NCBI GenBank assembly: GCA_964485515.1 | Contig: CAZALT010000004.1 | Location: 1 to 53,160 of the forward strand | From: an uncultured Rhabdothermincola sp. | Lineage (GTDB): Bacteria; Actinomycetota; Acidimicrobiia; Acidimicrobiales; Acidimicrobilacustridaceae | Length of the DNA: 53,160 nucleotides | Direction: 5' to 3' | Shown: piece by piece, positions 1 through 53,160 of the stretch | Numbering within the stretch: the first letter of the stretch is position 1 | Layout of the letters: each line of letters starts with the position of its first letter | The notes under the pieces: generated by a model | Database searches by the model: none | What the model was told of the DNA's origin: nothing | What the model saw: the letters and a program-made list of their open reading frames with translations, nothing else | Translations under genes and position numbers: made by a program

Positions 1-244
1 TGCACGTGGTCCACCACGGCCTGGCTCGTCTTGACCCGCTTGAGCGTCGCCACGGCGACGCAGACTACTTCGAAAATTGAAAATCGAAGATCATCGCACG
101 GAGGCGATGCGCTGCCCCGCGGGCTCGGCTTCTACTGGGGCCCCAGCATGGAGCTCGAGGTCGCCGACGTCGTTCAGCACGGACGATCGAACCGCTCGAT
201 CGCAGGTGCCGAGGACGGTGCCGTCATCGAATACCTTCCACGCG

Positions 245-1108
245 ATGGCTGACCCCAGATCACGCGGGAGCGCGACGACCAGAAGAGCGGCCTCAGGTCG
301 GCGTCAGCAGCTGATCCGCACCGACAACACCCGAAGCGTGATCTCGGTCGCCGCGGCCGAGCTCCTCCTCCCCACAGCTACGGGCGCATGGACGTCGACC
401 TTCATCGACGTGCTCGGACGGCTGGGGATCCAGCCGGGAACGATCCGCCAGGCGCTCACCCGGGTCGAGGACACCGAACCGAGGATCCTGCGCTCCGAGG
501 CGGTCGGCCGCCGCAAGCAGTGGCTCCTGACCCCCGAGGGCCAGCAACTCCTGAGTGAGAGCACCACGCGGGCGTTCGGCTTCGCCCAGAACGAGCGGGA
601 CTGGGACGGCACCTGGTTGATCGTGCTCGCCTCGGTGCCCGAGAACGACCGGTCCACTCGCTACCTGCTGCGCTCCAGCCTCGTGTGGGCCGGGCTTGGT
701 AGCCCCGCCCCGGGTGTCTGGGTCGGAACGCACACGGACCGGCAGGCCGAAGTCGAAGAAGCCCTCGCCGTTGCCGACATCGCGGACCAGGCCAGAGTCT
801 TCGTCGCGAAGCACGAGCACCTCAGCCAGATGCAGTCCATGGTCGCCGACGCGTGGGACCTCGATGAGATCTCCCGCGGCTACGAGCAGTTCATGGTGGA
901 CTTCGCTTCGGCCGCCACCGACGATCCGCTCACCGGTGTGATCGACCTCGTACTCCGCTGGACCCAGGTCGTCCTCCAGGACCCCGCGCTGCCCGCCGAG
1001 CTGCTGCCCGCGTCATGGCCCGCTCGCGAAGCGGCTGCCGTCTTCCTCGACCGACACGAGCGCTGGCAGCCCGACGCGCTCCAGCGGTGGCAGGAGATCA
1101 ACGTCTGA
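245..1108 (+). CDS. PaaX-family transcriptional regulator
   Basis: In-frame part of ORF 77..1108. The ATG at 245 (MADPRS...) gives a PaaX-like length of about 287 aa. N-terminal wHTH-like stretch (GIQPGTIRQALTRVE, WLLTPEGQQLL) and C-terminal block DWDGTWLIVLASVPENDRSTRYLLRSSLVWAGLGSPAPGVWV fit the PaaX domain pattern as I recall it. Start codon uncertain. Confidence 0.7.
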   Translation: MADPRSRGSATTRRAASGRRQQLIRTDNTRSVISVAAAELLLPTATGAWTSTFIDVLGRLGIQPGTIRQALTRVEDTEPRILRSEAVGRRKQWLLTPEGQQLLSESTTRAFGFAQNERDWDGTWLIVLASVPENDRSTRYLLRSSLVWAGLGSPAPGVWVGTHTDRQAEVEEALAVADIADQARVFVAKHEHLSQMQSMVADAWDLDEISRGYEQFMVDFASAATDDPLTGVIDLVLRWTQVVLQDPALPAELLPASWPAREAAAVFLDRHERWQPDALQRWQEINV

Positions 1109-1256
1109 ATCCTTGACCCGGTGGGCGTCGCGGCGACGACTGAGATTCTACATTTCCTTGTCGTGATGCAACGTGTAGGTTGAACATTGCCGGGCCAGCT
1201 TTTCGTCGTCTGCCCGGGTCGATGCCGTTGGCCAAGGCCGCGTGACATCGTCGATT

Positions 1257-1272
1257 GTCGTCATCTGACGAC
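1257..1272. promoter_or_regulatory. Perfect 16-bp palindrome GTCGTCA-TC-TGACGAC upstream of the P450 gene (candidate operator)
   Basis: Read directly: gtcgtca tc tgacgac, 27 nt upstream of ATG 1299, in the 190-nt gap between the PaaX-like gene and the P450. Confidence 0.35.
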
Positions 1273-1298
1273 GTCTGCATCCAGGGGGAACCGACTCG

Positions 1299-2516
1299 AT
1301 GGCCGTTGACGCCGCGATCAACTACGACCCGTACGACTTCGAGATCGACAACGATCCGTACCCGGTGTGGCGCCGGCTGCGCGAGGAGGCGCCGCTCTAC
1401 TACAACGAGCCGTTCGACTTCTACGCCCTGAGCCGCTTCGACGACGTCGAGGCCGGCCTCACCGACTGGAAGACGTACAGCTCGGCCAAGGGGATGTTGC
1501 TCGAGATCATCAAGGCGGTCATCGAGTACGACATCGAGCTGCCACCAGGAAACGTGTTGTTCGAGGACCCGCCGATCCACAACGTGCACCGCGGGATCCT
1601 GGCGCGGGTCTTCACCCCGAAGCGGATGCTGGCCATCGAACCGAAGGTTCGTGAGTTCTGCGCTCAGTCGCTCGATCCGCACCTGGGTTCGGGTGACTTC
1701 GACTTCATCGCCGATCTCGGCGCCCAGATGCCGATGCGCACCATCGGCATGCTGCTCGGCATACCCGAGTCCGACCAGGAGGCGATCCGCGAGGCGATCG
1801 ACGCGGGACTCGCGCTCGACGAGGACGGCCACTCCCAAGCCGAGACCCTCGACATGGCCGCCTATGCCGAGGCCATGTTCGGCGAGTACATCGACTGGCG
1901 GGCCAAGAACCCGTCCGACGACCTCATGACCATGATGCTCGAGGCCGAGTTCGAGGACGAGACCGGCACCGTGCGCCGGCTCACCCGTAGCGAGGTGCTC
2001 ATCTACGTGAACAACGTGGCCTCTGCGGGCAACGAGACCACCACCCGGTTGATCGGGTGGATGGGCAAGGTCCTGGCCGAGCATCCCGATCAGCTTCGCC
2101 AGGTTGCGGCCGACCGGTCCCTCGTGCCCCAGGTCGTGGAAGAGGTGCTCCGCTTCGAGGCCCCGTCACCGGTCCAGGCCCGCTACGTGACCACCGACGT
2201 CGAGTGGTACGGCCAGAAGGTGCCTCAGGGCAGCGCCATCTTGATGCTCAACGGCGCGGCGAACCGCGACGACCGCAAGTTCGAGAACGGCGACACGTTC
2301 GACATCCACCGCAAGATCGACCACCACCTCAGCTTCGGCTTCGGCCTGCACTTCTGCCTCGGAGCGGCGTTGGCCCGCATGGAGGCTCGCGTCGCGCTCG
2401 ACGAGGTCCTCCAGCGGTGGCAGTCCTGGGAGGTCGACTACGACAACGCCATCCAGGCCCGGACGTCGACGGTCAGAGGCTGGACCCGCATGCCCGTCCA
2501 CGTCGTCGCCCGCTGA
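1299..2516 (+). CDS. Cytochrome P450
   Basis: 405-aa ORF. Heme-thiolate loop FGFGLHFCLGAALAR, I-helix AGNETT, ExxR (EEVLRFE). SD GGGGGAA 8 nt upstream of the ATG. Confidence 0.95.
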   Translation: MAVDAAINYDPYDFEIDNDPYPVWRRLREEAPLYYNEPFDFYALSRFDDVEAGLTDWKTYSSAKGMLLEIIKAVIEYDIELPPGNVLFEDPPIHNVHRGILARVFTPKRMLAIEPKVREFCAQSLDPHLGSGDFDFIADLGAQMPMRTIGMLLGIPESDQEAIREAIDAGLALDEDGHSQAETLDMAAYAEAMFGEYIDWRAKNPSDDLMTMMLEAEFEDETGTVRRLTRSEVLIYVNNVASAGNETTTRLIGWMGKVLAEHPDQLRQVAADRSLVPQVVEEVLRFEAPSPVQARYVTTDVEWYGQKVPQGSAILMLNGAANRDDRKFENGDTFDIHRKIDHHLSFGFGLHFCLGAALARMEARVALDEVLQRWQSWEVDYDNAIQARTSTVRGWTRMPVHVVAR

Positions 2517-2533
2517 GCGGAAAGACTCCGGTC

Positions 2534-3445
2534 ATGACCCTGCGATTCGTCTTCCACTACCCCGAGACCAGCGGTGCCGACGGGGACATGCTCGACTCGG
2601 GTGGCCTCGTCGAGGTCGCCCAGGCCGCCGAAGCCGCCGGCTTCGACACCCTGGCCCTCACCGAGCACCCCATACCCGGGGCTCGCTGGCTCGACAACGG
2701 CGGCCACCAGAGCCTCGACCCGTTCGTCGCGCTTGGCTTCGTCGCCGCGGCCACGACCCGTCTCCGCCTGCTCACCCACCTGGCCCTGGCGCCGTACCGC
2801 AATCCGTTCGTGCTGGCCAAGGCCGCGTCGACGGTCGACAAGCTTTCGGGCGGGCGCTTCATCCTCGGACTGGGCGCCGGTTACCAGAAGTCGGAGTTCT
2901 ACGCCCTGGGAGTATCGCTCGACGAGCGCGGCGCGTTGTTCGACGAGGTCCTCGACGTTCTGCCACTGCACTGGAAAGGCGAGCCGTTCAGCTACGAAGG
3001 CCTGCACTTCACCGCCCGCGACGTGGTCGCCCTGCCCAAACCGGTGCAGGACCCCATCCCGATCTGGATCGGCGGGAACTCCAAGGCCGCCCGTCGGCGC
3101 GTGGTCGAGCGAGCCCAGGGGTGGATGCCCATGATCGGACCCGCCGAGCTGGCCAAGACCACCCAGACCGCGACGTTGGCCACCATCGAAGACGTCGCCG
3201 CCGCCATCGCCGAGCTCGAGCAGGACGCGACTGAGGCGGGACGCAACGAGCCGATCGACTACCTGACGTCGTACGACGAGGCTTCCCTCCGAGATGCCGC
3301 CGGCGACGTCGAGCGGCACCGCGACGCCTTCGGCAGGATCGAGGACGCCGGGCTCACGAACGTCATCGTCTCCCACGTCCGCGACGAACCCAGCGTCGTG
3401 CTCGACTGGATCGCCGCGTTCGGCGAGACCTACATCGCCCGATGA
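2534..3445 (+). CDS. LLM-class (luciferase-like) F420-dependent oxidoreductase
   Basis: ORF 2057..3445 trimmed to ATG 2534 (MTLRFVFHYPE...). LLM pattern ALTEHP, LLTHLALAPYRNP, GGRFILGLGAGY, PIWIGGNS. The N-terminal extension in the ORF track overlaps the P450 gene and is Arg/Pro-rich frame noise. Confidence 0.85.
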   Translation: MTLRFVFHYPETSGADGDMLDSGGLVEVAQAAEAAGFDTLALTEHPIPGARWLDNGGHQSLDPFVALGFVAAATTRLRLLTHLALAPYRNPFVLAKAASTVDKLSGGRFILGLGAGYQKSEFYALGVSLDERGALFDEVLDVLPLHWKGEPFSYEGLHFTARDVVALPKPVQDPIPIWIGGNSKAARRRVVERAQGWMPMIGPAELAKTTQTATLATIEDVAAAIAELEQDATEAGRNEPIDYLTSYDEASLRDAAGDVERHRDAFGRIEDAGLTNVIVSHVRDEPSVVLDWIAAFGETYIAR

Positions 3446-4323
3446 GCTGGTTCGAAGAACGTTCACGACTCGACGGCACGGTCGCCGTGGTCACCGGCGG
3501 CGGGGGAGGTCTCGGCGAGGCGATCGTGCGTGACCTCAGCGCCAACGGCGTGCGCATCGCGGCGGTCGACATCGACCCCGAAGGTGTCGAGCGGATCGCG
3601 GACCTGCCCGAGACGATCGCGGTCCACGGCGACGTCCGAGACTCCGAGGTGCTCGACCAGCTCTTCGCCCGGGTCGACGAGCGGTGGGGGCGACTCGACA
3701 CGCTCGTCAACGTGGTCGGCGGCACCTTCCGGGCCCCGTTCGTCGACACCACCCCCAAGGGTTGGGACGCGCTGCTGCGCGTCAACCTCCTGCACGTCCT
3801 GCACGCCTGCTCGCTCGCCGTGCCCCGCATGCGCGACGGACTCGCCGGCGGCAGCATCGTCAACCTCACCACCATCGAGTGCCATCGGGCCGCGCCCGGC
3901 TTCGCCGTGTACTCAGCGGCCAAGGCGGCCGTCGAGCAGTTCGCCCGCACCCTCGCCGTCGAGGTCGCCCCCTACGGGATACGGGTGAACAACGTCGCCC
4001 CCGACTTCACCCCCACGCCGGTCATGCAACGGCTCATCCCCGAGGGCGCCTCGAACATGTCCGACGAAGCCATCCGGGCCGGCATCCCCATGGGTCGAGC
4101 CGGCGAAGTGACCGACATCTCGAACGCCGTGGTGTACCTGGCCTCGGCGCTGTCGTCCTACGTCACCGGAACCACCATCCACCCTGACGGTGGGACCTAC
4201 GCATCGTCGGGCTGGTTCAACTGGCCCGATCACGGCTGGGGCAACAACGTCCCACCCCACCTCGTACCGCACCTGAACGCCGCTCCGCGCGGCGCGTCGA
4301 GCGAGGAGACGGAGACCCGATGA
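3442..4323 (+). CDS. Short-chain dehydrogenase/reductase (SDR)
   Basis: ATGA overlap with the LLM stop. TGGGGGLG Rossmann motif, NVVG, catalytic YSAAKAAV. Confidence 0.9.
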   Translation: MSWFEERSRLDGTVAVVTGGGGGLGEAIVRDLSANGVRIAAVDIDPEGVERIADLPETIAVHGDVRDSEVLDQLFARVDERWGRLDTLVNVVGGTFRAPFVDTTPKGWDALLRVNLLHVLHACSLAVPRMRDGLAGGSIVNLTTIECHRAAPGFAVYSAAKAAVEQFARTLAVEVAPYGIRVNNVAPDFTPTPVMQRLIPEGASNMSDEAIRAGIPMGRAGEVTDISNAVVYLASALSSYVTGTTIHPDGGTYASSGWFNWPDHGWGNNVPPHLVPHLNAAPRGASSEETETR

Positions 4324-4524
4324 CCGCGATCGCTCAACCCACCGACCCGTGCCGGCCATCCCGATCGACGGCGGGTGGGCCGCCAAGCTCGTCTGAGTCG
4401 GCGTTCGATCTCACCGGGGTCGGCCTCACCAGAGACGGCCGCTCGCGGCGGCGGTGACCACAGCGCGTCGGAAGGACCACCGGGCGACCGGGTAGGTGGA
4501 CCGACCCCCACGCGACTGGGTTGC

Positions 4525-5574
4525 TCAGCTGGGATAGGCCGTGATCTCGGTGGCCTTCACCGATGCCCAGATCGGATCGCCTTCGCGGAGGTCGAGCTCG
4601 GTCGCCGCGGCCGGCGTGATCTCGGCGACCAGGCCGAGCGGCTCGGCGAACCGGACGCGGACTCGGTCGCCGAGGAGGTCGAGGTGGGCGACTCGGGTCT
4701 CCCACCGGTTGCGGGGGCTGCCTTCGGGGTCGTGGTGGTGCAGCGCGATCGCGGCGGGGGCGATGGTGACGAAGACGGTGCCGACGAGCGGTTCGGCCGT
4801 GACCACGGTGATGCCGCCGGCGGTCGTGACCACCGTGGCGTCGGCAGTTCCGTGGAGGAGGTTCGTGCCGATGAGGTCGGCGACGTAGCGCGACCGCGGT
4901 TGGGTGGTGACCTCGGTGAGGGTGCCGGTCTGGGTGAGGCGGCCGTGCTCGACGATGGCGACGCGGTCGGCCAGGGCGAGGGCGTCGACGGGATCGTGGG
5001 TGACCAGGATGGTGGTGCCCGGATACGCGGTGAGGAACCGGCGGAGGTCGCGGCGGACCTCGATGCGGGTGCCGGCATCGAGCGCGGCGAGGGGTTCGTC
5101 GAGGAGCAGCGCGGCGGGATCGGTGGCGAGGGCCCGGGCGAGGGCAACGCGTTGGGCCTGGCCACCCGACAGGGCGGCGGGCTTGTCCCGGGCGTGGTCG
5201 CCGACCTCGACGCGGTCGAGCCAGGCACGGGCCGTGCCCCGGGCCTCGGCGGTGGATCGTCCTCGGGACTTGGGTCCGAAGGCGACGTTGTCGAGTGCGC
5301 TGAGGTGCGGGAACAGGAGGTAGTCCTGGTGCACGATGCCGAGGTTGCGTCGTTCCTGGGTCACGAAGGTGGCGGGTGGTGCGTCGAGGGTGGTGTCGTT
5401 GAGGGTGATGGATCCCTCGTCGATGGCGAGGCTCCCGGCGATGCAGCGCAAGATCGTGGTCTTGCCGGCCCCGTTGGGACCGAGGAGGGCGGTGACCGAT
5501 CCGGTGGGGGCGTGGAGGTCGACGTCGACCGCGAGGGCGCCGATCTGCACGGTGATGGCGGCATGGATGCTCAT
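4525..5574 (-). CDS. modC: Molybdate ABC transporter ATP-binding protein with C-terminal TOBE/Mop domain
   Basis: ORF 4525..6006 trimmed to ATG 5574 (MSIHAAITVQ), which overlaps the modB stop (ATGA). Walker A GPNGAGKTT, signature LSGGQAQRVALARAL, Walker B LLLDEP. C-terminal TOBE-like region (RVRVRFAEPLGLVAEITPAAATELDLREGDPIWASVKA). Confidence 0.9.
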   Translation of the reverse strand: MSIHAAITVQIGALAVDVDLHAPTGSVTALLGPNGAGKTTILRCIAGSLAIDEGSITLNDTTLDAPPATFVTQERRNLGIVHQDYLLFPHLSALDNVAFGPKSRGRSTAEARGTARAWLDRVEVGDHARDKPAALSGGQAQRVALARALATDPAALLLDEPLAALDAGTRIEVRRDLRRFLTAYPGTTILVTHDPVDALALADRVAIVEHGRLTQTGTLTEVTTQPRSRYVADLIGTNLLHGTADATVVTTAGGITVVTAEPLVGTVFVTIAPAAIALHHHDPEGSPRNRWETRVAHLDLLGDRVRVRFAEPLGLVAEITPAAATELDLREGDPIWASVKATEITAYPS

Positions 5575-6362
5575 GTGCGGGTCAACCACTTGTCGCGCAG
5601 GGCGACGATGACGACGAGCGACACGGCGACGAGCACGAGGCTGAGTGCGATGGCGGCGTCTTGGTCGGTCTCGTTGCGCAGGTAGATGGCGAGGGGGAGG
5701 GTCTGGGTCTTGCCGGCGATGTTGCCGGCGAAGGTGATGGTGGCGCCGAACTCGCCGAGCGCCCGGGCCCAGGCCAGCACGGCACCGGCCGCGAGCGATG
5801 GGGCGATGAGCGGGAGCGTCACGCGTCGGAACACGGTGAAGCGTCCCGCGCCGAGGCTCGCCGCCGCGTCCTCGTAGCGCTCGTCCATGCCGCGCAGGGC
5901 GGCTTCGACGGTGATCACGAAGAACGGCATGGCGACGAAGGTCTCGGCGATGACCACACCGAGGGTGCTGAAGGTGAACTGGATGCCGAACAGGTCGAAC
6001 AGCCATCCGCCGATCGGACTGCGGCGGCTCAGCGCGGCGAGCAGGGCCACGCCGCCGACGACCGGTGGGAGCACCATGGGGAGCAGCACGAGCCCGCGGA
6101 CGAGAGCCTTGCCGGGCAGGTGGGTGCGGGCCAGGACCCAGGCGAGGGGAGTGCCGAAGAGGATCGAGAGAGCCGCGGCGCTGAGCGAGCAGACGAGCGA
6201 GAGCCGCAGCGCGTCGAGCGCCTGGGGGGTGGTGAGGTCAGCCCAGAAGGTGGACCAGTTGGCGCGTTGGACGATCCCGACGAGCGGGATCGCGAAGAAC
6301 GCGACTGCCAGGGTGGCGGCGGCGACCACCAGGAGCGGTGGCCGCCGCCGGGCCCGGTTCAC
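5571..6362 (-). CDS. modB: Molybdate ABC transporter permease
   Basis: 263 aa, multi-TM. ModB-like C-terminal block ARALGEFGATITFAGNIAGKTQTLPLAIY. GTG start overlapping the modA stop (GTGA). Confidence 0.9.
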   Translation of the reverse strand: MNRARRRPPLLVVAAATLAVAFFAIPLVGIVQRANWSTFWADLTTPQALDALRLSLVCSLSAAALSILFGTPLAWVLARTHLPGKALVRGLVLLPMVLPPVVGGVALLAALSRRSPIGGWLFDLFGIQFTFSTLGVVIAETFVAMPFFVITVEAALRGMDERYEDAAASLGAGRFTVFRRVTLPLIAPSLAAGAVLAWARALGEFGATITFAGNIAGKTQTLPLAIYLRNETDQDAAIALSLVLVAVSLVVIVALRDKWLTRT

Positions 6363-7174
6363 GTCGGGGGCAGGAACCCGAACTCCTCGAGGACCGCTTG
6401 GCCTTCGGGGCTGAGCACGTAGGCCATGAACGCCTCAGCGATCTCCGCGTTGGTCGTCGCGGCAATGACGCCGATCGGGTAGGTGGCCGTCACGTTCTGG
6501 TCGGCCGGGATGGCCACGGTGTCGACGGTGTCACCGGCGGCTTTGGCGTCGGTCACGTAGACGATGCCGGCAACGGCGTCGCCTTCGGTGACCGCGGTGA
6601 GGGTGGCCTTGACGTTCTGGCCCCGGGTGACGCTGGTCTCGGGGATGACGACGCCGGCGCCGTCGAGGGCCTGCTTGGCGAACTTGCCGCACGGGACCTC
6701 TTCGCCGCACAACGAGATGATCCCCGCGTGGGCGAGATCGGCGAGGCTGGTGATGCCAGCAGGGTTGCCGGGCTTGGTCACGATGACCAGCTCGTTGGTG
6801 GCGAACACCTGGGGAGAGCCGGCGAGGAGGTCGGCGTCGGTGAGCTTGGTCATGTTGGCCTGGTCGGCCGACGCGAACACGTCGGCGGGGGCACCGTCGA
6901 TGATCTGCTTGGACAGCGTCGATGACGAGTCGAAGGTGAACTCCACCGTGGCGTCGGGGTTGGCGGCCTTGAAGTCCTCGCCGATCTGCGTGAAGGCCTC
7001 GGTGAGCGACGCGGCCGCCGACACCGTGGCGGTGCCGGTGACACCGGCGACCGTGGTCGTGTCCGACCCCGCGCTCGTGTCCGACGTAGAGGTGTTCGAG
7101 TCGCTGCCACACCCGGTGATGAACAAGGCGGACACCGCCGCCAACGTGAACAACAGCTGCGTGGTTCTCTTCAT
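6359..7174 (-). CDS. modA: Molybdate-binding lipoprotein (periplasmic binding protein)
   Basis: ORF 6359..7672 trimmed to ATG 7174 (MKRTTQLLFTLAAVSALFITGCGS, lipobox ITGC), SD GGGAGAG upstream. ModA-like AAASLTEAF...FDSSSTLSKQIIDGAPADVFASAD. Confidence 0.9.
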   Translation of the reverse strand: MKRTTQLLFTLAAVSALFITGCGSDSNTSTSDTSAGSDTTTVAGVTGTATVSAAASLTEAFTQIGEDFKAANPDATVEFTFDSSSTLSKQIIDGAPADVFASADQANMTKLTDADLLAGSPQVFATNELVIVTKPGNPAGITSLADLAHAGIISLCGEEVPCGKFAKQALDGAGVVIPETSVTRGQNVKATLTAVTEGDAVAGIVYVTDAKAAGDTVDTVAIPADQNVTATYPIGVIAATTNAEIAEAFMAYVLSPEGQAVLEEFGFLPPT

Positions 7175-7256
7175 GTGCGCTTTCTCTCCCTGCCCGAAGG
7201 CGATTGCGAACGACGTCAGATCGGGGTTGCCTCGACGATGACCGTCGTGGCCGACC

Positions 7257-7637
7257 TCAGCTGGGCTCCGACGGGTCGGGTGTGATGCGCGGTTGGTTCG
7301 GGTCGTGCTCGTCGGCGTCGACTGCCTGGAGGGGATCTTCCGTGGCCACACCGTCGTCGGCGACGTGATCGGTCCAGGTGGCTCCTCCCCACCATCTCCA
7401 CTGGTGCCGGCCGGTCGGGTCGGGCGCCCAGGCGGCGGGTACCGCGGCGGGCGGTGACGGGTCGATGGCGAGGGGCAGCACTCTGATCTCGGCCCCTGGG
7501 GGGAGTGGCGCTCTTGGGGTGAGCAGCTGTTCGTCGATCCAGCCGGGATACGGCGCGGCGCTCGGCGGCTGGACCGGTGTGCGGTCAGGTCCGTCGCTGG
7601 GGTCTTCGGCGTCGTCGGCTGTCCGGTCTGGTGCCAC
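7257..7637 (-). CDS. Hypothetical Pro/Asp-rich protein with DUF2510-like motif
   Basis: 126-aa ORF, GTG start with strong SD (GAGGAG 5-6 nt upstream). Motif APDPTGRHQWRWWGGATWTDHV resembles the DUF2510 (PDPxG..RYWDGxxWT) signature. Confidence 0.6.
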   Translation of the reverse strand: MAPDRTADDAEDPSDGPDRTPVQPPSAAPYPGWIDEQLLTPRAPLPPGAEIRVLPLAIDPSPPAAVPAAWAPDPTGRHQWRWWGGATWTDHVADDGVATEDPLQAVDADEHDPNQPRITPDPSEPS

Positions 7638-7694
7638 CGTCTCTCCTCAGTTGGATCCACTCGAGATGTCACGCAGGCGAGCCCGCGCCGTGAG

Positions 7695-8222
7695 TCAGTC
7701 GCCGGCCGCGGCGTCCTTCTCGATCTCCTCGGTGTCGGCCTTGAGCTGTTTGGCTTCGATCTTCTGCGCCTTCTTCATGGCTCGCTCGATCTTCGCCTCC
7801 ATGTCAGAAACCCCGACGACGACGAGTCCTGCGGTACCTGCATCGAGCTGTTCGCCGGCTTCCTTGAGGTCCTTGCGGCTCATGCCTGCCGCGGCGTGGC
7901 CGGCGAGGGACCCGAGGAGCGCGCCGCCGCCAGTGGTCGCGGCGAGGAGGCCGCCGCCGATCGCGGCGGCGGGGAACAGGGCGATGACCAGGCCGGTGGC
8001 CAGGCCGACGCCACCACCAGCGACTCCGCCGACCCGCGTCGGCGTCTCGTGCTTCTTGACGATCTTGACCTTGCCGTGCGCGTTGCGCTCGATCACTGCC
8101 GCGTCGTAGGCATCGATGAGGCCGGCCTCGGTGTGGAGGTCCTTGATGGCTTCGTAGTCGGCCTTGGCATCGTCGACGTCGGAGTACACACCGATGAACG
8201 CGAAGAACGTGTCGATGGACAT
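7695..8222 (-). CDS. DUF1269-like glycine-zipper membrane protein
   Basis: ORF 7695..8366 trimmed to ATG 8222 (MSIDTFFAFIGVY...). N-terminal soluble domain followed by a Gly-zipper segment GGVAGGGVGLATGLVIALFPAAAIGGGLLAATTGGGALLGSLAG and a charged C-terminal tail. Confidence 0.65.
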   Translation of the reverse strand: MSIDTFFAFIGVYSDVDDAKADYEAIKDLHTEAGLIDAYDAAVIERNAHGKVKIVKKHETPTRVGGVAGGGVGLATGLVIALFPAAAIGGGLLAATTGGGALLGSLAGHAAAGMSRKDLKEAGEQLDAGTAGLVVVGVSDMEAKIERAMKKAQKIEAKQLKADTEEIEKDAAAGD

Positions 8223-8415
8223 GGTGGAGCTGCTTTCTCTCAGGGGACGAACGGCGGCACGATATCCGACTCCGATCGGATCCTCCGTCGTCCAGCGTCG
8301 CGATCCGACGCGTTCGCTTCCCCGATGCCGGACCGATCCGCTCGTCAGCAGGTCCGCTCCGTGCACCGATGCTCGTCACCCGCGTGTTCCGACCGTCTCG
8401 AAGCGGTGGTAAGCA

Positions 8416-8429
8416 CCTGCCATGGCAGG
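8416..8429. promoter_or_regulatory. Perfect 14-bp palindrome CCTGCCATGGCAGG overlapping the presumed SD of the next gene
   Basis: Read directly. It ends 6 nt before ATG 8436, and its right arm (GGCAGGA) is the only SD-like purine run. Confidence 0.3.
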
Positions 8430-8435
8430 ACATCG

Positions 8436-9314
8436 ATGATGGGTGACACGCTGCGCGAGCTGTTCGCCCGCCTACCCCTACCGGCCGTCGTCGCACCGAT
8501 GACGCTCGTGTCGACCCCGTCGCTCGTCGCCGCTGGATGCAATGCGGGGATCGTCGGATCGTTTCCCACCAGCAACGCGGCGTCGGCCGCGCAGCTCGAC
8601 GAGTGGTTGGACGAGATCGGGCAGGCGACGGCTGGGAACGACGCGGCGGGTCCCGTGATGGCGAACCTCATCGTGGGTCGCCAGAACGAGCGACTCGATC
8701 AAGACGTCGCGTGCGTGATCGCCCGGGGCGTCCCGCTCGTGGTCACAAGCGTGGGAAGCCCCGCCCCGGTGATCGGCCCGTTGCACGAAGCCGGCTGCCT
8801 GGTGTGGGCCGACGTCGCTTCGATCGACCACGTGGACAAGTCGTTGGAGGTCGGTGCCGATGGTCTGGTGCTCCTCGGCGCCGGAGCGGGTGGCCACACC
8901 GGTTGGGCCAACCCGCTGGCTTTCGTGCGTGCCGTGCGGGCGATCACCGACGTGCCGCTCGCCGCGGCCGGGGGGATGAGCGACGGGGCCGCGCTGTGGG
9001 CCGCCGTCGTCGCGGGTTACGACGCAGGGTGGTTCGGCACCCGGTTCATCGCCACCCCGGAGAGCGGCGCACCCCAGGGCTGGCGGGACGCGATCGTCGC
9101 GTCGACCATGGACGACATCGTCGTCGATTCCGCGCCGAACGGCGTGGGTGCGAGCTTCCTGCGAGACCGATCGGGGAGCGGCGGCCACACCGTCTCGGCC
9201 GTCGAGCGCGAGATGCCCACCGCCGATGTCGTCGCGTCCCTCGTCGCCGAGTGGAACGCGGCCCGAGCTGTCACGGCCCGGCTGCTGGCCGAGATCAGGT
9301 CGACCAGAACCTGA
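8436..9314 (+). CDS. Nitronate monooxygenase (NMO / 2-nitropropane dioxygenase-like, FMN TIM-barrel) family protein
   Basis: ORF 7896..9314 trimmed to ATG 8436 (MMGDTLRELFARLPLPAVVAPMTLVSTP...). NMO-like blocks PVVAPM, AGCNAGIVGSFP, GADGLVLLGAGAGGHTG, PLAAAGGMSDG. Confidence 0.85.
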   Translation: MMGDTLRELFARLPLPAVVAPMTLVSTPSLVAAGCNAGIVGSFPTSNAASAAQLDEWLDEIGQATAGNDAAGPVMANLIVGRQNERLDQDVACVIARGVPLVVTSVGSPAPVIGPLHEAGCLVWADVASIDHVDKSLEVGADGLVLLGAGAGGHTGWANPLAFVRAVRAITDVPLAAAGGMSDGAALWAAVVAGYDAGWFGTRFIATPESGAPQGWRDAIVASTMDDIVVDSAPNGVGASFLRDRSGSGGHTVSAVEREMPTADVVASLVAEWNAARAVTARLLAEIRSTRT

Positions 9315-9331
9315 GCTGACCGCTGCGCTCG

Positions 9332-9387
9332 GTCTCCGCCTGCCTGTCTCCGCCTGCCTGTCTCCGCCTGCCTGTCTCCGCCTGCCC
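9332..9387. repeat. Tandem repeat, 14 bp x 4 (GTCTCCGCCTGCCT)
   Basis: Four head-to-tail copies read directly (last copy ...GCCC), starting 18 nt after the NMO stop codon. Confidence 0.9.
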
Positions 9388-9567
9388 GTGTCAGCGTGTC
9401 GAGGTGGTCGTGGGGACCGTCTCGTGGAGGTCCGCCGTCGTGCGGTCGATCCGTTCGGTCCAGCCGTCGATCCCTGCGTCGAGCTGCAGCTCGACGACCT
9501 GTAGATTTACTTGAGATCGACGTCAGTGTCGATAATCGATCGAAGATCTGGTCGTGGGGGACGAGGT

Positions 9568-9819
9568 TTGCGCACCACGCACGATGATGAGCTGGACCGG
9601 CTTGCCCGTTGGCCGCTCTACGAGATCCCCGAAGCCGACGACGCCGTGGACGGCTGGGGCATCTTCGAGATCCTCTCTGGTGGGGAGGGCTACGCCCGCT
9701 ACCTGCCCAACGGACCGGTCATGGACCTCGCCCCCTTCCGCCAGTCCGCCAAGACCGAGGCCGACCGATCCGCGGCGGCACGATCCGGTGCCACCGCCCA
9801 GAACCAGGAGTCGTCATGA
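9568..9819 (+). CDS. Small hypothetical protein (about 83 aa) translationally coupled to the downstream kinase
   Basis: Part of ORF 9511..9819. GC3-rich codons begin around TTG 9568 (preceded by GGGGGACGAGG). The stop overlaps the next ATG (ATGA at 9816-9819). An AT-rich promoter-like stretch (TTACTT-N18-GATAAT) lies at about 9507-9536. No recognisable domain. Start uncertain. Confidence 0.4.
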   Translation: MRTTHDDELDRLARWPLYEIPEADDAVDGWGIFEILSGGEGYARYLPNGPVMDLAPFRQSAKTEADRSAAARSGATAQNQESS

Positions 9820-10874
9820 CCATCCCCGCAACCGTCGACGAGGTCACCGCCGAGTGGCTGAGCAAGGTGCTCGGCGCCGACGTCACCACCGTCGAGGTGC
9901 TCGACGCTCATTCCGGCACGACCGGACGGGCGAAGATCCGCATCGAGAGCACGGACGCGAACGTCCCCGAGACGCTGTTCGTGAAGCTCCGGCCCTTCGA
10001 CGACGAGCAGGCCGCGTTCCTCTCGATCATCGGGCTCGGCGTGTCCGAGGCCAAGTTCTACGCACGGGCCGGCCACGACCTGCCCGTGCGCAGCCCGAGG
10101 GTCTTCTTCGCTGACCACGACGACGAGGACGACTCGTTCGTCATGATCCTCGAAGACCTCGATGCCGCCGGGGCCCGGTTCGCCACGCCCAACGACGACG
10201 ACGTGCTGGCCATCGCCGAGTCGCTCATCGACGAGCTCGCCAAGCTGCACGCCAAGTACTGGGGCGACGACCTCGAATGGCTTGGCACCCACGCGCTGTC
10301 GCCGGGCGACAGCCCCGAAGACCTCGAGCGCATGGCGATGGGCGCCATGATCGTGCAGTCCGCCGTCGACCAGTACGCCGACGACCTGCCCCCCGAGTTC
10401 CGCGAGCTGGCCGAGATCTACATCGGCCACAACGCCCGCATCGCCGACCTCTGGAACGAGGGCGAGCGCACGCTCATCCACGGCGACAACCACATCGGCA
10501 ACCTGTTCGTCGAGGACGGTCGCACCGGCTTCTACGACTGGGCTGTGGCCAGCAAGTACCCGGGGATGCGCGACGTCGCCTACTTCCTGTGCAACTCGCT
10601 GCCCACCGACATCCGTCGGGCCGAGCAGGACAACCTCATCGCCCGCTACCGTGCCGGCCTGCAGGTCGGAGGCGTCGAGCTCGATGCCGACACGGCGTGG
10701 GAGCAGTACCGCCTGTTCTCGGTGTACTCGTGGATCTCGTCCACCACCACCTACGCCATGGGCTCGAAGTGGCAGCCCGTCGAGGTCGGTCGCAAGTCCA
10801 CCATCCGCACCACCCAGGCCATCGCCGACCTCGACGTCATCGCGCTGCTCCGCGAGCGGCTCGACCTCGCGTGA
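9816..10874 (+). CDS. Phosphotransferase (APH / choline-kinase-like) family protein
   Basis: ORF 9609..10874 trimmed to ATG 9816 (SD CAGGAG). Kinase catalytic loop LIHGDNHIGNLFV and metal-binding YDWAVAS region. Confidence 0.85.
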   Translation: MTIPATVDEVTAEWLSKVLGADVTTVEVLDAHSGTTGRAKIRIESTDANVPETLFVKLRPFDDEQAAFLSIIGLGVSEAKFYARAGHDLPVRSPRVFFADHDDEDDSFVMILEDLDAAGARFATPNDDDVLAIAESLIDELAKLHAKYWGDDLEWLGTHALSPGDSPEDLERMAMGAMIVQSAVDQYADDLPPEFRELAEIYIGHNARIADLWNEGERTLIHGDNHIGNLFVEDGRTGFYDWAVASKYPGMRDVAYFLCNSLPTDIRRAEQDNLIARYRAGLQVGGVELDADTAWEQYRLFSVYSWISSTTTYAMGSKWQPVEVGRKSTIRTTQAIADLDVIALLRERLDLA

Positions 10875-10891
10875 AAGCAGGGACGGACCGC

Positions 10892-11014
10892 GTGAACGTC
10901 GACCTCGTCGACGGCGCCTTCTGGGGCCGCAACCCCCACGACGAGCGCCCAGCTCGACGCATCGGGCAACACCACCGCCTACCCGGTCGAGGCTCCTCCG
11001 CCCTCTACCAGTAG
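10892..11014 (+). pseudogene. Possible remnant of a P450 N-terminus (40-codon ORF)
   Basis: GTG 10892: VNVDLVDGAFWGRNPHDE... resembles the N-terminal D-L-x-D-x-x-F-W...NPH segment of actinobacterial P450s. It then degenerates (RPARRIGQHHRLPGRGSSALYQ*) with no P450 core. Confidence 0.25.
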
Positions 11015-11087
11015 GACCTGGTCGAGATCTGGTCCTGGCTCGCAGGTGCGTCGGAGCCGGTGACCCTGTGCCATCGACGATCACCGA

Positions 11088-11113
11088 GAGACCCGCTCCC
11101 CGGAGCGGGTCTC
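11088..11113 (+). terminator. Terminator-like hairpin (11-bp GC-rich stem, 4-nt loop) followed by TTCCGTCTTCG
   Basis: gagacccgctc-cccg-gagcgggtctc read directly. Lies 214 nt after the kinase stop and 72 nt before the -35 of the SBP promoter. Confidence 0.4.
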
Positions 11114-11193
11114 TTCCGTCTTCGTGCTGATCGTCCTGGCCCCGGCACCCTTGAACCTCGGATCGGATCGGGGGAAGTGTCCTCTTGACTCAT

Positions 11194-11212
11194 GCAACCT
11201 ACGCAGTAGTAT
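11194..11212 (+). promoter_or_regulatory. Island operator/promoter motif, copy B (gCAACCTACgcaGTAGTAT) with -35 TTGACT at 11185-11190
   Basis: TTGACT-N16-TAGTAT geometry. 48 nt upstream of ATG 11260. Confidence 0.6.
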
Positions 11213-11259
11213 GTGACTATCGTCATCCGACCGATCAGGTTTTTCTAAGGGGGAACCGA

Positions 11260-12450
11260 ATGCACAGGGGAATCCGCTCCATAGGAGTGTTCGCAGTCGT
11301 CACACTCGGATTGCTGAGCGCATGCTCGTCATCCGACGATGACGCGAACACGAACACCACATCCGGTGGCGGGGGCAGCGTGGACATCGCCGACTCGCAG
11401 GCCAACGTCGATGCGATGCTCGCCGAACCGACCAACGTCGGGGTCACGGAACCGCTCGCCGAGGCACCGCCGACCGGCATCAAGGCCATCTACCTCCAGT
11501 GCCCCGTGCCGGAGTGCCAGACCTACGGCGACGGCGTCAACGCGGCGACCGATGCGCTCGGCTGGGAGTTGAGCCGCATCAACTTCGACCTCACGCCCGA
11601 GTCTGCTCAGGCCGCCTTCGACCAGGCGATCAACGAGGCGCCCGACGTCATCTACTCGGTGGCCGCCTCACCGACGTGGCTCGACGCCCAACGGCAGAAG
11701 GCCGAAGACGCGGGCATCGTGTTCATCGACTTCGCCAACGTCTACGAGGACGATCCGACCACGGCCGTCGGTGGCTTCGGCGATGCCGTCGCTCCGCCCG
11801 CCGGCCTCCTGCAGGGGGCGGACCACGTCCGCTTCATCGGCACGCAGATGGCGGACTACGCCATCGTCGAGACCGACGGCAACGTGAACGCCCTCGCCGT
11901 GTACATCCCGGACTTCCCGATCGGTGTCCCCCCGGCAGTCGGGTTCGCCGAGCGCCTTGAAGAGGTGTGCCCGGACACGTGCAAGAGCACCGACCTGCAG
12001 ATCTCGGCCACCGACATCGGATCCACGCTCCCGCAGAAGATCACGAGCGAGCTGCAGCGCGACCCGTCGATCAACTACTTGATGTTCATCTCCGGCAGCT
12101 TCGCCACCGGCGTCGTCACCGCGATCACGGATCTCGGCAAGCAGGACGATGTGAAGATCGTCGGCAACGCTCCGATCGTGACCAGCCTCGAAGAGATGGA
12201 CCGCGGTCCGGTCGAGCAGGCGTGGGTCGGCCTCAACGCCGAGCTGGTCGGTTGGCGCATGGTCGACATGAGCATCCGTGCCCTCCAGGGCGAGACCATC
12301 CCCGAGAAGCCGTCTGGTCCCGACGACACCTCGGCCGCCGCCTGGCCGCCCGTGCAGCTGCTCACGGCCGAGACCTACCCCGAGCCGGTTCCCTACGAGG
12401 GGCCCGAGGGCTACCAGGACATGTTCCTGGAGCTGTGGGGCATCAACTGA
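11260..12450 (+). CDS. ABC transporter substrate-binding lipoprotein, PBP type 1 (sugar/CUT2-like), paralog 1
   Basis: ORF 11185..12450 trimmed to ATG 11260 (SD AAGGGGGA). Signal plus lipobox GLLSACSS. PBP1-like alternating beta/alpha pattern. Two Cys pairs (CPVPEC, CPDTC). Clear paralog of 49273..50478. Confidence 0.85.
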   Translation: MHRGIRSIGVFAVVTLGLLSACSSSDDDANTNTTSGGGGSVDIADSQANVDAMLAEPTNVGVTEPLAEAPPTGIKAIYLQCPVPECQTYGDGVNAATDALGWELSRINFDLTPESAQAAFDQAINEAPDVIYSVAASPTWLDAQRQKAEDAGIVFIDFANVYEDDPTTAVGGFGDAVAPPAGLLQGADHVRFIGTQMADYAIVETDGNVNALAVYIPDFPIGVPPAVGFAERLEEVCPDTCKSTDLQISATDIGSTLPQKITSELQRDPSINYLMFISGSFATGVVTAITDLGKQDDVKIVGNAPIVTSLEEMDRGPVEQAWVGLNAELVGWRMVDMSIRALQGETIPEKPSGPDDTSAAAWPPVQLLTAETYPEPVPYEGPEGYQDMFLELWGIN

Positions 12451-12539
12451 AGTCCGTCCGGACACGCAGGTCGGGATCCAACCCGGCCTGCGTGGCCAGG
12501 ACCGCATTGCCCACACCGATCTGAGGGAGAACGCACGCC

Positions 12540-12761
12540 ATGACCGTCGACACCCGCCTCCACCTCACCGTGGATCCCGATCTCTGCCAGGGACATGCCC
12601 GCTGCTACGCGCTGGCTCCGGAGCTGTTCGACATCGACGACGTCGACGGGCACTCCCAAGCCAAACCCGGTCCCGTGCCGGTCGAGCTCGAGGCCAAGGC
12701 CGAGCTCGCTGTCCGAAGCTGCCCGGAACGGGCGATCAGCCTCAGCGGAGGCGAACGATGA
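12540..12761 (+). CDS. 3Fe-4S ferredoxin (P450 redox partner type)
   Basis: 73 aa. CQGHARC...CP cluster motif (DPDLCQGHARCYALAPELF ... SCPERAI). Confidence 0.85.
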   Translation: MTVDTRLHLTVDPDLCQGHARCYALAPELFDIDDVDGHSQAKPGPVPVELEAKAELAVRSCPERAISLSGGER

Positions 12762-12780
12762 GTGGGGAGACCGCACAGCC

Positions 12781-14082
12781 ATGACCGACAACACCGCAAC
12801 CGAGATCTCGCCCGCGAACGACCCCTCGCTCGCGGCGGGCGAAGACCTGAGCTGGGTCGAGACCAGCTTCTCTCCCGTGAACAAGGAGAAGCTTCAGGAC
12901 CCGTACCCCGCCTACCAGGCGCTGCGCGAACGGTGCCCGATCGCGCACAGCGACGCCCTCGACGTCGAGTTCCCCGAGTGGGCGCCCGAGCCCTACGCCG
13001 GCACCGTCAAAGAGGGCTTCTGGGTCGTGTCCCGCTACGCCGACGTGTACCGCGTGGCCCGCGACGCCGAGACCTTCATCTCGTCGGCCGGCACGCTGCT
13101 GCCCGGCCTCGGCATCCCGCGTCCGCTCGTTCCCCAGGAGATCGACCCGCCTCGGCACCTGAAGTTCCGGAACCTCGTGAGCCCGGTCTTCTCGCCGCCG
13201 AGCATCGCCAAGCTCGAGGACACGATCCGCGACATCGCGACCGACCTGCTCGACAGCTTCATCGACGAGGGCCAGGTCGACATCGTCGCCCGCTTCACCG
13301 AGCGACTCCCGACCTACGCCGTCTGGCGCGAGCCGCTGCTCGGCCGCCCGATCCCGTTCAAGGTCGAAGGCGACTTCGAGGAGACGATCGCCGCGCTCGT
13401 CTACGACGTGAACCACGTCCCCGAGCGCGGTGAGGCAGCCTCGATCGAGATCCGCTCCTACCTCGAGCGCATCCTCGCCGACCGGCGGGAGAACCCGGCG
13501 AACGACATCCCGACGAACCTCGTCAACGCCGAGATCGATGGCAAGCCGATCGACGAGATCGAGCAGGTCGACATGCTCTTCCTGCTCTTCTCGGCTGGCA
13601 TCGAGACCACCTCTTCGGCACTGGCGTCGTGGCTCGTACACCTCGCGAAGGATCCCGGCCTGCGCACGCGGCTCATCGAGGAGCCGGAGCTCATGCCCAC
13701 CGCGATCGAGGAATTCCTCCGGTACCTCGGTCCCACCCAGGCCGAGAAGCGCACCGTCACCTGCCCGGTCACGATCCACGACCAAGAGCTCGACTCGGGC
13801 GACTCGGTCATGGTGCTGTGGGGCGCGGCCAACCGCGACGAGACCGAATTCCCGGACGCGCACGAGTTCCAACCCGAACGGTTCCCGAACCGGCACCTCG
13901 CCTTCGGCGCCGGTATCCACCGGTGCATCGGTTCGAACCTGGCCCGCCTCGAGGCGAAGATCGCTCTGGAGGAGCTGCTCAAGCGGTTCCCGAACTACCG
14001 CATCCCGGAGATCGACTCGCTCGACTGGGAGGTCGGGATCTCCCGAGGGCTGCACCACCTCACCATCGACCTCAACCGCTGA
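12781..14082 (+). CDS. Cytochrome P450
   Basis: ORF 12595..14082 trimmed to ATG 12781 (MTDNTATE...). FGAGIHRCIGSNLAR heme loop, EEFLRY (ExxR), AGIETT I-helix. Confidence 0.95.
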   Translation: MTDNTATEISPANDPSLAAGEDLSWVETSFSPVNKEKLQDPYPAYQALRERCPIAHSDALDVEFPEWAPEPYAGTVKEGFWVVSRYADVYRVARDAETFISSAGTLLPGLGIPRPLVPQEIDPPRHLKFRNLVSPVFSPPSIAKLEDTIRDIATDLLDSFIDEGQVDIVARFTERLPTYAVWREPLLGRPIPFKVEGDFEETIAALVYDVNHVPERGEAASIEIRSYLERILADRRENPANDIPTNLVNAEIDGKPIDEIEQVDMLFLLFSAGIETTSSALASWLVHLAKDPGLRTRLIEEPELMPTAIEEFLRYLGPTQAEKRTVTCPVTIHDQELDSGDSVMVLWGAANRDETEFPDAHEFQPERFPNRHLAFGAGIHRCIGSNLARLEAKIALEELLKRFPNYRIPEIDSLDWEVGISRGLHHLTIDLNR

Positions 14083-14346
14083 TCGAGGGCGACCCAGACC
14101 TGTCGCTGGGTCGTGTGGCCGGTGATTCCCCCCCGCTGGCCCCTCCAGGGGGTGGCCCCGATTCGGGCTGCCTCCTGGAGACCCTTACCTCACATCTCGA
14201 ACCGCTTGGGTCCCGGAGTCGAGGAGAAACCTTCGCCGGCAACCGAGGTCTGACGGGCGATGCCGATACAACCAAGACACCGGGCACGCGAGCAGGGAAG
14301 CGTGGTCGGACGGGGCAAGAACACCGCTGAGAGGATCGAGAAGCAC

Positions 14347-15150
14347 GTGGGAGTGGTCGAGGAGATCGAGCTGGCCGAGGCGGTCACGAGCCTCCGCGCC
14401 GGCGATGTCGTCTACATCGGAAACTTCGGGGCGCCGCTGCACCTCGTCGGGCACGAGCTGATCCGGCAGCACCGCCGGGATCTGCACATCGTGATGGGGT
14501 CCGGAGGGATCCTGCTCGACGCGCTGATCGGAACCGGCGTCGCGGCCCAGGCGACCTTCGCCCACTGCTGGGGCCCAATCGGGCCGGTGCCCGCGTGGAA
14601 CCTCCGGCGATCGGTCGAGCAGGAGGGCGGTGCGGAGCGCATCCACGAGCTCAGCCTCGGCGCCATGCACGCCGCGCTGCTCGCCGGGGCATGGGGTGTG
14701 CCGTTCATGCCCGTCGCTGGCCTCGACGACACCGGCTACGTCCAGGACTGGGCGTCGGAGTCGTTCACCCGGGTCGATAGCCCCTTCGGCGAGGCGACGG
14801 TCGTCGCGGCCCTCGTGCCCGACATCGCCTTCATCCACGCCGACGTGGTCGACCGCCGAGGCAACGCCGTGATCAGGACGCCCTTCGGCGAATCCATCGT
14901 CGCCGCACAGGCTTCACGCCGCACCGTGATCGTCGCCGAAGAGATCCACCCGGCAGGGAGCGACTCGACCCGATCAGCCGAGCTCCCCGGGGCGCTCGTC
15001 TCCGCCATCGTTGAGCTGCCCGGTGCGGTCCGTCCTGACGGTGTCGCCCACCGGTACCCCCGCGACGTCGAGGCGTACAAGGCCTACGGCGAGGCGAGCC
15101 GCACGCCCGAGGGTTTCGCGGCCTGGGTCGACGAAGTGGTTCACGTATGA
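14347..15150 (+). CDS. Class I CoA-transferase fold, subunit A (GctA/IpdA-like)
   Basis: ORF 14260..15150. The first about 14 codons use A-ending codons atypical for this genome, so the start is probably GTG 14347 (or 14302/14353). LAEAVTSLRAGDVVYIGNFG N-terminus, ELSLGAMHAALLAGAWGVPFMPV, C-terminal YPRDVEAYKAYGEA as in GctA/IpdA-type subunits (from memory). Confidence 0.8.
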   Translation: MGVVEEIELAEAVTSLRAGDVVYIGNFGAPLHLVGHELIRQHRRDLHIVMGSGGILLDALIGTGVAAQATFAHCWGPIGPVPAWNLRRSVEQEGGAERIHELSLGAMHAALLAGAWGVPFMPVAGLDDTGYVQDWASESFTRVDSPFGEATVVAALVPDIAFIHADVVDRRGNAVIRTPFGESIVAAQASRRTVIVAEEIHPAGSDSTRSAELPGALVSAIVELPGAVRPDGVAHRYPRDVEAYKAYGEASRTPEGFAAWVDEVVHV

Positions 15151-15920
15151 GTGGCCCAACCGCTTCGGTCGCGCCGCCGCTCGCCGCCCACTTCCTTCCC
15201 CGGGCTGCGGTCGAGGTGAGCAGCCACGACTGGGTCTTCACCGGATTCAACTGGCCGATCCTCGCCGCACGCCTCGCTCGCGCCCTCGACCTGGGGAACT
15301 TCGTGCAGGTCCTCGAAGGAGGCGCCGCGTTCGACCGCGACACGGCGACCCTGCTGACGAGCACCACCGACTACTTCGCGTACGACGACGCCAACTGCTT
15401 CCGGGGATCGCTCGGCGACGTCCTCTTCTCGGTGGTCCCGCGCTGCGGTGCCGTCGTGGTCGACGGCGCCAACGTCGACATCCGCGGACGGACGAACACG
15501 ACCGCCATCGGTCCCGTCGCCGCTCCGAAGGTCCGCATGCCCGGCGGTGGCGGCGGTCCCGACGCCATGGCGCGTGCACAGCGCCTGGTCCTGCTCCACG
15601 CCGGGGGCGACCCACGGCGCATCGTGCGCGAGGTCGAGCACGTCACCGGCAGCCCGGGCCCCGAGACGGATGTGCGCCTCATCACCCGGTGGGGTGTTCT
15701 GCAGCTCGGCGCTGCGCCCACGCTGCTGACGGTCGTCGACCACGAATCCACGGAAGGCTTCGTCGACTGGCTCCGCTCGCTGGATGTGGAGGTCTACGAC
15801 GCCGTCGCGGTCGACACCGTCGACGATGACATGCGGGCGGCCTGTGCACAGGTGCTCGCGGAAGGAGCCGCCGCCGGATACGCCGGCGCGGCGGCCGAGC
15901 TCGCGGCGGCAACAGCATGA
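15147..15920 (+). CDS. Class I CoA-transferase fold, subunit B (GctB/IpdB-like)
   Basis: ATGA overlap with subunit A. ILAARLARALDLGNFVQVLEGGAAF and VVDGANVDIRGRTNTTAIG resemble beta-subunit blocks. Ala-rich C-terminal tail. Confidence 0.75.
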   Translation: MSGPTASVAPPLAAHFLPRAAVEVSSHDWVFTGFNWPILAARLARALDLGNFVQVLEGGAAFDRDTATLLTSTTDYFAYDDANCFRGSLGDVLFSVVPRCGAVVVDGANVDIRGRTNTTAIGPVAAPKVRMPGGGGGPDAMARAQRLVLLHAGGDPRRIVREVEHVTGSPGPETDVRLITRWGVLQLGAAPTLLTVVDHESTEGFVDWLRSLDVEVYDAVAVDTVDDDMRAACAQVLAEGAAAGYAGAAAELAAATA

Positions 15921-15969
15921 GAACGCGTCGTCCGGTGGGATGCGACGCCCGAACAGGGAGCACCGCTCG

Positions 15970-17295
15970 ATGACCCACCAACGGTTCGACGACCGGATCT
16001 GGTCCGAGCGGGAGACCTGGTCCCGCGACCAGCTGGCCGACTTCCAGCTCGCCCGCCTCCAGGAGCAGCTCGTCCGCGTCGGCGACTCGAGCCGGCTGTA
16101 CCGAGAGCAGTGGCAGGCGATCGGTTGGTCGCCTCAGGATCTTGGTTCGCTCGACGACCTGCGCGCACTCCCGTTCACGAAGAAGCAGGACTACGTCTTC
16201 AGCCTCGAGGTCGACGCTCCGTGGGGTGCCGCTCTCGCGGTCGATCCCGACGACGTGCGTCGCGTCCACTTCTCGTCGGGGACCACGTCCTCGCCGGCTC
16301 CGGTCTACTGGACGCAGTCGGATCTCGACCGCTGGGCCGACCTCTACGCCCGCGCGGCATACAGCCAGGGTGTCCGGTCGAGCGACATCTACCAGTGCCT
16401 GTTCAACTACTCGTGGTTCGTCGGTGGTCTCGGCGCGACGGCGGGCTACCAGCACCTGGGCTGCACCTGCATCCCCGGCGGTTCGTCGGACACGCTCCGC
16501 CAGCTCGAGACCATCGAGCGGTTCGGTGTCACCGCCGTCGGCGGTACGCCGTCGTTCCTGCTCCACCTCGCCGAAGCAGCGGAAGAGCACGGGATCGACC
16601 TGAAGAACGGCAGCGTGCAGCGGGTCATGACCGGCGGCGAGCCGGGCGCCGCGCTGCCCGGCGTCCGCGACCAGATCGAGACCCGCTGGGGAGCGAAGGC
16701 CTACGACGGCTACGGCTCCATCGAGTTCCAGCCCATCGCATGGGAGTGCGAGGCGCAGGCCGGCGGTCATCTCACCGAGGACTTCGCCTACGCCGAGGTG
16801 CTCGACCCCGACTCGCACGAGCCGGTCGCCGACGGCCAACCCGGTGTGCTCGTGCTCACGCACCTCGACAAGGCCGCCGTGCCGCTCGTGCGCTGGTGGA
16901 CCGGCGACATCGTCGTCCGAGACGGCGGCAGCTGCGAATGCGGCCGCACCAGTGCTCGCCTGCCCGGTGGCGTCCGCGGCCGGGCCGACGACATGCTCGT
17001 CATACGTGGCGTGAACGTGTTCCCGAGCGCGGTCGAGAACGTCGTGCGCCGGAACCTCGGGACGCTCGGCGAGTTCCGCATCATCGAGGACCCCGACCTG
17101 CGGGACCCCGCCACGGGGTTCCTCACGGCGATCCGCCTCGACATCGAGATCGCATCTGGCGACGAAGCGAAGCTGGACGTGCTCGGTGCGGCCATCCGCA
17201 AGGACCTCCAGGTTCGAGCCGTCATCAATCCGCTCGAGCCGGGATCGCTGCCTCGGACGACCCACAAGGCGAACAGGCTCGTGCGAGATGGCTGA
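15970..17295 (+). CDS. Phenylacetate-CoA ligase-like (PaaK / F390 synthetase family) adenylate-forming enzyme
   Basis: ORF 15784..17295 trimmed to ATG 15970 (SD CAGGGAG). WSRDQLADFQLARLQEQL, LPFTKKQDY, P-loop-like FSSGTTSSP, C-terminal RGRADDMLVIRGVNVFPSAVE. Confidence 0.85.
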   Translation: MTHQRFDDRIWSERETWSRDQLADFQLARLQEQLVRVGDSSRLYREQWQAIGWSPQDLGSLDDLRALPFTKKQDYVFSLEVDAPWGAALAVDPDDVRRVHFSSGTTSSPAPVYWTQSDLDRWADLYARAAYSQGVRSSDIYQCLFNYSWFVGGLGATAGYQHLGCTCIPGGSSDTLRQLETIERFGVTAVGGTPSFLLHLAEAAEEHGIDLKNGSVQRVMTGGEPGAALPGVRDQIETRWGAKAYDGYGSIEFQPIAWECEAQAGGHLTEDFAYAEVLDPDSHEPVADGQPGVLVLTHLDKAAVPLVRWWTGDIVVRDGGSCECGRTSARLPGGVRGRADDMLVIRGVNVFPSAVENVVRRNLGTLGEFRIIEDPDLRDPATGFLTAIRLDIEIASGDEAKLDVLGAAIRKDLQVRAVINPLEPGSLPRTTHKANRLVRDG

Positions 17296-18103
17296 GCCAG
17301 GCGACCGTCATCCCGCCGAGGTGCTCGCGCCGTGCAGCCTTGACGGGCTCGTCGCCCTCGTCACCGGTGGTGGGTCGGGCCTGGGTCGAGCGATCACGCG
17401 GCGACTCAACGCGCTCGGCGCGATGGTGTGGATCGTGGGACGTACCCAGCAGGACCTCGAGACGACGGTTGCGGGCTGCGAGGTACCGTCGCGCTGCTTC
17501 TCCCAGGTCTGCGACGTGCGCGACCGCGAGGCGTTCACCGCGCTGGTCGCTCAGATCGGCGAGATCAGCGGTCTCGACCTGCTCGTCAACAACGCCGGCG
17601 GTCAGTTCTTCGCCCCAGCGACGGACATCTCACCCGGTGGCTGGCGGTCGGTTCTGGAGCTGAACCTCGACTCGGTCTTCTGGGCGTGTTCGGCGGCCTA
17701 CCCCTACCTGCGCCGATCGTCCGGCCCCTCGATCGTCAGCATCTCGTTGAGCGGAGTCGAGCGCGGTGGCATGGGCATGGCGCACTCGATAGCGGCGCGT
17801 TCGGGCGTGCTGGGCCTGTCCCGCACGTTGGCGCTCGAATGGGCGAACGACGGGATCCGGGTCAACTGCCTCGGGCCTGGAACGGTGGTCACCGAACGGC
17901 TCGAGGCCAACGCCGATCCGGCCGTGCTCGACGCACTGGTCGCCGCCACGCCACTCGGTCGCGCGACCGAGCCCGAGGAGGTCGCCGAGATCGTGTGCCT
18001 GCTTGCGTCGCGTGCGGGAGCGATGACCACGGGTCAACTCATCCAGGTCGACGGCGGCGCGAACCTGGGTGCCGGACTCCACATGATCGATGCCACCGCG
18101 TGA
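17288..18103 (+). CDS. SDR-family oxidoreductase
   Basis: ORF 17186..18103 trimmed to ATG 17288 (8-nt overlap with the ligase stop). VTGGGSGLGRA, NNAGG, HSIAARSG region. PGTVVTE. Confidence 0.9.
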   Translation: MAEPGDRHPAEVLAPCSLDGLVALVTGGGSGLGRAITRRLNALGAMVWIVGRTQQDLETTVAGCEVPSRCFSQVCDVRDREAFTALVAQIGEISGLDLLVNNAGGQFFAPATDISPGGWRSVLELNLDSVFWACSAAYPYLRRSSGPSIVSISLSGVERGGMGMAHSIAARSGVLGLSRTLALEWANDGIRVNCLGPGTVVTERLEANADPAVLDALVAATPLGRATEPEEVAEIVCLLASRAGAMTTGQLIQVDGGANLGAGLHMIDATA

Positions 18104-18600
18104 CCAAACCCCTACCCGACGGTTCTGACGGACCGGACTACGAGCGCTTGCGTGACCGTCTCGGCCGCGGCGCGCCGTTCGTCGACCTCATCGGCGCACG
18201 CCTCGACGAGCTCGGACCGGGGTTCAGCGTCGTGTCTCTGGCGATGACCCCGTCGCTGACCAACGGGGTCGGCACGTTCCATGCCGGCGCCCTTTTCGCG
18301 GGCGCCGACACCGCGGCCGGATCGGCCGCGTTCGGGCTGCTCGCCACGGTGGCGCGTCTGCGCGAGGTCGTCCTGGTCACCCGCAACGCCGATATCGACT
18401 TCCGACAGCCGGCGAGCTCCGATCTGCTCGTGCGGGCGACGGTGCGCGGCAGCCACGACGAGCTGCTCGACCCATGGAGGGAGGAACGTCCGGTGCGCCT
18501 GCCCGTCGGCGTTGAGCTGTTCAGCGCCGCCCCGGAAGGTGCGAGACCGACGTGGGTCGGCACCGCCACCTTCACCTGCGTGGCGTGGCGCAACACCTGA
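18100..18600 (+). CDS. Hotdog-fold thioesterase (PaaI/4HBT-like)
   Basis: GTG 18100 overlaps the SDR stop (GTGA). GVGTFHAGALFAGADTAAG matches the PaaI-type G-x-x-H-G-G region loosely. About 166 aa. Confidence 0.75.
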   Translation: MTKPLPDGSDGPDYERLRDRLGRGAPFVDLIGARLDELGPGFSVVSLAMTPSLTNGVGTFHAGALFAGADTAAGSAAFGLLATVARLREVVLVTRNADIDFRQPASSDLLVRATVRGSHDELLDPWREERPVRLPVGVELFSAAPEGARPTWVGTATFTCVAWRNT

Positions 18601-18619
18601 GGCGCGACGCGTCGGGCGG

Positions 18620-19675
18620 TCAGAGCGGGTAGCCGACGAGCAGGCTCCACGGGTCGTCGATGGTCGCGTCGGCGCCGATCTGCTCGCTGCACCACAGGCT
18701 GGTGCCGTCCTCCTGCTGCCAGGACCAAAGGCGCGAGGTCGACCGGGCGAGCGCGTGCTCGTCGGTGAACCCGATCGCACCGTGGAGCTGGTGGGCGGAG
18801 CGGGCGACGAGCGCGGCGCACTCGTTCGCCTGGACCTTCGCGGCGAGGGTCGCGATCTCCACGCCGGTCGCGTCGGCCCATCCCGGGCGGGTCAGCGCCG
18901 CGGCCGCGTCGACCGCGGTCGCGGCGGCCACGGTGATGGATGCCATCGCTGCAACGGTGTGTTGCACGACCTGGTAGCGGGCGAGCGGCTTGCCGAACTG
19001 CACCCGGCCCTGGACGTGGTCGATGGCGTGTTGGCAGGCGGTCTCGGCCGCTCCGACGATCATCGCGGCGCGCCCCAGGCGCGCCTGACGGGAGAGCTCG
19101 GTGAGGAGTGCGGGGTCGCATGACGCGACGGCGCTCGAACCGACGAGGAGATCGAGGTTCGCGGAGTCCCGTGGCTCGCCCGCCATGTTCGTGCCGGTCT
19201 GCCACGTGATCGACTGGGGATCGAGCTGGACGATGCGGCACGAGCCGTCCGCGTCCTGCGAGGCGATGACGAGGAGGTCGGCGGCGGCGCCCCACGGAAC
19301 CCGGGAGAGCGGTCCCGCGAGGTGCCAGCCGTCCTCGCCCTGCGACAGGCGCAGCGGAGATCGGGTGTAGGTCAGGGGCCCCGACGGCACGGTCACGCCG
19401 ACGGCGTGGAGCGCGAGCCCGGCGAGCCGGGTCTCGAGGAGGGGGATCGGGCTCGCCCCGGCGGCGACCATGCGCAGCGCCAGGAGGGCGTGCTCGATCT
19501 CGCCGTCACCCCCGTTGGCGGCGGCGGGCAGCGTCACGTGGGTGAGCCCCATCGACTCGACGTCGAGCCAAGCCTTCACGTCGAAGGCGGGAGCTGCGTT
19601 GAGCGCGATGCCGTGCGTCGGTGGTTCGAAGATGGCGGCGAGGGTCCCGCGCAGGAGGTCGAGGTCGTCGCTCAT
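18620..19675 (-). CDS. Acyl-CoA dehydrogenase family protein, beta-type subunit of a heteromeric pair
   Basis: ORF 18620..19954 trimmed to ATG 19675 (ATGA overlap with the upstream ACAD). ACAD C-terminal domain (FGKPLARYQVVQHTVAAMA, HQLHGAIGFTDEHAL) but a short, divergent N-terminal half. Confidence 0.8.
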   Translation of the reverse strand: MSDDLDLLRGTLAAIFEPPTHGIALNAAPAFDVKAWLDVESMGLTHVTLPAAANGGDGEIEHALLALRMVAAGASPIPLLETRLAGLALHAVGVTVPSGPLTYTRSPLRLSQGEDGWHLAGPLSRVPWGAAADLLVIASQDADGSCRIVQLDPQSITWQTGTNMAGEPRDSANLDLLVGSSAVASCDPALLTELSRQARLGRAAMIVGAAETACQHAIDHVQGRVQFGKPLARYQVVQHTVAAMASITVAAATAVDAAAALTRPGWADATGVEIATLAAKVQANECAALVARSAHQLHGAIGFTDEHALARSTSRLWSWQQEDGTSLWCSEQIGADATIDDPWSLLVGYPL

Positions 19676-20841
19676 CGGAGCTCCAGCGACCGGGCGATGA
19701 GACCGCGGAGCACCTCGTTGGTGCCGCCGCGGATGGTGAAGCCGGGGGAGTGGAGCGTCGCCGACGCGAGCATGCGGGCGAGCGGGTCGTCGCTCGTCGG
19801 GTCGGCGGGGGTGTCGAGCACGGCGAGTGCCGCCTCGACGACGTCCTGCTCGAAGGTCGTGCCGAGGTCCTTGACCAGCGCGGCCGCGACCATCGGTGCC
19901 TCGCCCTTGCCGAGCGCCCCGGCGATCGCTAGGGAGAGCTGGCGAAGGGTCCACAGCCGGGCGACCAGCGCGCCGACCACGGGCCGCAGGGCGCGGCCGA
20001 CCTCATCGTCGGTCGCGCCTCGGGCCGCCATCTCGGCGAGGAGGGGGTAGGTGCTGAGGAAGCGCTCCGGCCCGCTGCGCTCGTAGGCGAGCTCGGACGT
20101 GACCTGGCTCCAGCCGTCGCCCACCCCCCCGAGGACCTGATCGTCGGGGACGAAGACGTCGTCGAACACGACCTCGTTGAAGTGGTGAGCGCCGGTCAGC
20201 AGCCGGATCGGGTTGATGGTCACACCCGCGGCCGGGAGGTCCACGACGAACTGGCTCAGACCGGCGTGCCGGGGACCGTCGCCGACGGAAGCCGACCGCG
20301 CGAGCACGACGATGGCAGCGCACTCGTGGGCGCCGCTCGTCCAGACCTTCGTGCCGTCGAGGCGCCAGCCGCCGTCGACCCTGGTTGCCTTCGTCCGCAC
20401 GGCAGCGAGGTCCGATCCGGCGTCGGGCTCGCTGAGGCCGATGGCGAAGTAGCAGGTGCCGGCGACGATGCCGGGCAGGTAGCGGTCCTGGAGGTGCGCC
20501 GTACCGTGCTTGAGGAGCGCCGGGGCGATCTGCCGATCAGAGAACCAATGGGCGGCGACCGGCGCTCCGGCAGCGAGCAGCTCCTCGATCACGACGTAGC
20601 GATCGAGCGGGCTGTGGCCGTGGCCGCCGTGCTCGACCGGGATGGTCATGCCGATCCAGCCGCGAGCCGCGAGCGCCTGGCTGAACGCCGGATCCCAACC
20701 AGCGAGCCACGCGTCGACGCGAGGTGTGAACTGCCCGCTCGCCCGCGCCTCGGCGAGGAACGAGCGCACGTCAGCACGGAGATCCCAGGTCGACTCGTCG
20801 AGGGGGTTGGGGACCGGGACGAGCGTCGAGAGGTCAGGCAC
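19672..20841 (-). CDS. Acyl-CoA dehydrogenase, alpha-type subunit
   Basis: 389 aa. GWIGMTIPVEHGGHG, FAIGLSEPDAGSD, KVWTSGAH, IRGGTNEVLRGLIA. GTG start overlapping the upstream hydratase stop by 8 nt. Confidence 0.9.
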   Translation of the reverse strand: MPDLSTLVPVPNPLDESTWDLRADVRSFLAEARASGQFTPRVDAWLAGWDPAFSQALAARGWIGMTIPVEHGGHGHSPLDRYVVIEELLAAGAPVAAHWFSDRQIAPALLKHGTAHLQDRYLPGIVAGTCYFAIGLSEPDAGSDLAAVRTKATRVDGGWRLDGTKVWTSGAHECAAIVVLARSASVGDGPRHAGLSQFVVDLPAAGVTINPIRLLTGAHHFNEVVFDDVFVPDDQVLGGVGDGWSQVTSELAYERSGPERFLSTYPLLAEMAARGATDDEVGRALRPVVGALVARLWTLRQLSLAIAGALGKGEAPMVAAALVKDLGTTFEQDVVEAALAVLDTPADPTSDDPLARMLASATLHSPGFTIRGGTNEVLRGLIARSLELR

Positions 20842-21607
20842 CGACCCACCTCGGGGTCCGCTTCTCCCCGAAGGCCTTCGCCCCTTCGGCCGCGTCGGCC
20901 GACTTGCGTACCGGATCGACGATGGGCTCCTGGCGGTCGAAGACCTCGTGGACAGGCCAGTCGACCGACTCGCGCACGACTCGCTTCGAGGCAGCCGCGG
21001 CGAGCGGGGCGTTCGCCGCGACGACTGCGGCGAGCTCGAGGGCGGCCGGGAGCGCCTCGCCGGCAGGCGTGAGCCGGTTGATGAGCCCGAGCTCGAGTGC
21101 TCGGGCCGGCTCGATGGGCTCCCCCGAGAGGATCAGCTCCATGGCCTGGTGGTAGGGGATGCGGTGCGGCAGGCGGAAGAGGCCGCCGCCGCTCGCGGTG
21201 AGCCCCCGCTTGACCTCCGGGAGTCCGAAGCGGGCCCGTTCCGACGCCACGATGAGGTCGCAGGCCAGCACCACCTCGAAGCCGCCGCCCATGGCGGGGC
21301 CGTCCACCACGGCGATCAGCGGTTTGGTGGCGGGCTGCTTCACGATGCCGGCGAACCCGCGCGGGCCGAACACCATCTCCTCGCCGCGGGCGAACGCCTT
21401 GAGGTCCATGCCGGCGCAGAAGGCGGGACCGTTGCCGGCGATGACGCCGACGCGCAGCTCGGACTCGTCGTCGAGGCGATCGAGGGCCGCGGCGATGAGC
21501 GCCGACACCTCGGTGTTGATGGCGTTGCGGGCGTCGGGACGGTTGAGGGTGACGACGAGGATGCCATCGCCGACGACCTCGGTGAGAACGGGCGAGGTGT
21601 CGGTCAT
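20834..21607 (-). CDS. Enoyl-CoA hydratase/isomerase (crotonase) family
   Basis: 257 aa. LVVTLNRPDARNA, FCAGMDLK, VDGPAMGGGFEVVLACDL. Confidence 0.9.
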   Translation of the reverse strand: MTDTSPVLTEVVGDGILVVTLNRPDARNAINTEVSALIAAALDRLDDESELRVGVIAGNGPAFCAGMDLKAFARGEEMVFGPRGFAGIVKQPATKPLIAVVDGPAMGGGFEVVLACDLIVASERARFGLPEVKRGLTASGGGLFRLPHRIPYHQAMELILSGEPIEPARALELGLINRLTPAGEALPAALELAAVVAANAPLAAAASKRVVRESVDWPVHEVFDRQEPIVDPVRKSADAAEGAKAFGEKRTPRWVGA

Positions 21608-22362
21608 CGGGGCCCCATCCGCACGGCGCCGTCGAGGCGGATCGTCTCGCCGTTCAACATCCCGTTCCCGATGATCTGCATCGCCAGGTCGGCGTACTCG
21701 GCGGGATCACCGAACCGCCGAGGGTGCGGGGTGGTCTCCGCCAGCTTCTCGCGAGCGGCGTCGGGCACCCGGGCGAGCAGCGGCGTGTCGAACAGGCCGG
21801 GGGCGATGGTCGACACGCGGATCTGCTTGCTGGCGAGGTCTCGGGCGGCCACGAGCGTAAGTCCGACGATGCCCGCCTTCGACGACGCGTAGGCGGTCTG
21901 GCCGACCTGGCCCTCCCACGCCGCGACCGACGCCGTGAGGACGCACACGCCGCGGTCGCCGTCGACCGGGTCGTTCGTCGCCATCGACGCAGCGGCGAGG
22001 CGCAGCACGTTGTAGGTGCCGACGAGGTTGATCTCGATCGTGTCCTGGAACTCGTCGAGCGACCCCGGATTGCCGTCCCGGTCGAGGACGCGGACCGGGC
22101 CGCCTCGACCGGCGCAGTGCACCAGGGCGCGGAGGGGTGCGAGGTCGGCGGCCATGGCGACCGCCGCGTTGACCTGGTCGGTGTCGCGGATGTCGGCGGG
22201 GCTGAACCGTGCCCCGATGTCGGCCGCGACCTTGGCGCCGTCGGAGGACGGGAGGTCGACGATCACGACCGAGGAGCCTTCGGCGACGAGGCGCGTGGCG
22301 GCGGCCAGGCCGAGCCCGGAGGCCCCGCCGGTGACCAGGGAGCTGGACGATTGGAGGTGCAA
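21604..22362 (-). CDS. 3-hydroxyacyl-CoA dehydrogenase type II-like SDR
   Basis: 252 aa, TTG start. VTGGASGLGLA, ASVAAWEGQVGQTAYASSKAGIVG, APGLFDTP. ATGA overlap with the downstream hydratase start. Confidence 0.9.
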   Translation of the reverse strand: MHLQSSSSLVTGGASGLGLAAATRLVAEGSSVVIVDLPSSDGAKVAADIGARFSPADIRDTDQVNAAVAMAADLAPLRALVHCAGRGGPVRVLDRDGNPGSLDEFQDTIEINLVGTYNVLRLAAASMATNDPVDGDRGVCVLTASVAAWEGQVGQTAYASSKAGIVGLTLVAARDLASKQIRVSTIAPGLFDTPLLARVPDAAREKLAETTPHPRRFGDPAEYADLAMQIIGNGMLNGETIRLDGAVRMGPR

Positions 22363-22447
22363 GGCGGTCTCTGCTTTCGGGTGGAGATGGTGCTCGATCG
22401 GCGGGCGTGGCCAGGCGTAGAGGTCGAGCTGGACGGGGAGTCGAGGA

Positions 22448-23644
22448 TCAGATCGTCAGGTTCTCGATGAGCGTGGCGTTGGCCATGCCAGTGCCTTCGC
22501 ACATGACTTGGAGGCCGTAGCGGTTGCCCTCGGCGACGAGGTTGTGCACGAGCGTCCCCATGAGGCGGGTGCCCGACGCGCCGAGCGGGTGGCCGAGGGC
22601 GATGGCCCCGCCGAGCGGGTTGACCCGGTTGTCATCGATGCCGAACTCGCGCTGCCAGGCGAGCGGGATCGAGGCGAAGGCCTCGTTCACCTCGAACTGG
22701 GCGATGTCGTCGAGACGGACCCCGCTCGACGCGAGGATCTTCTCCGTCACCGGGATCGGACCGGTAAGCATCAGGATCGGGTCGGAACCGCACACGGCGA
22801 ACGAGTGGAACCGTGCGAGCGGTCGGAGGTCGAGCGCGGCGGCGCGCTCGGCGCTCATGATGAGCATGGCGCTGGCGCCGTCGGCGAACTGGGAGGAGTT
22901 GCCGGCGGTGACGCTCCAGCTGATCTCCGGGAAGCGGGCGGCCATCTCGTCGTCCTCGAACGACGGGTTGAGGCCGCGGAGTCGCTCGGTGGTGGTGCCG
23001 GCCCGGATCGTCTCGTCGTGCTCGACGCGCACGGCCCCGTCTTCGCCCGGCACGAAGATCGGCGTGATCTCCCTGGCGAACCGACCGCTCGTCGCGGCGT
23101 CGTCGGCTCGGGCGTGGGACCGGGCGGCGAAGTCGTCCATCTCGGAGCGGGAGATGTCCCATCTGGCGGCGATGAGCTCCGCGGCGATTCCCTGGGACAC
23201 CAGTCCGGGCGCGTACCGCGCCTCGACGGAGGGGCCAAACGGATCGACCCCCATGCGAGCGAGTCCCATGGGTACCCGGCTCATCGATTCGAGTCCGCCG
23301 ACGACGGCGACGTCGTAGGCGCCGGCCATGATCGCCTGGGCGCCGAAGTGGGCGGCCTGCTGGCTCGATCCGCAACGGCGATCGATCGTGACGGCCGGGA
23401 CGTGCTCGGGTCCGTCGGCGGCGAGCCAGGCCGCTCGGCCGGGGCAACCAGCCTGATCCTTGGCCTGGCTGACGCACCCGATGAGGACGTCATCGACGGT
23501 TCCCGGGTCGATTCCGGTGCGGTCGAGGAGCGAGCGGATGGTCTGGGCGAGGAGCTCGACCGCGTGCAGACCAGAGAGGGCGCCACCCGGCTTTCCCCGT
23601 CCCATGGGGGATCGGACGGCCTCCACGATCACGGCTTCGGTCAT
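22448..23644 (-). CDS. Thiolase (acetyl-CoA C-acyltransferase)
   Basis: 398 aa. Nucleophile region RRCGSSQQA, NEAFAS, GGAIALGHPLGASG, C-terminal CEGTGMA. SD GAGGAG. Confidence 0.95.
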   Translation of the reverse strand: MTEAVIVEAVRSPMGRGKPGGALSGLHAVELLAQTIRSLLDRTGIDPGTVDDVLIGCVSQAKDQAGCPGRAAWLAADGPEHVPAVTIDRRCGSSQQAAHFGAQAIMAGAYDVAVVGGLESMSRVPMGLARMGVDPFGPSVEARYAPGLVSQGIAAELIAARWDISRSEMDDFAARSHARADDAATSGRFAREITPIFVPGEDGAVRVEHDETIRAGTTTERLRGLNPSFEDDEMAARFPEISWSVTAGNSSQFADGASAMLIMSAERAAALDLRPLARFHSFAVCGSDPILMLTGPIPVTEKILASSGVRLDDIAQFEVNEAFASIPLAWQREFGIDDNRVNPLGGAIALGHPLGASGTRLMGTLVHNLVAEGNRYGLQVMCEGTGMANATLIENLTI

Positions 23645-23678
23645 GTTTCGGGCTCCTCAACTGATTCTGGACAGTTCA

Positions 23679-23697
23679 GTCATACCAAGTAGGATGT
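23679..23697 (-). promoter_or_regulatory. Island operator motif, copy C (weaker; plus-strand gtcATACcaaGTAGGatgt)
   Basis: Core ATAC-N3-GTAG, about 12 of 17 defined consensus positions. Sits between the divergent thiolase (start 23644) and ACAD (start 23799). Confidence 0.4.
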
Positions 23698-23798
23698 TTT
23701 CTGCCAAGTCGAAAGTTGGCCGCTCGCGACGCTCGCGACACCTCGCGCTGCCGCCAGCCGTTGTCCGATCGCTCGCCGCTGATCACCGGGAGATGCAC

Positions 23799-24980
23799 AT
23801 GTCCATGTATTGGGAACCGAAGCTCGACGACGTCGGCGTGAAGTGGCGAGATCTCGCCGAGCAGCTCACCGCCGACGTGTTCGCACCTCGAGCGGCCGAG
23901 CTCGACCTTGAGGGCCGCTATCCGTGGGACAGCGTGGCGCTCCTCGTCGAGAGCGGCCTGGCCGCTCCCTTCGTGCCGGTCGAGTACGGCGGCCACGGCT
24001 TGCCGCTGACCGCCGTGTGCGCCGTTGCCGAAGCCGTATCACGCGGGTGCGCCTCGACCGGCGCCATCCTGAGCGCCTACGCCCTGGGTGCGGTCCCGAT
24101 CATCCTCGCCGGCACCGACGAGCAGAAGGCCGCGTACCTCGGCGAGGTCGTCCGCGGCAACGCCGTCAGCTTCGCCCTCACCGAGGTCGGCGCCGGCAGC
24201 GATGCCTCGGCCATCAAGACCACGGCCGTACCCGAAGGCGGCGGCTGGCGCATCCGCGGCGAGAAGATCTACATCGGCAATGGCGGTGCCTCGAAGTACT
24301 ACATCGTCTTCGCCCGCATCGAGGAAGGCGAGGGAGCAGGGAAGCTCACGGCGTTCTTCGTCGAGAAGGACACGCCCGGCGTGGTCATCGATCGGCTCGA
24401 AGAGAAGATGGGCATCCGCGGCACGATGACCAGCAACCTCAAGCTCGACACCGTCGTGCCCGACGACGCCATCCTCGGCGAGCGGGGCAAGGGCCTGCGC
24501 CTCGCGCTGCAGACCCTCAACCTCGGCCGCATCTCGGTGGCCGCCCAGTCGACCGGGGTCGGCCTCGCCGCGCTCGACGCCGCCGTGGCCGAGGCCTCAC
24601 GACGCTCGACCTTTGGCACGCCGATCATCCAGCACCAGGGCATCGGCTTCCGCCTGGCCGACGCGGCCACGCAGCTCACGCTCGCCCGCATGGTCACCTA
24701 TGAAGCGGCGGCGACCTACGACAACGGCGGCGACGTGTCGATCCTCGGCGCGATGGCCAAGCTCCACGCCAGCGAGGCCGCCCACTTCGCCGCCGACGCC
24801 GCGGTCCAGGTCTTCGGCGGCGACGGCTACTGCCAGCCCTGCATCGCCGAACGCCTCTACCGCGACCAGCGCGTGCTCGAGATCTACGAAGGCACATCGG
24901 AGATCCAGCGCGTCGTGATCTCCCGGCGGCTGCAGGTCGACGCCGACAAGCAGCGCGAGGCCGCCCTCGTCGAGAGCTGA
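23799..24980 (+). CDS. Acyl-CoA dehydrogenase (canonical MCAD/SCAD-type)
   Basis: ORF 23460..24980 trimmed to ATG 23799 (three in-frame ATGs at 23793/23799/23805; GGGAG at 23788-23792). FALTEVGAGSDA, IYIGNGG, EIYEGTSEIQRVVI. Confidence 0.9.
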   Translation: MSMYWEPKLDDVGVKWRDLAEQLTADVFAPRAAELDLEGRYPWDSVALLVESGLAAPFVPVEYGGHGLPLTAVCAVAEAVSRGCASTGAILSAYALGAVPIILAGTDEQKAAYLGEVVRGNAVSFALTEVGAGSDASAIKTTAVPEGGGWRIRGEKIYIGNGGASKYYIVFARIEEGEGAGKLTAFFVEKDTPGVVIDRLEEKMGIRGTMTSNLKLDTVVPDDAILGERGKGLRLALQTLNLGRISVAAQSTGVGLAALDAAVAEASRRSTFGTPIIQHQGIGFRLADAATQLTLARMVTYEAAATYDNGGDVSILGAMAKLHASEAAHFAADAAVQVFGGDGYCQPCIAERLYRDQRVLEIYEGTSEIQRVVISRRLQVDADKQREAALVES

Positions 24981-24997
24981 AGGTGAGCCACCCACTC

Positions 24998-25049
24998 GAA
25001 CTGGCAGGGAGCGTTCATCGCATCCGACGGATTTGGCCTGCCAGTTCGG
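24998..25049. terminator. 12-bp inverted repeat (CGAACTGGCAGG ... CCTGCCAGTTCG, 28-nt loop) between convergent genes
   Basis: Read directly. Lies between the ACAD stop (24980) and the tetR stop (25066). Confidence 0.35.
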
Positions 25050-25065
25050 CGCCGGTGGAAAGGGG

Positions 25066-25716
25066 CTACTTGGTCAGGCCGCCGACCACGAAGTTCGCCA
25101 TGGACTCGGCGATCTCCTGCTTGCGGGAGACGTCGCCGTCGACCCGCGGGTTGTACCAGACGCTCATCCAGTTGAGGGATCCGAGGACCGCCTTGGCGAG
25201 GATGCCGGCGTCGTTGCCCGCGAACTCGCCCGCCTCGATGCCCTGTGCGATGACGTCCTCGAAGCGCTCCTCGTAGTCGGCCCGCAGGGAGAAGACCTCG
25301 TCGATCTGCTCTTGGCGCGTGCGGCCCTCGCTCGCCAGGGTCATCTCCGCGTGCTGGACGGCGAGGCGCATGAAGCTGGTCTCGTTCATCATGAGCTCGG
25401 CGTGCGCCTCGGCCATAGCCCAGAGGCGCTCCCGGGGCGAGGCCGGTCCGCTGGTGTAGGGGGTCACGGCATCGATGGCGAGCTCGAGCGCGCGGCGATG
25501 GATGCCGACGAAGATCTCGCCCTTGGTGCGGAAGTAGTGGTACACCCGGCCCTTGGTGGCGCCGAGGCGGTCGGCGATGTCGTCGATGGAGGTTGCGGCG
25601 TAGCCACGCGTGGTGAACGCCTCGGCCGCGGCGGTGAGCACGGCGTTGCGGCCGGCCGACTGGCGGTCGGACAGGGCGGTTCGGGACTCAGAGTCGGTCT
25701 TGGCTGGGGGAACCAC
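25066..25716 (-). CDS. TetR/AcrR-family transcriptional regulator
   Basis: 216 aa, GTG start. HTH block ILTAAAEAFTTRGYAATSIDDIADRLGATKGRVYHYFRTKGEIF. Confidence 0.9.
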   Translation of the reverse strand: MVPPAKTDSESRTALSDRQSAGRNAVLTAAAEAFTTRGYAATSIDDIADRLGATKGRVYHYFRTKGEIFVGIHRRALELAIDAVTPYTSGPASPRERLWAMAEAHAELMMNETSFMRLAVQHAEMTLASEGRTRQEQIDEVFSLRADYEERFEDVIAQGIEAGEFAGNDAGILAKAVLGSLNWMSVWYNPRVDGDVSRKQEIAESMANFVVGGLTK

Positions 25717-25829
25717 GGAATACCTCGTTCGGGGGAGTCTGGACCCGGTGTCGGCGGGTCCGGTGGGGCGTCAGGAGCTGATGGCAGCGTGCAATCGTCA
25801 GAGAGGTCGGATCCGCCGCCGCCGGGGCG

Positions 25830-25848
25830 ATACTACTAAGTCGGTTGA
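25830..25848 (-). promoter_or_regulatory. Island operator/promoter motif, copy D (plus-strand ATACTACtaAGTcGGTTGA)
   Basis: One mismatch to consensus. TAGTAT reads on the minus strand, 114 nt upstream of the tetR start. Confidence 0.55.
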
Positions 25849-25960
25849 AGGGTACGGGTGATGAGCGTGCCTCAGTGTCGATCGATGAGTTAGAGGCTCG
25901 TGGATGCCCGCATGCCGTCACGGTGTCGGTTGAGCAACTTGACAAATGTCTCATCCCCTA

Positions 25961-25979
25961 CGAACCTACTCAGTAGTAT
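25961..25979 (+). promoter_or_regulatory. Island operator/promoter motif, copy E (cgAACCTACTcaGTAGTAT)
   Basis: Opposed to copy D in the same divergent region. The TAGTAT hexamer (25974-25979) overlaps ATG 25978. Confidence 0.6.
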
Positions 25980-26778
25980 GTACTCGCTCACCTGGGGAGA
26001 GATCTTGGATTACAAGCGCTTCGAGCCCACCCTGACCGTCGAGGTGGACGGACCGGTCCGCATCGTCACCCTCAACCGCCCCGACGACCTGAACTCGGTC
26101 GACGACGCCCTCCACAACGGCCTGCGCCGGGTGTGGGACGCGCTGATCGACGACGAGGAGGCCGAAGCTGTCGTCATCACCGGGGCGGGCCGTGCGTTCT
26201 GCTCGGGTGGCTACCTCCCGAACTTCGCCCGCAACCACACCGACGTCGTCGCCCGCCGCAAGGACATCCGCGAGGCTGAACGCCTCGTGAAGGCCATGCT
26301 CGAGTGCGAGCTGCCGATCGTCGCCGCGGTGAACGGTCCCGCCGTCGGACTCGGCTGCTCGCTCGCCGCCATGTCCGACATCGTCGTCATGGCCGATGAC
26401 ACGTTCATGTCCGACCCGCACGTGAGCGTCGGCCTCGTCGCCGGCGACGGCGGGCCGCTCGCCTGGCCGTTCATGATGAGCCTGCTCAAGGCCAAGGAGT
26501 ACATCCTGCTCGGCGATCGGATCCCCGCGGACGAGGCACTGCGCCTCGGGCTCGCCAACCGGCTCGCCCCGCGCGACGAGGTCGTCGCCCAGGCCACCGC
26601 GCTGGCTCATCGCCTCGCCGCCCAGCCCACGCAGGCGCTGCGCGACACCAAGCGGTCGCTCAACCTCGCCCTCATCCAGGCCGCGAACCTCATCATGCCG
26701 TTCGCCCTGGCCACCGAAGGCGACTCCTTCGGCACCGAAGATGTGCGGCGCAAGGTCGACGAGTTCTTCAACAAATGA
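25978..26778 (+). CDS. Enoyl-CoA hydratase/isomerase family
   Basis: ORF 25900..26778. VRIVTLNRPDDLNS, FCSGG, VNGPAVGLGCSLAAMSD. The first ATG (25978) lies inside the -10-like TAGTAT. An alternative TTG at 26005 is preceded by GGGGAGAG and would give MDYKRFEPTLTVEVDG... Confidence 0.85.
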   Translation: MYSLTWGEILDYKRFEPTLTVEVDGPVRIVTLNRPDDLNSVDDALHNGLRRVWDALIDDEEAEAVVITGAGRAFCSGGYLPNFARNHTDVVARRKDIREAERLVKAMLECELPIVAAVNGPAVGLGCSLAAMSDIVVMADDTFMSDPHVSVGLVAGDGGPLAWPFMMSLLKAKEYILLGDRIPADEALRLGLANRLAPRDEVVAQATALAHRLAAQPTQALRDTKRSLNLALIQAANLIMPFALATEGDSFGTEDVRRKVDEFFNK

Positions 26779-26823
26779 TGGATCGACTGCTGGCCCGAGG
26801 GGCCCACCGCGTTCGGATCGGTC

Positions 26824-27888
26824 GTGCTCGGCGTCGGACCAAGGTCGGGTGAGGTCGTGGACTCACGCGAAACGGACCTCGTTCCCACCCGAGCACTCGA
26901 CGCGTGGCTCGGCGACCGGCTCCCCGGTCCGGGCCCGCTGGCCGTGGAGCGCGTCACGACCGGGCACTCCAACGAGCTGTTCCGCATCTCACGGGGCGAG
27001 GACAACTGGATGCTGCGTCGACCACCGCGCGTGTCGAACACGCCCGGCGCCCACGACATGGCTCGGGAGTACCGGGTGCTCACCGCACTGGAAGGCACGT
27101 CGGTGCCGCACGCGACGCCCCGTGGGCTGTGTGACGACGAGTCCGTCATCGGCGCGCCGTTCTACGTCGTCGACCAGATCATCGGCACCCCGCTCTACGA
27201 CGAGATCCCCAAATCACTAGCCGGCGAACGGATTGCGATCGCGAACGAGATGATCGACGCGCTCGCCGCGCTGCATCGAGTCGACTGGCAGGCAGCGGGT
27301 CTCGACGGCTTCGGCCGACCCGACGGCTACGCCGAGCGGCAGGCCGCTCGCTGGGGCAAGCAGCTCGCGTCCTACGCGTTCCGCGACCTCCCGGAGCTCG
27401 ACGAGGTCGCGGCGTGGATCGACGCAGAGTGCCCCGGCACGAGCGGCGCCACGCTGATCCACGGTGACTACGGGCTCCACAATGTGATGTTCGCCCCGTC
27501 AGCACCTGCCGAGCTGCTCGCCATCATCGACTGGGAGACCTCGACGATCGGCGACCCCCTCGCCGATCTCGGCTACCTGCTCGCGTTCTGGCTCCAGCCC
27601 GAGGACTACCCGCAGTGGGCCGAGCTCGGGCCCGCCTACCCGCTCGACGGGTTCCCCGATCGCGACGCCCTCATCGCCCGCTACGCCGCCGCCGTCGGCA
27701 CGGAGCTCACCGCCGACGACCTTCGTTGGTACCGCGTGCTGGGGCACTTCAAGATCGCCGTCATCCTCGAAGGCTCCTATGGACGCTACGTGCGGGGCGA
27801 GGCCGACGACGAGTACTTCGCATCACTGGATGAGCGCGTGCCCCTGCTGGCACGGCATGCGCTCGCCATCGCCGCAAACGACGCCTAG
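26824..27888 (+). CDS. Phosphotransferase (APH-like kinase) family, ACAD10/11 N-domain / LvaA-like
   Basis: 354 aa (GTG start; an alternative GTG at 26857 follows GGTGAGG). TTGHSNELFRI, Brenner motif LIHGDYGLHNVMF, IDWETSTIGDPLADLG. Confidence 0.85.
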   Translation: MLGVGPRSGEVVDSRETDLVPTRALDAWLGDRLPGPGPLAVERVTTGHSNELFRISRGEDNWMLRRPPRVSNTPGAHDMAREYRVLTALEGTSVPHATPRGLCDDESVIGAPFYVVDQIIGTPLYDEIPKSLAGERIAIANEMIDALAALHRVDWQAAGLDGFGRPDGYAERQAARWGKQLASYAFRDLPELDEVAAWIDAECPGTSGATLIHGDYGLHNVMFAPSAPAELLAIIDWETSTIGDPLADLGYLLAFWLQPEDYPQWAELGPAYPLDGFPDRDALIARYAAAVGTELTADDLRWYRVLGHFKIAVILEGSYGRYVRGEADDEYFASLDERVPLLARHALAIAANDA

Positions 27889-27902
27889 GAGGCAGCAGCA
27901 CC

Positions 27903-29180
27903 ATGTGGGACTTCTCAACCGAACCGGAGATCGAGAAGGAGCTGGACTGGATCCGGTCCTTCGTCCACGACGAGATCGAACCGCTCGAGACGCTCGACCT
28001 CGACGACGCGGCGATGCAGGCGGCGATGGCGCCGCTCAAGCAGGAGGTCAAGGACCGTGGTCTGTGGGCGGCGCACCTGCCACCCGAGCTCGGCGGCCAG
28101 GGCTTCGGCCAGGTCCGGTTGGCGCTCATCCACGAGATCCTCGGCCGCTCGTTCCTCGCCCCGCTCGTGTTCGGCAACCAAGCGCCCGACTCGGGCAACG
28201 CCGAGCTCCTCGCGCACGCCGCGACCGCCGAGCAGAAGGCCAACTGGCTCGACCCGCTGCTCGCCGGTGAGGTCCGCAGCTGCTTCGCCATGACCGAGCC
28301 CGGCGCCGGCGCCGACCCGACGCTGCAGACGACCTCCGCCCGCCTCGAAGGTGGCGAGTGGGTCCTCGACGGCATGAAGTGGTTCGCCTCCAACGCGTCG
28401 ATCGCCGACGTGTTCATCGTGATGGCCGTGACCAACCCGGAGGCCGCGCCCCACGCACGAGCCTCGATGTTCGTCGTGCCGGCCGGGACCCCCGGTCTCG
28501 TCGTGGAGCGCGACATCCCCACGATGGAGCACCCGTACGACCGCGCCCCCGCCTATGGCAACCACGCCGAGGTGTCGTTCACGAACTGTCGCATCCCCGC
28601 CGACGCCATCCTCGGGGGAGAGGGCCAGGGCTTCGCCCTCGCCCAGACCCGGCTCGGCCCCGGCCGCATCCACCACTGCATGCGCTGGCTCGGCCAGAGC
28701 GAGCGGGCGCTCGAGATGATGTGCGAACGCGCCGTGTCTCGCTTCATCCACGGCTCGGTCCTGTCCGACAAGCAGATGATCCAGGAGTGGGTCGCCGAGT
28801 CCGTCGCCGAGCGCCAGGCCGCCCGACTGATGACGTTGCACGCGGCGTGGAAGATCGACACCGAAGGCGTGCGCGGCTCGCTCACCGAGATCGCCATGAT
28901 CAAGTTCTGGGGCGCCCGCGTCCTCTACAACGTGATCGACCGCTCGATCCAGGTGCACGGATCGCTGGGCTACAGCTCCGACCTCCCGCTCGAGTTCATG
29001 TACCGCCAGGCCCGCGCCGCCCGTCTGTACGACGGGCCGGACGAGGTCCACAAGGTCACGGTCGCCCGACGTCACCTGCGCGGGATCGAGCCGCGGGGTG
29101 TGCCGTCCGAGCACGTGCCGAGCCGGCGCAAGGAAGCCGAAGCCCGCTTCGCCGACCTGCTGTCGTCGATCGATGCCTGA
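27903..29180 (+). CDS. Acyl-CoA dehydrogenase, ACAD10/11-like subfamily
   Basis: 425 aa, SD AGGAGG. FAMTEPGAGADP, MKWFASNA, and LYDGPDEVHKVTVARRHL at the position of the usual YEGTSEIQ (Asp/Gly instead of the MCAD-type Glu). Confidence 0.9.
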   Translation: MWDFSTEPEIEKELDWIRSFVHDEIEPLETLDLDDAAMQAAMAPLKQEVKDRGLWAAHLPPELGGQGFGQVRLALIHEILGRSFLAPLVFGNQAPDSGNAELLAHAATAEQKANWLDPLLAGEVRSCFAMTEPGAGADPTLQTTSARLEGGEWVLDGMKWFASNASIADVFIVMAVTNPEAAPHARASMFVVPAGTPGLVVERDIPTMEHPYDRAPAYGNHAEVSFTNCRIPADAILGGEGQGFALAQTRLGPGRIHHCMRWLGQSERALEMMCERAVSRFIHGSVLSDKQMIQEWVAESVAERQAARLMTLHAAWKIDTEGVRGSLTEIAMIKFWGARVLYNVIDRSIQVHGSLGYSSDLPLEFMYRQARAARLYDGPDEVHKVTVARRHLRGIEPRGVPSEHVPSRRKEAEARFADLLSSIDA

Positions 29181-30165
29181 TCCGGGTCAGGCCGCCGAGG
29201 CCCCGCCGGCCGACGAGGCCACCGCGCTGTCCGACCTGCTCGCCGACAGCCCGACCAACTGGGGTCGGTGGGGCGACGACGACGAGGTCGGTGCCGCCAA
29301 CTTCCTCGGCACGGCCGAGATCCTCGCCGGGGTCGCCGCCGCCCAACAGGGCAAGGTCTTCACGCTGCAGCTGCCCATCGGCAACAAGGGCGGGGACCCG
29401 GTGTGGCCGGGGCGCGGCGTGTCGCAGCACCTGATGGTGATCGACCGGAGCCACTTCGCCCACAACCGGGTCAAGAAGTTCCCGGGCGGCATCGAGTACG
29501 CCGACGACCACCTCAGCACGTACCTGCAGGGCACCACGCACTGCGATGCGCTCGGCCACGCCTGGTACGGCGACGAGATCTGGAACGGCTACTCGGCCGA
29601 CAGCACGATCGGCCACATGGACCACGCGTCGGTGCTCCCGCTCGCCGAGCGCGGCATCGTCGGTCGGGCCGTGCTGCTCGACATCGCCCGGTTCCGGGAG
29701 CAGGACTACCTCGAGCCCGGCGACACGTTCGACCACACCGACCTCGAGGTGTGCGCCTCGGCGCAGGGCATCGAGATCGCGCCGCACGACATCATCCTCG
29801 TGCGGACCGGGTGGCTGCGTCGCTTCTTCGAGGTCGGCTCGCGGAACTTCTACCAGGGCTTCAACGAGCCCGGCCTGACCTACAGCCCCGACCTGGTCGA
29901 GTGGTTCAAGGGTCGTGAGGTCCCGGCGCTCGTCACCGACACGATGGCCAACGAGGTCACGATCGACCCCGAGTCGAAGGCCGCGCTCCCGCTGCACGGC
30001 GCGCTCATGCGCAACCTCGGCGTCGTGTTCATGGAGATGGCCTGGCTCGACGACCTGGCCGCCGACTGCGCCGACGACGGCGTGTGGACCTTCCTCTTCG
30101 CCGGCGCCCCCCTCAAGGTCGCGTCCGCAACGGGCTCCCCGGTCAACCCCATCGTCATCAAGTAG
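29173..30165 (+). CDS. Cyclase-family (kynurenine formamidase-like) metal hydrolase
   Basis: ORF 29098..30165 trimmed to ATG 29173 (8-nt overlap with the ACAD stop). NWGRWGDDDEVGAANFL, GTTHCDALGH (variant of HxGTHxDxPxH), VRTGW. Confidence 0.8.
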   Translation: MPDPGQAAEAPPADEATALSDLLADSPTNWGRWGDDDEVGAANFLGTAEILAGVAAAQQGKVFTLQLPIGNKGGDPVWPGRGVSQHLMVIDRSHFAHNRVKKFPGGIEYADDHLSTYLQGTTHCDALGHAWYGDEIWNGYSADSTIGHMDHASVLPLAERGIVGRAVLLDIARFREQDYLEPGDTFDHTDLEVCASAQGIEIAPHDIILVRTGWLRRFFEVGSRNFYQGFNEPGLTYSPDLVEWFKGREVPALVTDTMANEVTIDPESKAALPLHGALMRNLGVVFMEMAWLDDLAADCADDGVWTFLFAGAPLKVASATGSPVNPIVIK

Positions 30166-30242
30166 CTGCCAGCGTTCCGCCACCCATCGGCGTCGTTTGC
30201 GTGCGCAGTGCCCCATCCAGGAGCCGCCAGCGCGACGGGTGG

Positions 30243-31001
30243 TCAGTAGACCGAGCCGCCGTCTACTCGGATGATGGCGCCTGTTGTGTAGCTGCTGGCG
30301 TCGGAGGCGAGGTAGAGGGCGGTGCCGACGACCTCGTCGGGCTCGCCGATGCGCTTGAGGGCGTACTGCGCGGCTTCCTCGTCGATCTCGTCCATGTCCC
30401 AGTGCTGGGCGACGTCGGTGCGGAAGCGGCCGACCATGATGCAGTTGACCCGCACCTGCGGGCCGTAGGCCCGGGCGAACGAGAGCGTGATCGAGTTGAG
30501 CCCGGCCTTGGCGGCGGCGTAGGGGATCACGGCGGGATTCGGGTTCACGCCAGCCATGCTCGAGATGTTGATGATCGACCCGCCGCCGTCCTCGATCATG
30601 CGCTCGCCGAACAGCGCGCTGAGCCGGTACGGCCCGCGCAGGTTCACGTCGAGCACCTTGTCGTAGAGGTCCTGGGTGACGTCGCTCGGCTTGTCGTAGA
30701 GCGGTGACATGCCGGCGTTGTTCACGAGGACGTCGACGCGGCCGAACTCGCTGTAGGCGGCTTCGTAGAGCGCGTCGCAGTCGTCCCACTTGCCGACGTG
30801 CGTGCCGACCGGCAGGGCGCGGCGGCCCGTGGTGGCGGTGACCTCGTCGGCCAGCTCCTGGCACGACTCGATGCGACGGCTGGCGATGACGACGTCGGCT
30901 CCCGCCCGTGCGTAGCCGAGGGTCATGGCGCGGCCGAGCCCCCGGCTTCCTCCGGTGACCACGACGACCTTGCCCTCGACGGAGAACGACGGATCTGTCA
31001 T
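30243..31001 (-). CDS. SDR-family oxidoreductase
   Basis: ORF 30243..31220 trimmed to ATG 31001 (GAAAGG 7 nt upstream). VVTGGSRGLGRA, NNAGM, YAAAKAGL. Confidence 0.9.
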   Translation of the reverse strand: MTDPSFSVEGKVVVVTGGSRGLGRAMTLGYARAGADVVIASRRIESCQELADEVTATTGRRALPVGTHVGKWDDCDALYEAAYSEFGRVDVLVNNAGMSPLYDKPSDVTQDLYDKVLDVNLRGPYRLSALFGERMIEDGGGSIINISSMAGVNPNPAVIPYAAAKAGLNSITLSFARAYGPQVRVNCIMVGRFRTDVAQHWDMDEIDEEAAQYALKRIGEPDEVVGTALYLASDASSYTTGAIIRVDGGSVY

Positions 31002-31031
31002 CTGCATGCCTTTCGGTCCGGTGTCAGAAAC

Positions 31032-31050
31032 ATCCTGCCCAGTAGGTTGA
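31032..31050 (-). promoter_or_regulatory. Island operator motif, copy F (plus-strand ATcCTgCccAGTAGGTTGA)
   Basis: Two mismatches. Sits between the divergent SDR (start 31001) and the ACAD pair (start 31235). Confidence 0.5.
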
Positions 31051-31234
31051 CATTTTGTGTCGCCGCGACGCAAGGTGTCGTTACTTGCCGAGCCCCCTCG
31101 CGGGCCGGACGGCCACGCGCTGGCACACCGCCATCGCCGGCCGACGAACGAAGGGTCGCCACTCCGCTCGACGGACGAGGCGGCCGACACCACACCGAAC
31201 GACAGGCCACCGGCCGACAAAGAGGGTGAACGAC

Positions 31235-32263
31235 GTGTTCTTCGAGTTGACGGAAGACCAGGAGTTTCTGAAGCGGAGCGCGGAGGAGGTCGTCGCCGAT
31301 CTCTTCTCGGATGCGACCATCCGCGCCGCGCTCGATGACGACGAGGGCAAGATCCGCAGCGACAGCTGGGCCCAGCTCGTGGAGCTGGGCTGGGCGGGCG
31401 TCCTCGTGCCGGAGGCGCTCGGCGGTTCGGGTGGGTCGGTGGTCGATGCCTGCATCCTCGCCGAGGTGCTGGCCGCGTCGCTCGCGCCGGTGCCCTTCGT
31501 GGGCACGGCGATCGGCGTCGCGTCGGTCCTCGCCGCCGTCGGCGACGACGCCGCGCAGCGCGACCTCGCCGCCGGGACGCCCATGGCGCTCGCCCTCGAC
31601 GGGCGCCTGCGATGGGGCACCGCGAACCCGGGCCTCGCCTTCGACTGGATCGTCGGCGCCGAGGTCGTGCAGGTCGTGGATCCCGCCACCGGTGAGATCC
31701 GCCGAACGGTCGCCGAGCCGACCGGCATCGACCGGTTCGACCAGCTCCACCCGATGTCCCGCATCGATGACCTCCCGACCCAGGGCACCGAGCTCTCCGA
31801 CGAGCTCCGACGGGCGCTCGCCATCACCCAGGTCGGCGCCGCGGCCGCGTCGCTCGGGCTCGCCGCAGCCGCGCTGCGCGAAGCGGTGGCCTACTCGCTG
31901 GAACGCCAGCAGTACGGCCGGGCGATCGCGCAGTTCCAGGCCGTCCAGCACCTGTGCGCCGACATGTACGTCGATGTCGAGTCGACCCGTTCGCTGGCCT
32001 ACGGCGCGGCGTGGGCGGTCGAGAACGAACCGGTCGACGAGGCCGTGCGCGTCGCCGCAGCCGCGACCGCCTGGTGCGGACCCGCCGCGATCCGCGTCGT
32101 CGAGACCGGCATCCAGGTGCTCGGCGGCATCGGCGTCACGTGGGAGCACGACGCCCACCTCCGCCTCCGCCACGCGCAGCTGCTCGACCGGGCGTTCGGC
32201 AACCCCGACGCCGCTCGGGAGCACCTCGCCGCCCTGGCCCTCACCGCCTCCGAGGAGAACTGA
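31235..32263 (+). CDS. Acyl-CoA dehydrogenase family protein, beta-type subunit
   Basis: ORF 31055..32263 trimmed to GTG 31235 (AGAGGG 8 nt upstream; GTG 31226 is also possible). WAQLVELGWAGVLVPEALGGSG, QQYGRAIAQFQAVQH, VLGGIGVTWEHDAHLRLR. Confidence 0.8.
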   Translation: MFFELTEDQEFLKRSAEEVVADLFSDATIRAALDDDEGKIRSDSWAQLVELGWAGVLVPEALGGSGGSVVDACILAEVLAASLAPVPFVGTAIGVASVLAAVGDDAAQRDLAAGTPMALALDGRLRWGTANPGLAFDWIVGAEVVQVVDPATGEIRRTVAEPTGIDRFDQLHPMSRIDDLPTQGTELSDELRRALAITQVGAAAASLGLAAAALREAVAYSLERQQYGRAIAQFQAVQHLCADMYVDVESTRSLAYGAAWAVENEPVDEAVRVAAAATAWCGPAAIRVVETGIQVLGGIGVTWEHDAHLRLRHAQLLDRAFGNPDAAREHLAALALTASEEN

Positions 32264-32264
32264 C

Positions 32265-33407
32265 ATGGATCTGCGAGACAGCCCTGAGCAAGCCGAGTTC
32301 CGAGCCCGCCTCCGCGAGTGGCTCGACGAGAACCTCCCCAGCGAGCCCGAGCCCGAACACCTGGCCGAGCGCTTCGCCTTCATGGTCGCCTGGCAGCAGG
32401 CGCTCTATCGAGGCGGGTGGGTCGCGCTGTCGTGGCCGACCGAGTACGGCGGTCAGGGCCTGAGCGTCCTCGAGGAGGCCATCCTCAACGAGGAGCTCGG
32501 CCGGGCCGGTGCGCCGACGTCGCTCCCGCTCAACTACCTCGGTCGCCCGCTCCTCACGCACGGCACCGAAGAGCAGCGGTCGCGCTACCTGCCCGATCTC
32601 TTGTCGGCGGAGACCATCTGGTGCCAGGGCTTCTCCGAGCCCGGCGCGGGATCGGACCTCGCGTCCTTGCGCACCAAGGCCACTCCCGCGGATGACGCCG
32701 AGGGCGGCTGGGTCATCTCCGGCCAGAAGCTCTGGACGAGCTTCGGCGCGTTCGGCGACATGTGCCTCCTCCTGGCGCGCACTTCCAACCAGGGTCCGAA
32801 CTACGAAGGGATCTCGGCGTTCGTGGTCCCGATGGACGCCGAGGGCGTCACGGTGCGTGCGGTGGTCATGGGCAACGGCGACGCCGAGTTCGCCGAGATC
32901 TTCCTCGACGACGTCAAGGTCGGGCCGGACGCGCTGCTCGGCGAGCTGGGCGACGGATGGGCCATCGCCCAGGCGACCATCAGCTACGAGCGCGGTGCGG
33001 TCGACATCGGCTACCAGGCGAAGTTCACCCGCATGTACGCCGAGCTCGTCGCCGAGGTGGCGGAGCGCGCCGTCGACGACGTCGGCATCCGGCGCCGACT
33101 CGGTGAGGTGGCTACCTACCTCGAAGTTCTGCGCATGCACAGCCTGCGTCGCCTCTCGGCCCGCACGGACGGGTCGCTGCCGGGCCCGGAGAGCTCGGTC
33201 GACAAGCTGCTCATGACCCGCGTGGAGCAGCTGCTGCTCGAGACGGCGATGGACCTGTGCGACGACCACCTCGGTGGGCGACGATCCGCGTGGTTCGACC
33301 GCTACCTCTATGCCCGGTCCGGGAGCATCTACGGCGGGTCGGCCCAGATCCAGCGCAACATCTTGGCGCTGCGCGTCCTCGGCATGCGCGTCAAGAAGGC
33401 CGCCTGA
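32265..33407 (+). CDS. Acyl-CoA dehydrogenase, alpha-type subunit
   Basis: ORF 31311..33407 trimmed to ATG 32265 (1 nt after the previous stop, SD GAGGAG). WPTEYGGQG, FSEPGAGSDLAS, KLWTSFG, IYGGSAQIQRNILA. Confidence 0.9.
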   Translation: MDLRDSPEQAEFRARLREWLDENLPSEPEPEHLAERFAFMVAWQQALYRGGWVALSWPTEYGGQGLSVLEEAILNEELGRAGAPTSLPLNYLGRPLLTHGTEEQRSRYLPDLLSAETIWCQGFSEPGAGSDLASLRTKATPADDAEGGWVISGQKLWTSFGAFGDMCLLLARTSNQGPNYEGISAFVVPMDAEGVTVRAVVMGNGDAEFAEIFLDDVKVGPDALLGELGDGWAIAQATISYERGAVDIGYQAKFTRMYAELVAEVAERAVDDVGIRRRLGEVATYLEVLRMHSLRRLSARTDGSLPGPESSVDKLLMTRVEQLLLETAMDLCDDHLGGRRSAWFDRYLYARSGSIYGGSAQIQRNILALRVLGMRVKKAA

Positions 33408-33409
33408 CC

Positions 33410-34288
33410 ATGGGTGTGGGGGTCGAACTGGGGGACGGGTCGGAGCAGGGGACCGAGTACGAGGAGATCATCTACGAGGTCGTCGATCCGGTGGCGACGA
33501 TCACGCTCAACCGGCCCCAGGCGCTCAATGCCTGGACGCCGCGCATGGGCGCCGAGCTCGACGACGCGCTCCGGCGCGCCACCGAGGACACGTCGGTCGT
33601 CGGCATCGTGATCACCGGCGCCGGTCGCGGGTTCTGCGCCGGTGCCGACATGGACGTGCTGGCCGATTCGGCCAAGCCGGGCGGGCCGCGGCCCGTGCGT
33701 CCGACCGCGGGTGACCTCTCGTGGGGCGACGACTTCCGGGGGGTGTTCACCTCGATCCTGTCGGTGCCGAAGCCAACGATCGCCGCGATCAACGGCGCGG
33801 TCGCCGGCATGGCGGTCGCCATGGTCCTGTCCTGCGACCTGCGCTTCATGGCCGCCGAGGCCAAGTTCACGACGGCGTTCGCTCGCCGTGGCCTGGTGTC
33901 CGAGTGGGGGACCAGTTGGTTGCTCCCGCGCATCATCCATCCCGCCGACGCGCTCGATCTGCTCCTGTCCGGTCGGATCATCCAGGGTGAGGAGGCGCAC
34001 GGCATGGGCCTCGTCAACCGCGTGGTCGCGGACGGCAGCGTTGCCGAAGCGGCCCAGGACTACGTGCGCGACCTGGCCGAGCACTGCTCGCCGACGTCGA
34101 TGGCCACCATCAAGCGGCAGGTCTACCAGCAGCTCCACGCCGGTCCGCAGCTGTCATCGGGCCTCGGTCCCGCCGAGCGTGAGGCGGCCCAGCTCATGGA
34201 GGAGACGCTCCAGTCGGAGGACTTCGCCGAGGGTGTCGCGGCCTTTGACGAGAAGCGTGCCGCGGTCTACCGCCGCGTCGGTCTCTGA
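33410..34288 (+). CDS. Enoyl-CoA hydratase/isomerase family
   Basis: ORF 33257..34288 trimmed to ATG 33410. ATITLNRPQALNAW, GRGFCAGADM, INGAVAGMAVAMVLSCDL. Confidence 0.85.
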   Translation: MGVGVELGDGSEQGTEYEEIIYEVVDPVATITLNRPQALNAWTPRMGAELDDALRRATEDTSVVGIVITGAGRGFCAGADMDVLADSAKPGGPRPVRPTAGDLSWGDDFRGVFTSILSVPKPTIAAINGAVAGMAVAMVLSCDLRFMAAEAKFTTAFARRGLVSEWGTSWLLPRIIHPADALDLLLSGRIIQGEEAHGMGLVNRVVADGSVAEAAQDYVRDLAEHCSPTSMATIKRQVYQQLHAGPQLSSGLGPAEREAAQLMEETLQSEDFAEGVAAFDEKRAAVYRRVGL

Positions 34289-34390
34289 CGTCTCACCGGC
34301 CGGTTGCCGTCGCGAACGGTGATCGGCCGTGGCCTGTTCGGCGTGGCCACGAGGGCTGGTGAAGAACTCGGCGGGTGTCTGGACATTCAA

Positions 34391-34409
34391 AGCACCTACT
34401 CAGTAGTAT
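34391..34409 (+). promoter_or_regulatory. Island operator/promoter motif, copy G (agcACCTACTcaGTAGTAT) with TGGACA at 34380-34385
   Basis: TGGACA-N18-TAGTAT. 49 nt upstream of ATG 34458. Confidence 0.6.
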
Positions 34410-34457
34410 GTGACCGACGACGCACAGGGGTGTGCCCGTCGTGAAGGGGAATCGCAC

Positions 34458-36023
34458 ATGGGGACGCCACCCAACTCACCTGGTCTGGCCACCGCACCTG
34501 ACCTCGCCCTCGATGCCCGGAGCGTCACCAAGGTCTTCGGAGCGTCCCGCGCCCTCGACCACGTCGACATCGGTGTCCGTCGGGGCGAGGTCCACGCGCT
34601 CGTCGGGCAGAACGGGTCCGGCAAGTCCACCTTCGTGAAGATCCTCGCCGGCTTCCACCGCCCCGACGGCGGGGAGGCGACGTTCCACGGCAAGCCCCTG
34701 TCGCTCGGCGACTCAGAAGCCGCCGCCAGCGCGGGCATCCGGTTCGTGCACCAGGACCTCGGTCTGGTCGACGACCTCAGCGTCGTCGAGAACGTGGCGC
34801 TCGGCGTCGGCTTCGACACGAAGATGGGTCGGATCTCCTGGCGATCGGAGACGGCGAACGCCGACCGCGCCATCCGAGAGCTCGGCTACCGATTCGACGT
34901 CCGCGGCGTCGTCGGGGACCTCACGCCATCGGAGCGAGTCGGGGTCGGCATCGCCCGGGCGCTGCGCGGCTGGGAGCAGGAGCGCGGAAACGGTCTCCTC
35001 GTGCTCGACGAGCCGACCGCATCCATGCCGGCCGATGAGGTCCGGCGCCTCTTCGAGGTCGTCCGCGGCGTGCGCGACAGCGGCACCTCGGTCATCTACG
35101 TCTCGCACCGGTTCGAAGAGGTCTTCGCACTCGCCGACTCCGTGACCGTCCTGCGCGACGGCAAGGTCGTCACCACCCGTCCGATGGAGGGCCTCGACCA
35201 CGACGGGCTCGTCGAGCTCCTCCTCGGCCGCCGACTCTCCCAGGAGATCCGCGAGCACCAGCCGCACAAGGTGGCCGAGTCGGCACCGGTGCTCGCCACC
35301 GACGGGCTCGGGCACGGAGCGATCGAAGAGCTCGACCTGGAGCTGCACGCCGGCGAGGTCGTCGGCATCGCGGGCGTCACCGGATCGGGCCGCGAGACGG
35401 TGGCGCAGCTGCTGTTCGGGGCGATCAGCCCCGAGCGCGGCCGCATCCTGATCGACGGCGAAGCGGTGTCGATGGACGGACCGGCGGATGCCGTCCGTCG
35501 GGGCATCGGTCTCGTCCCGCCCGAACGCCGCCAGCTCGCCTCCATCCCGAGCGGCGTGCGGGAGAACCTCACGCTCGTCGACCTCAAGCCGTTCTGGAGG
35601 CGCGGTCGGCTCCGCCCGAAGGCTGAGCGGGTGGAGGTCCAGACGTGGATCGACCGCTTCTCCATCTCGCCGCCAGACTCCGAGGCGCCGATCGAATCGC
35701 TCAGCGGTGGCAACCAGCAGAAGGTGCTCGTCGCCAAGTGGCTCCGGATCAAGCCGCGGGTGCTGATCCTCGACGAACCGACGCAGGGCGTCGACGTCGG
35801 CAGCAAGGCCGACATCCACGATCACCTGCGCGACGCGGCATCGGCGGGCATGGCCGTCGCCGTGTGCTCGACCGATCTCGAAGAGCTCGTCGCCGTGTGC
35901 GATCGGGTGGTCGTGATCGTCAACGGGCGGGTGTCGAACGAGCTCTCCGGCGGCGGGCTCGATGCAGATGTACTCGCCGAGGAGATCCTCGCCTCGGCTC
36001 CACGAACGGGAGTTTCCGCATGA
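34458..36023 (+). CDS. CUT2-type (ribose/xylose-like) ABC transporter ATP-binding protein, tandem ABC domains
   Basis: ORF 34410..36023 trimmed to ATG 34458 (SD GAAGGGGA). Walker A GQNGSGKST, Walker B LLVLDEPT. Second domain has GVTGSGRE, LSGGNQQKV, ILILDEPTQGVD. Confidence 0.9.
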   Translation: MGTPPNSPGLATAPDLALDARSVTKVFGASRALDHVDIGVRRGEVHALVGQNGSGKSTFVKILAGFHRPDGGEATFHGKPLSLGDSEAAASAGIRFVHQDLGLVDDLSVVENVALGVGFDTKMGRISWRSETANADRAIRELGYRFDVRGVVGDLTPSERVGVGIARALRGWEQERGNGLLVLDEPTASMPADEVRRLFEVVRGVRDSGTSVIYVSHRFEEVFALADSVTVLRDGKVVTTRPMEGLDHDGLVELLLGRRLSQEIREHQPHKVAESAPVLATDGLGHGAIEELDLELHAGEVVGIAGVTGSGRETVAQLLFGAISPERGRILIDGEAVSMDGPADAVRRGIGLVPPERRQLASIPSGVRENLTLVDLKPFWRRGRLRPKAERVEVQTWIDRFSISPPDSEAPIESLSGGNQQKVLVAKWLRIKPRVLILDEPTQGVDVGSKADIHDHLRDAASAGMAVAVCSTDLEELVAVCDRVVVIVNGRVSNELSGGGLDADVLAEEILASAPRTGVSA

Positions 36024-37087
36024 CCGACCTGGATCACGGCGTGGCCGCCACCACCCCGGACCAAGCCCCCGACGACCGACCTGCGGGTTCGGCGGGAGAC
36101 GGCCAAGCCGCGAAGCCGCGCCGCTCGATCATCCAGACGTTGCGCATCGAGCAGCTGTCGGGGCTCTACGTGCTGGCCCTGCTCATCGTGTTCTTCGGGA
36201 TCACCACCGGCGACACCTTCCTCACCATGGCGACGTTCCGTGGCGTGCTCAGCGACCAGGCCATCGTCGCCGTCGCGTCGATCGGCCTGCTGGTCGCCTT
36301 CGCGGCAGGGGCGTTCGACCTGTCGATCGGCGCCGTGCTCGGCTGGTCGCTGGTGCTGGTGATCTGGCTGCAGAGCGAGCAGTCCATGAACCCGTTCCTC
36401 GCCATCGTGGTGACGATCATCGTCGGGTCCTTGATCGGCATCGTGAACGGCTTGGTGGTCGTGTTCTTGAAGGTGAACTCGTTCATCGCCACGTTGGCGA
36501 TGAGCTCGATCCTCGCGGCGGGCATCCAGTGGATCTCCGGCGGTCGGCAGCTGTCATCGCAGGGTGTGACCTCGACCTTCACCGATCTGGGCCGCTTCAA
36601 GATCTTCGAGTTCCCGATCCCGATCGTCTACATGGTCGTCGTCGCGGTCATCGCCTGGTACGTGCTCGAGTACACGCCGGTGGGTCGCTACCTGTACGCC
36701 ACCGGTGGCAACGAGCAGGCCTCGCGTCTCGCCGGCATCCGGACCCAGCGCTACATCTTCGGGTCGCTCGCTGCCTCGGCGACGATCGCCTCGCTCGCCG
36801 GCGTCTTCTTCGCCGCCCGAGTGGGATCGGCATCGCTCACGGTGGGACCGACCTTCCTGCTGCCGGCGTTCGCCGCTGTCTTCCTCGGTTCGACGCAGAT
36901 CAAGCCGGGTCGGGTCAATGTCTGGGGCACGCTCGTGGCGATCTTCCTCCTCGCCACGGGCGTGAAGGGCCTGCAGTTGATGGGCGCGCCCTTCTGGGTG
37001 GACAGCCTGTTCAACGGCATCGTGCTCATCGCTGCCGTCGCCCTTGCCGGTCTCCGGGGCAAGGGCGACGTGAAGAGGTCGATCTGA
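36020..37087 (+). CDS. CUT2-type ABC transporter permease (RbsC/XylH-like)
   Basis: ORF 35645..37087 trimmed to ATG 36020 (ATGA overlap). About 9-10 hydrophobic segments. GRYLYATGGNEQASRLAGI motif typical of this permease family. Confidence 0.9.
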   Translation: MTDLDHGVAATTPDQAPDDRPAGSAGDGQAAKPRRSIIQTLRIEQLSGLYVLALLIVFFGITTGDTFLTMATFRGVLSDQAIVAVASIGLLVAFAAGAFDLSIGAVLGWSLVLVIWLQSEQSMNPFLAIVVTIIVGSLIGIVNGLVVVFLKVNSFIATLAMSSILAAGIQWISGGRQLSSQGVTSTFTDLGRFKIFEFPIPIVYMVVVAVIAWYVLEYTPVGRYLYATGGNEQASRLAGIRTQRYIFGSLAASATIASLAGVFFAARVGSASLTVGPTFLLPAFAAVFLGSTQIKPGRVNVWGTLVAIFLLATGVKGLQLMGAPFWVDSLFNGIVLIAAVALAGLRGKGDVKRSI

Positions 37088-37233
37088 GGATCCGACCCCG
37101 CCCCGCGGCCACCCAGCCGAGCAGCCGGCCCGGAACCGGGCCACGATGCCTGCGGGGATGTACCGCGACCGCAAGTCACTCGAGCGAGATCACACCGAAC
37201 GAACACCAACTCACCAAGAAAGGAAGTCGACGA

Positions 37234-37794
37234 ATGATGCTCGAAGGCGCCGACCACGAGCTCGAGGCGCTGCTCAACGACCGCGCCATCCGCACCGTGC
37301 TGAACCGCTATGTCCGGGGGGTCGACCGGCGGGACGAGGCGCTGCTGCGCTCCTGCTATCACCCCGACGCCATCGACAACCACGGCACCTTCGTCGGCGG
37401 CATCGACGAGTTCGCGGTCTTCCTGCGCGAGGAGCTGCCCAAGTACCGCACGACGATGCACCTCCTCGCGCAGTCGACCATCGAGTACCTCGACGACGCC
37501 CAGACCGTCGCCGCGGTCGAGACGTACTCCATCGCCGTGCACCGGCTCGAGCGCGGACCGCAGGGCAGCAACTGGCGTGCCGGGTTCCGCTACGTCGACC
37601 GCTTCGAGCGGCGCAACCTCGATGGGGCTCGCGACGAGACGTGGAAGATCGCCGACCGCACCGTGGTGGGCGAGTGGATGGACATCGACGACGTCGACCA
37701 GCAGCGTCGGTTCCCCAAGGAGTTCGTGATGGGCCTGCCCGATCACGCAGACCCGATCTACGCGGTGCGCGGCAGCACCGCCGTCGGCCTCTAG
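37234..37794 (+). CDS. SnoaL-like / NTF2-fold protein
   Basis: ORF 35962..37794 trimmed to ATG 37234 (SD AAAGGAAG). LEALLNDRAIRTVLNRYVRGVDRRDEALLRSCYHPDA is typical of the SnoaL_4 / NTF2 family. Confidence 0.75.
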   Translation: MMLEGADHELEALLNDRAIRTVLNRYVRGVDRRDEALLRSCYHPDAIDNHGTFVGGIDEFAVFLREELPKYRTTMHLLAQSTIEYLDDAQTVAAVETYSIAVHRLERGPQGSNWRAGFRYVDRFERRNLDGARDETWKIADRTVVGEWMDIDDVDQQRRFPKEFVMGLPDHADPIYAVRGSTAVGL

Positions 37795-37813
37795 GAACCG
37801 GGAGACGATCGAG

Positions 37814-38863
37814 ATGGCATCACGTCTGGAGTTCGGACTCGCCGGCCTCGCCGCGCAGGACCCGACGACCGACCGGCACGGCGCCAACGCCGCGCTGCGC
37901 ACCGTCGTCCGAGCGGCTCGCGTCGCGGACCAGCACGGCTTCGACGCCGTCTGGACCTCGGAGCACCACGGTGCGCCCGACGGCTTCATCCCCGCCCCGA
38001 TGGTCCTGCTCAGCGCGCTGTCCCAGGCGACCGAACGAGTTCGCCTCGGCACCAACGTGATCGTCGCTCCCGTGTGGGATCCGATCCGACTCGCCGAGGA
38101 GACGGCGATCGTCGACCAGCTGAGCGGCGGGCGCGTCGACCTCGGCCTGGGCATCGGGTACATGGAGCACGAGTTCCGCGCCCTCGGCGCGCCGTACAAG
38201 GAACGGGCTCGATCGTTGGAATTGTCGGTGGCGCTCCTGCGGTCGGCGTGGGCGGGTGAGCCGCTCTCGGGGCTCGGAACGATGGATGCCGACGAGGCCA
38301 TCCGCGTGACGCCGCAGCCCCTGCAGGTGCCCGGTCCGCCCATCCTGCTGGGCGGCTTCGTCCGGACGGCGGTGCTGCGGGCTCGACGGCTCGGCCAGGG
38401 CTACCTCGGCCCGACCGTCGATCCCTCCGGCCTTGCCGAACGCATCGGTTGGCTCCTCGAGGACGGGCCGCTGCCCGGGTTCAGCGTGTCGGTCACCGCG
38501 TTCGCGTTCGTGTCGGCTGACGGCCAGGCGCCGCCGTCTCCTCCCGGAGCGGGATCGACCGGCGGTCACAACTTCGCCGCGCCACGACCTGATGGCGCCG
38601 GCAGCGCGGTCAACGTCGTCGGCACGCCCGACGATGCGGTCCGAGCCTTGACGCCGTTCGTCGAGCTGTTCGCCACCGTGCCCGACGACATGCCGGCCCA
38701 CCTCTGCATGTGCCTCCTCCAACCGACGGCCTCGGAGGCGGACAACCTCGAATCCGTGCGGTTGTTCGGCGACGAAGTGATCCCCGCGCTGCGCGAGATC
38801 GCGGCCGCAGGCTCGTCGGACCCGTCGGACCCGTCGCCCCCAGCCGGGACGGCAGCGGCATGA
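37814..38863 (+). CDS. LLM-class flavin/F420-dependent oxidoreductase
   Basis: 349 aa. GFDAVWTSEHHG, GTNVIVAPVWDPIRLAEE, SGGRVDLGLGIGY. Confidence 0.85.
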   Translation: MASRLEFGLAGLAAQDPTTDRHGANAALRTVVRAARVADQHGFDAVWTSEHHGAPDGFIPAPMVLLSALSQATERVRLGTNVIVAPVWDPIRLAEETAIVDQLSGGRVDLGLGIGYMEHEFRALGAPYKERARSLELSVALLRSAWAGEPLSGLGTMDADEAIRVTPQPLQVPGPPILLGGFVRTAVLRARRLGQGYLGPTVDPSGLAERIGWLLEDGPLPGFSVSVTAFAFVSADGQAPPSPPGAGSTGGHNFAAPRPDGAGSAVNVVGTPDDAVRALTPFVELFATVPDDMPAHLCMCLLQPTASEADNLESVRLFGDEVIPALREIAAAGSSDPSDPSPPAGTAAA

Positions 38864-40050
38864 CGGACGAGATCCTCGGACACCGGGACCGCTGTGCCAT
38901 CGCGGGCATCGGCACGACCGACTACTCGAAGGCGTCGGCCCGTTCCGAGCTGACGCTCGCCACGCAGGCCTCGCTCGCCGCACTCGACGACGCTGGGTTG
39001 ACGGCGGCCGACATCGACGGGGTCGTGCGCTGCGACCTCGACCGGGTGGCCCCCAACGACCTCGCCCACTCGCTCGGCATCCCGAACCTCACCTACTGGG
39101 GGACGACCACAACCGGCGGCGGTGCCCCCTGTGGCATGGTCGGCCAGGCCATCGGCGCGATCCTCTCCGGTCAGGCCACCGCGGTGATCGTGTACCGGGC
39201 GCTCAACGGGCGATCCGGTCAGCGCTACGGCCGGGGCGAGATCTCCGATGTGCCCGTCGGCGGCGGCGGGACCTACGACGAGTTCTTCGTGCCCTACGGC
39301 CTGGTTGCACCCGGGCAGATGTGGGCGATGCTCGCCCAGCGTCACGCCCACGAGTTCGGCACGACCGCCGAGCAGCTCGGTGCCGTCGCGCTGGCCTGCC
39401 GCACGCAGGCCAACCACAACCCCGGGGCGATGATGCACGATCGCCCGCTCGACCTGGAGACCTACCTCGCGTCGCGGATGATCTCGGCGCCGCTCCGGCT
39501 GTTCGACTACTGCCTCGAGACCGACGGCGCGTGTGCGGTCATCGTCACCACCGCGGAGCGAGCCCGCGACCTGCGCCAGCCCCCCGCGCTCATCCGAGGG
39601 GTCGCGCAGGGCATCCCCGCCGATCCGCAGGGCGGCGTCACCTACCCGTCGCTGATGCGCGAGAGCCTCACGTCTCTGCCATCGGCCGCGGTCGCCAAGA
39701 CGCTCTACGCCCGTGCCGGTGTCGGCCCAGAGGACATCGACACCGCGCAGTTCTACGACTGCTTCACGCCGACCGTGATCTTCCAGCTCGAGGACTACGG
39801 GTTCTGTGCGAAGGGGGAGGGCGGTCCCTTCGCGGCGAGCGGCGCCATCGACCGGGGCGGTTCGCTGCCCGTCAACACCAGTGGAGGCAACATGTCCGAC
39901 GGCTACATCCACGGCCTCAACCACGTCGTCGAAGGCGTGCGTCAGATCCGCGGCACCTCGACCGGGCAGGTGCCCGACGCCGAGACGTGCCTGGTCACCT
40001 CCGGCCTGCCCCTCCCGTCCAGCGCCCTGATCCTGCGAGGCGATCGCTGA
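38860..40050 (+). CDS. Thiolase-like protein, SCP-x / lipid-transfer (Ltp) type
   Basis: ORF 38710..40050 trimmed to ATG 38860 (ATGA overlap). IAGIGTTDYSK, FYDCFTPTVIFQLEDYGFCAKGEG, NTSGGNMSDGYIHGLNHVVEGVRQIRG. Confidence 0.85.
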   Translation: MTDEILGHRDRCAIAGIGTTDYSKASARSELTLATQASLAALDDAGLTAADIDGVVRCDLDRVAPNDLAHSLGIPNLTYWGTTTTGGGAPCGMVGQAIGAILSGQATAVIVYRALNGRSGQRYGRGEISDVPVGGGGTYDEFFVPYGLVAPGQMWAMLAQRHAHEFGTTAEQLGAVALACRTQANHNPGAMMHDRPLDLETYLASRMISAPLRLFDYCLETDGACAVIVTTAERARDLRQPPALIRGVAQGIPADPQGGVTYPSLMRESLTSLPSAAVAKTLYARAGVGPEDIDTAQFYDCFTPTVIFQLEDYGFCAKGEGGPFAASGAIDRGGSLPVNTSGGNMSDGYIHGLNHVVEGVRQIRGTSTGQVPDAETCLVTSGLPLPSSALILRGDR

Positions 40051-40451
40051 TGGCCGGCAGCGCGCCGATCCCCGTCATCGACGATGCGGACACCGGGGGC
40101 TTCTTCGCTGGGGCCGCCGCCCACGAGGTGCGGCTGTCCTTCTGCGCCGACTGCGACGCCGTGCTCCACCTGCCCACGGCGTACTGCCACCGCTGCGGCA
40201 GCTGGTCGACCGAGTGGCGGGCGGTGGCACCGACCGGAACGCTCTTCACGTTCACGATCATCGAGCACCAGGTGCATCCCGCGTTCCCGGCACCGCACGC
40301 CATCGTGCTCATCAGCCTCGATGAGGTTCCCGACGCTCGCCTGCTCGGTCACGTCGCCGGTCGCCCCGATCTCACGATCGGCATGGCGATGGAGGCGTAC
40401 TTCGAATCGCACGGTTCTGCGACCGTCCCCAACTGGCGGCCGCGATCGTGA
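40050..40451 (+). CDS. DUF35 OB-fold / zinc-ribbon protein (thiolase partner)
   Basis: ORF 39321..40451 trimmed to ATG 40050 (1-nt overlap). Zn ribbon CADCDAVLHLPTAYCHRCGS followed by an OB-like segment GTLFTFTIIEHQ. Confidence 0.85.
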   Translation: MAGSAPIPVIDDADTGGFFAGAAAHEVRLSFCADCDAVLHLPTAYCHRCGSWSTEWRAVAPTGTLFTFTIIEHQVHPAFPAPHAIVLISLDEVPDARLLGHVAGRPDLTIGMAMEAYFESHGSATVPNWRPRS

Positions 40452-40494
40452 CGACCCGAACTGCACGAGGACGACGACGAGCAAGGAGCGCACC

Positions 40495-41745
40495 ATGACC
40501 GATGGATCGTCGACCGCTGATCCCCGCGGTGCCGTCGGCGTGCTCGCCGGCATCCGCGTGGTCGAGGTGTCGCACTTCGCCTATGTGCCCTCGGCCTGCG
40601 CCGTGCTCGCCGACTGGGGCGCCGACGTCGTGAAGATCGAGAACCCCGCGACCGGCGACCCGATGCGGGGCGGCATGATCGGTGGCATCCCGCCGGGCTT
40701 CGGCGGGCTCACCTTCATGTGGGAGCTCACCAACCGCAACAAGCGGTCGGTCGGCCTCGACCTCAGCAGCGAGCAGGGCCGCGAGCTGCTGATGCAGCTC
40801 GTCGAGGGTGCCGACGTGTTCGTCACCAGCTTCCTCCCGGGTGTGCGCGCCAAGCTGCGCATCGGGGAGTCCCACATCCGAGCCGTGAACCCGACGATCG
40901 TCTACGCCGCCGGAACCGGCCAGGGCGCCCGCGGCGACGAGGCCGACCAGGGCGGCTTCGACCAGACCTCGTATTGGTACCGCTCGGGCGTGGCCTCGGC
41001 GCTGGTCGAGGAGGGAGAGTGGCCCCCCGACCTGCCCGGCGCCGGCTTCGGTGACGTCACCAGCGGCCTGGTGCTCGCGGGTGGGATCTCCGCCGCGCTG
41101 CTGCACCGCGAGCGCACCGGCGAAGGCATCGCCGTCGACGGCTCGCTGCTCGCGACGGGCATGTGGGCGATGGGTCCGAGCCTCGCCGCGACCGGCCTGA
41201 CCGGGAAGGAGGAGTTCCGCTTCCCGGGGAGGACCGAGACGACCAACCCGCTGGTCAACGCCTACCGGACCTCCGACGGTCGCTTCATCGGACTGTGCGT
41301 GCTGCGGTCCGACGCCTATTGGGTCGAGCTCTGCGAAGCCCTCGGCCATCCCGAGATCGGCGCCGACGAGCGCTTCTCCGACGCCGAGCTGCGTGCCACC
41401 AACGGCGCGGCGTGCGTGGCCGCGCTCGACGCCGCGTTCGCCGAAGGCACGCTTGCCCACTGGGTCGAGCGGTTGTCGACGCAGGGCGGACCGTGGGCGA
41501 TCGTGCAGCGCAGCGACGAGCTCCGACGCGACCCGCAGGTCGAAGCCAACGGCTACCTCCAGACGGTGGACTACGGCGACGGTCGGACGATCGACCTCGT
41601 CCCGTCGCCGATCCAGTTCGGCGGCGCCGCCCCCACCCTCTCGCCGGCACCCGAGGTGGGCGCCGACACCGAGGAGGTCCTGCTCGAGCTCGGCCTCGAC
41701 TGGGACGCCCTCATCGAGCTGAAGGTCCAACAGGTCATCAGCTGA
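40495..41745 (+). CDS. Family III CoA-transferase (CaiB/BaiF family)
   Basis: ORF 40084..41745 trimmed to ATG 40495 (SD AAGGAG). LAGIRVVEVSHFAYVPSACAVLADWGADVVKIE, NRNKRSVGLDL, catalytic-Asp region GFDQTSYW (approximate assignment). Confidence 0.9.
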   Translation: MTDGSSTADPRGAVGVLAGIRVVEVSHFAYVPSACAVLADWGADVVKIENPATGDPMRGGMIGGIPPGFGGLTFMWELTNRNKRSVGLDLSSEQGRELLMQLVEGADVFVTSFLPGVRAKLRIGESHIRAVNPTIVYAAGTGQGARGDEADQGGFDQTSYWYRSGVASALVEEGEWPPDLPGAGFGDVTSGLVLAGGISAALLHRERTGEGIAVDGSLLATGMWAMGPSLAATGLTGKEEFRFPGRTETTNPLVNAYRTSDGRFIGLCVLRSDAYWVELCEALGHPEIGADERFSDAELRATNGAACVAALDAAFAEGTLAHWVERLSTQGGPWAIVQRSDELRRDPQVEANGYLQTVDYGDGRTIDLVPSPIQFGGAAPTLSPAPEVGADTEEVLLELGLDWDALIELKVQQVIS

Positions 41746-41907
41746 GCGAGCGGTCGCTCGCCATCCGAACCCCGGCTGATCCGTCAGCCCGCGCCACCGC
41801 GTGACCCGCCTCGGCCCGCGGGCCGATGCACGGTCGCGCCCCAGCACCGGACCGAACGCGCACGCACCCCCCCCCTCAACCACCAGCACATGTAGGAGCA
41901 CACGAAC

Positions 41908-42684
41908 ATGGACATCAACGGCATCTCGGCCATCGTCACCGGCGGAGCATCGGGCATCGGCGAAGCCTGCGCCCGGGCCCTGGCCGCCCGCGGCGCCAAG
42001 GTCCTCATCGCCGACCTGCAGGAAGACCGCGGCAAAGCGCTGGCCGACGAGATCGGTGGGGCGTTCGCCCGCGCCGACGTGACCGACACCGCCGACGTCA
42101 TCGCCGCCGTCGACGCCGCCGCGGAGATGGGTCCACTGCGGGCGCTCGTGAACTCCGCCGGCATCGGGATCCCGGCCCGGACGATCGGGCGCGACGGCAG
42201 CTACGACTCGGCGTTGCCGCTCGACCAGTGGCGCAAGGTGCTCGACATCAACCTCACGGGGACCTTCGACTTCATCCGCATCGCCGCCACCGCGATGAGT
42301 CGGACCGAGCCGCTCGAGGACGGCGAGCGCGGTGCCATCGTCAACATGGCGTCGATCGCCGCGTTCGACGGCCAGATCGGCCAGGCGTCCTACTCGGCGA
42401 CCAAGGGCGCGATCGTCGGCATGACACTGCCGATCGCCCGCGACCTCTCGGCCATCGGGGTGCGGGTGAACACCGTGGCCCCCGGTCTGATCGACACGCC
42501 GATCTACGGCGAGGGCCCCGAGTCGGATGCGTTCAAGGCGAACCTCGAGAAGGACGTGCTGTTCCCCAAGCGCCTCGGGTTCAGCTCCGAGCTGGCGAGC
42601 ATGGCCATCGAGCTGATCGCCAACTCGTACATGAACGCGCAGACGATCCGCGTCGATGCCGGCACCCGCCTCGGCCCGCGCTGA
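41908..42684 (+). CDS. 3-hydroxyacyl-CoA dehydrogenase type II-like SDR
   Basis: 258 aa. [36 protein letters not shown]. Paralog of 21604..22362. Confidence 0.9.
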
Positions 42685-42690
42685 CCCTCG

Positions 42691-42797
42691 TCAGCCGGCG
42701 GTCGTGATCATCGGCGGTCGTGCTCAGTCGGCGGTCGTGCTCATCGGCGGTCGTGCTCAGTCGGCGGTCGTGCTCATCGGCGGTCGTGCTCAGTCGG
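42691..42797. repeat. Tandem repeat, 33-bp period (17+16-bp subunits) x 3.2
   Basis: tcagNcggcggtcgtgc / tcatcggcggtcgtgc alternate from 42691. The last partial unit contains the stop codon (42790-42792) of the minus-strand gene 42790..43095. Confidence 0.9.
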
Positions 42798-43095
42798 AGG
42801 AGGGGAGCGGCTTGGCCGACTTGAGCCCGACCGTCCGGCCGTCGGCGACGAGCGTGCCGGGCCCACTCGCGGAGCAGAGGAGCTCGAGCCCGCTGTCGGG
42901 GTCCTCGTAGCGCTTGCCGACGAGCAGCTCACCCGTGAGCTCCTCGGCGGCAGTGGCCGACGGCGTGTCGGCGCCGACCTCGCTGAGCGCCGCGCCGCCA
43001 CAGGTGAGATCGATCGGCTCGCCCGGCGCCCGCACCACGATCACCTGGGCGCTCGAACCGGGGCACGCCAATCTCGATCCGGGTTTCAGTTCCAT
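42790..43095 (-). CDS. Small hypothetical protein (101 aa) with an internal duplication of a degenerate zinc-ribbon-like unit
   Basis: ATG 43095 with AGGAG 10 nt upstream. Repeats LKPGSRLACPGSSAQVIVVRAPGEPIDLTCGGAAL and LLVGKRYEDPDSGLELLCSASGPGTLVADGRTVGL. Driven by motif copy H. Confidence 0.55.
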   Translation of the reverse strand: MELKPGSRLACPGSSAQVIVVRAPGEPIDLTCGGAALSEVGADTPSATAAEELTGELLVGKRYEDPDSGLELLCSASGPGTLVADGRTVGLKSAKPLPSSD

Positions 43096-43155
43096 CTGGG
43101 GATGCTCCTGGGAAGGTAGGCCTGCGAGGGGACCAGTCGGGTCTTGCCGAGAGGC

Positions 43156-43174
43156 ATACTACCTAGTAGGTTGA
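43156..43174 (-). promoter_or_regulatory. Island operator/promoter motif, copy H (perfect; plus-strand ATACTACctAGTAGGTTGA)
   Basis: Minus-strand reading is TTGCGT(43183-43178)-N16-TAGTAT(43161-43156). Sits between the divergent small gene (start 43095) and the P450 (start 43253). Confidence 0.6.
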
Positions 43175-43252
43175 ATCACGCAAAAGCCGCGAAGTTGCCG
43201 TCCTGGGGACCCTGGGGCCGGGCTTCGGACGTCATGGGGGTGCACACAGCAC

Positions 43253-44521
43253 ATGGGTGAACGAACGACGGTCGACTTCGACCACCACGGCCAGGCACTG
43301 GTCGACGACCTGAACGGCACGTACGACGAGCTGCGGTCGAAGTGCCCAGTCGCCTACAGCGAGGCACACGGGGGCTACTGGGTCGTGTCATCCCACGCCG
43401 CCGTCTCCGAGGTGGCCGGCAACCAGGACGTGTTCGCCTCGGACAACGATCCGAACGGTGAGCGCGACGGCTACGGCGGCAACGTCGTGCCGTCCAACGG
43501 CATCCGCTTCGGCTTCGTCGAGAGCGACGCCCCGTACTGGGCCGGCGTTCGCCGCCTGCTCAACCCCTACTTCTCGCCGCCGGCCGTCGAGCGGTGGCGC
43601 CCGCGCTTCGTCGACGTGACGAACGCGTGCATCGACCGCATCATCGAGAAGGGCGAGGGCGACCTCATCGACGACGTCGTGTCGCCGATCCCGGCCGTCA
43701 TCACCCTGCTGCTGATGGACCTGCCGCTCGAGAAGTGGCGTCGGTACGGCGACGCCATGCACCACCTCAACACCTCGGCCGCGGGAACGCCGGCCGGTGA
43801 GGCCGCCGCCGCCGAGCTCGATGCCGTCGCCGCCGACCTGCAGGAGATCATCGCCGAGCGACGGGCCCCGGGCTACGAGGGCACCGACATCTTCACCGTG
43901 CTGTGCCAGGCCGAGATCGACGGCCGACAGCTCACCCCCGAGGAGCTGCTGGGCGAGGGGCTCCTCCTCGTCAACGGCGGTGTCGACACGACCACCTCGC
44001 TGCTGGGCAGCGCGCTGGCCTGGCTCCAGGAGAACCCGACCGAGCGGGAGGCACTGAGCGCCGACCCCTCGCTGCTGCCGATCGCGACCGAGGAGTTCCT
44101 GCGCTGCTTCGCGCCGGTCACGGGCATGGCCCGCACGGCCACCCGCGACTACGAGCTGCAGGGCGAGGAGATCCACGCCGGCGACCGCGTCCTCATGGGC
44201 TTCGTCGGCGCCAACCGCGACCCCGCCGTGTTCACCGACCCCGACCAGATCCAGCTCGACCGCTGGCCCAACCGGCACGCGAGCTTCGGCCTCGGCATCC
44301 ACCGCTGCATCGGCTCGAACTTCGCCCGGGCGATCATCCAGACCGTCATCGAGCGGGTGCTCGCCCGCTTCGACGACATGGTCATCGACCTGTCGGGGAG
44401 CACCCGATACCCCGATCAGGGCATCAACCAGGGCTGGGTCAGCCTGCCGTTCACCTTCACGCCCGGCGAGAAGGTCGGCAGCGACATCGTCATCCCCGAC
44501 GTGGAGCCCGCGGCGCACTGA
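43253..44521 (+). CDS. Cytochrome P450
   Basis: 422 aa. FGLGIHRCIGSNFAR, EEFLRCF (ExxR), GGVDTT I-helix. Confidence 0.95.
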   Translation: MGERTTVDFDHHGQALVDDLNGTYDELRSKCPVAYSEAHGGYWVVSSHAAVSEVAGNQDVFASDNDPNGERDGYGGNVVPSNGIRFGFVESDAPYWAGVRRLLNPYFSPPAVERWRPRFVDVTNACIDRIIEKGEGDLIDDVVSPIPAVITLLLMDLPLEKWRRYGDAMHHLNTSAAGTPAGEAAAAELDAVAADLQEIIAERRAPGYEGTDIFTVLCQAEIDGRQLTPEELLGEGLLLVNGGVDTTTSLLGSALAWLQENPTEREALSADPSLLPIATEEFLRCFAPVTGMARTATRDYELQGEEIHAGDRVLMGFVGANRDPAVFTDPDQIQLDRWPNRHASFGLGIHRCIGSNFARAIIQTVIERVLARFDDMVIDLSGSTRYPDQGINQGWVSLPFTFTPGEKVGSDIVIPDVEPAAH

Positions 44522-44718
44522 TGCGAGTACAGATCGACCAAGACCGCTGCATGGGCCACGCCATGTGCAACCTCGCCGCACCGCAGGTCTTCGGCCTGAG
44601 CGACGAGGACGGGCACGGCTACGTCCTTCTCGACGAGGTTCCCCCCGAGCTGGAGGCCGCGGCGCGACGCGGCGCCGAGGGCTGCCCCGAGGAAGCCATC
44701 ACCATCCTGGATGACTGA
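44521..44718 (+). CDS. 3Fe-4S ferredoxin
   Basis: ORF 43903..44718 trimmed to ATG 44521 (1-nt overlap with the P450 stop). MRVQIDQDRCMGHAMC...GCPEEAI. Confidence 0.85.
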   Translation: MRVQIDQDRCMGHAMCNLAAPQVFGLSDEDGHGYVLLDEVPPELEAAARRGAEGCPEEAITILDD

Positions 44719-44745
44719 CATCCGACCCATCCTGAGGAGCCCACG

Positions 44746-45507
44746 ATGACGACGACCGATCTGCGCATGGACGGGCGGGTCGCCCTCGTCACCGGCGCCG
44801 CCGGTGGCATCGGCAAGGCGTACGCCGAGGGGCTGGCCGCGGCCGGCGCCGCGGTCGCGCTCGTCGACCTCGACCCATCAGTGGGTGCGGTGTCCGACGC
44901 GATCGACGGGGACACGGCTGCGTTCACCGTCGACGTCGCGAACCTCGACGCCGTCTCGCAGCTGGCAGCTGAGGTGGAGGAGCGGTTCGGCCGAGTCGAT
45001 GCCCTGGTGAACAACGCTGCGCTCGACGGCGCTCCGGGAGCGACGCCCCTCGTCGATCTCGCCCCCGACCTCTACGACCTGACGATGGCCGTCAACGTCA
45101 AGGGGATGTGGCTCGTCACGCGGGCACTGCTCCCGCTGCTCGAACGAAGCGGGCACGGCTCGGTGGTGAACCAGGGCTCGATCGGAGCGTTCCTCGCAAG
45201 CGCCGGCTACCTGCCGTACATCACGTCGAAGAACGCGGTGATCGGCCTCACCAAGGCGCTGGCCCGCGAGCTCGGTCCGCTCGGCATCCGGGTGAACAGC
45301 CTCGCCCCAGGTTCGGTCGCCACCGAGAGCGTGTTTCGCTCCGTGCCGCCCGAGACGATCAAGGCGATCGTCGAGTCGCAGTGCATCCAGCAGCACATGC
45401 AGCCCGAGGACCTGATGGGACCGCTCCTCTTCCTGCTCAGCGATGCCAGCGCCTTCGTGAGCGGTCAGACCCTCGTGGTCGACGGCGGCGGCGTCATGCT
45501 CCCCTGA
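44746..45507 (+). CDS. SDR-family oxidoreductase
   Basis: 253 aa, SD GAGGAG. VTGAAGGIGKA, NNAAL, YITSKNAVIG. Confidence 0.9.
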   Translation: MTTTDLRMDGRVALVTGAAGGIGKAYAEGLAAAGAAVALVDLDPSVGAVSDAIDGDTAAFTVDVANLDAVSQLAAEVEERFGRVDALVNNAALDGAPGATPLVDLAPDLYDLTMAVNVKGMWLVTRALLPLLERSGHGSVVNQGSIGAFLASAGYLPYITSKNAVIGLTKALARELGPLGIRVNSLAPGSVATESVFRSVPPETIKAIVESQCIQQHMQPEDLMGPLLFLLSDASAFVSGQTLVVDGGGVMLP

Positions 45508-45516
45508 CCAACCCAC

Positions 45517-45577
45517 AACGACCGTTCTGGCGTTCGTCGCCGTCGTGGAGCGACGGCGACGAACGCAATTTGGGTGG
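45517..45577. repeat. 61-nt hairpin element, copy 1 (16-bp perfect stem 45530-45545 / 45551-45566, loop TGGAG)
   Basis: gcgttcgtcgccgtcg-tggag-cgacggcgacgaacgc read directly. Flanks (aacgacc gttctgg ... aatttgggtgg) are shared with copy 2. Confidence 0.85.
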
Positions 45578-45611
45578 GGACGACGAGGCAGGACTGCCTG
45601 TTGACCGAACG

Positions 45612-45673
45612 AACGACCCGTTCTGGCGTACGTCGCCGTCGTGGACCGACGGCGACGAACGCAATTTGGGTGG
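45612..45673. repeat. 62-nt hairpin element, copy 2 (stem 45626-45641 / 45647-45662, one A.A mismatch, loop TGGAC)
   Basis: Near-identical to copy 1 (1-nt indel and about 3 substitutions), 95 nt downstream. Both lie between the convergent SDR (stop 45507) and hydratase (stop 45693). Confidence 0.85.
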
Positions 45674-45692
45674 TGGGGAGGTCTGGGGTGGA

Positions 45693-46454
45693 TCAGGACC
45701 TGTCGGAGCTGGAGATCTTCGACCGGAGGGCCTTCAGGCGTTCGGCGAAGTAGGGCTGGTCCATCGACCACAGCTGGGAGGTGAGCTCGCGCTCGAGGGC
45801 GTCGGCGTAGGTGGTGATGGTGCGGGTGTCACGGATCGTGGCCTTGGCCTCGATGAGCAGGTCGCGCGGCGCGTTGGCCGCGCCCCTGGCGAACGCGACG
45901 GCGTCGTGGACGAGCTGGTCGCCCTGGGCGACCTGCTGCACGAGCCCGGCAGACTGGGCGGCCGCAGCATCGAGCACCCGGCCGAACAGGACCATCGACG
46001 CGGTGGCCGCGGGCCCGACCGTGCGGTCGGCGAGCCAGGTGTGGCCGCCGCCCGGGTGGATGCCGAGCGACAGGAACCGGGAGTCGAACTTGGCGAAGGG
46101 GCCGGCGAAGCGGACGTCGCAGGCCAGCGCCAGGTTCATGCCGGCACCCACGGCCGCGCCGTTGACCGCGGCGACGGTGGGGAGCACGAAGCGCTCAGTG
46201 CGGGTGAACATCTCGTAGATGCCCCGCAGGCCCTCCTCGCGCGCCGCGCCGAGGGCGCTGAGGTCGGCGCCGGCGCAGAACGCCCGGCCCCGGCCGGTGA
46301 CGACGAGCGCGAAGACGGACTCGTCCGATTCCAGGTCGTCGAGCAGTCCGACGTAGCTCTGGACCAGGTCGGGGGTGAGCGCGTTGCGTCGATCGGGATC
46401 GTTCAGCTCGACGACCGCGACGCCGTCCTCGATCCGTGACTCGATGAGTGCCAT
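45693..46454 (-). CDS. Enoyl-CoA hydratase/isomerase family
   Basis: 253 aa, SD GGAGGA. VAVVELNDPDRRNAL, FCAGADL, VNGAAVGAGMNLALACD. Confidence 0.9.
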   Translation of the reverse strand: MALIESRIEDGVAVVELNDPDRRNALTPDLVQSYVGLLDDLESDESVFALVVTGRGRAFCAGADLSALGAAREEGLRGIYEMFTRTERFVLPTVAAVNGAAVGAGMNLALACDVRFAGPFAKFDSRFLSLGIHPGGGHTWLADRTVGPAATASMVLFGRVLDAAAAQSAGLVQQVAQGDQLVHDAVAFARGAANAPRDLLIEAKATIRDTRTITTYADALERELTSQLWSMDQPYFAERLKALRSKISSSDRS

Positions 46455-46490
46455 GTGATGTCCTCCAGGATCCGAGCGGTTGGGCTTGGG

Positions 46491-47660
<1,170 letters not shown>

Positions 47661-47700
47661 GGGGAAGGCCTCACTTCAGGGGAGCGACTGGTGACGCGAG

Positions 47701-47719
47701 ATACTACCCAGTAGGTTGT
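47701..47719 (-). promoter_or_regulatory. Island operator/promoter motif, copy I (plus-strand ATACTACccAGTAGGTTGt)
   Basis: One mismatch. Minus-strand TAGTAT lies 41 nt upstream of the thiolase ATG 47660. The racemase gene is divergent. Confidence 0.6.
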
Positions 47720-47780
47720 GCACGTGCCCGTCGAGCGCTGTCTCGCCGGGACGGTTCGAGCACGCGTCGAGGGGATGTCG

Positions 47781-48917
47781 ATGGGACCGCTGTCGGGAAT
47801 CAAGGTCGTCGAGCTGGCCGGGCTGGGACCCGCGCCGTTCGGCACGATGATGCTGGCCGACCTCGGTGCCGACGTGATCCGCATCGACCGCGCCGGAGCC
47901 GTGGGCGGCGACGACACGAACGCGAAGCTCGACCTGCTCAACCGCGGGCGTCGCTCCATCGGCGTCGACCTCAAGTCACCCGAAGGCATCGCCGTGGTCC
48001 TCGACCTCGTCGCCACAGCCGACGTCCTCGTCGAGGGGTTCCGGCCCGGCGTCATGGAACGCCTCGGCCTCGGACCCGACGTGTGCACCGAGCGCAACGA
48101 GCGCCTCGTCTACGCCCGCATGACCGGCTGGGGCCAAGACGGTCCCAACGCCAAGGACGCCGGCCACGACATCAACTACATCGCCGTCGCCGGCGCGCTC
48201 GAACCGGTGGGCCGATTCGGCGAGCAGCCCACGCCACCGCTCAACCTCGTCGGCGACTTCGGCGGGGGAGGGATGCTCCTCGCTATGGGCGTGTGTGCCG
48301 CGCTGCTCGAGACCGCCCGCTCCGGCCAGGGCCAGGTCATCGACGTCGCCATGGTCGACGGCGCCGCGTCGCTGATGACCATGATCTGGTCGTTCCGCGA
48401 GATGGGCATCTGGGACGACGTGCGCGGCACCAACACGTTGGACTCGGGCGCGCACTTCTACGACACCTACGAGACGGCCGACGGGACGTACGTCGCCCTC
48501 GGGTCGGTCGAGCCGCAGTTCTACGCCGAGGTGCTCCGGGTGCTGGAGCTCGACCCCGACGAGTTCCCGCAGAACGACCGTGCGCGGTGGCCCGACCTGA
48601 AGCAGCGCGTGGCCGACGTGTTCCGGACCCGGACGCGGGCGGAGTGGTGCGAACGCTTCGAGGGCCACGACGCCTGCTTCTCGCCGGTGCTGTCGATCGC
48701 GGAGACCCCGACGCATCCGCACATGGCGCACCGCGGCACGTTCACCGAGGTCGACGGCATCCTCCAGCCCGGGCCGTCACCGCGCTTCGCCCGCACCCCC
48801 GGTTCGATCGAGCGCCCACCGCCCGGGCCCGGCGAGCACACCGACGAGGTCCTCGCCCAGCTCGGCCTCTCGGCCGAGCGGATCGCCGAGCTCCGGCGCG
48901 CCAACGCCATCGCGTGA
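47781..48917 (+). CDS. mcr: Alpha-methylacyl-CoA racemase (family III CoA-transferase fold)
   Basis: ORF 47718..48917. ATG 47781 (MGPLSG...) follows GAGGGG; ATG 47775 is also possible. MGPLSGIKVVELAGLGPAPFGTMMLADLGADVIRIDR, YARMTGWGQDGP, GHDINYIA, PPLNLVGDFGGGG, EPQFYAE, NDRARWPDL closely track mycobacterial MCR as I remember it. Confidence 0.9.
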   Translation: MGPLSGIKVVELAGLGPAPFGTMMLADLGADVIRIDRAGAVGGDDTNAKLDLLNRGRRSIGVDLKSPEGIAVVLDLVATADVLVEGFRPGVMERLGLGPDVCTERNERLVYARMTGWGQDGPNAKDAGHDINYIAVAGALEPVGRFGEQPTPPLNLVGDFGGGGMLLAMGVCAALLETARSGQGQVIDVAMVDGAASLMTMIWSFREMGIWDDVRGTNTLDSGAHFYDTYETADGTYVALGSVEPQFYAEVLRVLELDPDEFPQNDRARWPDLKQRVADVFRTRTRAEWCERFEGHDACFSPVLSIAETPTHPHMAHRGTFTEVDGILQPGPSPRFARTPGSIERPPPGPGEHTDEVLAQLGLSAERIAELRRANAIA

Positions 48918-48928
48918 GAATTTTCCCA

Positions 48929-48947
48929 GGAACCTACTACTGAGTAT
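48929..48947 (+). promoter_or_regulatory. Island operator motif, copy J1 (weaker; ggAACCTACTacTGAGTAT)
   Basis: Left half perfect, right half 5 of 7. It abuts the -35 TTGACA of the J2 promoter. Confidence 0.4.
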
Positions 48948-48957
48948 CTTGACATCA

Positions 48958-48976
48958 GGTCCGTACTGGGTAGTAT
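48958..48976 (+). promoter_or_regulatory. Island operator/promoter motif, copy J2 (ggtCCgTACTggGTAGTAT) with -35 TTGACA at 48949-48954
   Basis: TTGACA-N16-TAGTAT. About 297 nt upstream of ATG 49273. Confidence 0.6.
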
Positions 48977-49272
48977 GTGTCGTACCGCACATGGACGTGC
49001 GGGAGTGGCAGATCTGAGACCCGCACGGGCCGGAGCTGGCAAGTCCGAGTGATGAAACGTCTCTCCGGATCACCCAGCACGGCACCTCCAAGTTGCGCCT
49101 CGCATCCAGCCAACTTCCGGAGGGGCGTCCCTGCCTGACGGCGCTACCACGCGCCCTCGAGCTGGCGGTGTCCAGGGACTCGCGCGCCAAGACGGTGCGC
49201 GCCCCGGGCGAGTTCGGAGCCGCCGGTCAAATCGACCGGCGGGCAAACAGCGATAGGGAGGGGATCCCGCAC

Positions 49273-50478
49273 ATGAAGCGAGCTAGGACGTCGGTTCCGA
49301 AGGGACTGGCATTGATCGCCGTCGGAGCGTTGCTCTTCGGGGCGGCCGCGTGTTCGAGTGACGACAGTTCGTCGTCGAGCGACACCTCAGCGAGCAGTGG
49401 ATCGGCGAGCGGAGGCCTGACCGAAGCCAAGGCGAACGTCGACCGCCTCTTGCAGGCGCCCACGACCGTCGGTGTCACGACACCCATCAAGGAGGCTGCC
49501 CCCGCCGATGTCTCGGTGGCGTTCCTCGAGTGCCCGATTCCGGACTGCGCCGCCTTCAGCGGTGGCGCGGAAGATGCCGCAGCCGAGCTCGGCTGGGACT
49601 TCACGAGCATCAACTACGACCTCACGCCGGAGAGCTCGCAGGCCGCGTTCGACCAGGCCCTGGCCGGCGGAGCGAACGTGATCCTGAGCGTCGGCTCGGA
49701 TCCGTCCTGGCTCACCGAGCAGCGCAAGGTCGCCGACGAGCAGGGCGTCGTGTTCGTCGACTGCTGCACGCTCTACGAGTCCGATGCCGCCACCGCGACG
49801 GGGGACTACCTCACCGCCGAGAACCCGCCGGCCGCGGTCATCAACAACGTCGACTTCATCCAGCACGAGGCGTCGACGATCGCCGACTACGCGGCGGTGG
49901 AGACCGACGGCAAGGTGAAGGGCCTCACCATCTACGTCCCCGACTTCCCCATCGGGGGAGTCACTGCCGATGCGATCGACAAGCGGCTCGCCGAGGTGTG
50001 CCCCGACAGCTGCTCGAGCGAGCCGTTGGAGGTGTCGGTCAACGACCTCGGCACCAACGTCGGCCCCCGGGTCGTGAGCGCACTGCAGCGCGACCCGTCG
50101 ATCAACTACCTCTTCTTCATCACCGGCGACTTCGCCGGTGGCGTCACCCCCTCGCTCGTCGAGGCAGGGATGGCCGACCAGGTGAAGATGGTCGGCAACA
50201 GCGGCAACCTCACGACGTTCGAAGAGATGGCTGCCGGCGACGTCGAGCAGGCCTGGTTGGGCGTGCCTCTCGAGGTCGAGGGCTGGCGCATGGTCGACAT
50301 GGCGCTGCGCACGCTCCAAGGCGAGGCGATCCCGCCGACCTCGTCGCCGGAGGACACCGGCATCGGGGCGTGGCCGACCTTCCAGATTCTCACCGCCGAG
50401 AACTACCCCGACCCGGAGCCGTACCTGGCGCCGGCGAACTTCCGGGACATCTTCAAGGAGCTGTGGCTCCTCAACTGA
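49273..50478 (+). CDS. ABC transporter substrate-binding lipoprotein, PBP type 1 (sugar/CUT2-like), paralog 2
   Basis: ORF 49093..50478 trimmed to ATG 49273 (SD AGGGAGGGG). Signal plus lipobox GAAACSS. Colinear with 11260..12450, including CPIPDC and CPDSC Cys pairs and a C-terminal ...FKELWLLN versus ...FLELWGIN. Confidence 0.85.
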   Translation: MKRARTSVPKGLALIAVGALLFGAAACSSDDSSSSSDTSASSGSASGGLTEAKANVDRLLQAPTTVGVTTPIKEAAPADVSVAFLECPIPDCAAFSGGAEDAAAELGWDFTSINYDLTPESSQAAFDQALAGGANVILSVGSDPSWLTEQRKVADEQGVVFVDCCTLYESDAATATGDYLTAENPPAAVINNVDFIQHEASTIADYAAVETDGKVKGLTIYVPDFPIGGVTADAIDKRLAEVCPDSCSSEPLEVSVNDLGTNVGPRVVSALQRDPSINYLFFITGDFAGGVTPSLVEAGMADQVKMVGNSGNLTTFEEMAAGDVEQAWLGVPLEVEGWRMVDMALRTLQGEAIPPTSSPEDTGIGAWPTFQILTAENYPDPEPYLAPANFRDIFKELWLLN

Positions 50479-50618
50479 CCACAGAACTGCGGGGCCCGGG
50501 GCGGTGATGTCCCCGACCCTGCAGGACCTCGACCGAACCGCACGAACGAACGAACGCCGGAGCCGGGTCGAACCCAGCGTCGGTGACCCAGGCGCTGAGC
50601 AACCGAAGGGAACAAGAC

Positions 50619-51572
50619 ATGAGCATCACGGAAGAAGATCGGCAGCAGGCCGTCGACCTCAACTCGAACGAGGTGTTCGACGAGGGTGGGCGTGCCATCG
50701 ACACAGGAGTTCTCAACGAGGTCCTCGACGAGGTGCGCAGACTCGACCTCGAGCAGAACATCTGGGAGCTCGACACGGTCGGCTACACAGTGGTTCCTCC
50801 TGAGAAGGTACAGCCGCCCGAGTTCATCGACCGTCTCGTGGAGGCCGGCCTCCAGCAGGCGGAGAAGCGCCTCGGCTCTCGCCCGCAGCTCGAAGCCGGG
50901 TTCGAGGCCGGAAGTGTCGGGCAGGAGGCAAGCGAGGCGTCGGCGTTCGGCGCGGGCCTTCCGGCATGCCTGCTCGAAGACCGGGTGCTCGAAGAAGCCA
51001 TCCTGACGCCTGCTTCGCTGGCGATCGCCGACTACCTGCTGTCGAAGCGCTGCGTGATCGACTCCGTCGAGTACTTCATCAAGGGCACCGGCACCCCGAA
51101 GCTGGGGATCCACGTCGACCAGTTCTCGCCGCAGCCGTTCCCGCCGTACGCGCAGATCGTCAACATCACGTGGGCGCTGACCGACTACTTCGAAGAGGCG
51201 GGGCCCACGGCGTTCGTGCCAGGCAGCCACAAGCTGTGCCGGTTCCCCGCCGCCTACACCGGCGAGGGAGTCGACCAGCTGGTGCCGGTGACGGCGAAGA
51301 AGGGCTCGCTGATCGTGTGGCACGGCAACACCTGGCACGCCGCACTCCCGCGGACGGCGCCTGGCCTGCGCATGAGCCTCATCACGACCTACCGCCGCTC
51401 GTACCTCCAGACCACCGAGGGGTACCGCGGTCGGGTCCCGCAGGAGATCTACGACCGCAACCCCGAACGGTTCCGCCACCTCATCGGCGACGACCTCGGC
51501 TGGGCCCGCGATCCGTACACCGAGGACTACAACTCGGCCGAGTTCATCAACGCCGCCACCCGGCTCTTCTGA
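50619..51572 (+). CDS. Phytanoyl-CoA dioxygenase (PhyH) family Fe(II)/2-oxoglutarate oxygenase
   Basis: ORF 50583..51572 trimmed to ATG 50619 (AAGGGA 8 nt upstream). HVD facial-triad element (LGIHVDQF), distal His in LIVWHGNTWHAALPR. Confidence 0.8.
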   Translation: MSITEEDRQQAVDLNSNEVFDEGGRAIDTGVLNEVLDEVRRLDLEQNIWELDTVGYTVVPPEKVQPPEFIDRLVEAGLQQAEKRLGSRPQLEAGFEAGSVGQEASEASAFGAGLPACLLEDRVLEEAILTPASLAIADYLLSKRCVIDSVEYFIKGTGTPKLGIHVDQFSPQPFPPYAQIVNITWALTDYFEEAGPTAFVPGSHKLCRFPAAYTGEGVDQLVPVTAKKGSLIVWHGNTWHAALPRTAPGLRMSLITTYRRSYLQTTEGYRGRVPQEIYDRNPERFRHLIGDDLGWARDPYTEDYNSAEFINAATRLF

Positions 51573-51614
51573 GCGGCCAGGACGCACGTCCTCCCAGGTT
51601 TCCCCTGGGGTCCG

Positions 51615-51648
51615 GCCGCCCCGGCGACACCTTCGTCGTCGGGGCGGC
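51615..51648 (+). terminator. Terminator-like hairpin (14-bp stem with one G.U, 6-nt loop)
   Basis: gccgccccggcgac-accttc-gtcgtcggggcggc, 43 nt after the PhyH stop. No U-tract. Confidence 0.4.
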
Positions 51649-51741
51649 TCGACCTCTGGTTCGCACGGCGGTTGGCGGCGTCGATCGGTCGACCTCGCCA
51701 TCTACTCATCCAAGACGACAGCACGCGGAAAGAGGCAACAC

Positions 51742-52500
51742 ATGACACTCGACGGGAAGATCGCGATCGTGACCGGGGCCGGCATGGGCATCGGTCGGGG
51801 CGTGGCCATCGCCTTGGCGAAGGTGGGTGCCGACGTCGCCGTGCTCGAGGCCGATGCGGACAACGCGAAGGCGACGGGGGCGGAGATCGAGGACATCGGC
51901 CGCCGATCGCTCGTCGCGAACGTCGACGTGAGCGATGGCACAGCATGCGATGCCGCGGTGCAGCAGGTAGTCGAGGAGCTGGGCGGCGTCGACATCCTGG
52001 TCAACGACGCGGTGCCGCCGTGGGAGCACACACCGTTCGTCGACCAAGACGAAGCCATCATCCGACGACACTTCGAGGTCGGGGTGATGGGCGCGTTCTA
52101 CCTGATGCGTGCGGTGCATCCGAAGATGGTCGATCGCGGCGGCGGATCCATCATCAACTTCGGATCGTGGGCGGGGGCCGAGGGGCTCCCCGGCTATGCC
52201 GGCTATGGAGCGGCGAAGGAGGGCATCCGGGCACTCACGAAGTGCGCGGCCATGGAGTGGGGCGTCGACGGCATCCGGGTCAACAACATCTGCCCGTGGG
52301 CGAACTCCGACGGGGCGCGGCGCTTCCTCGAGGAGAACCCGGAGGGCTACGCGGAGCAGCTCCAACGAGTGCCGATGCACCGGATCGGCGACTGCGAGCT
52401 GGACATCGGTCGGACGGTGGTCTTCCTGGCGAGCGATGCCAGCAGCTACATGACGGCGAACACGCTCATGGTCGCGGGTGGCCAGGGTGCCGTGCGGTGA
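51742..52500 (+). CDS. SDR-family oxidoreductase
   Basis: 252 aa, SD GGAAAGAGG. VTGAGMGIGRG, NDAV, YGAAKEGIRA. Confidence 0.9.
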   Translation: MTLDGKIAIVTGAGMGIGRGVAIALAKVGADVAVLEADADNAKATGAEIEDIGRRSLVANVDVSDGTACDAAVQQVVEELGGVDILVNDAVPPWEHTPFVDQDEAIIRRHFEVGVMGAFYLMRAVHPKMVDRGGGSIINFGSWAGAEGLPGYAGYGAAKEGIRALTKCAAMEWGVDGIRVNNICPWANSDGARRFLEENPEGYAEQLQRVPMHRIGDCELDIGRTVVFLASDASSYMTANTLMVAGGQGAVR

Positions 52501-52955
52501 TCGACCACGCCTCGCTCGTCGAGCTGGCGCGCATCCAGCAGGTCCAGCTCACGTACGCCCTGGCGTTCGACACGAAGGACCTCGATGGCGTGCTCGGGGT
52601 GTTCGCCGACGACGCCGCCTGGGTCTCGCCCTACTCGGGGGAGCGCCAGGGGGCCGACGCGCTGGCCGAGATGTTCCGCAGCTCGTTCGCAGCGGTCGGC
52701 TCGTGCGCCCACGTCGTGGGCGCATCCCTGCTTACCGCCTTTGACGGCGACCGCGCTCGGTGCACGACCTACTTCCAGTCTGAGGTCGTGTACGACGGCG
52801 AGCCAACCACGCTGTGCTCCGACGTCGGGTACTACGAGGACGAGCTCGTCCGTTCGTCGGTCAGGTGGCGGATCACCCGTCGTGGCGTGCGCCTCCTGCT
52901 GCCGAGTCGCAAGGCCGAGTTCGCCCGCATGGAACTGCCCGACGCGTCGGGCTGA
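52497..52955 (+). CDS. SnoaL-like / NTF2-fold protein
   Basis: ORF 51672..52955 trimmed to GTG 52497 (GTGA overlap with the SDR stop). LVELARIQQVQLTYALAFDTKDLDGVLGVFADDAAW is typical of the NTF2/SnoaL_4 family. Confidence 0.7.
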   Translation: MIDHASLVELARIQQVQLTYALAFDTKDLDGVLGVFADDAAWVSPYSGERQGADALAEMFRSSFAAVGSCAHVVGASLLTAFDGDRARCTTYFQSEVVYDGEPTTLCSDVGYYEDELVRSSVRWRITRRGVRLLLPSRKAEFARMELPDASG

Positions 52956-53033
52956 CCGCGCGCTCCTTCGCCTCCGGGTTCCGCCACCCGGAGACGATGG
53001 TGGCCACGTCGGTACGCCGACGCAGCGCCGCCA

Positions 53034-53066
53034 GGCCGACACCCCCACCCGCCGGGGGTGTCGGCC
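53034..53066. terminator. 13-bp perfect-stem hairpin (GGCCGACACCCCC-ACCCGCC-GGGGGTGTCGGCC)
   Basis: Read directly, 79 nt after the NTF2 stop. Possibly a bidirectional terminator facing a minus-strand gene that seems to end near 53106. Confidence 0.4.
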
Positions 53067-53160
53067 ACCCCCCCCATCCCGACTGGTGCCGGGCCCGACG
53101 TCGATCTACGCCACGGAGAACCGGGCCGAGGCGAAGGCCGGGCAGCGGAGCGCCTCGTCG

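Follow-up and report, generated by a model that had tools for sequence, protein, structure and literature searches.

The ten intergenic boxes in this stretch of DNA (the window, 53,160 nt) are probably, at roughly 80%, operators for the TetR-family repressor that the island itself encodes (25066-25716, minus strand), a DarR paralogue that would read the same kind of site. The preliminary description had proposed a dispersed operator of a local regulon, and this is borne out by the ten intergenic boxes, by the co-occurrence of box and regulator, and by boxes that precede orthologous genes elsewhere. It had also called the element possibly undescribed, which does not stand: judged by sequence, the regulon is real, but its box is the already published operator of mycobacterial DarR and not a new element. 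What is new is the regulon, a DarR-like paralogue with ten boxes over ~40 genes, of which we found no description in the literature. The regulator, the boxes with their PWM scores, and the putative promoters that overlap them are as follows.

25066..25716, minus: tetR gene (Pfam TetR_N and TetR_C_24), DarR-like paralogue and proposed binder of all boxes
11196..11215, plus: Box A, AACCTACGCAGTAGTATGTG, 5′ of the SBP-P450 unit; 32.2 bits
11185-11212, plus: putative Box A promoter, -35 TTGACT (11185-11190), N16, TAGTAT; promoter scan match
23679..23698, plus: Box B, GTCATACCAAGTAGGATGTT, in the divergent region between a thiolase (22448-23644, minus) and an ACAD (23793-24980, plus); 13.4 bits in plus orientation
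23668-23695, plus: putative Box B promoter, TGGACA (23668-23673)-N16-TAGGAT; promoter scan match
25827..25846, minus: Box C, AACCGACTTAGTAGTATCGC, facing the tetR gene, for which it is the proposed autoregulatory site; 26.2 bits
25963..25982, plus: Box D, AACCTACTCAGTAGTATGTA, facing the ECH-APH-ACAD-cyclase operon; 35.4 bits
31029..31048, minus: Box E, AACCTACTGGGCAGGATGTT, in the divergent region between an SDR (30243-31007, minus) and an ACAD pair (31226-33407, plus); 27.2 bits
34393..34412, plus: Box F, CACCTACTCAGTAGTATGTG, 5′ of the ABC ATPase/permease operon; 32.4 bits
34380-34409, plus: putative Box F promoter, -35 TGGACA (34380-34385), N18, TAGTAT; promoter scan match
43153..43172, minus: Box G, AACCTACTAGGTAGTATGCC, between a small conserved minus-strand ORF (42790-43095) and the plus-strand P450-ferredoxin unit (from 43253); 30.2 bits
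43183-43156, minus: putative Box G promoter, TTGCGT (43178-43183), N16, TAGTAT; visible in the sequence
47698..47717, minus: Box H, AACCTACTGGGTAGTATCTC, in the divergent region between a thiolase (46491-47660, minus) and a CoA-transferase III (47718 onward, plus); 32.5 bits
48931..48950, minus: Box I, AAGATACTCAGTAGTAGGTT; 28.4 bits on the minus strand versus 18.4 on the plus
48960..48979, plus: Box J, TCCGTACTGGGTAGTATGTG, spanning the spacer and -10 of the putative promoter of the SBP-PhyH-SDR-SnoaL unit; 25.4 bits
48949-48976, plus: putative Box J promoter, TTGACA-N16-TAGTAT; promoter scan match, 10/12

The core CTAC-N3-GTAG occurs five times in the window versus 0.02 expected by chance, and the 19-mer consensus with at most three mismatches occurs eight times versus 0 expected; neither pattern was matched in 100 shuffles of the sequence. 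A PWM scan of the window recovered all ten sites and nothing else above 13 bits, and the positions scoring at least 8 bits were divided 20 intergenic to 0 genic, with 47,369 of the 53,141 scanned positions being genic. Between 11 and 53 kb the sequence is 91% coding, yet all ten sites are intergenic. The copies that had been described thus all exist where chance would yield about none, and the right half-site GTAGGTTGA claimed at 1175-1183 is present as well, while the PWM scan found no further boxes in the window before 11 kb. The 19-mer frame used earlier did recover the sites, however 2-3 bp more are conserved at the right (TAGTAT-GT), and the two leftmost bases are weak. Two copies previously called weaker change strand, with Box B scoring better on plus (23679-23698) and Box I better on minus (48931-48950).

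The resulting box is 20 bp, AACCTACTnnGTAGTATGTn, with the core cTACT-N4-AGTAT and low conservation outside the 20 bp. Over 54 sites the consistently complementary pairs form TAC-N6-GTA, centered at 10.5 in the 20-mer frame (dyad pairs 3-18, 5-16, 6-15, 7-14 and 8-13), such that the outer triplets TAC (positions 5-7) and GTA (positions 14-16) are the symmetric pair; an inner GTA (positions 11-13) is invariant. This replaces the 7-3-7 palindrome CTAC-N3-GTAG of the preliminary description, the real axis lying 1.5 bp further right than proposed there and the former pair 4-14 being complementary in just 11% of alphaproteobacterial sites. The apparent palindrome is a by-product of the extra inner GTA and the C at box position 4.

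The published DarR operator consensus is ATACT-N4-AGTAT, and the native, footprinted operator of M. smegmatis Ms5347 is GTAATACTCCGTAGTAT (PMC10636190). According to the account of Zhang et al. 2013 in Schumacher et al. 2023 (PMC10636190), DarR is MSMEG_5346 and has operators at the darR, Ms5347 and cspA promoters, three known sites as opposed to ten boxes over 38 kb here. The DarR consensus recovers 6 of the ten window sites with at most one mismatch (0.04 expected), and the Ms5347 operator core, TACTnnGTAGTAT, recovers 8 of the ten (0.01 expected). Read directly, all ten 20-mers match ATACT-N4-AGTAT at 8 or more of its 10 positions, with 8/10 at Box B and a single mismatch at Boxes D and H. 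The left half of Box I, AGATACT, is identical to that of the crystallised DarR operator, and beyond the first base the Ms5347 operator, ATACTCCGTAGTAT, is the same as the window consensus, cTACTnnGTAGTAT. Box position 4 is C here, as in an engineered, "optimised" DarR operator, but A in DarR's own. Together with G11-T12-A13, this C4 gives the boxes the features of an offset half-site; a second register with a 3-bp offset was engineered into the M. smegmatis site by Schumacher et al. (PMC10636190).

The gene at 25066-25716 is the only TetR gene within the window, and its earlier selection as the best candidate binder is supported by its relatives. In a PDB search the DarR chains 8SVD, 8SUA, 8SUK and 8T5Y came out on top at E 1e-34, with the next family at 2.5e-23, making DarR the nearest characterised relative and its chains the closest solved structures. 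Both proteins are TetR-family repressors by their domains, a TetR HTH and a related C-terminal domain, and the window TetR, like DarR, would have an autoregulatory site 5′ of its own gene. In the DarR-DNA crystals, Gly45 reads the thymine and Lys44 the guanine opposite C of the TAC/GTA pair (PMC10636190). These two residues and most of those contacting phosphate are the same in the window TetR (DarR T43 aligns with T54, K44 with K55, G45 with G56, Y48 with Y59, S53 with T64, K54 with K65, and K121 with R132), and the TKG motif is near-invariant among its relatives, a few having SKG (62 members were aligned, the most distant at 42% identity).

Beyond DNA reading the two proteins diverge. The window TetR is 33-36% identical to DarR, while the DarR orthologues studied share 82-84% identity with one another (PMC10636190). 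DarR binds c-di-AMP/cAMP, which enhances DNA binding, whereas the window TetR departs from the cyclic-nucleotide signature W(X)6Q(X)7L plus Arg165 (Q184 to D, R165 to K, R179 to N and L192 to I, with W177 and Y178 retained) and has one residue inserted after W-Y-N; Q at the signature position was found in none of the 62 aligned clade members. As this signature is not conserved, the protein is, by alignment, a DarR-like paralogue and not DarR. The loop of dimer-dimer contacts in DarR, residues 116-125, is not conserved either (A116 to L, A119 to E, L120 to G and R125 to E, with indels in that stretch of the alignment), and therefore DarR's pair-of-dimers mode may not apply. Half of the ten inducer-pocket residues are changed relative to DarR, toward hydrophobic side chains. 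DarR is ~35% identical to all 120 clade members, which are themselves 42-100% identical to the window TetR.

The box follows this regulator into other genomes. We compared 37 loci encoding TetR orthologues at 33-72% identity, from Actinobacteria and Alphaproteobacteria (the latter at 33-37%), and in 20 of them a box of at least 17 bits lies within 300 bp 5′ of tetR, among them M. elephantis, M. thermoresistibile, Cryptosporangium, a Nocardioidaceae MAG and many Rhodobacteraceae. Box density falls from 1.9 per kb 5′ of the tetR orthologues to 0.038 per kb outside these regions, and shuffled sequence had no box at all. Per 20 kb, as many as five boxes of at least 17 bits lie between genes in M. 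elephantis, M. thermoresistibile, Nocardioidaceae, Jatrophihabitantaceae and a JGI contig, and a single one each in Cryptosporangium and contig L038. Conserved boxes precede homologous ECH, ACAD-pair, CoA-transferase, P450 and small-ORF genes: the orthologous ECH of M. elephantis has one in the place equivalent to Box D (L001 15578), the orthologous ACAD pair of the Nocardioidaceae MAG (L005) has one at 12810, comparable to Box E, and homologues of the small ORF next to Box G are preceded by boxes in L037 and L040. In a scan of metagenomes for exact box matches, 29 of 36 high-GC contigs carry homologues of window genes; 26 of these have the box at most 300 bp outside a homologous gene and 13 encode the TetR, with the box inside a homologous CDS in none of the high-GC contigs.

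An alternative we consider unlikely is that a canonical, c-di-AMP/cAMP-responsive DarR encoded elsewhere in the genome is the main binder, with second-messenger control acting instead of or besides the local TetR. The near identity of the box to footprinted DarR operators speaks for it, and cross-recognition is chemically plausible since DarR and the window TetR share their base-reading residues. The window covers just 53 kb of the genome, and a second DarR-type protein encoded outside it could share or own the sites. However, the box lies directly 5′ of the local TetR's orthologues in those 20 of 37 loci, even at the identities of the Alphaproteobacteria, none of the orthologue loci examined encodes a DarR orthologue, and every multi-box cluster contains the window TetR's clade, which is without the DarR nucleotide signature.

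The boxes also overlap candidate promoters. A promoter scan of 40 kb returned just four sigma-70-like matches, at Boxes A, B, F and J, and in all four the right half of the box would supply the -10. The scan confirms the -35/-10 arrangements described earlier at A, F and J, that at G being visible in the sequence, and correctly spaced -35 elements are found at five window sites (A, B, F, G and J). TTGACA-like hexamers (at least 4/6) lie at 16-18 nt in 9 of 36 sites, compared with 2-3 of 36 at control offsets, meaning that a -35 is recognisable at only about a quarter of sites. In co-directional intergenic regions the TAGTAT end points toward the downstream gene five times and away from it four times (Box I, L001 10731, L040 8261 and L040 10892), so TAGTAT is not always a -10; the other box half, TAGGTT, likewise fits TANNNT.

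That the motif is a mere conserved promoter, an extended -10 with its spacer recognised by a sigma factor or activator of its own and by no repressor, is very improbable. The right half of the box, TAGTAT (TAGGAT at Box B), does fit the actinobacterial -10 (TANNNT) and is part of all four promoter-like matches, and some orthologous loci have a start codon 6-9 nt behind it, as in leaderless genes. Still, the element is dyad-symmetric, reaching a near-perfect 18-20-bp palindrome in Rhodobacteraceae with no -35 at a workable distance, it matches a crystallographically defined repressor operator, and in co-directional regions it points toward the downstream gene in some cases and away from it in others. 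Chance similarity, or remnants of a short dispersed repeat or mobile element without regulatory role, is effectively refuted by the shuffle counts, the co-occurrence with tetR, the exclusively intergenic location, the low conservation beyond 20 bp and the retention of the box before orthologous genes in other genera, and has in its favor nothing more than 69 apparently unrelated low-GC metagenome matches, a number that fits chance for a collection of that size.

With the local TetR as the favored binder, we hypothesize that in the absence of inducer the repressor sits on its box and covers two elements of sigma-A-type promoters, the spacer and the -10 hexamer, be it TAGTAT or TAGGAT. At the SBP promoter, Box I is the second of two tandem boxes and abuts or overlaps the -35 TTGACA (48949-48954), such that the cover would extend to the -35. 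Occupancy of these elements would then exclude RNA polymerase. The inducer may come from the pathway itself, as substrate or intermediate; an anionic lipid such as a carboxylate or acyl-CoA is the probable candidate, and its binding in the C-terminal pocket would spread the HTH domains and release the DNA. Uptake (two SBPs and the ABC transporter), P450 oxidation and beta-oxidation-type genes would be derepressed together, with the repressor autoregulated through Box C. As to stoichiometry, the inner GTA and C4 are located where a second, 3-bp-offset DarR dimer would read its half-sites.

The arrangement resembles KstR and KstR2, in which one TetR repressor serves many dispersed palindromic operators at the promoters of a large lipid/steroid-type catabolic island with, as here, P450s, alpha2beta2-type ACAD pairs, thiolases and ECHs. 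The operator consensus is TnnAACnnGTTnnA for KstR and AnCAAGnnCTTGnT for KstR2; neither pattern has a match in the window, in agreement with the earlier view that the element is not a KstR/KstR2 box, and KstR2 ranks lower among the PDB relatives (E 6e-14), the window TetR being much nearer DarR. The Thermus TetR regulator 3VPR (E 2.5e-23) and the Bacillus FadR/YsiA structures (E 2e-8) are also similar to the window TetR. These are reported to be acyl-CoA-responsive regulators of beta-oxidation genes, whose operators are not known to resemble TAC-N6-GTA. Assignment as FadR was rejected (50.6 bits in NCBIfam, equivalog cut-off 200), as was AcuR, the acrylate-responsive TetR of Rhodobacter (32.1 bits, equivalog cut-off 247). 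The island itself contains CYP125/142-like P450s, alpha2beta2-type ACAD pairs, PhyH, racemase-like CoA-transferases and a dedicated ABC uptake system, as well as a ChsH2-type OB-fold protein with an SCP-x-type thiolase.

We tentatively suggest, at somewhat less than even odds, that the window TetR belongs to a separate, wide clade of Actinobacteria and Alphaproteobacteria that has kept the DNA-reading chemistry of DarR without its cyclic-nucleotide site, and that in actinobacteria serves as master regulator of a large, uncharacterised catabolic island whose substrate would be a lipid of methyl-branched, alicyclic or steroid-like type. Because its operators have the 3-bp-offset second register built in, two dimers would bind cooperatively as the native mode. 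If so, the second-messenger response of DarR may have been acquired later, by a regulator that originally sensed lipids. The result is a sequence-level map of a 40-kb, roughly 40-gene lipid-catabolic island that is probably switched on as one unit, with one repressor, ten operators and eight control regions. The island is also tied to a regulator family with DNA-bound crystal structures, from which binding-site mutations, stoichiometry experiments and inducer screens can be designed directly. The DarR-type box, with three operators known in a single species, becomes part of a regulator-operator pair conserved in many Actinobacteria and marine Rhodobacteraceae, and a whole sister clade without the cyclic-nucleotide site bears on how DarR acquired second-messenger control.

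Ten copies (A to J) of a short dispersed element had been read from the sequence alone in the intergenic regions of the window, and all ten positions were recovered with a position weight matrix (PWM) built from the strong sites; nothing else scored above 13 bits. The claim that every copy is intergenic held as well, as PWM matches of at least 8 bits fell at 20 intergenic positions and at no genic one in a window of 69.4% G+C, where coding sequence makes up 91% of 11-53 kb (codon-usage gene map with Pfam annotation). The CTAC-N3-GTAG core alone gave 5 matches in the window against 0.02 expected, and the 19-mer of the preliminary description, allowing up to 3 mismatches, gave 8 against 0 in 100 shuffles. 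The two copies described as weaker, B and I, are sites, but the strands assigned to them need correction, as each reads better on the opposite strand:

23679-23698, plus strand (better reading): box B, GTCATACCAAGTAGGATGTT
48931-48950, minus strand (better reading): box I, AAGATACTCAGTAGTAGGTT

In the box-free intergenic gaps at 14.1, 37.1, 41.8, 45.6, 50.5 and 51.6 kb, no additional weak box reached 5 bits. The sole extra candidate is a weak box-like sequence at 11222-11241 on the minus strand (AACCTGATCGGTCGGATGAC, 8.9 bits), located 7 bp downstream of box A in what is probably the 5′ UTR of the first solute-binding protein (SBP) gene. Either an auxiliary site of low affinity or a chance match would explain it.

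DarR is a TetR-family repressor of M. smegmatis that was discovered as a c-di-AMP receptor, and ATACT-N4-AGTAT is common to its operators at the darR, Ms5347 and cspA promoters (PMC10636190). The native operators are GGGATACTACGGAGTAT for darR, GTAATACTCCGTAGTAT for Ms5347 and GCAAGCCTACCGAGTAT for cspA (PMC10636190 supplement). The consensus of the window boxes is AACCTACTnnGTAGTATGTn, and by sequence it is the same box. With no more than 1 mismatch, the DarR consensus ATACTNNNNAGTAT found six of the ten window sites where 0.04 were expected, and the Ms5347 core TACTNNGTAGTAT found eight against 0.01 expected. Read directly, all ten boxes match the DarR consensus at 8 or more of its 10 specified positions. 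The element is thus of a type already known and structurally characterized as the DarR operator, and the suggestion that it might be undescribed does not stand. The regulon itself is real, and we found no published description of it; a literature search for a described DarR-like lipid regulon returned nothing besides the DarR papers.

The boxes are spread over a lipid-type catabolic island:

11-53 kb: two Peripla_BP_4 (Pfam) solute-binding proteins with an ABC ATPase and permease
11-53 kb: two P450s, one accompanied by a ferredoxin
11-53 kb: seven acyl-CoA dehydrogenases (ACADs), two adjacent pairs among them
11-53 kb: five enoyl-CoA hydratases (ECHs)
11-53 kb: two thiolases, and an SCP-x-type thiolase with a ChsH2-type OB-fold protein
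11-53 kb: family I and family III CoA-transferases
11-53 kb: PaaK-like ligase, six SDRs, PhyH dioxygenase, SnoaL-like proteins, luciferase-like oxidoreductase
25066-25716, minus strand: TetR, single copy

The P450s are nearest to the CYP125, CYP142, P450cin and CYP124 structures, and the SBP at 11287-12450 had no PDB relative at an E-value of 1e-10 or better. The ACAD pairs and the SCP-x-type/ChsH2-type unit occupy 18620-20841, 31226-33407 and 38860-40451. Each adjacent pair has one member without a middle-domain Pfam match, as in α2β2 ACADs, and the SCP-x-type thiolase adjoins the ChsH2-type zinc-ribbon/OB-fold protein. ACAD pairs with one middle-domain-less member and an SCP-x-type thiolase with a ChsH2-type protein are characteristic of pathways that break down steroid or branched side chains. 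With the CYP125/142-like P450s, PhyH and a racemase-like CoA-transferase also taken into account, the gene set points to a substrate that is methyl-branched or resembles a steroid. At 26857-29180 a gene for an APH-type kinase comes directly before an ACAD gene, an arrangement conserved in M. elephantis (12477-14756 of the compared locus; 68% and 85% identity). Another APH/EcKL-like gene is found at 9609-10874. A 24-kb megablast search of PLSDB matched thiolase genes over short stretches only, and no plasmid record there was related; the contig itself is metagenomic (Logan SRR16797979 and related runs).

Conservation in related genomes, which the preliminary description had named as a check, was observed both ahead of tetR and ahead of other orthologous genes. 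We compared 37 loci encoding relatives of TetR, 33 from a genome-collection scan and 4 added by protein identity, and in 20 of them the tetR orthologue has a box of at least 17 bits in the 300 bp upstream of it. Box density there is 1.9 per kb, as opposed to 0.038 per kb outside that stretch and 0 after shuffling, and in Rhodobacteraceae the upstream box is maintained even at 33-37% protein identity. In actinobacterial clusters syntenic with the window, every box is intergenic and there are several in 20 kb. These precede ECH-APH-ACAD in M. elephantis and the ACAD pair in a Nocardioidaceae MAG, as well as CoA-transferase, luciferase-like, P450 and small-ORF genes in M. thermoresistibile, a Jatrophihabitantaceae MAG and a JGI contig. 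An independent metagenome scan with the exact pattern returned 105 contigs. Among the 36 with G+C of at least 55%, homologues of window genes occur in 29, a box lies no more than 300 bp outside such a homologue in 26, the TetR is encoded in 13, and none of the homologous coding sequences contains a box. Almost no such neighbors accompany the 69 low-GC matches, for which chance could account, given the size of the collection. The comparative evidence says that the box belongs to TetR, as its candidate operator.

Several individual loci add detail. Marine Rhodobacteraceae (L009, L010, L012, L017, L020, L022, L023, L025 and L027-L030) carry a near-perfect 18-20-bp palindrome, AACATACYnnGTAGTATGTT, at about 9870-9990 of each locus (2760 in L030). 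It ends 2-113 bp, mostly 35-113 bp, upstream of a 33-37%-identical TetR, and the inner GTA asymmetry is conserved as well. In L020 the TetR heads a tetR/Zn-alcohol-dehydrogenase/Liv-type ABC transporter operon. The JGI contig L039 encodes two paralogous clade TetRs (10001-10696 and 20122-20696) 10 kb apart in a single box-rich cluster, and two regulators might therefore share one operator type there. In the orthologous metagenomic cluster L038 (4227-6134), the tetR-adjoining ECH is truncated to 148 aa and a DDE_3 transposase comes after it, as if an IS had inserted into the first operon of the regulon. A small conserved ORF of 101-106 aa, without a Pfam or NCBIfam match, is immediately preceded by a box and adjacent to P450 or ACAD genes in three different clusters (window 42790-43095, minus strand; L040 2321-2626; L037 3332-3652). 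Its C-terminus, PLP(S/A)SD, is conserved, and pairwise identity is 38-41% (E 1e-15, 6e-25).

The only regulator in the window other than TetR is a PaaX-like gene (338-1108), which comes first in a separate unit at 77-4323, ahead of a P450, a luciferase-like oxidoreductase and an SDR. As the preliminary description had it, the PWM scan found no box before 11 kb, and the half-site at 1175-1183 is present; the intergenic region of this unit contains only that left half-box, AACCTAC in the minus-strand reading. The half-box could be the remains of a full box that has decayed; alternatively, the unit might be under PaaX-type control.

A consensus promoter scan of 11-51 kb (40 kb) returned only four sigma-70-like sites, and the -10 of each lies in the right half of a box, in agreement with the -10 placement proposed earlier for boxes A, F and J:

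Box A: TTGACT-N16-TAGTAT
Box B: TGGACA-N16-TAGGAT
Box F: TGGACA-N18-TAGTAT
Box J: TTGACA-N16-TAGTAT

The arrangement reported at box G, TTGCGT-N16-TAGTAT, is also seen in the sequence, and the tandem boxes I and J span the -35 and -10 of an SBP promoter. Hexamers matching TTGACA at 4 or more of 6 positions lie 16-18 nt upstream of TAGTAT at 9 of 36 actinobacterial sites, compared with 2-3 at control spacings. A start codon follows TAGTAT or TAGGAT by 6-9 nt in three orthologous loci (L002, 9960; L005, 9956; L037, 3648). This spacing corresponds to the geometry of leaderless actinobacterial mRNAs and would be independent evidence that the hexamer is a -10. A recognizable -35 is missing at most sites, and the left half of the box also gives a TANNNT hexamer, TAGGTT. 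A fixed orientation of TAGTAT toward the regulated gene was rejected, as the co-directional regions show five toward and four away. Given the few -35s, the mixed orientation and the second hexamer, we regard repression by polymerase occlusion at promoter-embedded boxes as no more than the likely mechanism.

We compared symmetry across the 10 window sites, 26 other actinobacterial sites and 18 unique alphaproteobacterial sites. In a 20-mer frame, pairs 3-18, 5-16, 6-15, 7-14 and 8-13 are consistently complementary, which centers the box at 10.5 as TAC-N6-GTA. Alphaproteobacterial sites show complementarity at pairs 4-17 and 2-19 too, which makes the box a near-perfect palindrome, AACATAC-N6-GTATGTT. 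This comparison rejects the 7-3-7 palindrome centered at position 9 as the primary symmetry. CTAC-N3-GTAG appears because C replaces A at position 4 in actinobacterial boxes and G11-T12 in the nominal spacer is invariant. DarR was crystallized on TAGATACTCCGGAGTATCTA as two interacting dimers, each subunit reading a TxC triplet in which T is contacted by Gly45 and the G opposite C by Lys44 (PMC10636190). T2-x-C4, with G11-x-A13 as its partner, was engineered into an "optimised" DarR operator beginning TTGCTACTCC (PMC10636190). In the numbering of the crystallized 20-mer, C4 and G11-T12 of the box coincide with half-site positions of the second DarR dimer. From this coincidence we infer that the box may be read as four triplets, [A-C-C][T-A-C]Tnn[G-T-A][G-T-A]. 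Counting against a two-dimer reading, the window TetR does not conserve the loop through which DarR dimers contact each other.

The closest solved relatives of TetR are the DarR structures 8SVD, 8SUA, 8SUK, 8SVA, 8T5Y and 8SV6 (E 1e-31 to 1e-34), with the next PDB family at 2.5e-23. The DNA-contact residues T43, K44, G45, Y48, S53/T, K54 and K121/R are kept, and the TKG triplet is near-invariant through the clade, with SKG in a few members. The regulator is not DarR itself, which is ruled out by identity and by the missing nucleotide-binding signature. TetR is 33-36% identical to the DarR chains, compared with 64% to its homologue in Mycolicibacterium thermoresistibile and 62% in M. elephantis and Cryptosporangium, the closest named ones. 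DarR is about equidistant (median 35%) from 120 listed clade members, which are 42-100% identical to the window TetR. The cyclic-nucleotide signature W(X)6Q(X)7L with Arg165 is disrupted in TetR (Q184>D, R165>K, a one-residue insertion) and absent in every aligned clade member. Half of the inducer-pocket residues differ and are more hydrophobic (N97>L, H105>M, H109>V), and the anion-stabilizing Arg135 and Tyr138 are kept; from these residues we propose that the inducer would be an anionic lipid. KstR and KstR2 work on a similar principle, with one TetR repressor acting at many operators of a large lipid-catabolic island, but differ in operator and DNA-reading residues, where the window system sides with DarR; neither of their box patterns matches within the window, in keeping with the preliminary description, which saw no resemblance of the element to them. 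AcuR, a lead that arose from the tetR-Zn-ADH-Liv-type ABC layout in Rhodobacteraceae, reminiscent of acuR-acuI, is rejected for the window TetR at 32 bits against a model cut-off of 247, and no NCBIfam equivalog model exceeds its own cut-off for TetR. Grouped with DarR by operator and DNA-reading residues, the regulator is, on sequence criteria, best called a DarR-like paralogue. It would belong to a sister clade of DarR without the second-messenger site, spread over two phyla, and the boxes are an example of natural operators with the "optimised" fourth half-site.

What the first reader, a model, noticed from the sequence alone, without database searches (positions are those of the whole stretch)
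11260..18600. Unusual eight-gene operon: sugar-type SBP, ferredoxin, P450, two-subunit CoA-transferase-fold protein, PaaK-like ligase, SDR and PaaI thioesterase
All eight genes are co-oriented and several are translationally coupled (ATGA at 15147, an 8-nt overlap at 17288, GTGA at 18100). One motif-bearing promoter at 11185-11212 sits at the head.

The combination is not a textbook pathway. It pairs a binding protein of the carbohydrate (PBP1/CUT2) type with a P450 monooxygenase system. Next comes a PaaK/F390-synthetase-type adenylating enzyme, which normally acts on arylacetates or small carboxylates. Then there is a GctAB/IpdAB-type heterodimer, an oxidoreductase and a hotdog thioesterase.

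A plausible reading is import of a carboxylated alicyclic or aromatic compound, hydroxylation, CoA activation, oxidation, and then CoA-dependent ring hydrolysis or CoA transfer. That is inference only.

The 264-nt gap (14083-14346) before the transferase genes has no motif copy and no clear terminator.
Basis: inference. Interest (0 to 1): 0.7.

Follow-up and report, generated by a model that had tools for sequence, protein, structure and literature searches.

The report
Composite actinobacterial acyl-CoA catabolic operon
The eight genes are real and probably one operon, but they are two separately conserved modules joined together: an uptake and P450 module, and a widespread, uncharacterised CoA-transferase/ligase/reductase module, both under a DarR-type repressor that controls most of this 50-kb lipid-catabolism island.

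Summary
Eight co-oriented genes lie at 11260-18600, with the stated overlaps, one sigma-70-like promoter at 11185-11212, and a 177-264-nt gap before the transferase genes.

All eight family assignments are confirmed, and some can be sharpened:
- The two-subunit protein (CtAB) has a class I CoA-transferase fold. It keeps the catalytic beta-subunit Glu of glutaconate CoA-transferase. It lacks the catalytic alpha-subunit Glu of IpdA. So CoA transfer is favoured over IpdAB-type ring hydrolysis.
- The SDR is a PECR/AtuB-type enoyl-CoA-reductase-like enzyme.
- The "motif" is a DarR-type operator, CTACT-N4-AGTAT. It has 9 copies in the window against 0.08 expected.

The eight-gene block is found only in one close relative, where it is split over two contigs. 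What is broadly conserved across Actinomycetota is CtA-CtB, the PaaK-like ligase and the SDR. These travel with a PimCD-like two-subunit acyl-CoA dehydrogenase, FadE3, thiolase, hydratase and the TetR regulator.

The binding protein belongs to a small family that sits next to oxygenases. It most likely feeds the CUT2 ABC importer at 34.4-37.1 kb, which has no binding protein of its own.

The substrate is unknown. A methyl-branched or isoprenoid acid or dicarboxylate is the best inference. I rate this a new variant of a known kind, of moderate interest.

The parts
11085..11115 (+). GC-rich hairpin (GAGAGACCCGCTCC...GGAGCGGGTCTCT) upstream of the promoter; the likely boundary with the upstream APH gene
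   Evidence: Sequence read. The upstream neighbour differs in the close relative L093.
11185..11216 (+). Promoter TTGACT-16-TAGTAT, overlapped by the DarR-type operator CTACGCAGTAGTAT (11199-11212)
   Evidence: The same promoter and operator are conserved upstream of the SBP in L093.
11260..12450 (+). SBP1: lipoprotein, PBP1/CUT2-type (PF13407) solute-binding protein of a small, divergent family
   Evidence: No PDB hit by sequence. The model has pLDDT 90 and a ribose-binding-protein-like fold at 13-19% identity.
12463..12494 (+). Hairpin in the SBP/ferredoxin intergenic region
   Evidence: Sequence read. Its function (mRNA stabiliser or attenuator) is inferred.
12540..12761 (+). Single-cluster ferredoxin (Fer4_15/Fer4_13)
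12781..14082 (+). Cytochrome P450. Best solved relatives are a reconstructed CYP125 ancestor (2.9e-68), then P450cin, CYP126, CYP130 and CYP124
14089..14180 (+). Three consecutive GC-rich hairpins without a U-tract in the P450/CtA gap. No promoter-like site and no operator copy here
14347..15150 (+). CtA, alpha subunit of a class I CoA-transferase-fold enzyme (PF01144). Alternative starts at 14260 and 14302
15147..15920 (+). CtB, beta subunit. No Pfam hit. Invariant Glu57 and a GGGG motif. Fold nearest AibB, then GctB, then IpdB
15970..17295 (+). PaaK-family acyl-CoA ligase (AMP-binding + AMP-binding_C_2). Scores below the PaaK equivalog cut-off
17288..18103 (+). SDR of the PECR/AtuB/DECR subtype (HSIAAR in place of YxxxK); probably an enoyl-CoA reductase
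18100..18600 (+). Hotdog-fold thioesterase (DUF4442/4HBT, PaaI-like)
   Evidence: Present in the close relative L094 but not in distant loci.
18620..23644 (-). Convergent, translationally coupled operon: thiolase 22448-23644, SDR-type hydroxyacyl-CoA dehydrogenase ~21604-22365, enoyl-CoA hydratase 20834-21607, and the two-subunit acyl-CoA dehydrogenase FadEa 19672-20841 and FadEb 18620-19672. These co-occur with CtAB in other genomes
   Evidence: The best NCBIfam hit for FadEa is the PimC large subunit, below cut-off.
23793..24980 (+). FadE3, an acyl-CoA dehydrogenase conserved with the module at 62-68% identity
25066..25698 (-). DarR-like TetR-family repressor (TetR_N + TetR_C_24), with operators at 25830-25843 and 25966-25979 in its divergent promoter region
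34396..37087 (+). Operator at 34396-34409, then a CUT2-type ABC ATPase with two ABC domains (34458-36023) and a permease (36020-37087). It has no SBP of its own and is the likely partner of SBP1 and SBP2
   Evidence: In L089 an SBP homologue sits directly next to a 40%-identical ATPase.
48934..51572 (+). Second operator-bearing operon: operators at 48934-48947 and 48963-48976, SBP2 (49273-50478; a 49%-identical paralogue of SBP1 with a lipobox), and a PhyH-family dioxygenase (50508-51572)

Best explanation
The eight genes form a composite catabolic operon. It is transcribed from one housekeeping-type promoter whose -10 region is covered by a DarR-type TetR operator.

**Module 1: SBP-Fdx-P450.** This module is lineage-specific. 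It captures a substrate outside the cell and hands it to the CUT2-type ABC importer at 34.4-37.1 kb, which has no binding protein of its own and carries the same operator. The substrate is then oxygenated by a CYP125/124-like P450 with its own ferredoxin.

**Module 2: CtA-CtB-ligase-SDR (+thioesterase).** This is an acyl-CoA module conserved across Actinomycetota.
- The PaaK-family ligase makes the first CoA thioester.
- CtAB is a genuine class I, glutaconate-CoA-transferase-type CoA-transferase. It activates a second acid, probably a dicarboxylate or glutaconate-like acid, or moves CoA onto it.
- The PECR/AtuB-type SDR reduces an enoyl-CoA.
- The adjacent PimCD-like two-subunit dehydrogenase, hydratase, hydroxyacyl-CoA dehydrogenase and thiolase carry out beta-oxidation.
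- The hotdog thioesterase releases CoA from dead-end esters.

**What is shown and what is inferred.**
- Shown: the gene families, the active-site signatures, the operator regulon, and the pattern of conservation.
- Inferred: co-transcription across the gap, the SBP-importer partnership, the direction and order of reactions, and the substrate class. The best guess for the substrate is a methyl-branched or isoprenoid acid or a derived dicarboxylate. That guess rests on the CYP125/124-like P450, the PECR/AtuB-like reductase, and the PhyH, Ltp-type thiolase and family III CoA-transferase genes in the same regulon.
For: **Families.**

**CtB active site.** Glu57 is invariant in 28 family members. 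It aligns with AibB Cys56, which is the position of the catalytic Glu of glutaconate CoA-transferases (PMC7756340) and of Gly57 in IpdB (PMC5380842). 106 of 115 full-length HMM relatives carry Glu there, in a (Y/F)E(S/A/G)G context, together with a G-x-G-G motif.

**CtA active site.** CtA has Leu or Met where IpdA has the Glu that is mutated in PDB 6coj.

**CtB fold.** The model has pLDDT 91. Matches are AibB at TM 0.65-0.70, GctB at 0.67 and IpdB at 0.55-0.59, followed by all other class I CoA-transferases.

**Conserved neighbourhood.** CtA, CtB, the ligase, the SDR, the FadE pair, FadE3, the TetR, thiolase and hydratase recur in Amycolatopsis, Micromonospora, Streptomyces, Actinophytocola, Cryptosporangium and several MAGs. 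In Mycolicibacterium the same set occurs without the ligase.

**Regulator and operator.**
- The TetR's best solved relatives are DarR proteins (8.7e-35).
- The published DarR operator is ATACT-N4-AGTAT, and the optimised form is CTACT-N4-AGTAT (PMC10636190).
- The window has 9 matches to CTACT-N4-AGTAT against 0.08 expected, all lying in stretches between the genes I mapped (approximate map).
- The same motif lies directly upstream of CtB/CtA or of a P450-CtA operon in four other genomes, and upstream of the SBP in the close relative.

**SBP and importer.**
- SBP homologues sit next to a P450 (L093, L095/96) or next to a luciferase-like monooxygenase plus a homologous ABC ATPase (L089).
- SBP2 precedes a PhyH dioxygenase.

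**Reductase link to isoprenoids.** PECR reduces phytenoyl-CoA in phytol breakdown (PMC9524157).
Against: - No enzyme activity or transcript data exist.
- By sequence and fold, the closest solved relative of CtAB is the decarboxylase AibAB, not a transferase. An AibB C56E mutant keeps 13% of its activity (PMC7756340), so a Glu at this position does not prove CoA transfer.
- Three strong hairpins lie between the P450 and CtA genes. The two modules are conserved separately, so they could be separate transcripts.
- The SBP fold is that of sugar binders, and its ligand cannot be read from 13-19% identity.
- Most genomes with the CoA module lack this P450 and this SBP. Amycolatopsis uses a LivK-type importer instead. 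The substrate of the conserved module therefore need not require P450 oxidation.
- The isoprenoid/dicarboxylate idea rests on family-level resemblances that are all below the curated equivalog cut-offs.
- No 2-hydroxyacyl-CoA lyase was seen among the genes I scanned against family libraries to complete a PhyH-type alpha-oxidation route. Not every open reading frame in the window was scanned (for example the acyl-CoA-dehydrogenase-like frame at 32264-33407).
Confidence: 0.5

Rival explanations
1. CtAB is an IpdAB-type hydrolase that opens a beta-keto alicyclic acyl-CoA ring. On this view the operon degrades a carboxylated alicyclic compound, by analogy with steroid C/D-ring (HIP) catabolism.
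For: - CtAB shares the CoA-transferase fold with IpdAB.
- The surrounding gene families parallel the KstR2 regulon: a ligase, several FadE genes, an SDR, a hydratase, a thiolase, an NMO-family gene at 8400-9314 and a TetR (PMC5380842).
- The TetR also matches KstR2, at 5.5e-14.
Against: - IpdB is defined by loss of the beta-subunit Glu (it has Gly57). CtB keeps that Glu invariantly (PMC5380842).
- The residue mutated in the IpdA variant structure 6coj is Leu or Met in all 12 CtA sequences.
- IpdB is a marginal sequence match (E = 0.006, against 3e-15 for AibB and 5e-13 for GctB) and the weakest of the three fold matches.
- The TetR is far closer to DarR (8.7e-35) and uses a DarR-type operator.
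Confidence: 0.12
2. CtAB is an AibAB-like, cofactor-free decarboxylase acting on a 3-substituted glutaconyl-CoA. It would remove a carboxyl group introduced at a methyl branch.
For: - AibA and AibB are the best solved matches for both subunits (1e-18 and 3e-15; 26-27% identity, TM about 0.65-0.70).
- The AibB C56E mutant retains 13% activity (PMC7756340).
- A PECR/AtuB-like SDR and a CYP125/124-like P450 fit methyl-branched or isoprenoid chemistry.
Against: - The residue that sets AibB apart from transferases, Cys56, is Glu in every CtB.
- Glu is the state in 106 of 115 relatives, most with the transferase-like ESG/EAG context.
- The AibB Glu72 context (SSED) is replaced by an invariant STTD.
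- No HMG-CoA synthase or other aib-operon partner was seen in the genes I scanned.
Confidence: 0.15
3. The block is two independent, merely adjacent units: SBP-Fdx-P450, and CtA-CtB-ligase-SDR-thioesterase. Their substrates are unrelated, and the eight-gene operon is an accident of neighbourhood.
For: - Three GC-rich hairpins lie right after the P450 stop, within a gap of at least 177 nt.
- The two halves are conserved separately in other genomes.
- In the close relative the assembly breaks exactly in this gap.
Against: - There is no promoter-like site and no operator copy in the gap. In other genomes the operator sits immediately upstream of CtB/CtA.
- In L090 a P450 gene ends 9 nt before CtA, behind the same operator.
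- The close relative carries both halves at 78-85% nucleotide identity.
- The hairpins lack U-tracts.
Confidence: 0.2

Closest known systems
Glutaconate CoA-transferase GctAB (Acidaminococcus fermentans; PDB 1POI), a class I CoA-transferase
   Same: - Two-subunit alpha/beta architecture with translationally coupled genes.
- PF01144 fold in the alpha subunit.
- A beta-subunit Glu at the catalytic position, and a G-x-G-G motif.
- Fold match at TM 0.67.
   Different: - Only about 20% identity.
- CtB falls below every Pfam and NCBIfam threshold.
- It has a family-specific invariant STTD(Y/F) motif.
- The setting is an aerobic actinobacterial beta-oxidation context, not glutamate fermentation.
- Activity is untested.
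AibA/AibB 3-methylglutaconyl-CoA decarboxylase (Myxococcus xanthus; PDB 5MZW)
   Same: The closest solved relative of both subunits (26-27% identity for the beta subunit), with the same heterodimer fold.
   Different: AibB has Cys56 where CtB has the invariant Glu57 (PMC7756340). The operon context is different.
IpdAB COCHEA-CoA ring hydrolase of the KstR2 regulon (Mycobacterium tuberculosis, Rhodococcus jostii; PDB 6CO6, 6CON)
   Same: The same fold. Both are actinobacterial, sit among FadE, hydratase, thiolase and SDR genes, and are under a TetR repressor (PMC5380842).
   Different: - IpdB lacks the beta-subunit Glu (it has Gly57); CtB has it.
- The residue mutated in the IpdA variant structure 6coj is Leu or Met in CtA.
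- Similarity to IpdB is marginal.
- The regulator is DarR-like, not KstR2.
Dicarboxylate beta-oxidation clusters: pimFABCDE of Rhodopseudomonas palustris and dca of Acinetobacter baylyi (compared from my own knowledge of these clusters)
   Same: These clusters combine acid activation (a ligase in pim, the class I CoA-transferase DcaIJ in dca) with an acyl-CoA dehydrogenase (two-subunit PimCD in pim), a hydratase, a hydroxyacyl-CoA dehydrogenase, a thiolase and a dedicated binding-protein-dependent importer. The best NCBIfam hit for FadEa is the PimC large subunit. Amycolatopsis pairs the module with a LivK-type importer.
   Different: All hits are far below the equivalog cut-offs. The ligase is PaaK-type. 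The module has an extra PECR-like reductase and extra FadE3, cyclase and P450 genes. No substrate is known.
DarR (Mycolicibacterium smegmatis), a c-di-AMP-binding TetR-family repressor
   Same: The best solved homologue of the window's TetR (8.7e-35). The operator matches ATACT-N4-AGTAT, or CTACT-N4-AGTAT in the optimised form (PMC10636190). The regulator controls its own gene from a divergent promoter region.
   Different: DarR itself controls its own gene, a transporter and cspA. Here at least 9 sites head catabolic operons over 40 kb. Binding of c-di-AMP or any other ligand is untested.

Membership tests
Class I (Gct-type) CoA-transferase | Two subunits, alpha and beta, with the CoA_trans fold | tested here: met
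   CtA matches PF01144 at 2.8e-15. The CtB model (pLDDT 91) matches AibB, GctB, IpdB and then all other class I transferases. The two genes overlap by ATGA.
Class I (Gct-type) CoA-transferase | Catalytic Glu in the beta subunit (Glu54 of GctB), which forms the acyl/CoA-thioester intermediate | tested here: met
   CtB Glu57 is invariant in 28 sequences. It aligns to AibB Cys56, which is the Gct catalytic position (PMC7756340; PMC5380842). This rests on alignment only.
Class I (Gct-type) CoA-transferase | Glycine-rich G-x-G-G loop in the beta subunit (this motif is recalled from my own knowledge of the family) | tested here: met
   P-G-G-G-G-(A/G)-P-D, with G133, G135 and G136 invariant.
Class I (Gct-type) CoA-transferase | CoA transfer between an acyl-CoA and a free acid | not testable with these tools
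   Needs an enzyme assay.
IpdAB ring hydrolase | Beta subunit lacks the transferase Glu (Gly57 in IpdB) | tested here: not met
   CtB has Glu57 (PMC5380842).
IpdAB ring hydrolase | Conserved catalytic Glu in the alpha subunit. This is the residue changed to Ala in PDB 6coj; its catalytic role is recalled from Crowe et al. 2018, which was not readable here | tested here: not met
   It aligns to Leu in CtA, and to Leu or Met in all 12 CtA homologues.
AibAB decarboxylase | Cys56 in the beta subunit in place of the transferase Glu | tested here: not met
   Glu57 occupies that column (PMC7756340).
PaaK phenylacetate-CoA ligase (equivalog) | Score above the curated equivalog cut-off, and a paa ring-oxygenase context | tested here: not met
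   TIGR02155 scores 276 bits against a cut-off of 646. No paaABCDE-type genes appeared in the window genes scanned. Family-level membership (AMP-binding + AMP-binding_C_2; PDB PaaK at 4e-75) is met.
PECR/AtuB-type SDR (enoyl-CoA-reductase-like) | H-S-x-A-A-R in place of the classical Y-x-x-x-K, and best similarity to PECR and AtuB | tested here: met
   AHSIAARSG aligns with VHSGAARAG of PECR and GHSGAARSG of AtuB. E-values are 1e-46 and 5e-41. The substrate is untested.
DarR-type TetR regulator | Homology to DarR, and a palindromic (A/C)TACT-N4-AGTAT operator in its own and its target promoters | tested here: met
   PMC10636190. Binding itself, and any c-di-AMP response, are not testable here.
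CUT2-type ABC importer binding protein | PF13407 fold and an export/lipoprotein signal | tested here: met
CUT2-type ABC importer binding protein | Encoded next to its permease and its two-domain ATPase, and binds a sugar | tested here: inconclusive
   There is no transporter gene within the operon. A matching ATPase and permease without an SBP lie at 34458-37087 behind the same operator. A homologous SBP-ATPase pair is adjacent in L089. The ligand is unknown.

The most novel reading that the evidence does not exclude
The module of CtAB, PaaK-like ligase, PECR-like reductase and PimCD-like dehydrogenase is an undescribed acyl-CoA pathway conserved across Actinomycetota. In it, a new subfamily of class I CoA-transferase handles dicarboxylate or 3-alkyl-glutaconate-type intermediates of methyl-branched (isoprenoid) lipids. 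In this organism the pathway is fed by sugar-fold (CUT2) binding proteins that have been recruited to non-sugar substrates. Each of these is paired with its own oxygenase, they share one importer, and all are under a DarR-type repressor.
Probability: 0.15. Interest if true: 0.7.

Novelty: new variant of a known kind. Interest (0 to 1): 0.4.

Why it matters
1. **A third active-site state for this fold in Actinomycetota.** The two best-studied actinobacterial and myxobacterial relatives, IpdAB and AibAB, are both non-transferases. The CtAB subfamily, still carrying the Glu, sits in a conserved beta-oxidation module whose substrate nobody has named. NCBI currently labels members as "co-chaperone HscB".

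2. **A broader role for DarR-type regulators.** DarR is known as a c-di-AMP-binding regulator of a handful of genes. Here a DarR-type operator heads at least eight promoters of a 40-kb catabolic island, and it recurs upstream of the same module in other genera. That gives a testable link between this regulator class and lipid catabolism.

3. **A possible non-sugar use of a sugar-fold binding protein.** This binding-protein family is repeatedly paired with oxygenases. That suggests CUT2 importers carrying non-sugar substrates, which thermal-shift screening could test directly.

None of this changes a major concept. It is a well-defined target for pathway discovery.

Tried and rejected
- **RNA element in the gap.** Rfam gave no hit at gathering thresholds anywhere in the window. 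The 14080-14350 fold is not better than shuffles (z = -1.37). A riboswitch or other structured RNA in the gap is not supported.
- **Plasmid origin.** The window is not similar to any PLSDB plasmid beyond short 72-77% gene fragments.
- **Source organism.** It was not found among GTDB representative genomes; the best CtB match is 50% identical. Exact matches come only from Logan assemblies of SRR16797978/79.
- **Literature.** A search for this gene combination returned nothing. Searches on bacterial phytol and phytanate catabolism gave no relevant bacterial cluster. Crowe et al. 2018 (the IpdAB structure paper) could not be read.
- **SBP ligand.** No PDB sequence hit. The fold search gives only sugar binders at 13-19% identity, too distant to infer a ligand.
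- **CtB rarity.** My first impression of extreme rarity (32 hits) was softened. The exhaustive search gives 26 representative clusters at E<1e-30. Ligase orthologues are abundant, and the Amycolatopsis locus shows a CtB that the earlier scans missed.
- **Thiolase/FadE3 promoter region (23645-23789).** It holds only a degenerate half-operator. I do not count it as a site.
- **Alignment artefact.** A first attempt to read the active-site columns from a trimmed hmmalign output was mis-registered. It was redone correctly.

Full report
**1. What is in the sequence**

The window is about 69-70% G+C. I therefore called genes by third-position G+C and by translation. Between 11260 and 18600 there are eight co-oriented genes:
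- a lipoprotein solute-binding protein, SBP1, 11260-12450, with the signal and lipobox ...TLGLLSAC
- a small ferredoxin, 12540-12761
- a P450, 12781-14082, with the motif FGAGIHRCIG
- CtA, start to 15150
- CtB, 15147-15920
- a PaaK-family ligase, 15970-17295
- an SDR, 17288-18103
- a hotdog thioesterase, 18100-18600

Pfam and NCBIfam support each family except CtB, which matches nothing in either library.

The only sigma-70-like site in 10800-18800 is TTGACT-16-TAGTAT at 11185-11212. A GC-rich hairpin at 11085-11115 precedes it.

The CtA start is uncertain: 14260, 14302 or 14347. Homologue conservation starts near residue 36. An independent gene caller chose 14302.

The P450/CtA gap holds three GC-rich hairpins without U-tracts. 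It has no promoter-like site.

**2. The motif is a DarR-type operator, and it defines a regulon**

Comparing the 11185 promoter with other stretches between genes showed a shared 18-mer, ACCTACTCAGTAGTATGT, overlapping the -10 element. Its core, CTACT-N4-AGTAT, occurs 9 times in the window with at most one mismatch, against 0.08 expected by chance. All nine lie in stretches between the genes I mapped (approximate map). The sites are:

| Position | Strand | Gene or operon headed |
|---|---|---|
| 11199 | + | SBP1 operon |
| 25830 | - | TetR |
| 25966 | + | hydratase-APH-ACAD-cyclase operon |
| 31032 | - | an SDR |
| 34396 | + | ABC ATPase and permease |
| 43156 | - | a 101-codon reading frame |
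| 47701 | - | thiolase and hydratase |
| 48934 | + | SBP2-PhyH-SDR |
| 48963 | + | SBP2-PhyH-SDR |

The TetR at 25066-25698 has DarR proteins as its best solved relatives (8.7e-35). KstR2 is far weaker, at 5.5e-14. The published DarR operator is ATACT-N4-AGTAT, and an engineered optimal site is CTACT-N4-AGTAT (PMC10636190).

The same motif lies directly upstream of the CtB/CtA genes in Mycolicibacterium thermoresistibile, M. elephantis and a metagenomic contig. It also lies upstream of a P450-CtA-CtB-ligase-SDR operon in another contig, and upstream of the SBP in a close relative. Regulator, operator and CoA module therefore travel together across genera.

**3. What the two-subunit protein is**
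- CtA matches AibA (1e-18), GctA (1e-14) and IpdA (4e-13).
- CtB matches AibB (3e-15 with a family profile), GctB (5e-13) and, only marginally, IpdB (0.006).
- A confident CtB model (pLDDT 91) matches AibB, GctB and IpdB in that order, and then every class I CoA-transferase.

The three characterised relatives differ at known positions. GctB uses Glu54 as the catalytic residue. AibB has Cys56 at that position (PMC7756340). IpdB has Gly57 (PMC5380842).

In CtB the aligned residue is Glu57. It is invariant in 28 family members. Glu is present in 106 of 115 more distant full-length relatives, in the transferase-like context (Y/F)E(S/A/G)G with a G-x-G-G loop.

The residue mutated in the IpdA variant structure 6coj (Glu to Ala) aligns with Leu in CtA, and with Leu or Met in all 12 CtA homologues.

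By active-site signature, then, CtAB is a transferase-type member of the fold. It is not an IpdAB-type hydrolase or an AibAB-type decarboxylase. This rests on alignment and not on activity. The AibB C56E mutant keeps 13% activity (PMC7756340), so decarboxylation is not excluded.

**4. Conservation**

*The CtB family.* An exhaustive HMM search finds 26 representative clusters at E<1e-30.

*Neighbourhoods.* These were read, and by tblastn of the window's proteins against all fetched loci.
- The recurrent set is CtA, CtB, the PaaK-like ligase (61-67% identity), the SDR (58-64%), a two-subunit acyl-CoA dehydrogenase (FadEa 50-65%), FadE3 (62-68%), the TetR (42-64%), a thiolase, a hydratase and a hydroxyacyl-CoA dehydrogenase.
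- It occurs in Amycolatopsis, Micromonospora, Streptomyces, Actinophytocola, Cryptosporangium and several MAGs.
- Mycolicibacterium has the order CtB-CtA and no ligase.
- One contig has the order CtB-ligase-CtA.
- Amycolatopsis has a fused FadEa-FadEb and a LivK-type importer in the same operon.
- Ligase orthologues at 60% identity or more are numerous.

*The full eight-gene set.* SBP1, the ferredoxin, this P450 and the thioesterase are not part of the conserved set. The full set appears only in one close relative (sample ERR3200791), on two contigs:
- SBP-Fdx-P450, at 85% nucleotide identity
- the CtA 3' end, CtB, ligase, SDR, thioesterase and FadEb, at 78% nucleotide identity

The break between the contigs falls inside the hairpin-rich gap.

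*Conclusion.* The operon is a fusion of a lineage-specific uptake and oxygenation module with a widespread CoA module.

**5. The binding protein**
- SBP1 has no sequence match in the PDB.
- Its model (pLDDT 90) has a ribose-binding-protein fold at 13-19% identity.
- Its family is small.
- A 49%-identical paralogue, SBP2 (49273-50478), is followed by a PhyH-family dioxygenase.
- A 51%-identical homologue elsewhere is followed by a P450 that is 65% identical to the window's third P450, at 43175-44521.
- A 40%-identical homologue sits between a luciferase-like monooxygenase and an ABC ATPase that is 40% identical to the window's ATPase.
- In the window, the two-domain ATPase (34458-36023) and the permease (36020-37087) have no binding-protein gene beside them, and they carry the same operator.

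The simplest reading is that SBP1 and SBP2 both serve this importer. That is inference.

**6. Substrate class (inference only)**

Several family-level resemblances point to methyl-branched or isoprenoid acids, and possibly to dicarboxylates formed by terminal oxidation:
- The P450's best solved relatives are a CYP125 ancestor, P450cin and CYP124.
- The SDR carries the PECR/AtuB signature. PECR reduces phytenoyl-CoA in phytol breakdown (PMC9524157). The PDB entry for AtuB describes it as involved in citronellol catabolism.
- The regulon also holds a PhyH-family dioxygenase, an Ltp-type thiolase and two family III CoA-transferase-fold genes.
- The best NCBIfam hit for FadEa is the pimeloyl-CoA dehydrogenase large subunit.

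All of these scores are below the curated equivalog cut-offs. No 2-hydroxyacyl-CoA lyase was seen among the genes I scanned against family libraries, and not every reading frame in the window was scanned.

**7. Verdict**

This is not a new kind of system. It is a TetR-controlled catabolic operon, built from a previously uncharacterised but conserved CoA module plus an unusual uptake and oxygenase front end. I rate it a new variant of a known kind, with interest 0.4.

Noticed in passing
window 11199, 25830, 25966, 31032, 34396, 43156, 47701, 48934, 48963: There are nine copies of a DarR-type operator, CTACT-N4-AGTAT, against 0.08 expected. All lie in stretches between the genes I mapped and most overlap a -10 element. 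Together they define a regulon that spans about 40 kb of the window.
   Followed up: yes
window 49273-51572, and 34458-37087: A second lipoprotein SBP, 49% identical to SBP1, heads an operon with a PhyH-family dioxygenase and an SDR. The only CUT2-type ATPase and permease in the window have no SBP gene next to them. Homologues of this SBP family elsewhere also sit next to oxygenases (a P450, or a luciferase-like monooxygenase).
   Followed up: partly
window 26779-29180: An APH-family kinase gene runs directly into an acyl-CoA dehydrogenase gene, behind the 25966 operator. From my own knowledge, this pairing recalls the kinase plus ACAD logic of 4-hydroxyacyl-CoA catabolism (LvaA/LvaC, ACAD10/11). 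A second APH gene lies at 9816-10874, just upstream of the operon.
   Followed up: no
P0015 and P0019 (homologues of window 15147-15920): NCBI and UniRef name the CtB homologues of Mycolicibacterium thermoresistibile and Cryptosporangium "co-chaperone HscB". This conflicts with their CoA-transferase beta-subunit fold and looks like a misannotation.
   Followed up: partly
window 42691-42800 and 9332-9401: There are two short tandem repeats in stretches I did not assign to genes: about 3.3 copies of a 33-nt unit downstream of the SDR at 41908-42684, and about 5 copies of a 14-nt unit (GTCTCCGCCTGCCT) after the NMO-family gene.
   Followed up: no
window 42790-43095 (- strand): A 101-codon reading frame with high third-position G+C lies just downstream of the minus-strand operator at 43156. 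It has no Pfam match.
   Followed up: partly
L097 17535-19694; P0078: Gene fusions occur in relatives. In Amycolatopsis the two acyl-CoA dehydrogenase subunits are one 719-residue protein. One 577-residue protein (P0078) has the CtB-like part at residues 322-574, so it may be an alpha-beta fusion.
   Followed up: no
window 44-2516: A PaaX-like regulator (PaaX_M and PaaX_C domains) is followed by another P450. This pair lies outside the operator regulon.
   Followed up: no
L001 1-6319 (Mycolicibacterium thermoresistibile): Upstream of the CtB-CtA cluster lie, in order: a PEP-utilising enzyme, a biotin carrier, a biotin carboxylase, an HMGL-like/PYC_OADA carboxyltransferase, a DUF35-type OB protein and a thiolase. 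This looks like a carboxylase system of unknown role.
   Followed up: no
window 23645-23789: The divergent thiolase/FadE3 promoter region has only a degenerate half-operator (ATACCAAGTAGGAT). How the convergent FadE-hydratase-thiolase operon is regulated therefore remains open.
   Followed up: partly

What the first reader, a model, noticed from the sequence alone, without database searches (positions are those of the whole stretch)
26824..30165. Split ACAD10/11-type (LvaA/LvaC-like) kinase + acyl-CoA dehydrogenase module, followed by a cyclase-family hydrolase
An APH-fold kinase is followed 14 nt later by an acyl-CoA dehydrogenase. The kinase has intact catalytic motifs (HGDYGLHN, IDWE). The dehydrogenase's C-terminal signature is LYDGPDEVH instead of the usual YEGT(S/A)EIQ.

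That motif and the kinase-ACAD pairing are what I recall for mammalian ACAD10/ACAD11 (where the two are fused) and for Pseudomonas putida LvaA/LvaC. In those systems the kinase phosphorylates a 4-hydroxyacyl-CoA and the ACAD-fold enzyme eliminates phosphate to give an enoyl-CoA, routing gamma-hydroxy acids into beta-oxidation.

Here the pair is embedded in an operon with a crotonase upstream and a cyclase/amidohydrolase-like protein overlapping downstream by 8 nt. This suggests a complete route for a hydroxylated or lactone-derived acyl-CoA. P450 hydroxylation elsewhere in the island could generate such intermediates.
Basis: partly seen in the sequence, partly recalled or inferred. Interest (0 to 1): 0.65.

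Follow-up and report, generated by a model that had tools for sequence, protein, structure and literature searches.

The report
Bacterial split ACAD10/11-type kinase–dehydrogenase pair
Two adjacent genes in an actinobacterial fat- and ring-degrading gene island encode the separate bacterial versions of the two halves of mammalian ACAD10/ACAD11; they most likely remove a blocking 4-hydroxyl group from acyl-CoAs through a phosphate ester, a known kind of system here seen in an untested branch.

Summary
The four genes are tightly packed on the + strand: a crotonase-like gene, an APH-fold kinase (26824-27888), an ACAD 14 nt later (27903-29180) and a cyclase-family gene that overlaps the ACAD by 8 nt.

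Mouse and human ACAD11 are among the best solved-structure matches for both the kinase and the ACAD. The ACAD keeps every residue that the ACAD11 study links to phosphate elimination: D377 in place of the catalytic Glu, R250, the H258-C-M-R261 motif and P95. The reading as a split ACAD10/11 (LvaA/LvaC-like) module is supported.

There are three qualifications.
- The ACAD lies in an uncharacterised actinobacterial clade that is sister to the ACAD11 clade. It is 43% identical to ACAD11 and has a conserved C-terminal tail.
- Its kinase has Gly where partners of ACAD11-like enzymes have Lys or Arg (HGDYGLHN).
- The cyclase is not a conserved partner. It is absent from all 80 ACAD loci and all 5 close relatives. 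Its relatives usually sit beside an acyl-CoA ligase, and it belongs to a metal-dependent esterase/lactonase-type subfamily (5IBZ).

The upstream crotonase travels with the pair in most close relatives but lacks both hydratase glutamates.

Verdict: a new member of a known kind, of moderate interest.

The parts
25066..25716 (-). TetR-family regulator, divergent from the operon; likely local repressor
   Evidence: Pfam TetR_N + TetR_C_24. Orthologues at 60-62% identity lie next to the ECH-kinase-ACAD module in L085 and L086, and a TetR of the same Pfam type lies about 800 nt upstream of the pair in L168. The regulatory role is inferred.
25978..26778 (+). Crotonase-superfamily protein (EchA15/3RRV-like) without the two hydratase glutamates; first gene of the operon and the partner that most often accompanies the pair in close relatives
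   Evidence: Pfam ECH_1 4e-40. Best PDB match 3rrv at 1e-74, then EchA15. In place of GGGxE and PE it has GLGCSL and DPHV, compared with the canonical ECH at 20834-21607. Orthologues at 73-76% identity sit directly upstream of kinase-ACAD (L085, L086), of the ACAD (L087) or of the cyclase (L001).
26824..27888 (+). APH-fold small-molecule kinase of the ACAD10/11 kinase family (LvaA-like)
   Evidence: PDB matches: 3dxp 6e-60, 9o56 2e-58, mouse ACAD11 kinase domain 1e-50, next family 8e-11. Residues present: R65 (beta3), R81-E82 (alphaC), R172 (= ACAD11 R176), D215/N220 (= D220/N225) and D236-W-E238. It differs at Gly217, where the family has Lys/Arg.
27887..27892 (+). Shine-Dalgarno AGGAGG for the ACAD, overlapping the kinase stop codon (translational coupling)
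   Evidence: Sequence read directly; 10 nt before ATG 27903.
27903..29180 (+). ACAD10/11-type acyl-CoA dehydrogenase-fold enzyme (predicted 4-phosphoacyl-CoA phosphate eliminase), actinobacterial clade with a C-terminal tail (residues ~394-425)
   Evidence: PDB matches: 4hr3 2e-86, human ACAD11 2e-79, mouse ACAD11 5e-79, best ordinary ACAD 2e-48. R250, R255, H258-C-M-R261, D377 and P95 equal R626, R631, H634-C-M-R637, D753 and Pro463. D377 aligns with the Glu of YEGT. The tail has invariant residues P401, E403, H404, P406, R408.
29173..30165 (+). Cyclase-like (PF04199) metal-dependent hydrolase of the MGS0169/5IBZ carboxylesterase subfamily; locus-specific addition to the operon
   Evidence: Pfam Cyclase 1e-18. 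Only PDB match is 5ibz at 1.9e-55, which is MGS0169, a Mn-stimulated esterase. Motif Q119-x3-H123-x-D125-x3-H129 plus R81, H275 and E288. It overlaps the ACAD stop by 8 nt.

Best explanation
The kinase and the ACAD form a two-enzyme device that lets beta-oxidation pass a hydroxyl group at C4. The kinase uses ATP to phosphorylate the 4-hydroxyl of a 4-hydroxyacyl-CoA. The ACAD-fold enzyme uses Asp377 as base, a bound FAD that is reduced and re-oxidised within one turnover, and the R250/H258/R261 cluster to hold the phosphate. It then eliminates phosphate to give a 2-enoyl-CoA, with no net oxidation and no need for an electron acceptor.

The two genes are translationally coupled. They sit in a probably TetR-controlled operon inside an actinobacterial island for CoA-dependent breakdown of oxygenated, probably alicyclic or branched, compounds. 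The substrate is most likely a hydroxy-acyl-CoA formed when a P450-hydroxylated or lactone-derived acid has been shortened until the hydroxyl reaches C4.

The cyclase-like gene is a metal-dependent ester or lactone hydrolase that may supply a hydroxy acid, but it is an addition particular to this locus. The crotonase-like gene is the pair's usual companion in close relatives, and its reaction is unknown.

What is shown: gene order, family membership and conservation of the catalytic residues. What is inferred: the substrate, the chemistry in this clade, and the roles of the cyclase and the crotonase.
For: - Both proteins have ACAD11 among their top solved-structure matches, far ahead of other families.
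- The ACAD keeps the catalytic Asp, the upstream Arg, the HCMR motif and the helix-breaking Pro. Two papers tie these to 4-phosphoacyl-CoA turnover. In my sample 89 of 89 family members keep the Pro, the two Args, the His and the Met, and 88 of 89 keep the Asp.
- Ordinary ACADs in the same window have Glu/Gly, Thr, Val and Gln/Gly at these positions.
- The kinase keeps the catalytic Asp/Asn, DWE, the beta3 Arg, the alphaC Glu and the Arg that contacts CoA in ACAD11.
- A related kinase lies within 8 kb in 42 of 80 ACAD loci and within 400 nt in 30.
- The kinase sits directly upstream of the ACAD in L085, L086 and L168, close relatives whose ACADs are 81-85% identical.
- The Shine-Dalgarno sequence overlaps the kinase stop.
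- Bacterial split pairs of this family have been shown to do this chemistry: P. putida LvaA/LvaC and B. pseudomallei orthologues.
- The surrounding genes are thiolases, ACADs, crotonases, SDRs, CoA-transferases, P450s and a luciferase-like monooxygenase.
Against: - No enzyme of this actinobacterial clade has been assayed. The clade is sister to, not inside, the clade holding ACAD11 and 4hr3, at 43-45% identity.
- Most members of that clade in my sample have no related kinase within 8 kb (15 of 20 with enough flank).
- The kinase has Gly at the position two residues after the catalytic Asp. All partners of ACAD11-like enzymes have Lys/Arg there, and a preprint reports that Lys as essential in a bacterial homologue.
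- The same preprint shows that bacterial homologues of this kinase phosphorylate 1-O-alkylglycerols in vitro.
- No acyl-CoA ligase is adjacent, and no LvaB-like gene lies between kinase and ACAD.
- No expression data were found; only DNA metagenome runs hold the sequence.
Confidence: 0.62

Rival explanations
1. The pair uses the same phosphorylate-then-eliminate logic on a different class of substrate. Candidates are a hydroxylated ring- or steroid/terpenoid-derived CoA thioester rather than a straight-chain 4-hydroxy fatty acyl-CoA, possibly with a different hydroxyl position. The crotonase-like protein would be an obligatory third component.
For: - The ACAD belongs to a separate clade with a conserved C-terminal tail.
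- The kinase active-site motif co-varies with the ACAD clade: K/R in clade B, H/Q/R/G in clade A.
- The orthologous modules in Mycolicibacterium sit among KshA-like Rieske, KstD-like flavoprotein, ChsH2/Ltp2-like and alpha/beta ACAD genes.
- The helix-breaking Pro widens the pocket for bulky substrates.
- The non-canonical crotonase travels with the ACAD in most close relatives.
Against: The phosphate-binding and catalytic residues are identical to those of ACAD11, which argues for the same C2-C4 geometry. No direct evidence for any particular substrate exists. The steroid-like neighbours are seen in relatives, not in this window.
Confidence: 0.2
2. The kinase has a substrate that is not a CoA ester, such as an alkylglycerol-like lipid alcohol or another hydroxylated small molecule. 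Its adjacency to the ACAD then reflects shared regulation rather than a coupled reaction.
For: A 2026 preprint reports that prokaryotic ACAD10-kinase homologues phosphorylate 1-O-alkylglycerol, some of them stimulated by acetyl-CoA. Many clade-A ACADs have no kinase nearby.
Against: The genes are translationally coupled, and kinase-ACAD adjacency recurs across phyla. The ACAD's Arg/His cluster only makes sense for an anionic (phospho) substrate. The CoA-contacting Arg is kept. The window holds no ether-lipid genes.
Confidence: 0.1
3. The ACAD is an ordinary FAD-dependent alpha,beta-dehydrogenase for bulky acyl-CoAs, and the kinase is an antibiotic-type phosphotransferase.
For: Automatic names given by source databases are 'acyl-CoA dehydrogenase family protein', and Pfam calls the kinase APH. 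An older structural paper proposed sterol-type substrates for ACAD11-like enzymes.
Against: Asp replaces the catalytic Glu, and the phosphate-binding residues are all present. Matches to aminoglycoside, viomycin and capreomycin kinase models score 21-32 bits against cut-offs of 205-400. The ACAD10/11 function has since been shown experimentally.
Confidence: 0.05

Closest known systems
Mammalian ACAD10 / ACAD11 (fused kinase-ACAD; mouse ACAD11 cryo-EM 8V3U/8V3V, human ACAD11 2WBI)
   Same: Both halves are homologous: kinase 33.5% and ACAD 43% identity. The ACAD keeps the catalytic Asp, R626, R631, the H634-C-M-R637 motif and the E-helix Pro. The kinase keeps D220/N225, DWE and R176.
   Different: Here there are two separate genes, with the kinase first and a 14-nt gap. 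There is no HAD domain. The ACAD is in a sister clade and has an extra, conserved C-terminal tail of about 30 residues. The kinase has Gly instead of Lys two residues after the catalytic Asp.
Pseudomonas putida LvaA/LvaC (lva operon) and the Burkholderia pseudomallei orthologues
   Same: A bacterial split kinase plus ACAD10/11-type enzyme, shown to convert 4-hydroxyacyl-CoA via 4-phosphoacyl-CoA to enoyl-CoA.
   Different: No adjacent LvaE-type ligase and no LvaB-type small gene between kinase and ACAD. The neighbours here are a non-canonical crotonase and a cyclase-like esterase.
Mycobacterial/actinobacterial FadE2-like ACAD, PDB 4HR3 (called Mtb4HR3_A in PMC11153573), function unassigned
   Same: Best solved-structure match (2e-86, 45% identity), with the same DGPDEVH segment and an R...HH(A/C)MR helix.
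   Different: 4HR3 groups with ACAD11, not with the window protein, in the NJ tree. It has HAMR rather than HCMR and lacks the C-terminal tail.
MGS0169 (PDB 5IBZ), a metal-dependent carboxylesterase of the cyclase-like family; trans-dienelactone hydrolase of P. reinekei MT1 is reported to share its motif
   Same: The cyclase gene product matches 5IBZ at 1.9e-55. It keeps D125, H129, R81, H275 and E288, the equivalents of D133, H137, R87, H286 and E299, and it keeps the first Gln of the modified motif.
   Different: The second motif position is His here. It is Gln in MGS0169 and in 115 of 121 homologues. The natural substrate is unknown for both proteins.

Membership tests
ACAD10/11-LvaC-type ACAD (4-phosphoacyl-CoA phosphate eliminase) | Catalytic Asp in place of the ACAD catalytic Glu (mouse ACAD11 D753) | tested here: met
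   D377 lies in LYDGPDEVH. It aligns with the D of LADGPDEVH in ACAD11 and with the E of IYEGTSEIQ in an ordinary ACAD.
ACAD10/11-LvaC-type ACAD (4-phosphoacyl-CoA phosphate eliminase) | Phosphate-binding helix: Arg626 plus the His634-Cys-Met-Arg637 motif | tested here: met
   R250-LGPG-R255-IH-H258-C-M-R261 is identical to ACAD11 over 12 residues. Ordinary ACADs in the window have T, V and Q/G at these positions.
ACAD10/11-LvaC-type ACAD (4-phosphoacyl-CoA phosphate eliminase) | Helix-breaking Pro in the E helix (human ACAD11 Pro463) | tested here: met
   P95 in NQAPDSGN matches CQAPDTGN of ACAD11. It is present in 89 of 89 family members sampled.
ACAD10/11-LvaC-type ACAD (4-phosphoacyl-CoA phosphate eliminase) | Groups with ACAD10/11 and LvaC rather than with other ACADs | tested here: inconclusive
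   It is much closer to ACAD11 than to any other solved ACAD (2e-79 against 2e-48). In an NJ tree, however, it falls in an actinobacterial clade sister to the one holding ACAD11 and 4HR3. LvaC was not available, and the tree has no support values.
ACAD10/11-LvaC-type ACAD (4-phosphoacyl-CoA phosphate eliminase) | [quoted passage not shown] | not testable with these tools
   This needs an enzyme assay.
ACAD10/11-LvaA-type kinase (APH fold) | Catalytic loop HxDxxxxN and metal-binding DWE | tested here: met
   H213-G-D215-YGLH-N220 and D236-W-E238.
ACAD10/11-LvaA-type kinase (APH fold) | Beta3 Arg/Lys paired with the alphaC Glu; CoA-contacting Arg (ACAD11 R176) | tested here: met
   R65, E82 (with R81 beside it) and R172 align with the corresponding residues of ACAD11, 3dxp and 9o56.
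ACAD10/11-LvaA-type kinase (APH fold) | Lys/Arg two residues after the catalytic Asp (HxDxK; reported essential in the C. thermarum enzyme) | tested here: not met
   Gly217 here and in L085, L086 and L168. All 34 kinases found next to clade-B ACADs that could be scored have K or R, except one with Q. Clade-A partners have H, Q, R or G.
ACAD10/11-LvaA-type kinase (APH fold) | Encoded next to, or fused with, an ACAD10/11-type ACAD | tested here: met
   14-nt gap with the SD overlapping the stop. The same adjacency is seen in 30 of 80 loci.
lva operon (lvaABCDE) | Adjacent acyl-CoA synthetase (LvaE), 4-oxoacyl-CoA reductase (LvaD) and small LvaB protein | tested here: inconclusive
   No AMP-binding gene lies within about 9.5 kb (the nearest is 15784-17295), and there is no room for a gene between kinase and ACAD.
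MGS0169-type cyclase-like metal-dependent carboxylesterase | Modified motif Gln-x3-Gln-x-Asp-x3-His plus Arg87, His286 and Glu299 | tested here: inconclusive
   The window protein has Q119-x3-H123-x-D125-x3-H129, so the second position is His, not Gln. R81, H275 and E288 are present and invariant in 121 of 121 homologues. Sequence match to 5IBZ is 1.9e-55.
Canonical enoyl-CoA hydratase (crotonase) | Two catalytic glutamates (GGGxE... and ...PE...) | tested here: not met
   The gene at 25978-26778 has Ser and His at these positions. The ECH at 20834-21607 in the same window has both Glu. Its nearest solved relatives are 3RRV and EchA15, which share the substitution.

The most novel reading that the evidence does not exclude
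The crotonase-like protein, the Gly-variant kinase and the clade-A ACAD form a dedicated three-part module of actinobacterial islands that degrade alicyclic, terpenoid or steroid-like compounds. The module clears gamma-hydroxy CoA esters produced by ring oxygenation. In this contig it has been joined to a cyclase-like gamma-lactonase, so that lactone to hydroxy acid to CoA ester to phosphoester to enoyl-CoA is encoded as one route. The locus L093, with cyclase, ligase and kinase in a row, would be a second, independent assembly of the same route.
Probability: 0.2. Interest if true: 0.55.

Novelty: new member of a known kind. Interest (0 to 1): 0.36.

Why it matters
The phosphorylate-then-eliminate route for 4-hydroxy acids was worked out only recently, in P. 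putida in 2017 and in mammals in 2024-2025. Databases still label these genes 'acyl-CoA dehydrogenase' and 'phosphotransferase'.

This locus suggests the route is also built into actinobacterial catabolic islands, including orthologous modules in culturable Mycolicibacterium species. It also points to an untested sister clade of the enzyme pair with its own sequence signatures. That gives a concrete candidate for how hydroxylated or lactone-derived intermediates of alicyclic compound breakdown get past the C4-hydroxyl block in beta-oxidation.

The finding does not reveal a new principle.

Tried and rejected
- **Exact look-up of the window ACAD in the assembly collection:** not on record. The window is itself a whole metagenome contig.
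- **Cyclase as a conserved third member:** rejected. It is absent from 80 of 80 ACAD loci and from the close relatives L085, L086, L087, L168 and L169. Only L093 (and, weakly, L106) of 84 cyclase loci has a related kinase.
- **Upstream crotonase as the hydratase for the enoyl-CoA product:** not supported, because both catalytic Glu are missing.
- **Aminoglycoside or peptide-antibiotic kinase:** rejected on NCBIfam scores far below the cut-offs.
- **Promoter, terminator and operator scans of 25600-30400 and the TetR intergenic region:** nothing usable.
- **Rand et al. 2017 (lva operon paper):** not held in the library, so details on LvaB and LvaC come second-hand.
- **RNA evidence:** none. Only DNA metagenome runs hold the sequence.
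- **Second APH-like gene at 9609-10874:** checked against the PDB with no match. It is not of the ACAD10/11 kinase type by tblastn.
- **First motif regex:** it was wrong by one position and was corrected.


Full report
**Observation.** The window is about 70% G+C and is a complete metagenome contig. Four genes are tightly packed on the + strand between 25978 and 30165.
- A crotonase-family gene, probably 25978-26778.
- An APH-fold kinase, 26824-27888.
- An acyl-CoA-dehydrogenase-fold gene, 27903-29180.
- A cyclase-family (PF04199) gene, 29173-30165.

The kinase stop and the ACAD start are 14 nt apart, and an AGGAGG ribosome-binding site overlaps the stop. The ACAD stop and the cyclase ATG overlap as ATGCCTGA. 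A TetR gene lies divergently upstream.

**What the two core proteins are.** Against all solved structures, the ACAD's best matches are 4HR3 (2e-86), human ACAD11 (2e-79) and mouse ACAD11 (5e-79). The best ordinary ACAD reaches only 2e-48. The kinase's best matches are:
- 3DXP (6e-60);
- 9O56 (2e-58), probably the Caldalkalibacillus ACAD10-kinase homologue described in a 2026 preprint;
- the kinase domain of mouse ACAD11 (1e-50);
- the next family at 8e-11.

NCBIfam has no specific model for either protein. Antibiotic-kinase models score far below their cut-offs.

**Family-defining residues.** The ACAD11 structure paper names the features that distinguish this group: a catalytic Asp (D753) in place of Glu, an HCMR motif (H634-R637) and an upstream Arg (R626) that hold the 4-phosphate, with R631 common to all ACADs. 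A second paper adds a helix-breaking Pro.

The window ACAD has R250-LGPG-R255-IH-H258-C-M-R261, identical to ACAD11 over twelve residues. It also has D377 and P95. A direct alignment with the ordinary ACAD at 23793-24980 puts D377 opposite the Glu of YEGTSEIQ, and puts T, V/A and Q/S opposite the phosphate-binding residues.

The kinase keeps the catalytic Asp/Asn (D215, N220), DWE (236-238), the beta3 Arg (R65), the alphaC Glu (E82) and R172, the equivalent of the CoA-contacting R176 of ACAD11.

**Where it departs from the characterised enzymes.** I scanned one genome per species with an alignment of the ACAD's relatives and obtained 80 loci. A neighbour-joining tree of these, with ACAD11, 4HR3 and outgroups, splits the family in two. 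One clade holds ACAD11, 4HR3 and most bacterial sequences. The other is an actinobacterial clade of proteins of about 428 residues that holds the window protein. No support values were computed for this tree.

The window protein is 43% identical to ACAD11, 45% to 4HR3 and 82-85% to proteins of Mycolicibacterium elephantis and M. thermoresistibile. Its clade carries a C-terminal tail (about residues 394-425) with invariant residues that ACAD11-like proteins lack.

The kinase motif co-varies with the ACAD clade. Partners of ACAD11-like ACADs have Lys or Arg two residues after the catalytic Asp. Partners of the actinobacterial clade have His, Gln, Arg or Gly. The window and its three closest relatives have Gly in the motif HGDYGLHN. 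A preprint reports that Lys as essential in a bacterial homologue. One reported family feature is therefore not met, and the chemistry in this clade is inferred rather than shown.

**Gene neighbourhood across genomes.** A related kinase lies within 8 kb in 42 of the 80 loci and within 400 nt in 30. The usual order is ACAD then kinase (21 loci). The window's order, kinase then ACAD, occurs in 5. Within the actinobacterial clade most sampled members have no related kinase nearby (15 of 20 with enough flank), and their neighbours are unrelated genes.

The window's close relatives are more uniform.
- L085 and L086 (Mycolicibacterium-like) have crotonase, kinase and ACAD in a row, at 74-75%, 68-69% and 83-85% identity.
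- L168 has kinase and ACAD adjacent.
- L087 has crotonase, a small ORF and then the ACAD, with a kinase 7 kb away.
- None of these, nor L169, has a cyclase.

The Mycolicibacterium loci also share orthologues of the window's TetR, SDRs, alpha/beta ACADs, a Thiolase_C_1 protein and a P450, together with KshA-like and KstD-like genes. The same gene set therefore recurs in rearranged form.

**The cyclase.** No cyclase homologue occurs in any of the 80 ACAD loci. Starting from the cyclase, its homologues (about 60% identical across Burkholderia, Cupriavidus, Pseudonocardia and others) sit beside unrelated genes.
- Of the 11 homologue loci at 50% identity or more with enough downstream sequence, 7 have an AMP-forming acyl-CoA ligase directly downstream.
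- The closest long contig, L001, has an orthologous crotonase (76%) followed directly by the cyclase (71%), with no kinase or ACAD. L001 also shares the window's 14260-23644 block.
- In a metagenome scan of 80 cyclase loci, none has an ACAD10/11-type ACAD, and only L093 has a clearly related kinase. L093 runs cyclase, ligase, kinase and then ends.

The cyclase's only solved relative is 5IBZ (1.9e-55). This is MGS0169, a Mn-stimulated carboxylesterase with a modified motif Gln-x3-Gln-x-Asp-x3-His. Its authors also find that motif in a trans-dienelactone hydrolase. The window protein has Q119-x3-H123-x-D125-x3-H129 and the three other active-site residues named in that paper.

The cyclase is therefore best read as a metal-dependent ester or lactone hydrolase whose product is a carboxylic acid destined for CoA activation. 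Its link to the kinase-ACAD pair is particular to this contig and possibly to L093.

**The crotonase.** It travels with the ACAD in most close relatives, but it is not a canonical hydratase. It has Ser and His where the canonical crotonase at 20834-21607 has the two catalytic glutamates. Its nearest solved relatives are 3RRV and EchA15, which have the same substitutions. From memory, the His...Asp spacing resembles the catalytic dyad of 6-oxocamphor hydrolase, which is also among the PDB matches at 2.5e-25. I could not test that alignment, so it is only a lead.

**Mechanism.** The best-supported reading is the published one for this family.
1. The kinase phosphorylates the 4-hydroxyl of a 4-hydroxyacyl-CoA.
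2. The ACAD-fold enzyme abstracts the alpha-proton with Asp377 and passes a hydride to FAD and back.
3. It expels the phosphate, which is held by R250, H258 and R261, to give a 2-enoyl-CoA.

The island supplies plausible sources of such substrates. It has three P450s, a PhyH-type dioxygenase, a luciferase-like monooxygenase, several SDRs, CoA-transferases and full beta-oxidation sets. A hydroxyl on an even-numbered carbon reaches C4 after rounds of beta-oxidation. This last step is inference.

I put 0.62 on this reading and 0.2 on the same logic applied to a bulkier or ring-derived CoA ester with the crotonase-like protein as a required partner. I put 0.1 on a kinase substrate that is not a CoA ester, as in the alkylglycerol preprint, and 0.05 on an ordinary dehydrogenase plus an antibiotic kinase.

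**Novelty and verdict.** Split bacterial kinase and ACAD10/11-type pairs are known and have been assayed (P. putida Lva and B. pseudomallei). Adjacency is common across phyla. This is a new member of a known kind.

The modestly new points are the uncharacterised actinobacterial clade with its tail and its variant kinase motif, the recurring non-canonical crotonase, the setting in Mycolicibacterium-type catabolic islands, and the hint of a lactone-to-beta-oxidation route. Interest is 0.36.

Noticed in passing
window 9609-10874 (+): A second APH/EcKL-type kinase gene (Pfam APH 3e-14, EcKL 2e-12) lies between a nitronate-monooxygenase-like gene and a periplasmic binding-protein gene. It has no match in the PDB and none at E<=0.01 in the 84 loci then held, so it is not of the ACAD10/11 kinase type.
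   Followed up: partly
window 14260-23644 versus L001 370-9071: A block runs CoA-transferase A/B, PaaK-like ligase, SDR, alpha/beta ACAD pair, crotonase, SDR, thiolase. It is conserved at 54-73% identity in metagenome contig L001. There the orthologous crotonase and cyclase are adjacent, so the kinase-ACAD pair looks like an insertion between them, or a loss in L001.
   Followed up: partly
L093 790-4794: A metagenome contig has a cyclase-like gene (53% identical), an AMP-forming ligase and an ACAD10/11-type kinase (40% identical) in a row on one strand. The contig ends about 200 nt after the kinase, so whether an ACAD follows is unknown.
   Followed up: partly
L005-L084 (kinase genes next to the ACADs): The residue two positions after the catalytic Asp of the kinase tracks the clade of the neighbouring ACAD. 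It is K/R with ACAD11-like ACADs, H/Q/R with the actinobacterial clade, and G in the window's subclade, where the residue before the Asn changes from D to H as well.
   Followed up: partly
window 18620-20841 (-) and 31055-33407 (+): Two pairs of adjacent ACAD genes are present, and at least one member of each pair has an incomplete domain set. This is the pattern of alpha2beta2 heteromeric ACADs (ChsE-type) of sterol side-chain breakdown. One member (31311-33407 frame) has Gly at the catalytic position.
   Followed up: no
window 37814-41745 (+): A luciferase-like monooxygenase, a Thiolase_C_1 (Ltp2/SCP-x-like) protein and a family III CoA-transferase lie in a row after an ABC transporter. The same run follows the orthologous ACAD in L169. 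No separate ChsH2-type OB-fold gene was seen in the window.
   Followed up: no
L087 9640-9948: A 102-residue ORF with no Pfam match sits between the orthologous crotonase and the ACAD, where the window has the kinase. Its relation to LvaB could not be checked.
   Followed up: no
window 45693-46454 (-) and 33410-34288 (+): Two further crotonase-family genes in the window also lack one or both canonical glutamates in the four-way alignment. Only one of the four crotonases (20834-21607) looks like a standard hydratase.
   Followed up: no
window 6564-7241 (+), 36166-36600 (-): These are ORFs with very high third-position G+C but unusually low first-position G+C. 6564-7241 had no Pfam match and 36166-36600 was not scanned. 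They may be real small genes or artefacts of the composition filter.
   Followed up: no

What the first reader, a model, noticed from the sequence alone, without database searches (positions are those of the whole stretch)
34458..37087. Carbohydrate-type (CUT2) ABC importer with no adjacent binding protein; two paralogous lipoprotein SBPs head separate oxygenase operons elsewhere in the island
The tandem-ABC ATPase (34458..36023) and single RbsC-like permease (36020..37087) form a classic CUT2 core. No SBP gene is next to them.

The only matching PBP1-type SBPs are at 11260..12450 and 49273..50478. They are clear paralogs, colinear from the lipobox to the C-terminal ...LW..N. Both carry two conserved Cys pairs (CP[VI]P[ED]C and CPD[TS]C).

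Each SBP is the first gene of its own motif-controlled operon encoding an oxygenase, a P450/ferredoxin in one case and a PhyH dioxygenase in the other. All three loci carry the same operator.

The inference is that one permease/ATPase core is shared by two substrate-specific SBPs, each co-expressed with the first oxidative enzyme for its substrate. No Mce-type lipid or steroid uptake genes are present in this otherwise lipid- or steroid-like island. Use of a sugar-family transporter for what appear to be hydrophobic acid substrates would be unusual.
Basis: inference. Interest (0 to 1): 0.62.

Follow-up and report, generated by a model that had tools for sequence, protein, structure and literature searches.

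The report
Split ABC importer: one core, two binding proteins
One sugar-type ABC import engine, with no binding-protein gene beside it, most likely serves two related binding lipoproteins whose genes each lead an oxygenase operon, and the whole transporter subfamily looks adapted to non-sugar, oil-like nutrients.

Summary
34458-36023 is a two-cassette CUT2-type ATPase and 36020-37087 a single RbsC-like permease, with no binding-protein (SBP) gene or remnant beside them. 11260-12450 and 49273-50478 are 49%-identical Peripla_BP_4 lipoproteins with two conserved Cys pairs. One precedes ferredoxin and P450; the other precedes a PhyH dioxygenase.

The shared-core reading is supported but not proven:
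- These are the only CUT2 core and only CUT2 SBPs in the 83.5%-complete genome.
- In most of the ~66 other actinobacterial loci examined, homologues of the SBP, ATPase and permease are adjacent.
- The SBP and permease trees agree. The window's permease is sister to permeases whose neighbouring SBPs are sister to the window's SBPs.
- All three promoters carry an 18-bp operator found only on this contig.

SBP1 and SBP2 fall in a strongly supported "orphan" clade of six. The other four also lack an adjacent core, and each has a P450 within two genes.

The residues that bind ribose in RbsB-type proteins are replaced by small or aliphatic ones, in these SBPs and family-wide. Flanking genes across the family are oxygenases, TetR regulators and acyl-CoA enzymes, never sugar kinases, isomerases or LacI-type regulators. 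The ligands remain unknown.

Verdict: a new variant of a known kind, moderately interesting.

The parts
34380..34411 (+). Promoter (TGGACA-18-TAGTAT) overlapped by an exact operator copy (34394-34411), upstream of the ATPase
34458..36023 (+). Tandem-NBD CUT2-type ABC ATPase (521 aa): one consensus and one degenerate ATP site
36020..37087 (+). Single RbsC-like permease (355 aa, BPD_transp_2). Its start overlaps the ATPase stop. Presumed to act as a homodimer.
37234..42684 (+). Rest of the probable nine-gene core operon: SnoaL_4, luciferase-like monooxygenase, Ltp2-like thiolase, ChsH2/DUF35 OB-fold protein, family III CoA-transferase, SDR. No second consensus promoter and no terminator-like site in 34200-43300.
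11185..11214 (+). Promoter (TTGACT-16-TAGTAT) overlapped by an operator copy (11197-11214, 1 mismatch), upstream of SBP1
11260..12450 (+). SBP1: lipoprotein (Cys22) of PBP1/Peripla_BP_4 fold, with Cys pairs C81/C86 and C237/C241. AlphaFold model has pLDDT 92.6.
12540..14082 (+). Ferredoxin (12540-12761) and P450 (12781-14082, closest solved structures CYP125 ancestor, P450cin, CYP126), directly after SBP1
48932..48978 (+). Promoter (TTGACA-16-TAGTAT, 48949-48976), flanked by an operator copy on the minus strand (48932-48949) and overlapped by a weaker copy (48961-48978, 4 mismatches). It lies about 296 nt before the SBP2 start.
49273..50478 (+). SBP2: paralogous lipoprotein (Cys27), 49% identical to SBP1, differing from it at 8 of 9 predicted pocket positions
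50583..52955 (+). PhyH-family Fe/2OG dioxygenase (50583-51572), SDR (51742-52500) and SnoaL_4 protein (52497-52955), downstream of SBP2
25066..25716 (-). The only regulator found among the window genes scanned (TetR family), so the presumed binder of the shared operator. Genes 1-7 and 20-25 of my calls were not scanned.
   Evidence: exact operator copy at 25964-25981 in its divergent region
43154..43171 (-). Further operator copy (3 mismatches), in the gap before the second P450 (43253-44521)
47699..47716 (-). Further operator copy (3 mismatches), between the divergent thiolase (46491-47660, minus strand) and CoA-transferase III (47718-48917)

Best explanation
This is a split, three-locus ABC importer belonging to one repressor-controlled catabolic regulon.

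Proposed mechanism:
1. A TetR-type repressor (inferred) binds the 18-bp operator that overlaps the -10 hexamer of three promoters. An unidentified ligand relieves repression.
2. The promoters then express (a) the tandem ATPase and single permease, (b) SBP1 with ferredoxin and P450, and (c) SBP2 with the PhyH dioxygenase.
3. SBP1 and SBP2 are exported and lipid-anchored on the outer face of the membrane. Each is probably stabilised by two disulfides.
4. Each SBP captures its own related but distinct, weakly polar non-sugar ligand. The ligands are probably alicyclic, isoprenoid or steroid-like.
5. Both SBPs dock on the same RbsC-like permease dimer, which is driven by the one ATPase.
6. In the cytoplasm, the oxygenase encoded next to each SBP carries out the first oxidation. 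SDRs, CoA ligases or transferases and beta-oxidation-like enzymes of the island follow.

What is shown: the gene identities, the paralogy, the shared operator and promoters, the cognate relationship of the SBP and core families, and the loss of the sugar-binding residues.

What is inferred: physical sharing of the core, the identity of the repressor, the ligand class, and the order of the enzymatic steps.
For: 1. Uniqueness in the genome. The genome has 9 BPD_transp_2 matches, but only the window's sits next to a tandem ATPase of this type. The others are Urt/HAAT-type with two small ATPases. The two extra Peripla_BP_4 matches are LacI regulators with HTH N-termini.

2. Cognate families. In 5 same-order loci, 2 named MAG loci, 9 class-level loci and most of the 63 actinobacterial permease-homologue loci, an SBP of this family lies next to a tandem ATPase (38-55% identical) and one permease (40-56% identical). 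The exceptions are mostly short contigs.

3. Co-phylogeny. In the SBP tree, {SBP1, P0004, SBP2, P0005-7} (100/99) is sister (100/100) to {P0008, L024, P0009, P0010}; L024 and P0009 are core-adjacent and follow a luciferase-like monooxygenase gene. In the permease tree, the window's permease groups (100/98) with the L024 and L025/L041 permeases.

4. Co-regulation. All 6 operator copies in the 3.85-Mb assembly are on this contig. They overlap the -10 of the core, SBP1 and SBP2 promoters.

5. Precedent inside the family for two SBPs with one core. L042 has ATPase, permease, SBP and SBP in a row. P0033 is a tandem SBP fusion.

6. Distinct specificities. Nine positions align with the ribose ligands of tteRBP (2ioy).
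- SBP1: E85, C86, A159, N160, V223, I253, S278, A304, L325.
- SBP2: D91, C92, C165, T166, G229, L259, T284, S310, V331.
- The two paralogues differ at 8 of 9. SBP1 and its 88% orthologue agree at 9 of 9.

7. Non-sugar ligand.
- None of D89, R90, R141, N190, D215 or Q235 is kept.
- SBP-P450 linkage recurs in four independent contigs.
- Both P450s are nearest to CYP125/P450cin-type hydroxylases; CYP126 and CYP124 also match the SBP1-linked one, and CYP142 and CYP153 the other.
- Family-wide immediate neighbours are Rieske, catechol and extradiol dioxygenases, OYE-type reductases, PNPOx-like and SnoaL proteins, TetR regulators, and Ltp2/DUF35. No sugar kinase, isomerase or LacI-type regulator was found among about 40 flanking genes scanned.
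Against: - The assembly is 83.5% complete, in 348 contigs with 5% contamination. A second CUT2 core in the missing part cannot be excluded.
- There are no RNA runs for this organism, so co-expression is inferred from the operators alone.
- The pocket mapping rests on a profile alignment at about 15% identity. Model coordinates could not be inspected, so pocket shape and polarity were not measured.
- The contigs of the other orphan-clade members are short (3.4-9 kb). A core a few kb away is possible there.
- Some family members are flanked only by SDR, GMC or GSDH-type dehydrogenases. That is also compatible with polyols, so 'non-sugar' may not hold for every branch.
- The TetR-operator pairing is untested.
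Confidence: 0.68

Rival explanations
1. Each SBP, or one of them, has its own dedicated CUT2 ATPase and permease encoded in the unassembled ~16% of the genome. In that case the window's core serves a third, unseen SBP or just one of the two.
For: The genome is only 83.5% complete and is split into 348 contigs. Most family members elsewhere have a one-to-one adjacent arrangement.
Against: - tblastn finds no paralogue of the permease or of the SBPs on any other contig.
- All operator copies are on this contig.
- The permease and SBP trees are congruent for exactly this core and these SBPs.
- About 3.8 kb beyond the right end of the window, seen in other assemblies, holds Amidohydro_2, ADC and TetR genes and no transporter.
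Confidence: 0.15
2. The SBPs bind ordinary sugars or polyols. Their position at the head of oxygenase operons would then be incidental or only regulatory, and the system would be a normal carbohydrate importer.
For: - The fold, and the ATPase and permease, are unmistakably CUT2. Database names call relatives 'ribose/sugar ABC substrate-binding protein'.
- SDR, GMC and GSDH neighbours occur in some family loci.
Against: - All aligned sugar-ligand positions are replaced by small or aliphatic residues.
- No carbohydrate-catabolic gene was found in the scanned part of the 53-kb island, about 43 of 53 called genes.
- SBP-P450 synteny is conserved across four independent contigs, in one case with overlapping stop and start codons.
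- Family regulators are TetR, not LacI, ROK or DeoR.
Confidence: 0.1
3. SBP1 and SBP2 no longer feed a transporter. Instead they act as extracytoplasmic ligand receptors for a membrane sensor, like ChvE, LuxP or XylFII, or as substrate-capturing or sequestering lipoproteins.
For: - PBP1-type proteins do serve as co-sensors; XylFII is among the fold matches.
- The 88% orthologue P0004 lies downstream of a DUF4118 + SpoIIE membrane protein.
Against: - No sensor kinase or membrane receptor was found among the scanned window genes; the only regulator found is a cytoplasmic TetR.
- An otherwise SBP-less, intact, co-regulated core is present.
- The DUF4118/SpoIIE neighbour is not conserved in the window or in the other clade members.
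Confidence: 0.07

Closest known systems
CUT2 family ABC importers (TC 3.A.1.2), e.g. E. coli RbsABC
   Same: - Single-polypeptide tandem ATPase with one degenerate site.
- One RbsC-like BPD_transp_2 permease gene.
- PBP1/Peripla_BP_4 binding protein. Foldseek TM-scores (target-normalised) to ribose- and other sugar-binding proteins are 0.74-0.87.
   Different: - The SBP genes are not in the transporter operon.
- The SBPs are about 100 residues longer, with an N-terminal helix, a 159-186 loop insertion and a C-terminal extension ending in LW. They have two Cys pairs and are 12-19% identical to solved sugar SBPs.
- None of the ribose-ligand residues is conserved.
- All NCBIfam equivalog cut-offs are missed by a wide margin.
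- The genomic context is oxygenases and acyl-CoA catabolism, not sugar catabolism.
Multi-receptor ABC importers such as HisJ/ArgT-HisQMP2 and LivJ/LivK-LivHMGF (from general knowledge)
   Same: Two paralogous binding proteins of different specificity are inferred to use one translocator.
   Different: - In the classical cases at least one SBP gene sits in or beside the transporter operon, and sharing has been shown genetically and biochemically.
- Here both SBP genes lie 13-22 kb from the core, and each heads an operon for the first oxidative enzyme. Sharing is only inferred.
Rhodococcus sp. AH-ZY2 4497-4498-4499 (SBP, NBD, TMD), classed as CUT2 and implicated in phthalate-ester uptake (PMC13188901, 2026)
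   Same: An actinobacterial CUT2-classified system with one SBP, one NBD gene and one TMD gene, induced by a hydrophobic non-sugar substrate. Knocking out the SBP impaired growth on and removal of that substrate.
   Different: - That system has the three genes in one cluster.
- Its evidence comes from knockouts and docking, not from binding assays.
Mce4 / CamABCD steroid uptake systems of Actinobacteria (PMC8399759)
   Same: ATP-driven uptake systems encoded within steroid or lipid catabolic gene clusters of Actinobacteria.
   Different: - No MlaD/Mce domain occurs anywhere in this genome, so this is not an Mce system.
- The transporter family of CamABCD could not be checked because the paper is not held.

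Membership tests
CUT2 ABC importer (TC 3.A.1.2) | Two ABC cassettes fused in one ATPase polypeptide of about 500 aa | tested here: met
   Two ABC_tran domains in 521 aa. Best NCBIfam matches are YtfR, AraG, XylG and RbsA over the full length. Walker and signature motifs are as in CUT2.
CUT2 ABC importer (TC 3.A.1.2) | RbsC-type BPD_transp_2 permease with about 10 transmembrane segments | tested here: met
   PF02653 at E 6e-38. Best NCBIfam matches are RbsC, GguB and AraH. A crude hydropathy scan gives about 9-10 hydrophobic segments.
CUT2 ABC importer (TC 3.A.1.2) | Binding protein with PBP type I (cluster B) fold | tested here: met
   Both SBPs score above the PF13407 cut-off. The AlphaFold model (pLDDT 92.6) matches ribose- and glucose-binding proteins at Foldseek E ~1e-15.
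CUT2 ABC importer (TC 3.A.1.2) | Binding-protein gene encoded with the translocator genes | tested here: not met
   There is no SBP gene or remnant near 34458-37087. The SBP genes are at 11260 and 49273.
Ribose/monosaccharide-binding proteins (RbsB type) | Polar ligand network equivalent to D89, R90, R141, N190, D215 and Q235, with stacking F15, F16 and F164 | tested here: not met
   The profile alignment to 2ioy gives A159, N160, V223, S278, A304 and L325, with E85, C86 and I253 at the stacking positions. SBP2 is similar, and the family consensus is also small or aliphatic. This is alignment-based, not structure-based.
Multi-SBP ABC importer sharing one translocator | At least two paralogous SBPs and only one compatible translocator in the genome | tested here: met
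   with the caveat that the genome is 83.5% complete.
Multi-SBP ABC importer sharing one translocator | Both SBPs shown to deliver substrate to the same translocator | not testable with these tools
   Only indirect support is available: co-phylogeny, the shared operator and two SBP genes beside one core in L042.
Mce lipid/steroid transporter | MlaD/Mce substrate-binding domain proteins together with YrbE permeases | tested here: not met
   PF02470 has no match in the whole assembly.

The most novel reading that the evidence does not exclude
A large, uncharacterised, mainly actinobacterial offshoot of the CUT2 'sugar' importers has lost the sugar-ligand residues. It now serves as the general SBP-dependent uptake route for aromatic, alicyclic, terpenoid or steroid-like catabolic substrates.

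In one clade the binding protein has become a detachable specificity cassette. It is inherited together with the first oxygenase (P450 or Fe/2OG dioxygenase) of each pathway, and several such cassettes plug into a single translocator.
Probability: 0.4. Interest if true: 0.72.

Novelty: new variant of a known kind. Interest (0 to 1): 0.55.

Why it matters
How Actinobacteria without Mce systems take up bulky, poorly soluble carbon sources is largely unknown. Annotation pipelines label this whole subfamily 'ribose/sugar ABC transporter'.

If the reading is right:
- More than a thousand sequence clusters are mis-annotated.
- The subfamily would mark hydrophobic or aromatic substrate uptake in soil and aquatic Actinomycetota.
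- The SBP-oxygenase gene pairs would give a direct handle for finding the substrates of orphan P450s. The partner SBP can be purified, its ligand identified, and that ligand then tested on the enzyme.
- It would show a modular way to widen the substrate range of one importer.

Tried and rejected
The permease alignment worked instead.
- The word-index search suggested a rare family of 29 hits. The exhaustive HMM search corrected this to thousands.
- The two extra Peripla_BP_4 genome matches were checked as possible third SBPs and rejected. They are LacI regulators.
- The other four BPD_transp_2 systems were checked as alternative cores and rejected. They are Urt/HAAT type and have their own SBPs.
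- Model coordinates are not exposed to scripts, so no pocket volume or hydrophobicity could be computed. A profile alignment to 2ioy was used instead.
- No RNA runs exist for this organism, so co-expression could not be tested.
- Rfam found nothing in the window, including the 296-nt SBP2 leader.
- The CamABCD paper is not held, and literature searches for CUT2 non-sugar substrates returned only the 2026 Rhodococcus paper.
- The 17 Rhodobacterales loci returned with the permease scan form a separate deep branch with weak SBP-HMM scores (94-109 bits). They were left out of the family statistics.
Full report
**Setting.** The window is a whole 53,160-bp contig (C4) with about 70% G+C. It comes from a 3.85-Mb draft genome in 348 contigs, 83.5% complete and 5% contaminated. 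The closest named relatives of its transporter genes are Acidimicrobiia and Ilumatobacteraceae MAGs, so the organism is probably an Acidimicrobiia-class actinobacterium. That assignment is an inference. I called 53 genes with a codon-usage model trained on the genome. I annotated about 43 of them with Pfam or NCBIfam. The scanned genes encode acyl-CoA dehydrogenase pairs, enoyl-CoA hydratases, thiolases, an Ltp2/DUF35 pair, CoA-transferases, SDRs, two P450-ferredoxin pairs, a PhyH dioxygenase, luciferase-like monooxygenases, SnoaL-like proteins and one TetR regulator. No carbohydrate-catabolic gene was seen among them.

- 34458-36023 encodes a 521-aa protein with two ABC cassettes. 36020-37087 encodes a 355-aa BPD_transp_2 permease whose start overlaps the ATPase stop.
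- NCBIfam ranks the CUT2 ATPases (YtfR, AraG, XylG, RbsA) and permeases (RbsC, GguB, AraH) first, but every score is far below the equivalog cut-off.
- The ATPase has the CUT2 asymmetry. NBD1 has a consensus Walker A; NBD2 has a degenerate Walker A (GVTGSGRE) and the LSGGN signature.
- 11260-12450 (SBP1) and 49273-50478 (SBP2) are Peripla_BP_4 proteins with lipoboxes. They are 49% identical and colinear to the C-terminal LW motif. Both carry CP[VI]P[ED]C and CPD[TS]C.
- tblastn finds no further copy or remnant of either SBP, and no paralogue of the permease, anywhere in the assembly.

**Regulation.**
- The 18-mer ACCTACTCAGTAGTATGT occurs six times at <=3 mismatches in the window, against 0 expected.
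- It occurs nowhere else in the 3.85-Mb assembly.
- Each of the three transporter loci has exactly one sigma70-like promoter. In each, the TAGTAT -10 hexamer lies inside an operator copy: 34380-34409, 11185-11212 and 48949-48976.
- No terminator-like site and no second consensus promoter lies between 34200 and 43300. The ATPase and permease therefore probably head a nine-gene operon running into SnoaL_4, LLM, Ltp2, DUF35, CoA-transferase III and SDR genes.
- The only regulator found among the scanned genes is the TetR at 25066-25716, whose divergent region holds an exact operator copy. That it binds the operator is an inference.

**Is the core the partner of these SBPs?** Four lines of evidence say yes.
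1. *Uniqueness.* The genome's other BPD_transp_2 systems (C187, C5, C2, C43) are Urt/HAAT type, with two small ATPases and their own large SBPs. The two other Peripla_BP_4 matches (C159, C2) begin with LacI-type HTH motifs.
2. *Synteny elsewhere.* SBP homologues lie next to a tandem ATPase and one permease in same-order genomes (L019-L023), named MAGs (L024, L025) and class-level hits (L026-L034). The ATPases are 41-49% identical to the window's and the permeases 42-56%. A permease-based scan returned 80 loci. Most of the 63 actinobacterial ones carry an adjacent SBP scoring 150-640 bits on the family HMM, plus the ATPase. The exceptions are mostly short contigs.
3. *Co-phylogeny.* In the SBP tree, SBP1, SBP2 and four metagenomic proteins form a clade (100/99). 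Its sister (100/100) contains the SBPs of L024 and L015/P0009, which are core-adjacent and linked to a luciferase-like monooxygenase gene. In the permease tree, the window's permease groups (100/98) with the permeases of L024 and L025/L041. The larger clades of the two trees also match, so SBP and permease evolve as a unit.
4. *Precedent in the family.* L042 has two SBP genes after one ATPase-permease pair. P0033 is a tandem fusion of two SBPs.

**The orphan arrangement is inherited, not accidental.** None of the members of the SBP1/SBP2 clade with known context has an ATPase or permease next to it:
- P0004 (88% identical to SBP1): SBP, ferredoxin, P450.
- P0006: SBP then P450 with overlapping stop and start codons, then an SDR.
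- P0007: SnoaL_4, SBP, P450, Amidohydro_2.
- P0005: P450, SDR, SBP.

The contigs are short (3.4-9 kb), which is a caveat. SBP2 has no closer relative than 52%. Other assemblies of the same organism confirm the order SBP2, PhyH, SDR, SnoaL_4. They also show Amidohydro_2, ADC and TetR genes, and no transporter, beyond the end of the window.

**What do the SBPs bind?**
- The AlphaFold model of SBP1 is confident (pLDDT 92.6). It matches only CUT2 sugar-binding proteins, at 12-19% identity.
- A 140-sequence profile aligns to the Thermoanaerobacter ribose-binding protein 2ioy at E 7e-22. Posterior probabilities are high around R141, N190, D215 and Q235.
- The ribose ligands are known from the RbsB literature (my own knowledge). 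Reading off their columns gives, for F15, F16, D89, R90, R141, F164, N190, D215 and Q235 in turn:
  - SBP1: E85, C86, A159, N160, V223, I253, S278, A304, L325.
  - SBP2: D91, C92, C165, T166, G229, L259, T284, S310, V331.
- The family-wide majority residues at these columns are also small or aliphatic. The hydrogen-bonding set for sugar hydroxyls is therefore gone.
- The first Cys pair sits in the beta1-alpha1 loop that contributes N13, F15 and F16 in RbsB.
- The two paralogues differ at 8 of 9 of these positions. SBP1 and its 88% orthologue agree at all nine. That fits two different but chemically related ligands.
- I could not inspect coordinates, so this mapping is alignment-based.

**Context points the same way.**
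- Both P450s are closest to a CYP125 ancestor and to P450cin. CYP126 and CYP124 also rank among the matches of the SBP1-linked P450, and CYP142 and CYP153 among those of the second one. These are terminal hydroxylases of steroid, terpenoid and alkyl chains.
- The PhyH protein's weak nearest structures are meroterpenoid dioxygenases.
- The exhaustive search finds 1558 50%-identity clusters at E<=1e-30, so the family is large.
- Across it, genes immediately flanking the three-gene unit include:
  - Rieske oxygenase alpha subunits, a catechol dioxygenase and glyoxalase-fold dioxygenases;
  - OYE-type reductases and PNPOx-like proteins (eight loci);
  - SnoaL-like proteins, TetR regulators and Ltp2/DUF35 pairs;
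  - an AMP-ligase, a 3-hydroxyacyl-CoA dehydrogenase, Amidohydro_2 proteins and esterases.
- I found no sugar kinase, isomerase or LacI/ROK/DeoR regulator among about 40 flanking genes scanned.
- A few loci have only SDR, GMC or GSDH neighbours, which would also fit polyols.
- The genome has no Mce system at all.

**Comparison with what is known.** The parts are CUT2 by every structural criterion except operon organisation and the ligand residues. Sharing one translocator between paralogous SBPs is a classical theme (HisJ/ArgT, LivJ/LivK). The only report I found of a CUT2-classified system for a hydrophobic non-sugar is the 2026 Rhodococcus AH-ZY2 phthalate-ester study (PMC13188901). Its sequences I could not compare. 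The new elements here are:
- both SBP genes detached from the core, each placed at the head of the operon for the first oxygenase, in a conserved clade;
- the comparative evidence that the whole subfamily is tied to oxidative catabolism of non-sugars.

**Verdict.** The shared-core interpretation is well supported but unproven. I put about 0.68 on the full explanation and somewhat more on the core-SBP pairing alone. 'Hydrophobic acid' as the imported form is not supported. An acidic residue lies at a predicted pocket position, and the P450, SDR and ligase order suggests the acid is made inside the cell. This is a new variant of a known kind of system, of moderate interest. It offers a clear experimental handle: ligand screening of two soluble lipoproteins.

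Noticed in passing
window 48979-49272: The SBP2 promoter lies about 296 nt upstream of the start codon. This leader folds somewhat better than shuffled controls (z = -2.47) and has no Rfam match. SBP1 and the ATPase have leaders of only about 45 nt.
   Followed up: partly
L120:5256-8161 (other assemblies of the same organism, beyond the right end of the window): Past the SnoaL_4 gene lie three minus-strand genes: Amidohydro_2, an acetoacetate-decarboxylase-family (ADC) gene and a second TetR gene. The island, and possibly its regulation, therefore extends beyond the contig.
   Followed up: no
L042 (Kineosporiaceae MAG); P0033: L042 has two tandem SBP genes after one ATPase-permease pair. P0033 is a 736-aa protein made of two fused SBP domains. 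Multi-SBP arrangements therefore recur in this family.
   Followed up: partly
L084:9040-9561 and 7 similar loci (L068, L072, L078, L079, L083, L088, L094): A small PNPOx-like (split-barrel flavin/F420) protein gene directly flanks the three-gene transporter unit in eight loci (downstream of the permease in L084). Its function there is unknown.
   Followed up: no
window 37234-37794 and 52497-52955; L016, L019, L023, L024, L043, L046, L055, L058: SnoaL/NTF2-like genes lie directly next to the transporter or SBP genes in the window and in at least eight other loci. This is a recurrent, unexplained partner, possibly an isomerase, a hydrolase or an intracellular ligand carrier.
   Followed up: partly
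L096-L119 subset (Tateyamaria, Roseobacter and other Rhodobacterales): Seventeen marine Rhodobacterales loci carry a deep-branching relative. Most show the order ATPase, permease, weak-scoring SBP (94-109 bits), then a second ATPase and permease. They probably form a different subfamily.
   Followed up: no
G000 contigs C159 and C2: The genome's only other Peripla_BP_4 matches are LacI-type regulators. Apart from the window's core, the organism appears to have no CUT2 sugar importer at all. C159 carries a CUT1-like set instead (a 432-aa SBP and two permeases).
   Followed up: partly
window 43154-43171 and 47699-47716 (minus strand): Two weaker operator copies lie in front of the second P450-ferredoxin operon and in the thiolase / CoA-transferase III divergent region. 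The regulon therefore covers at least six promoters on this contig and none elsewhere in the assembly.
   Followed up: partly
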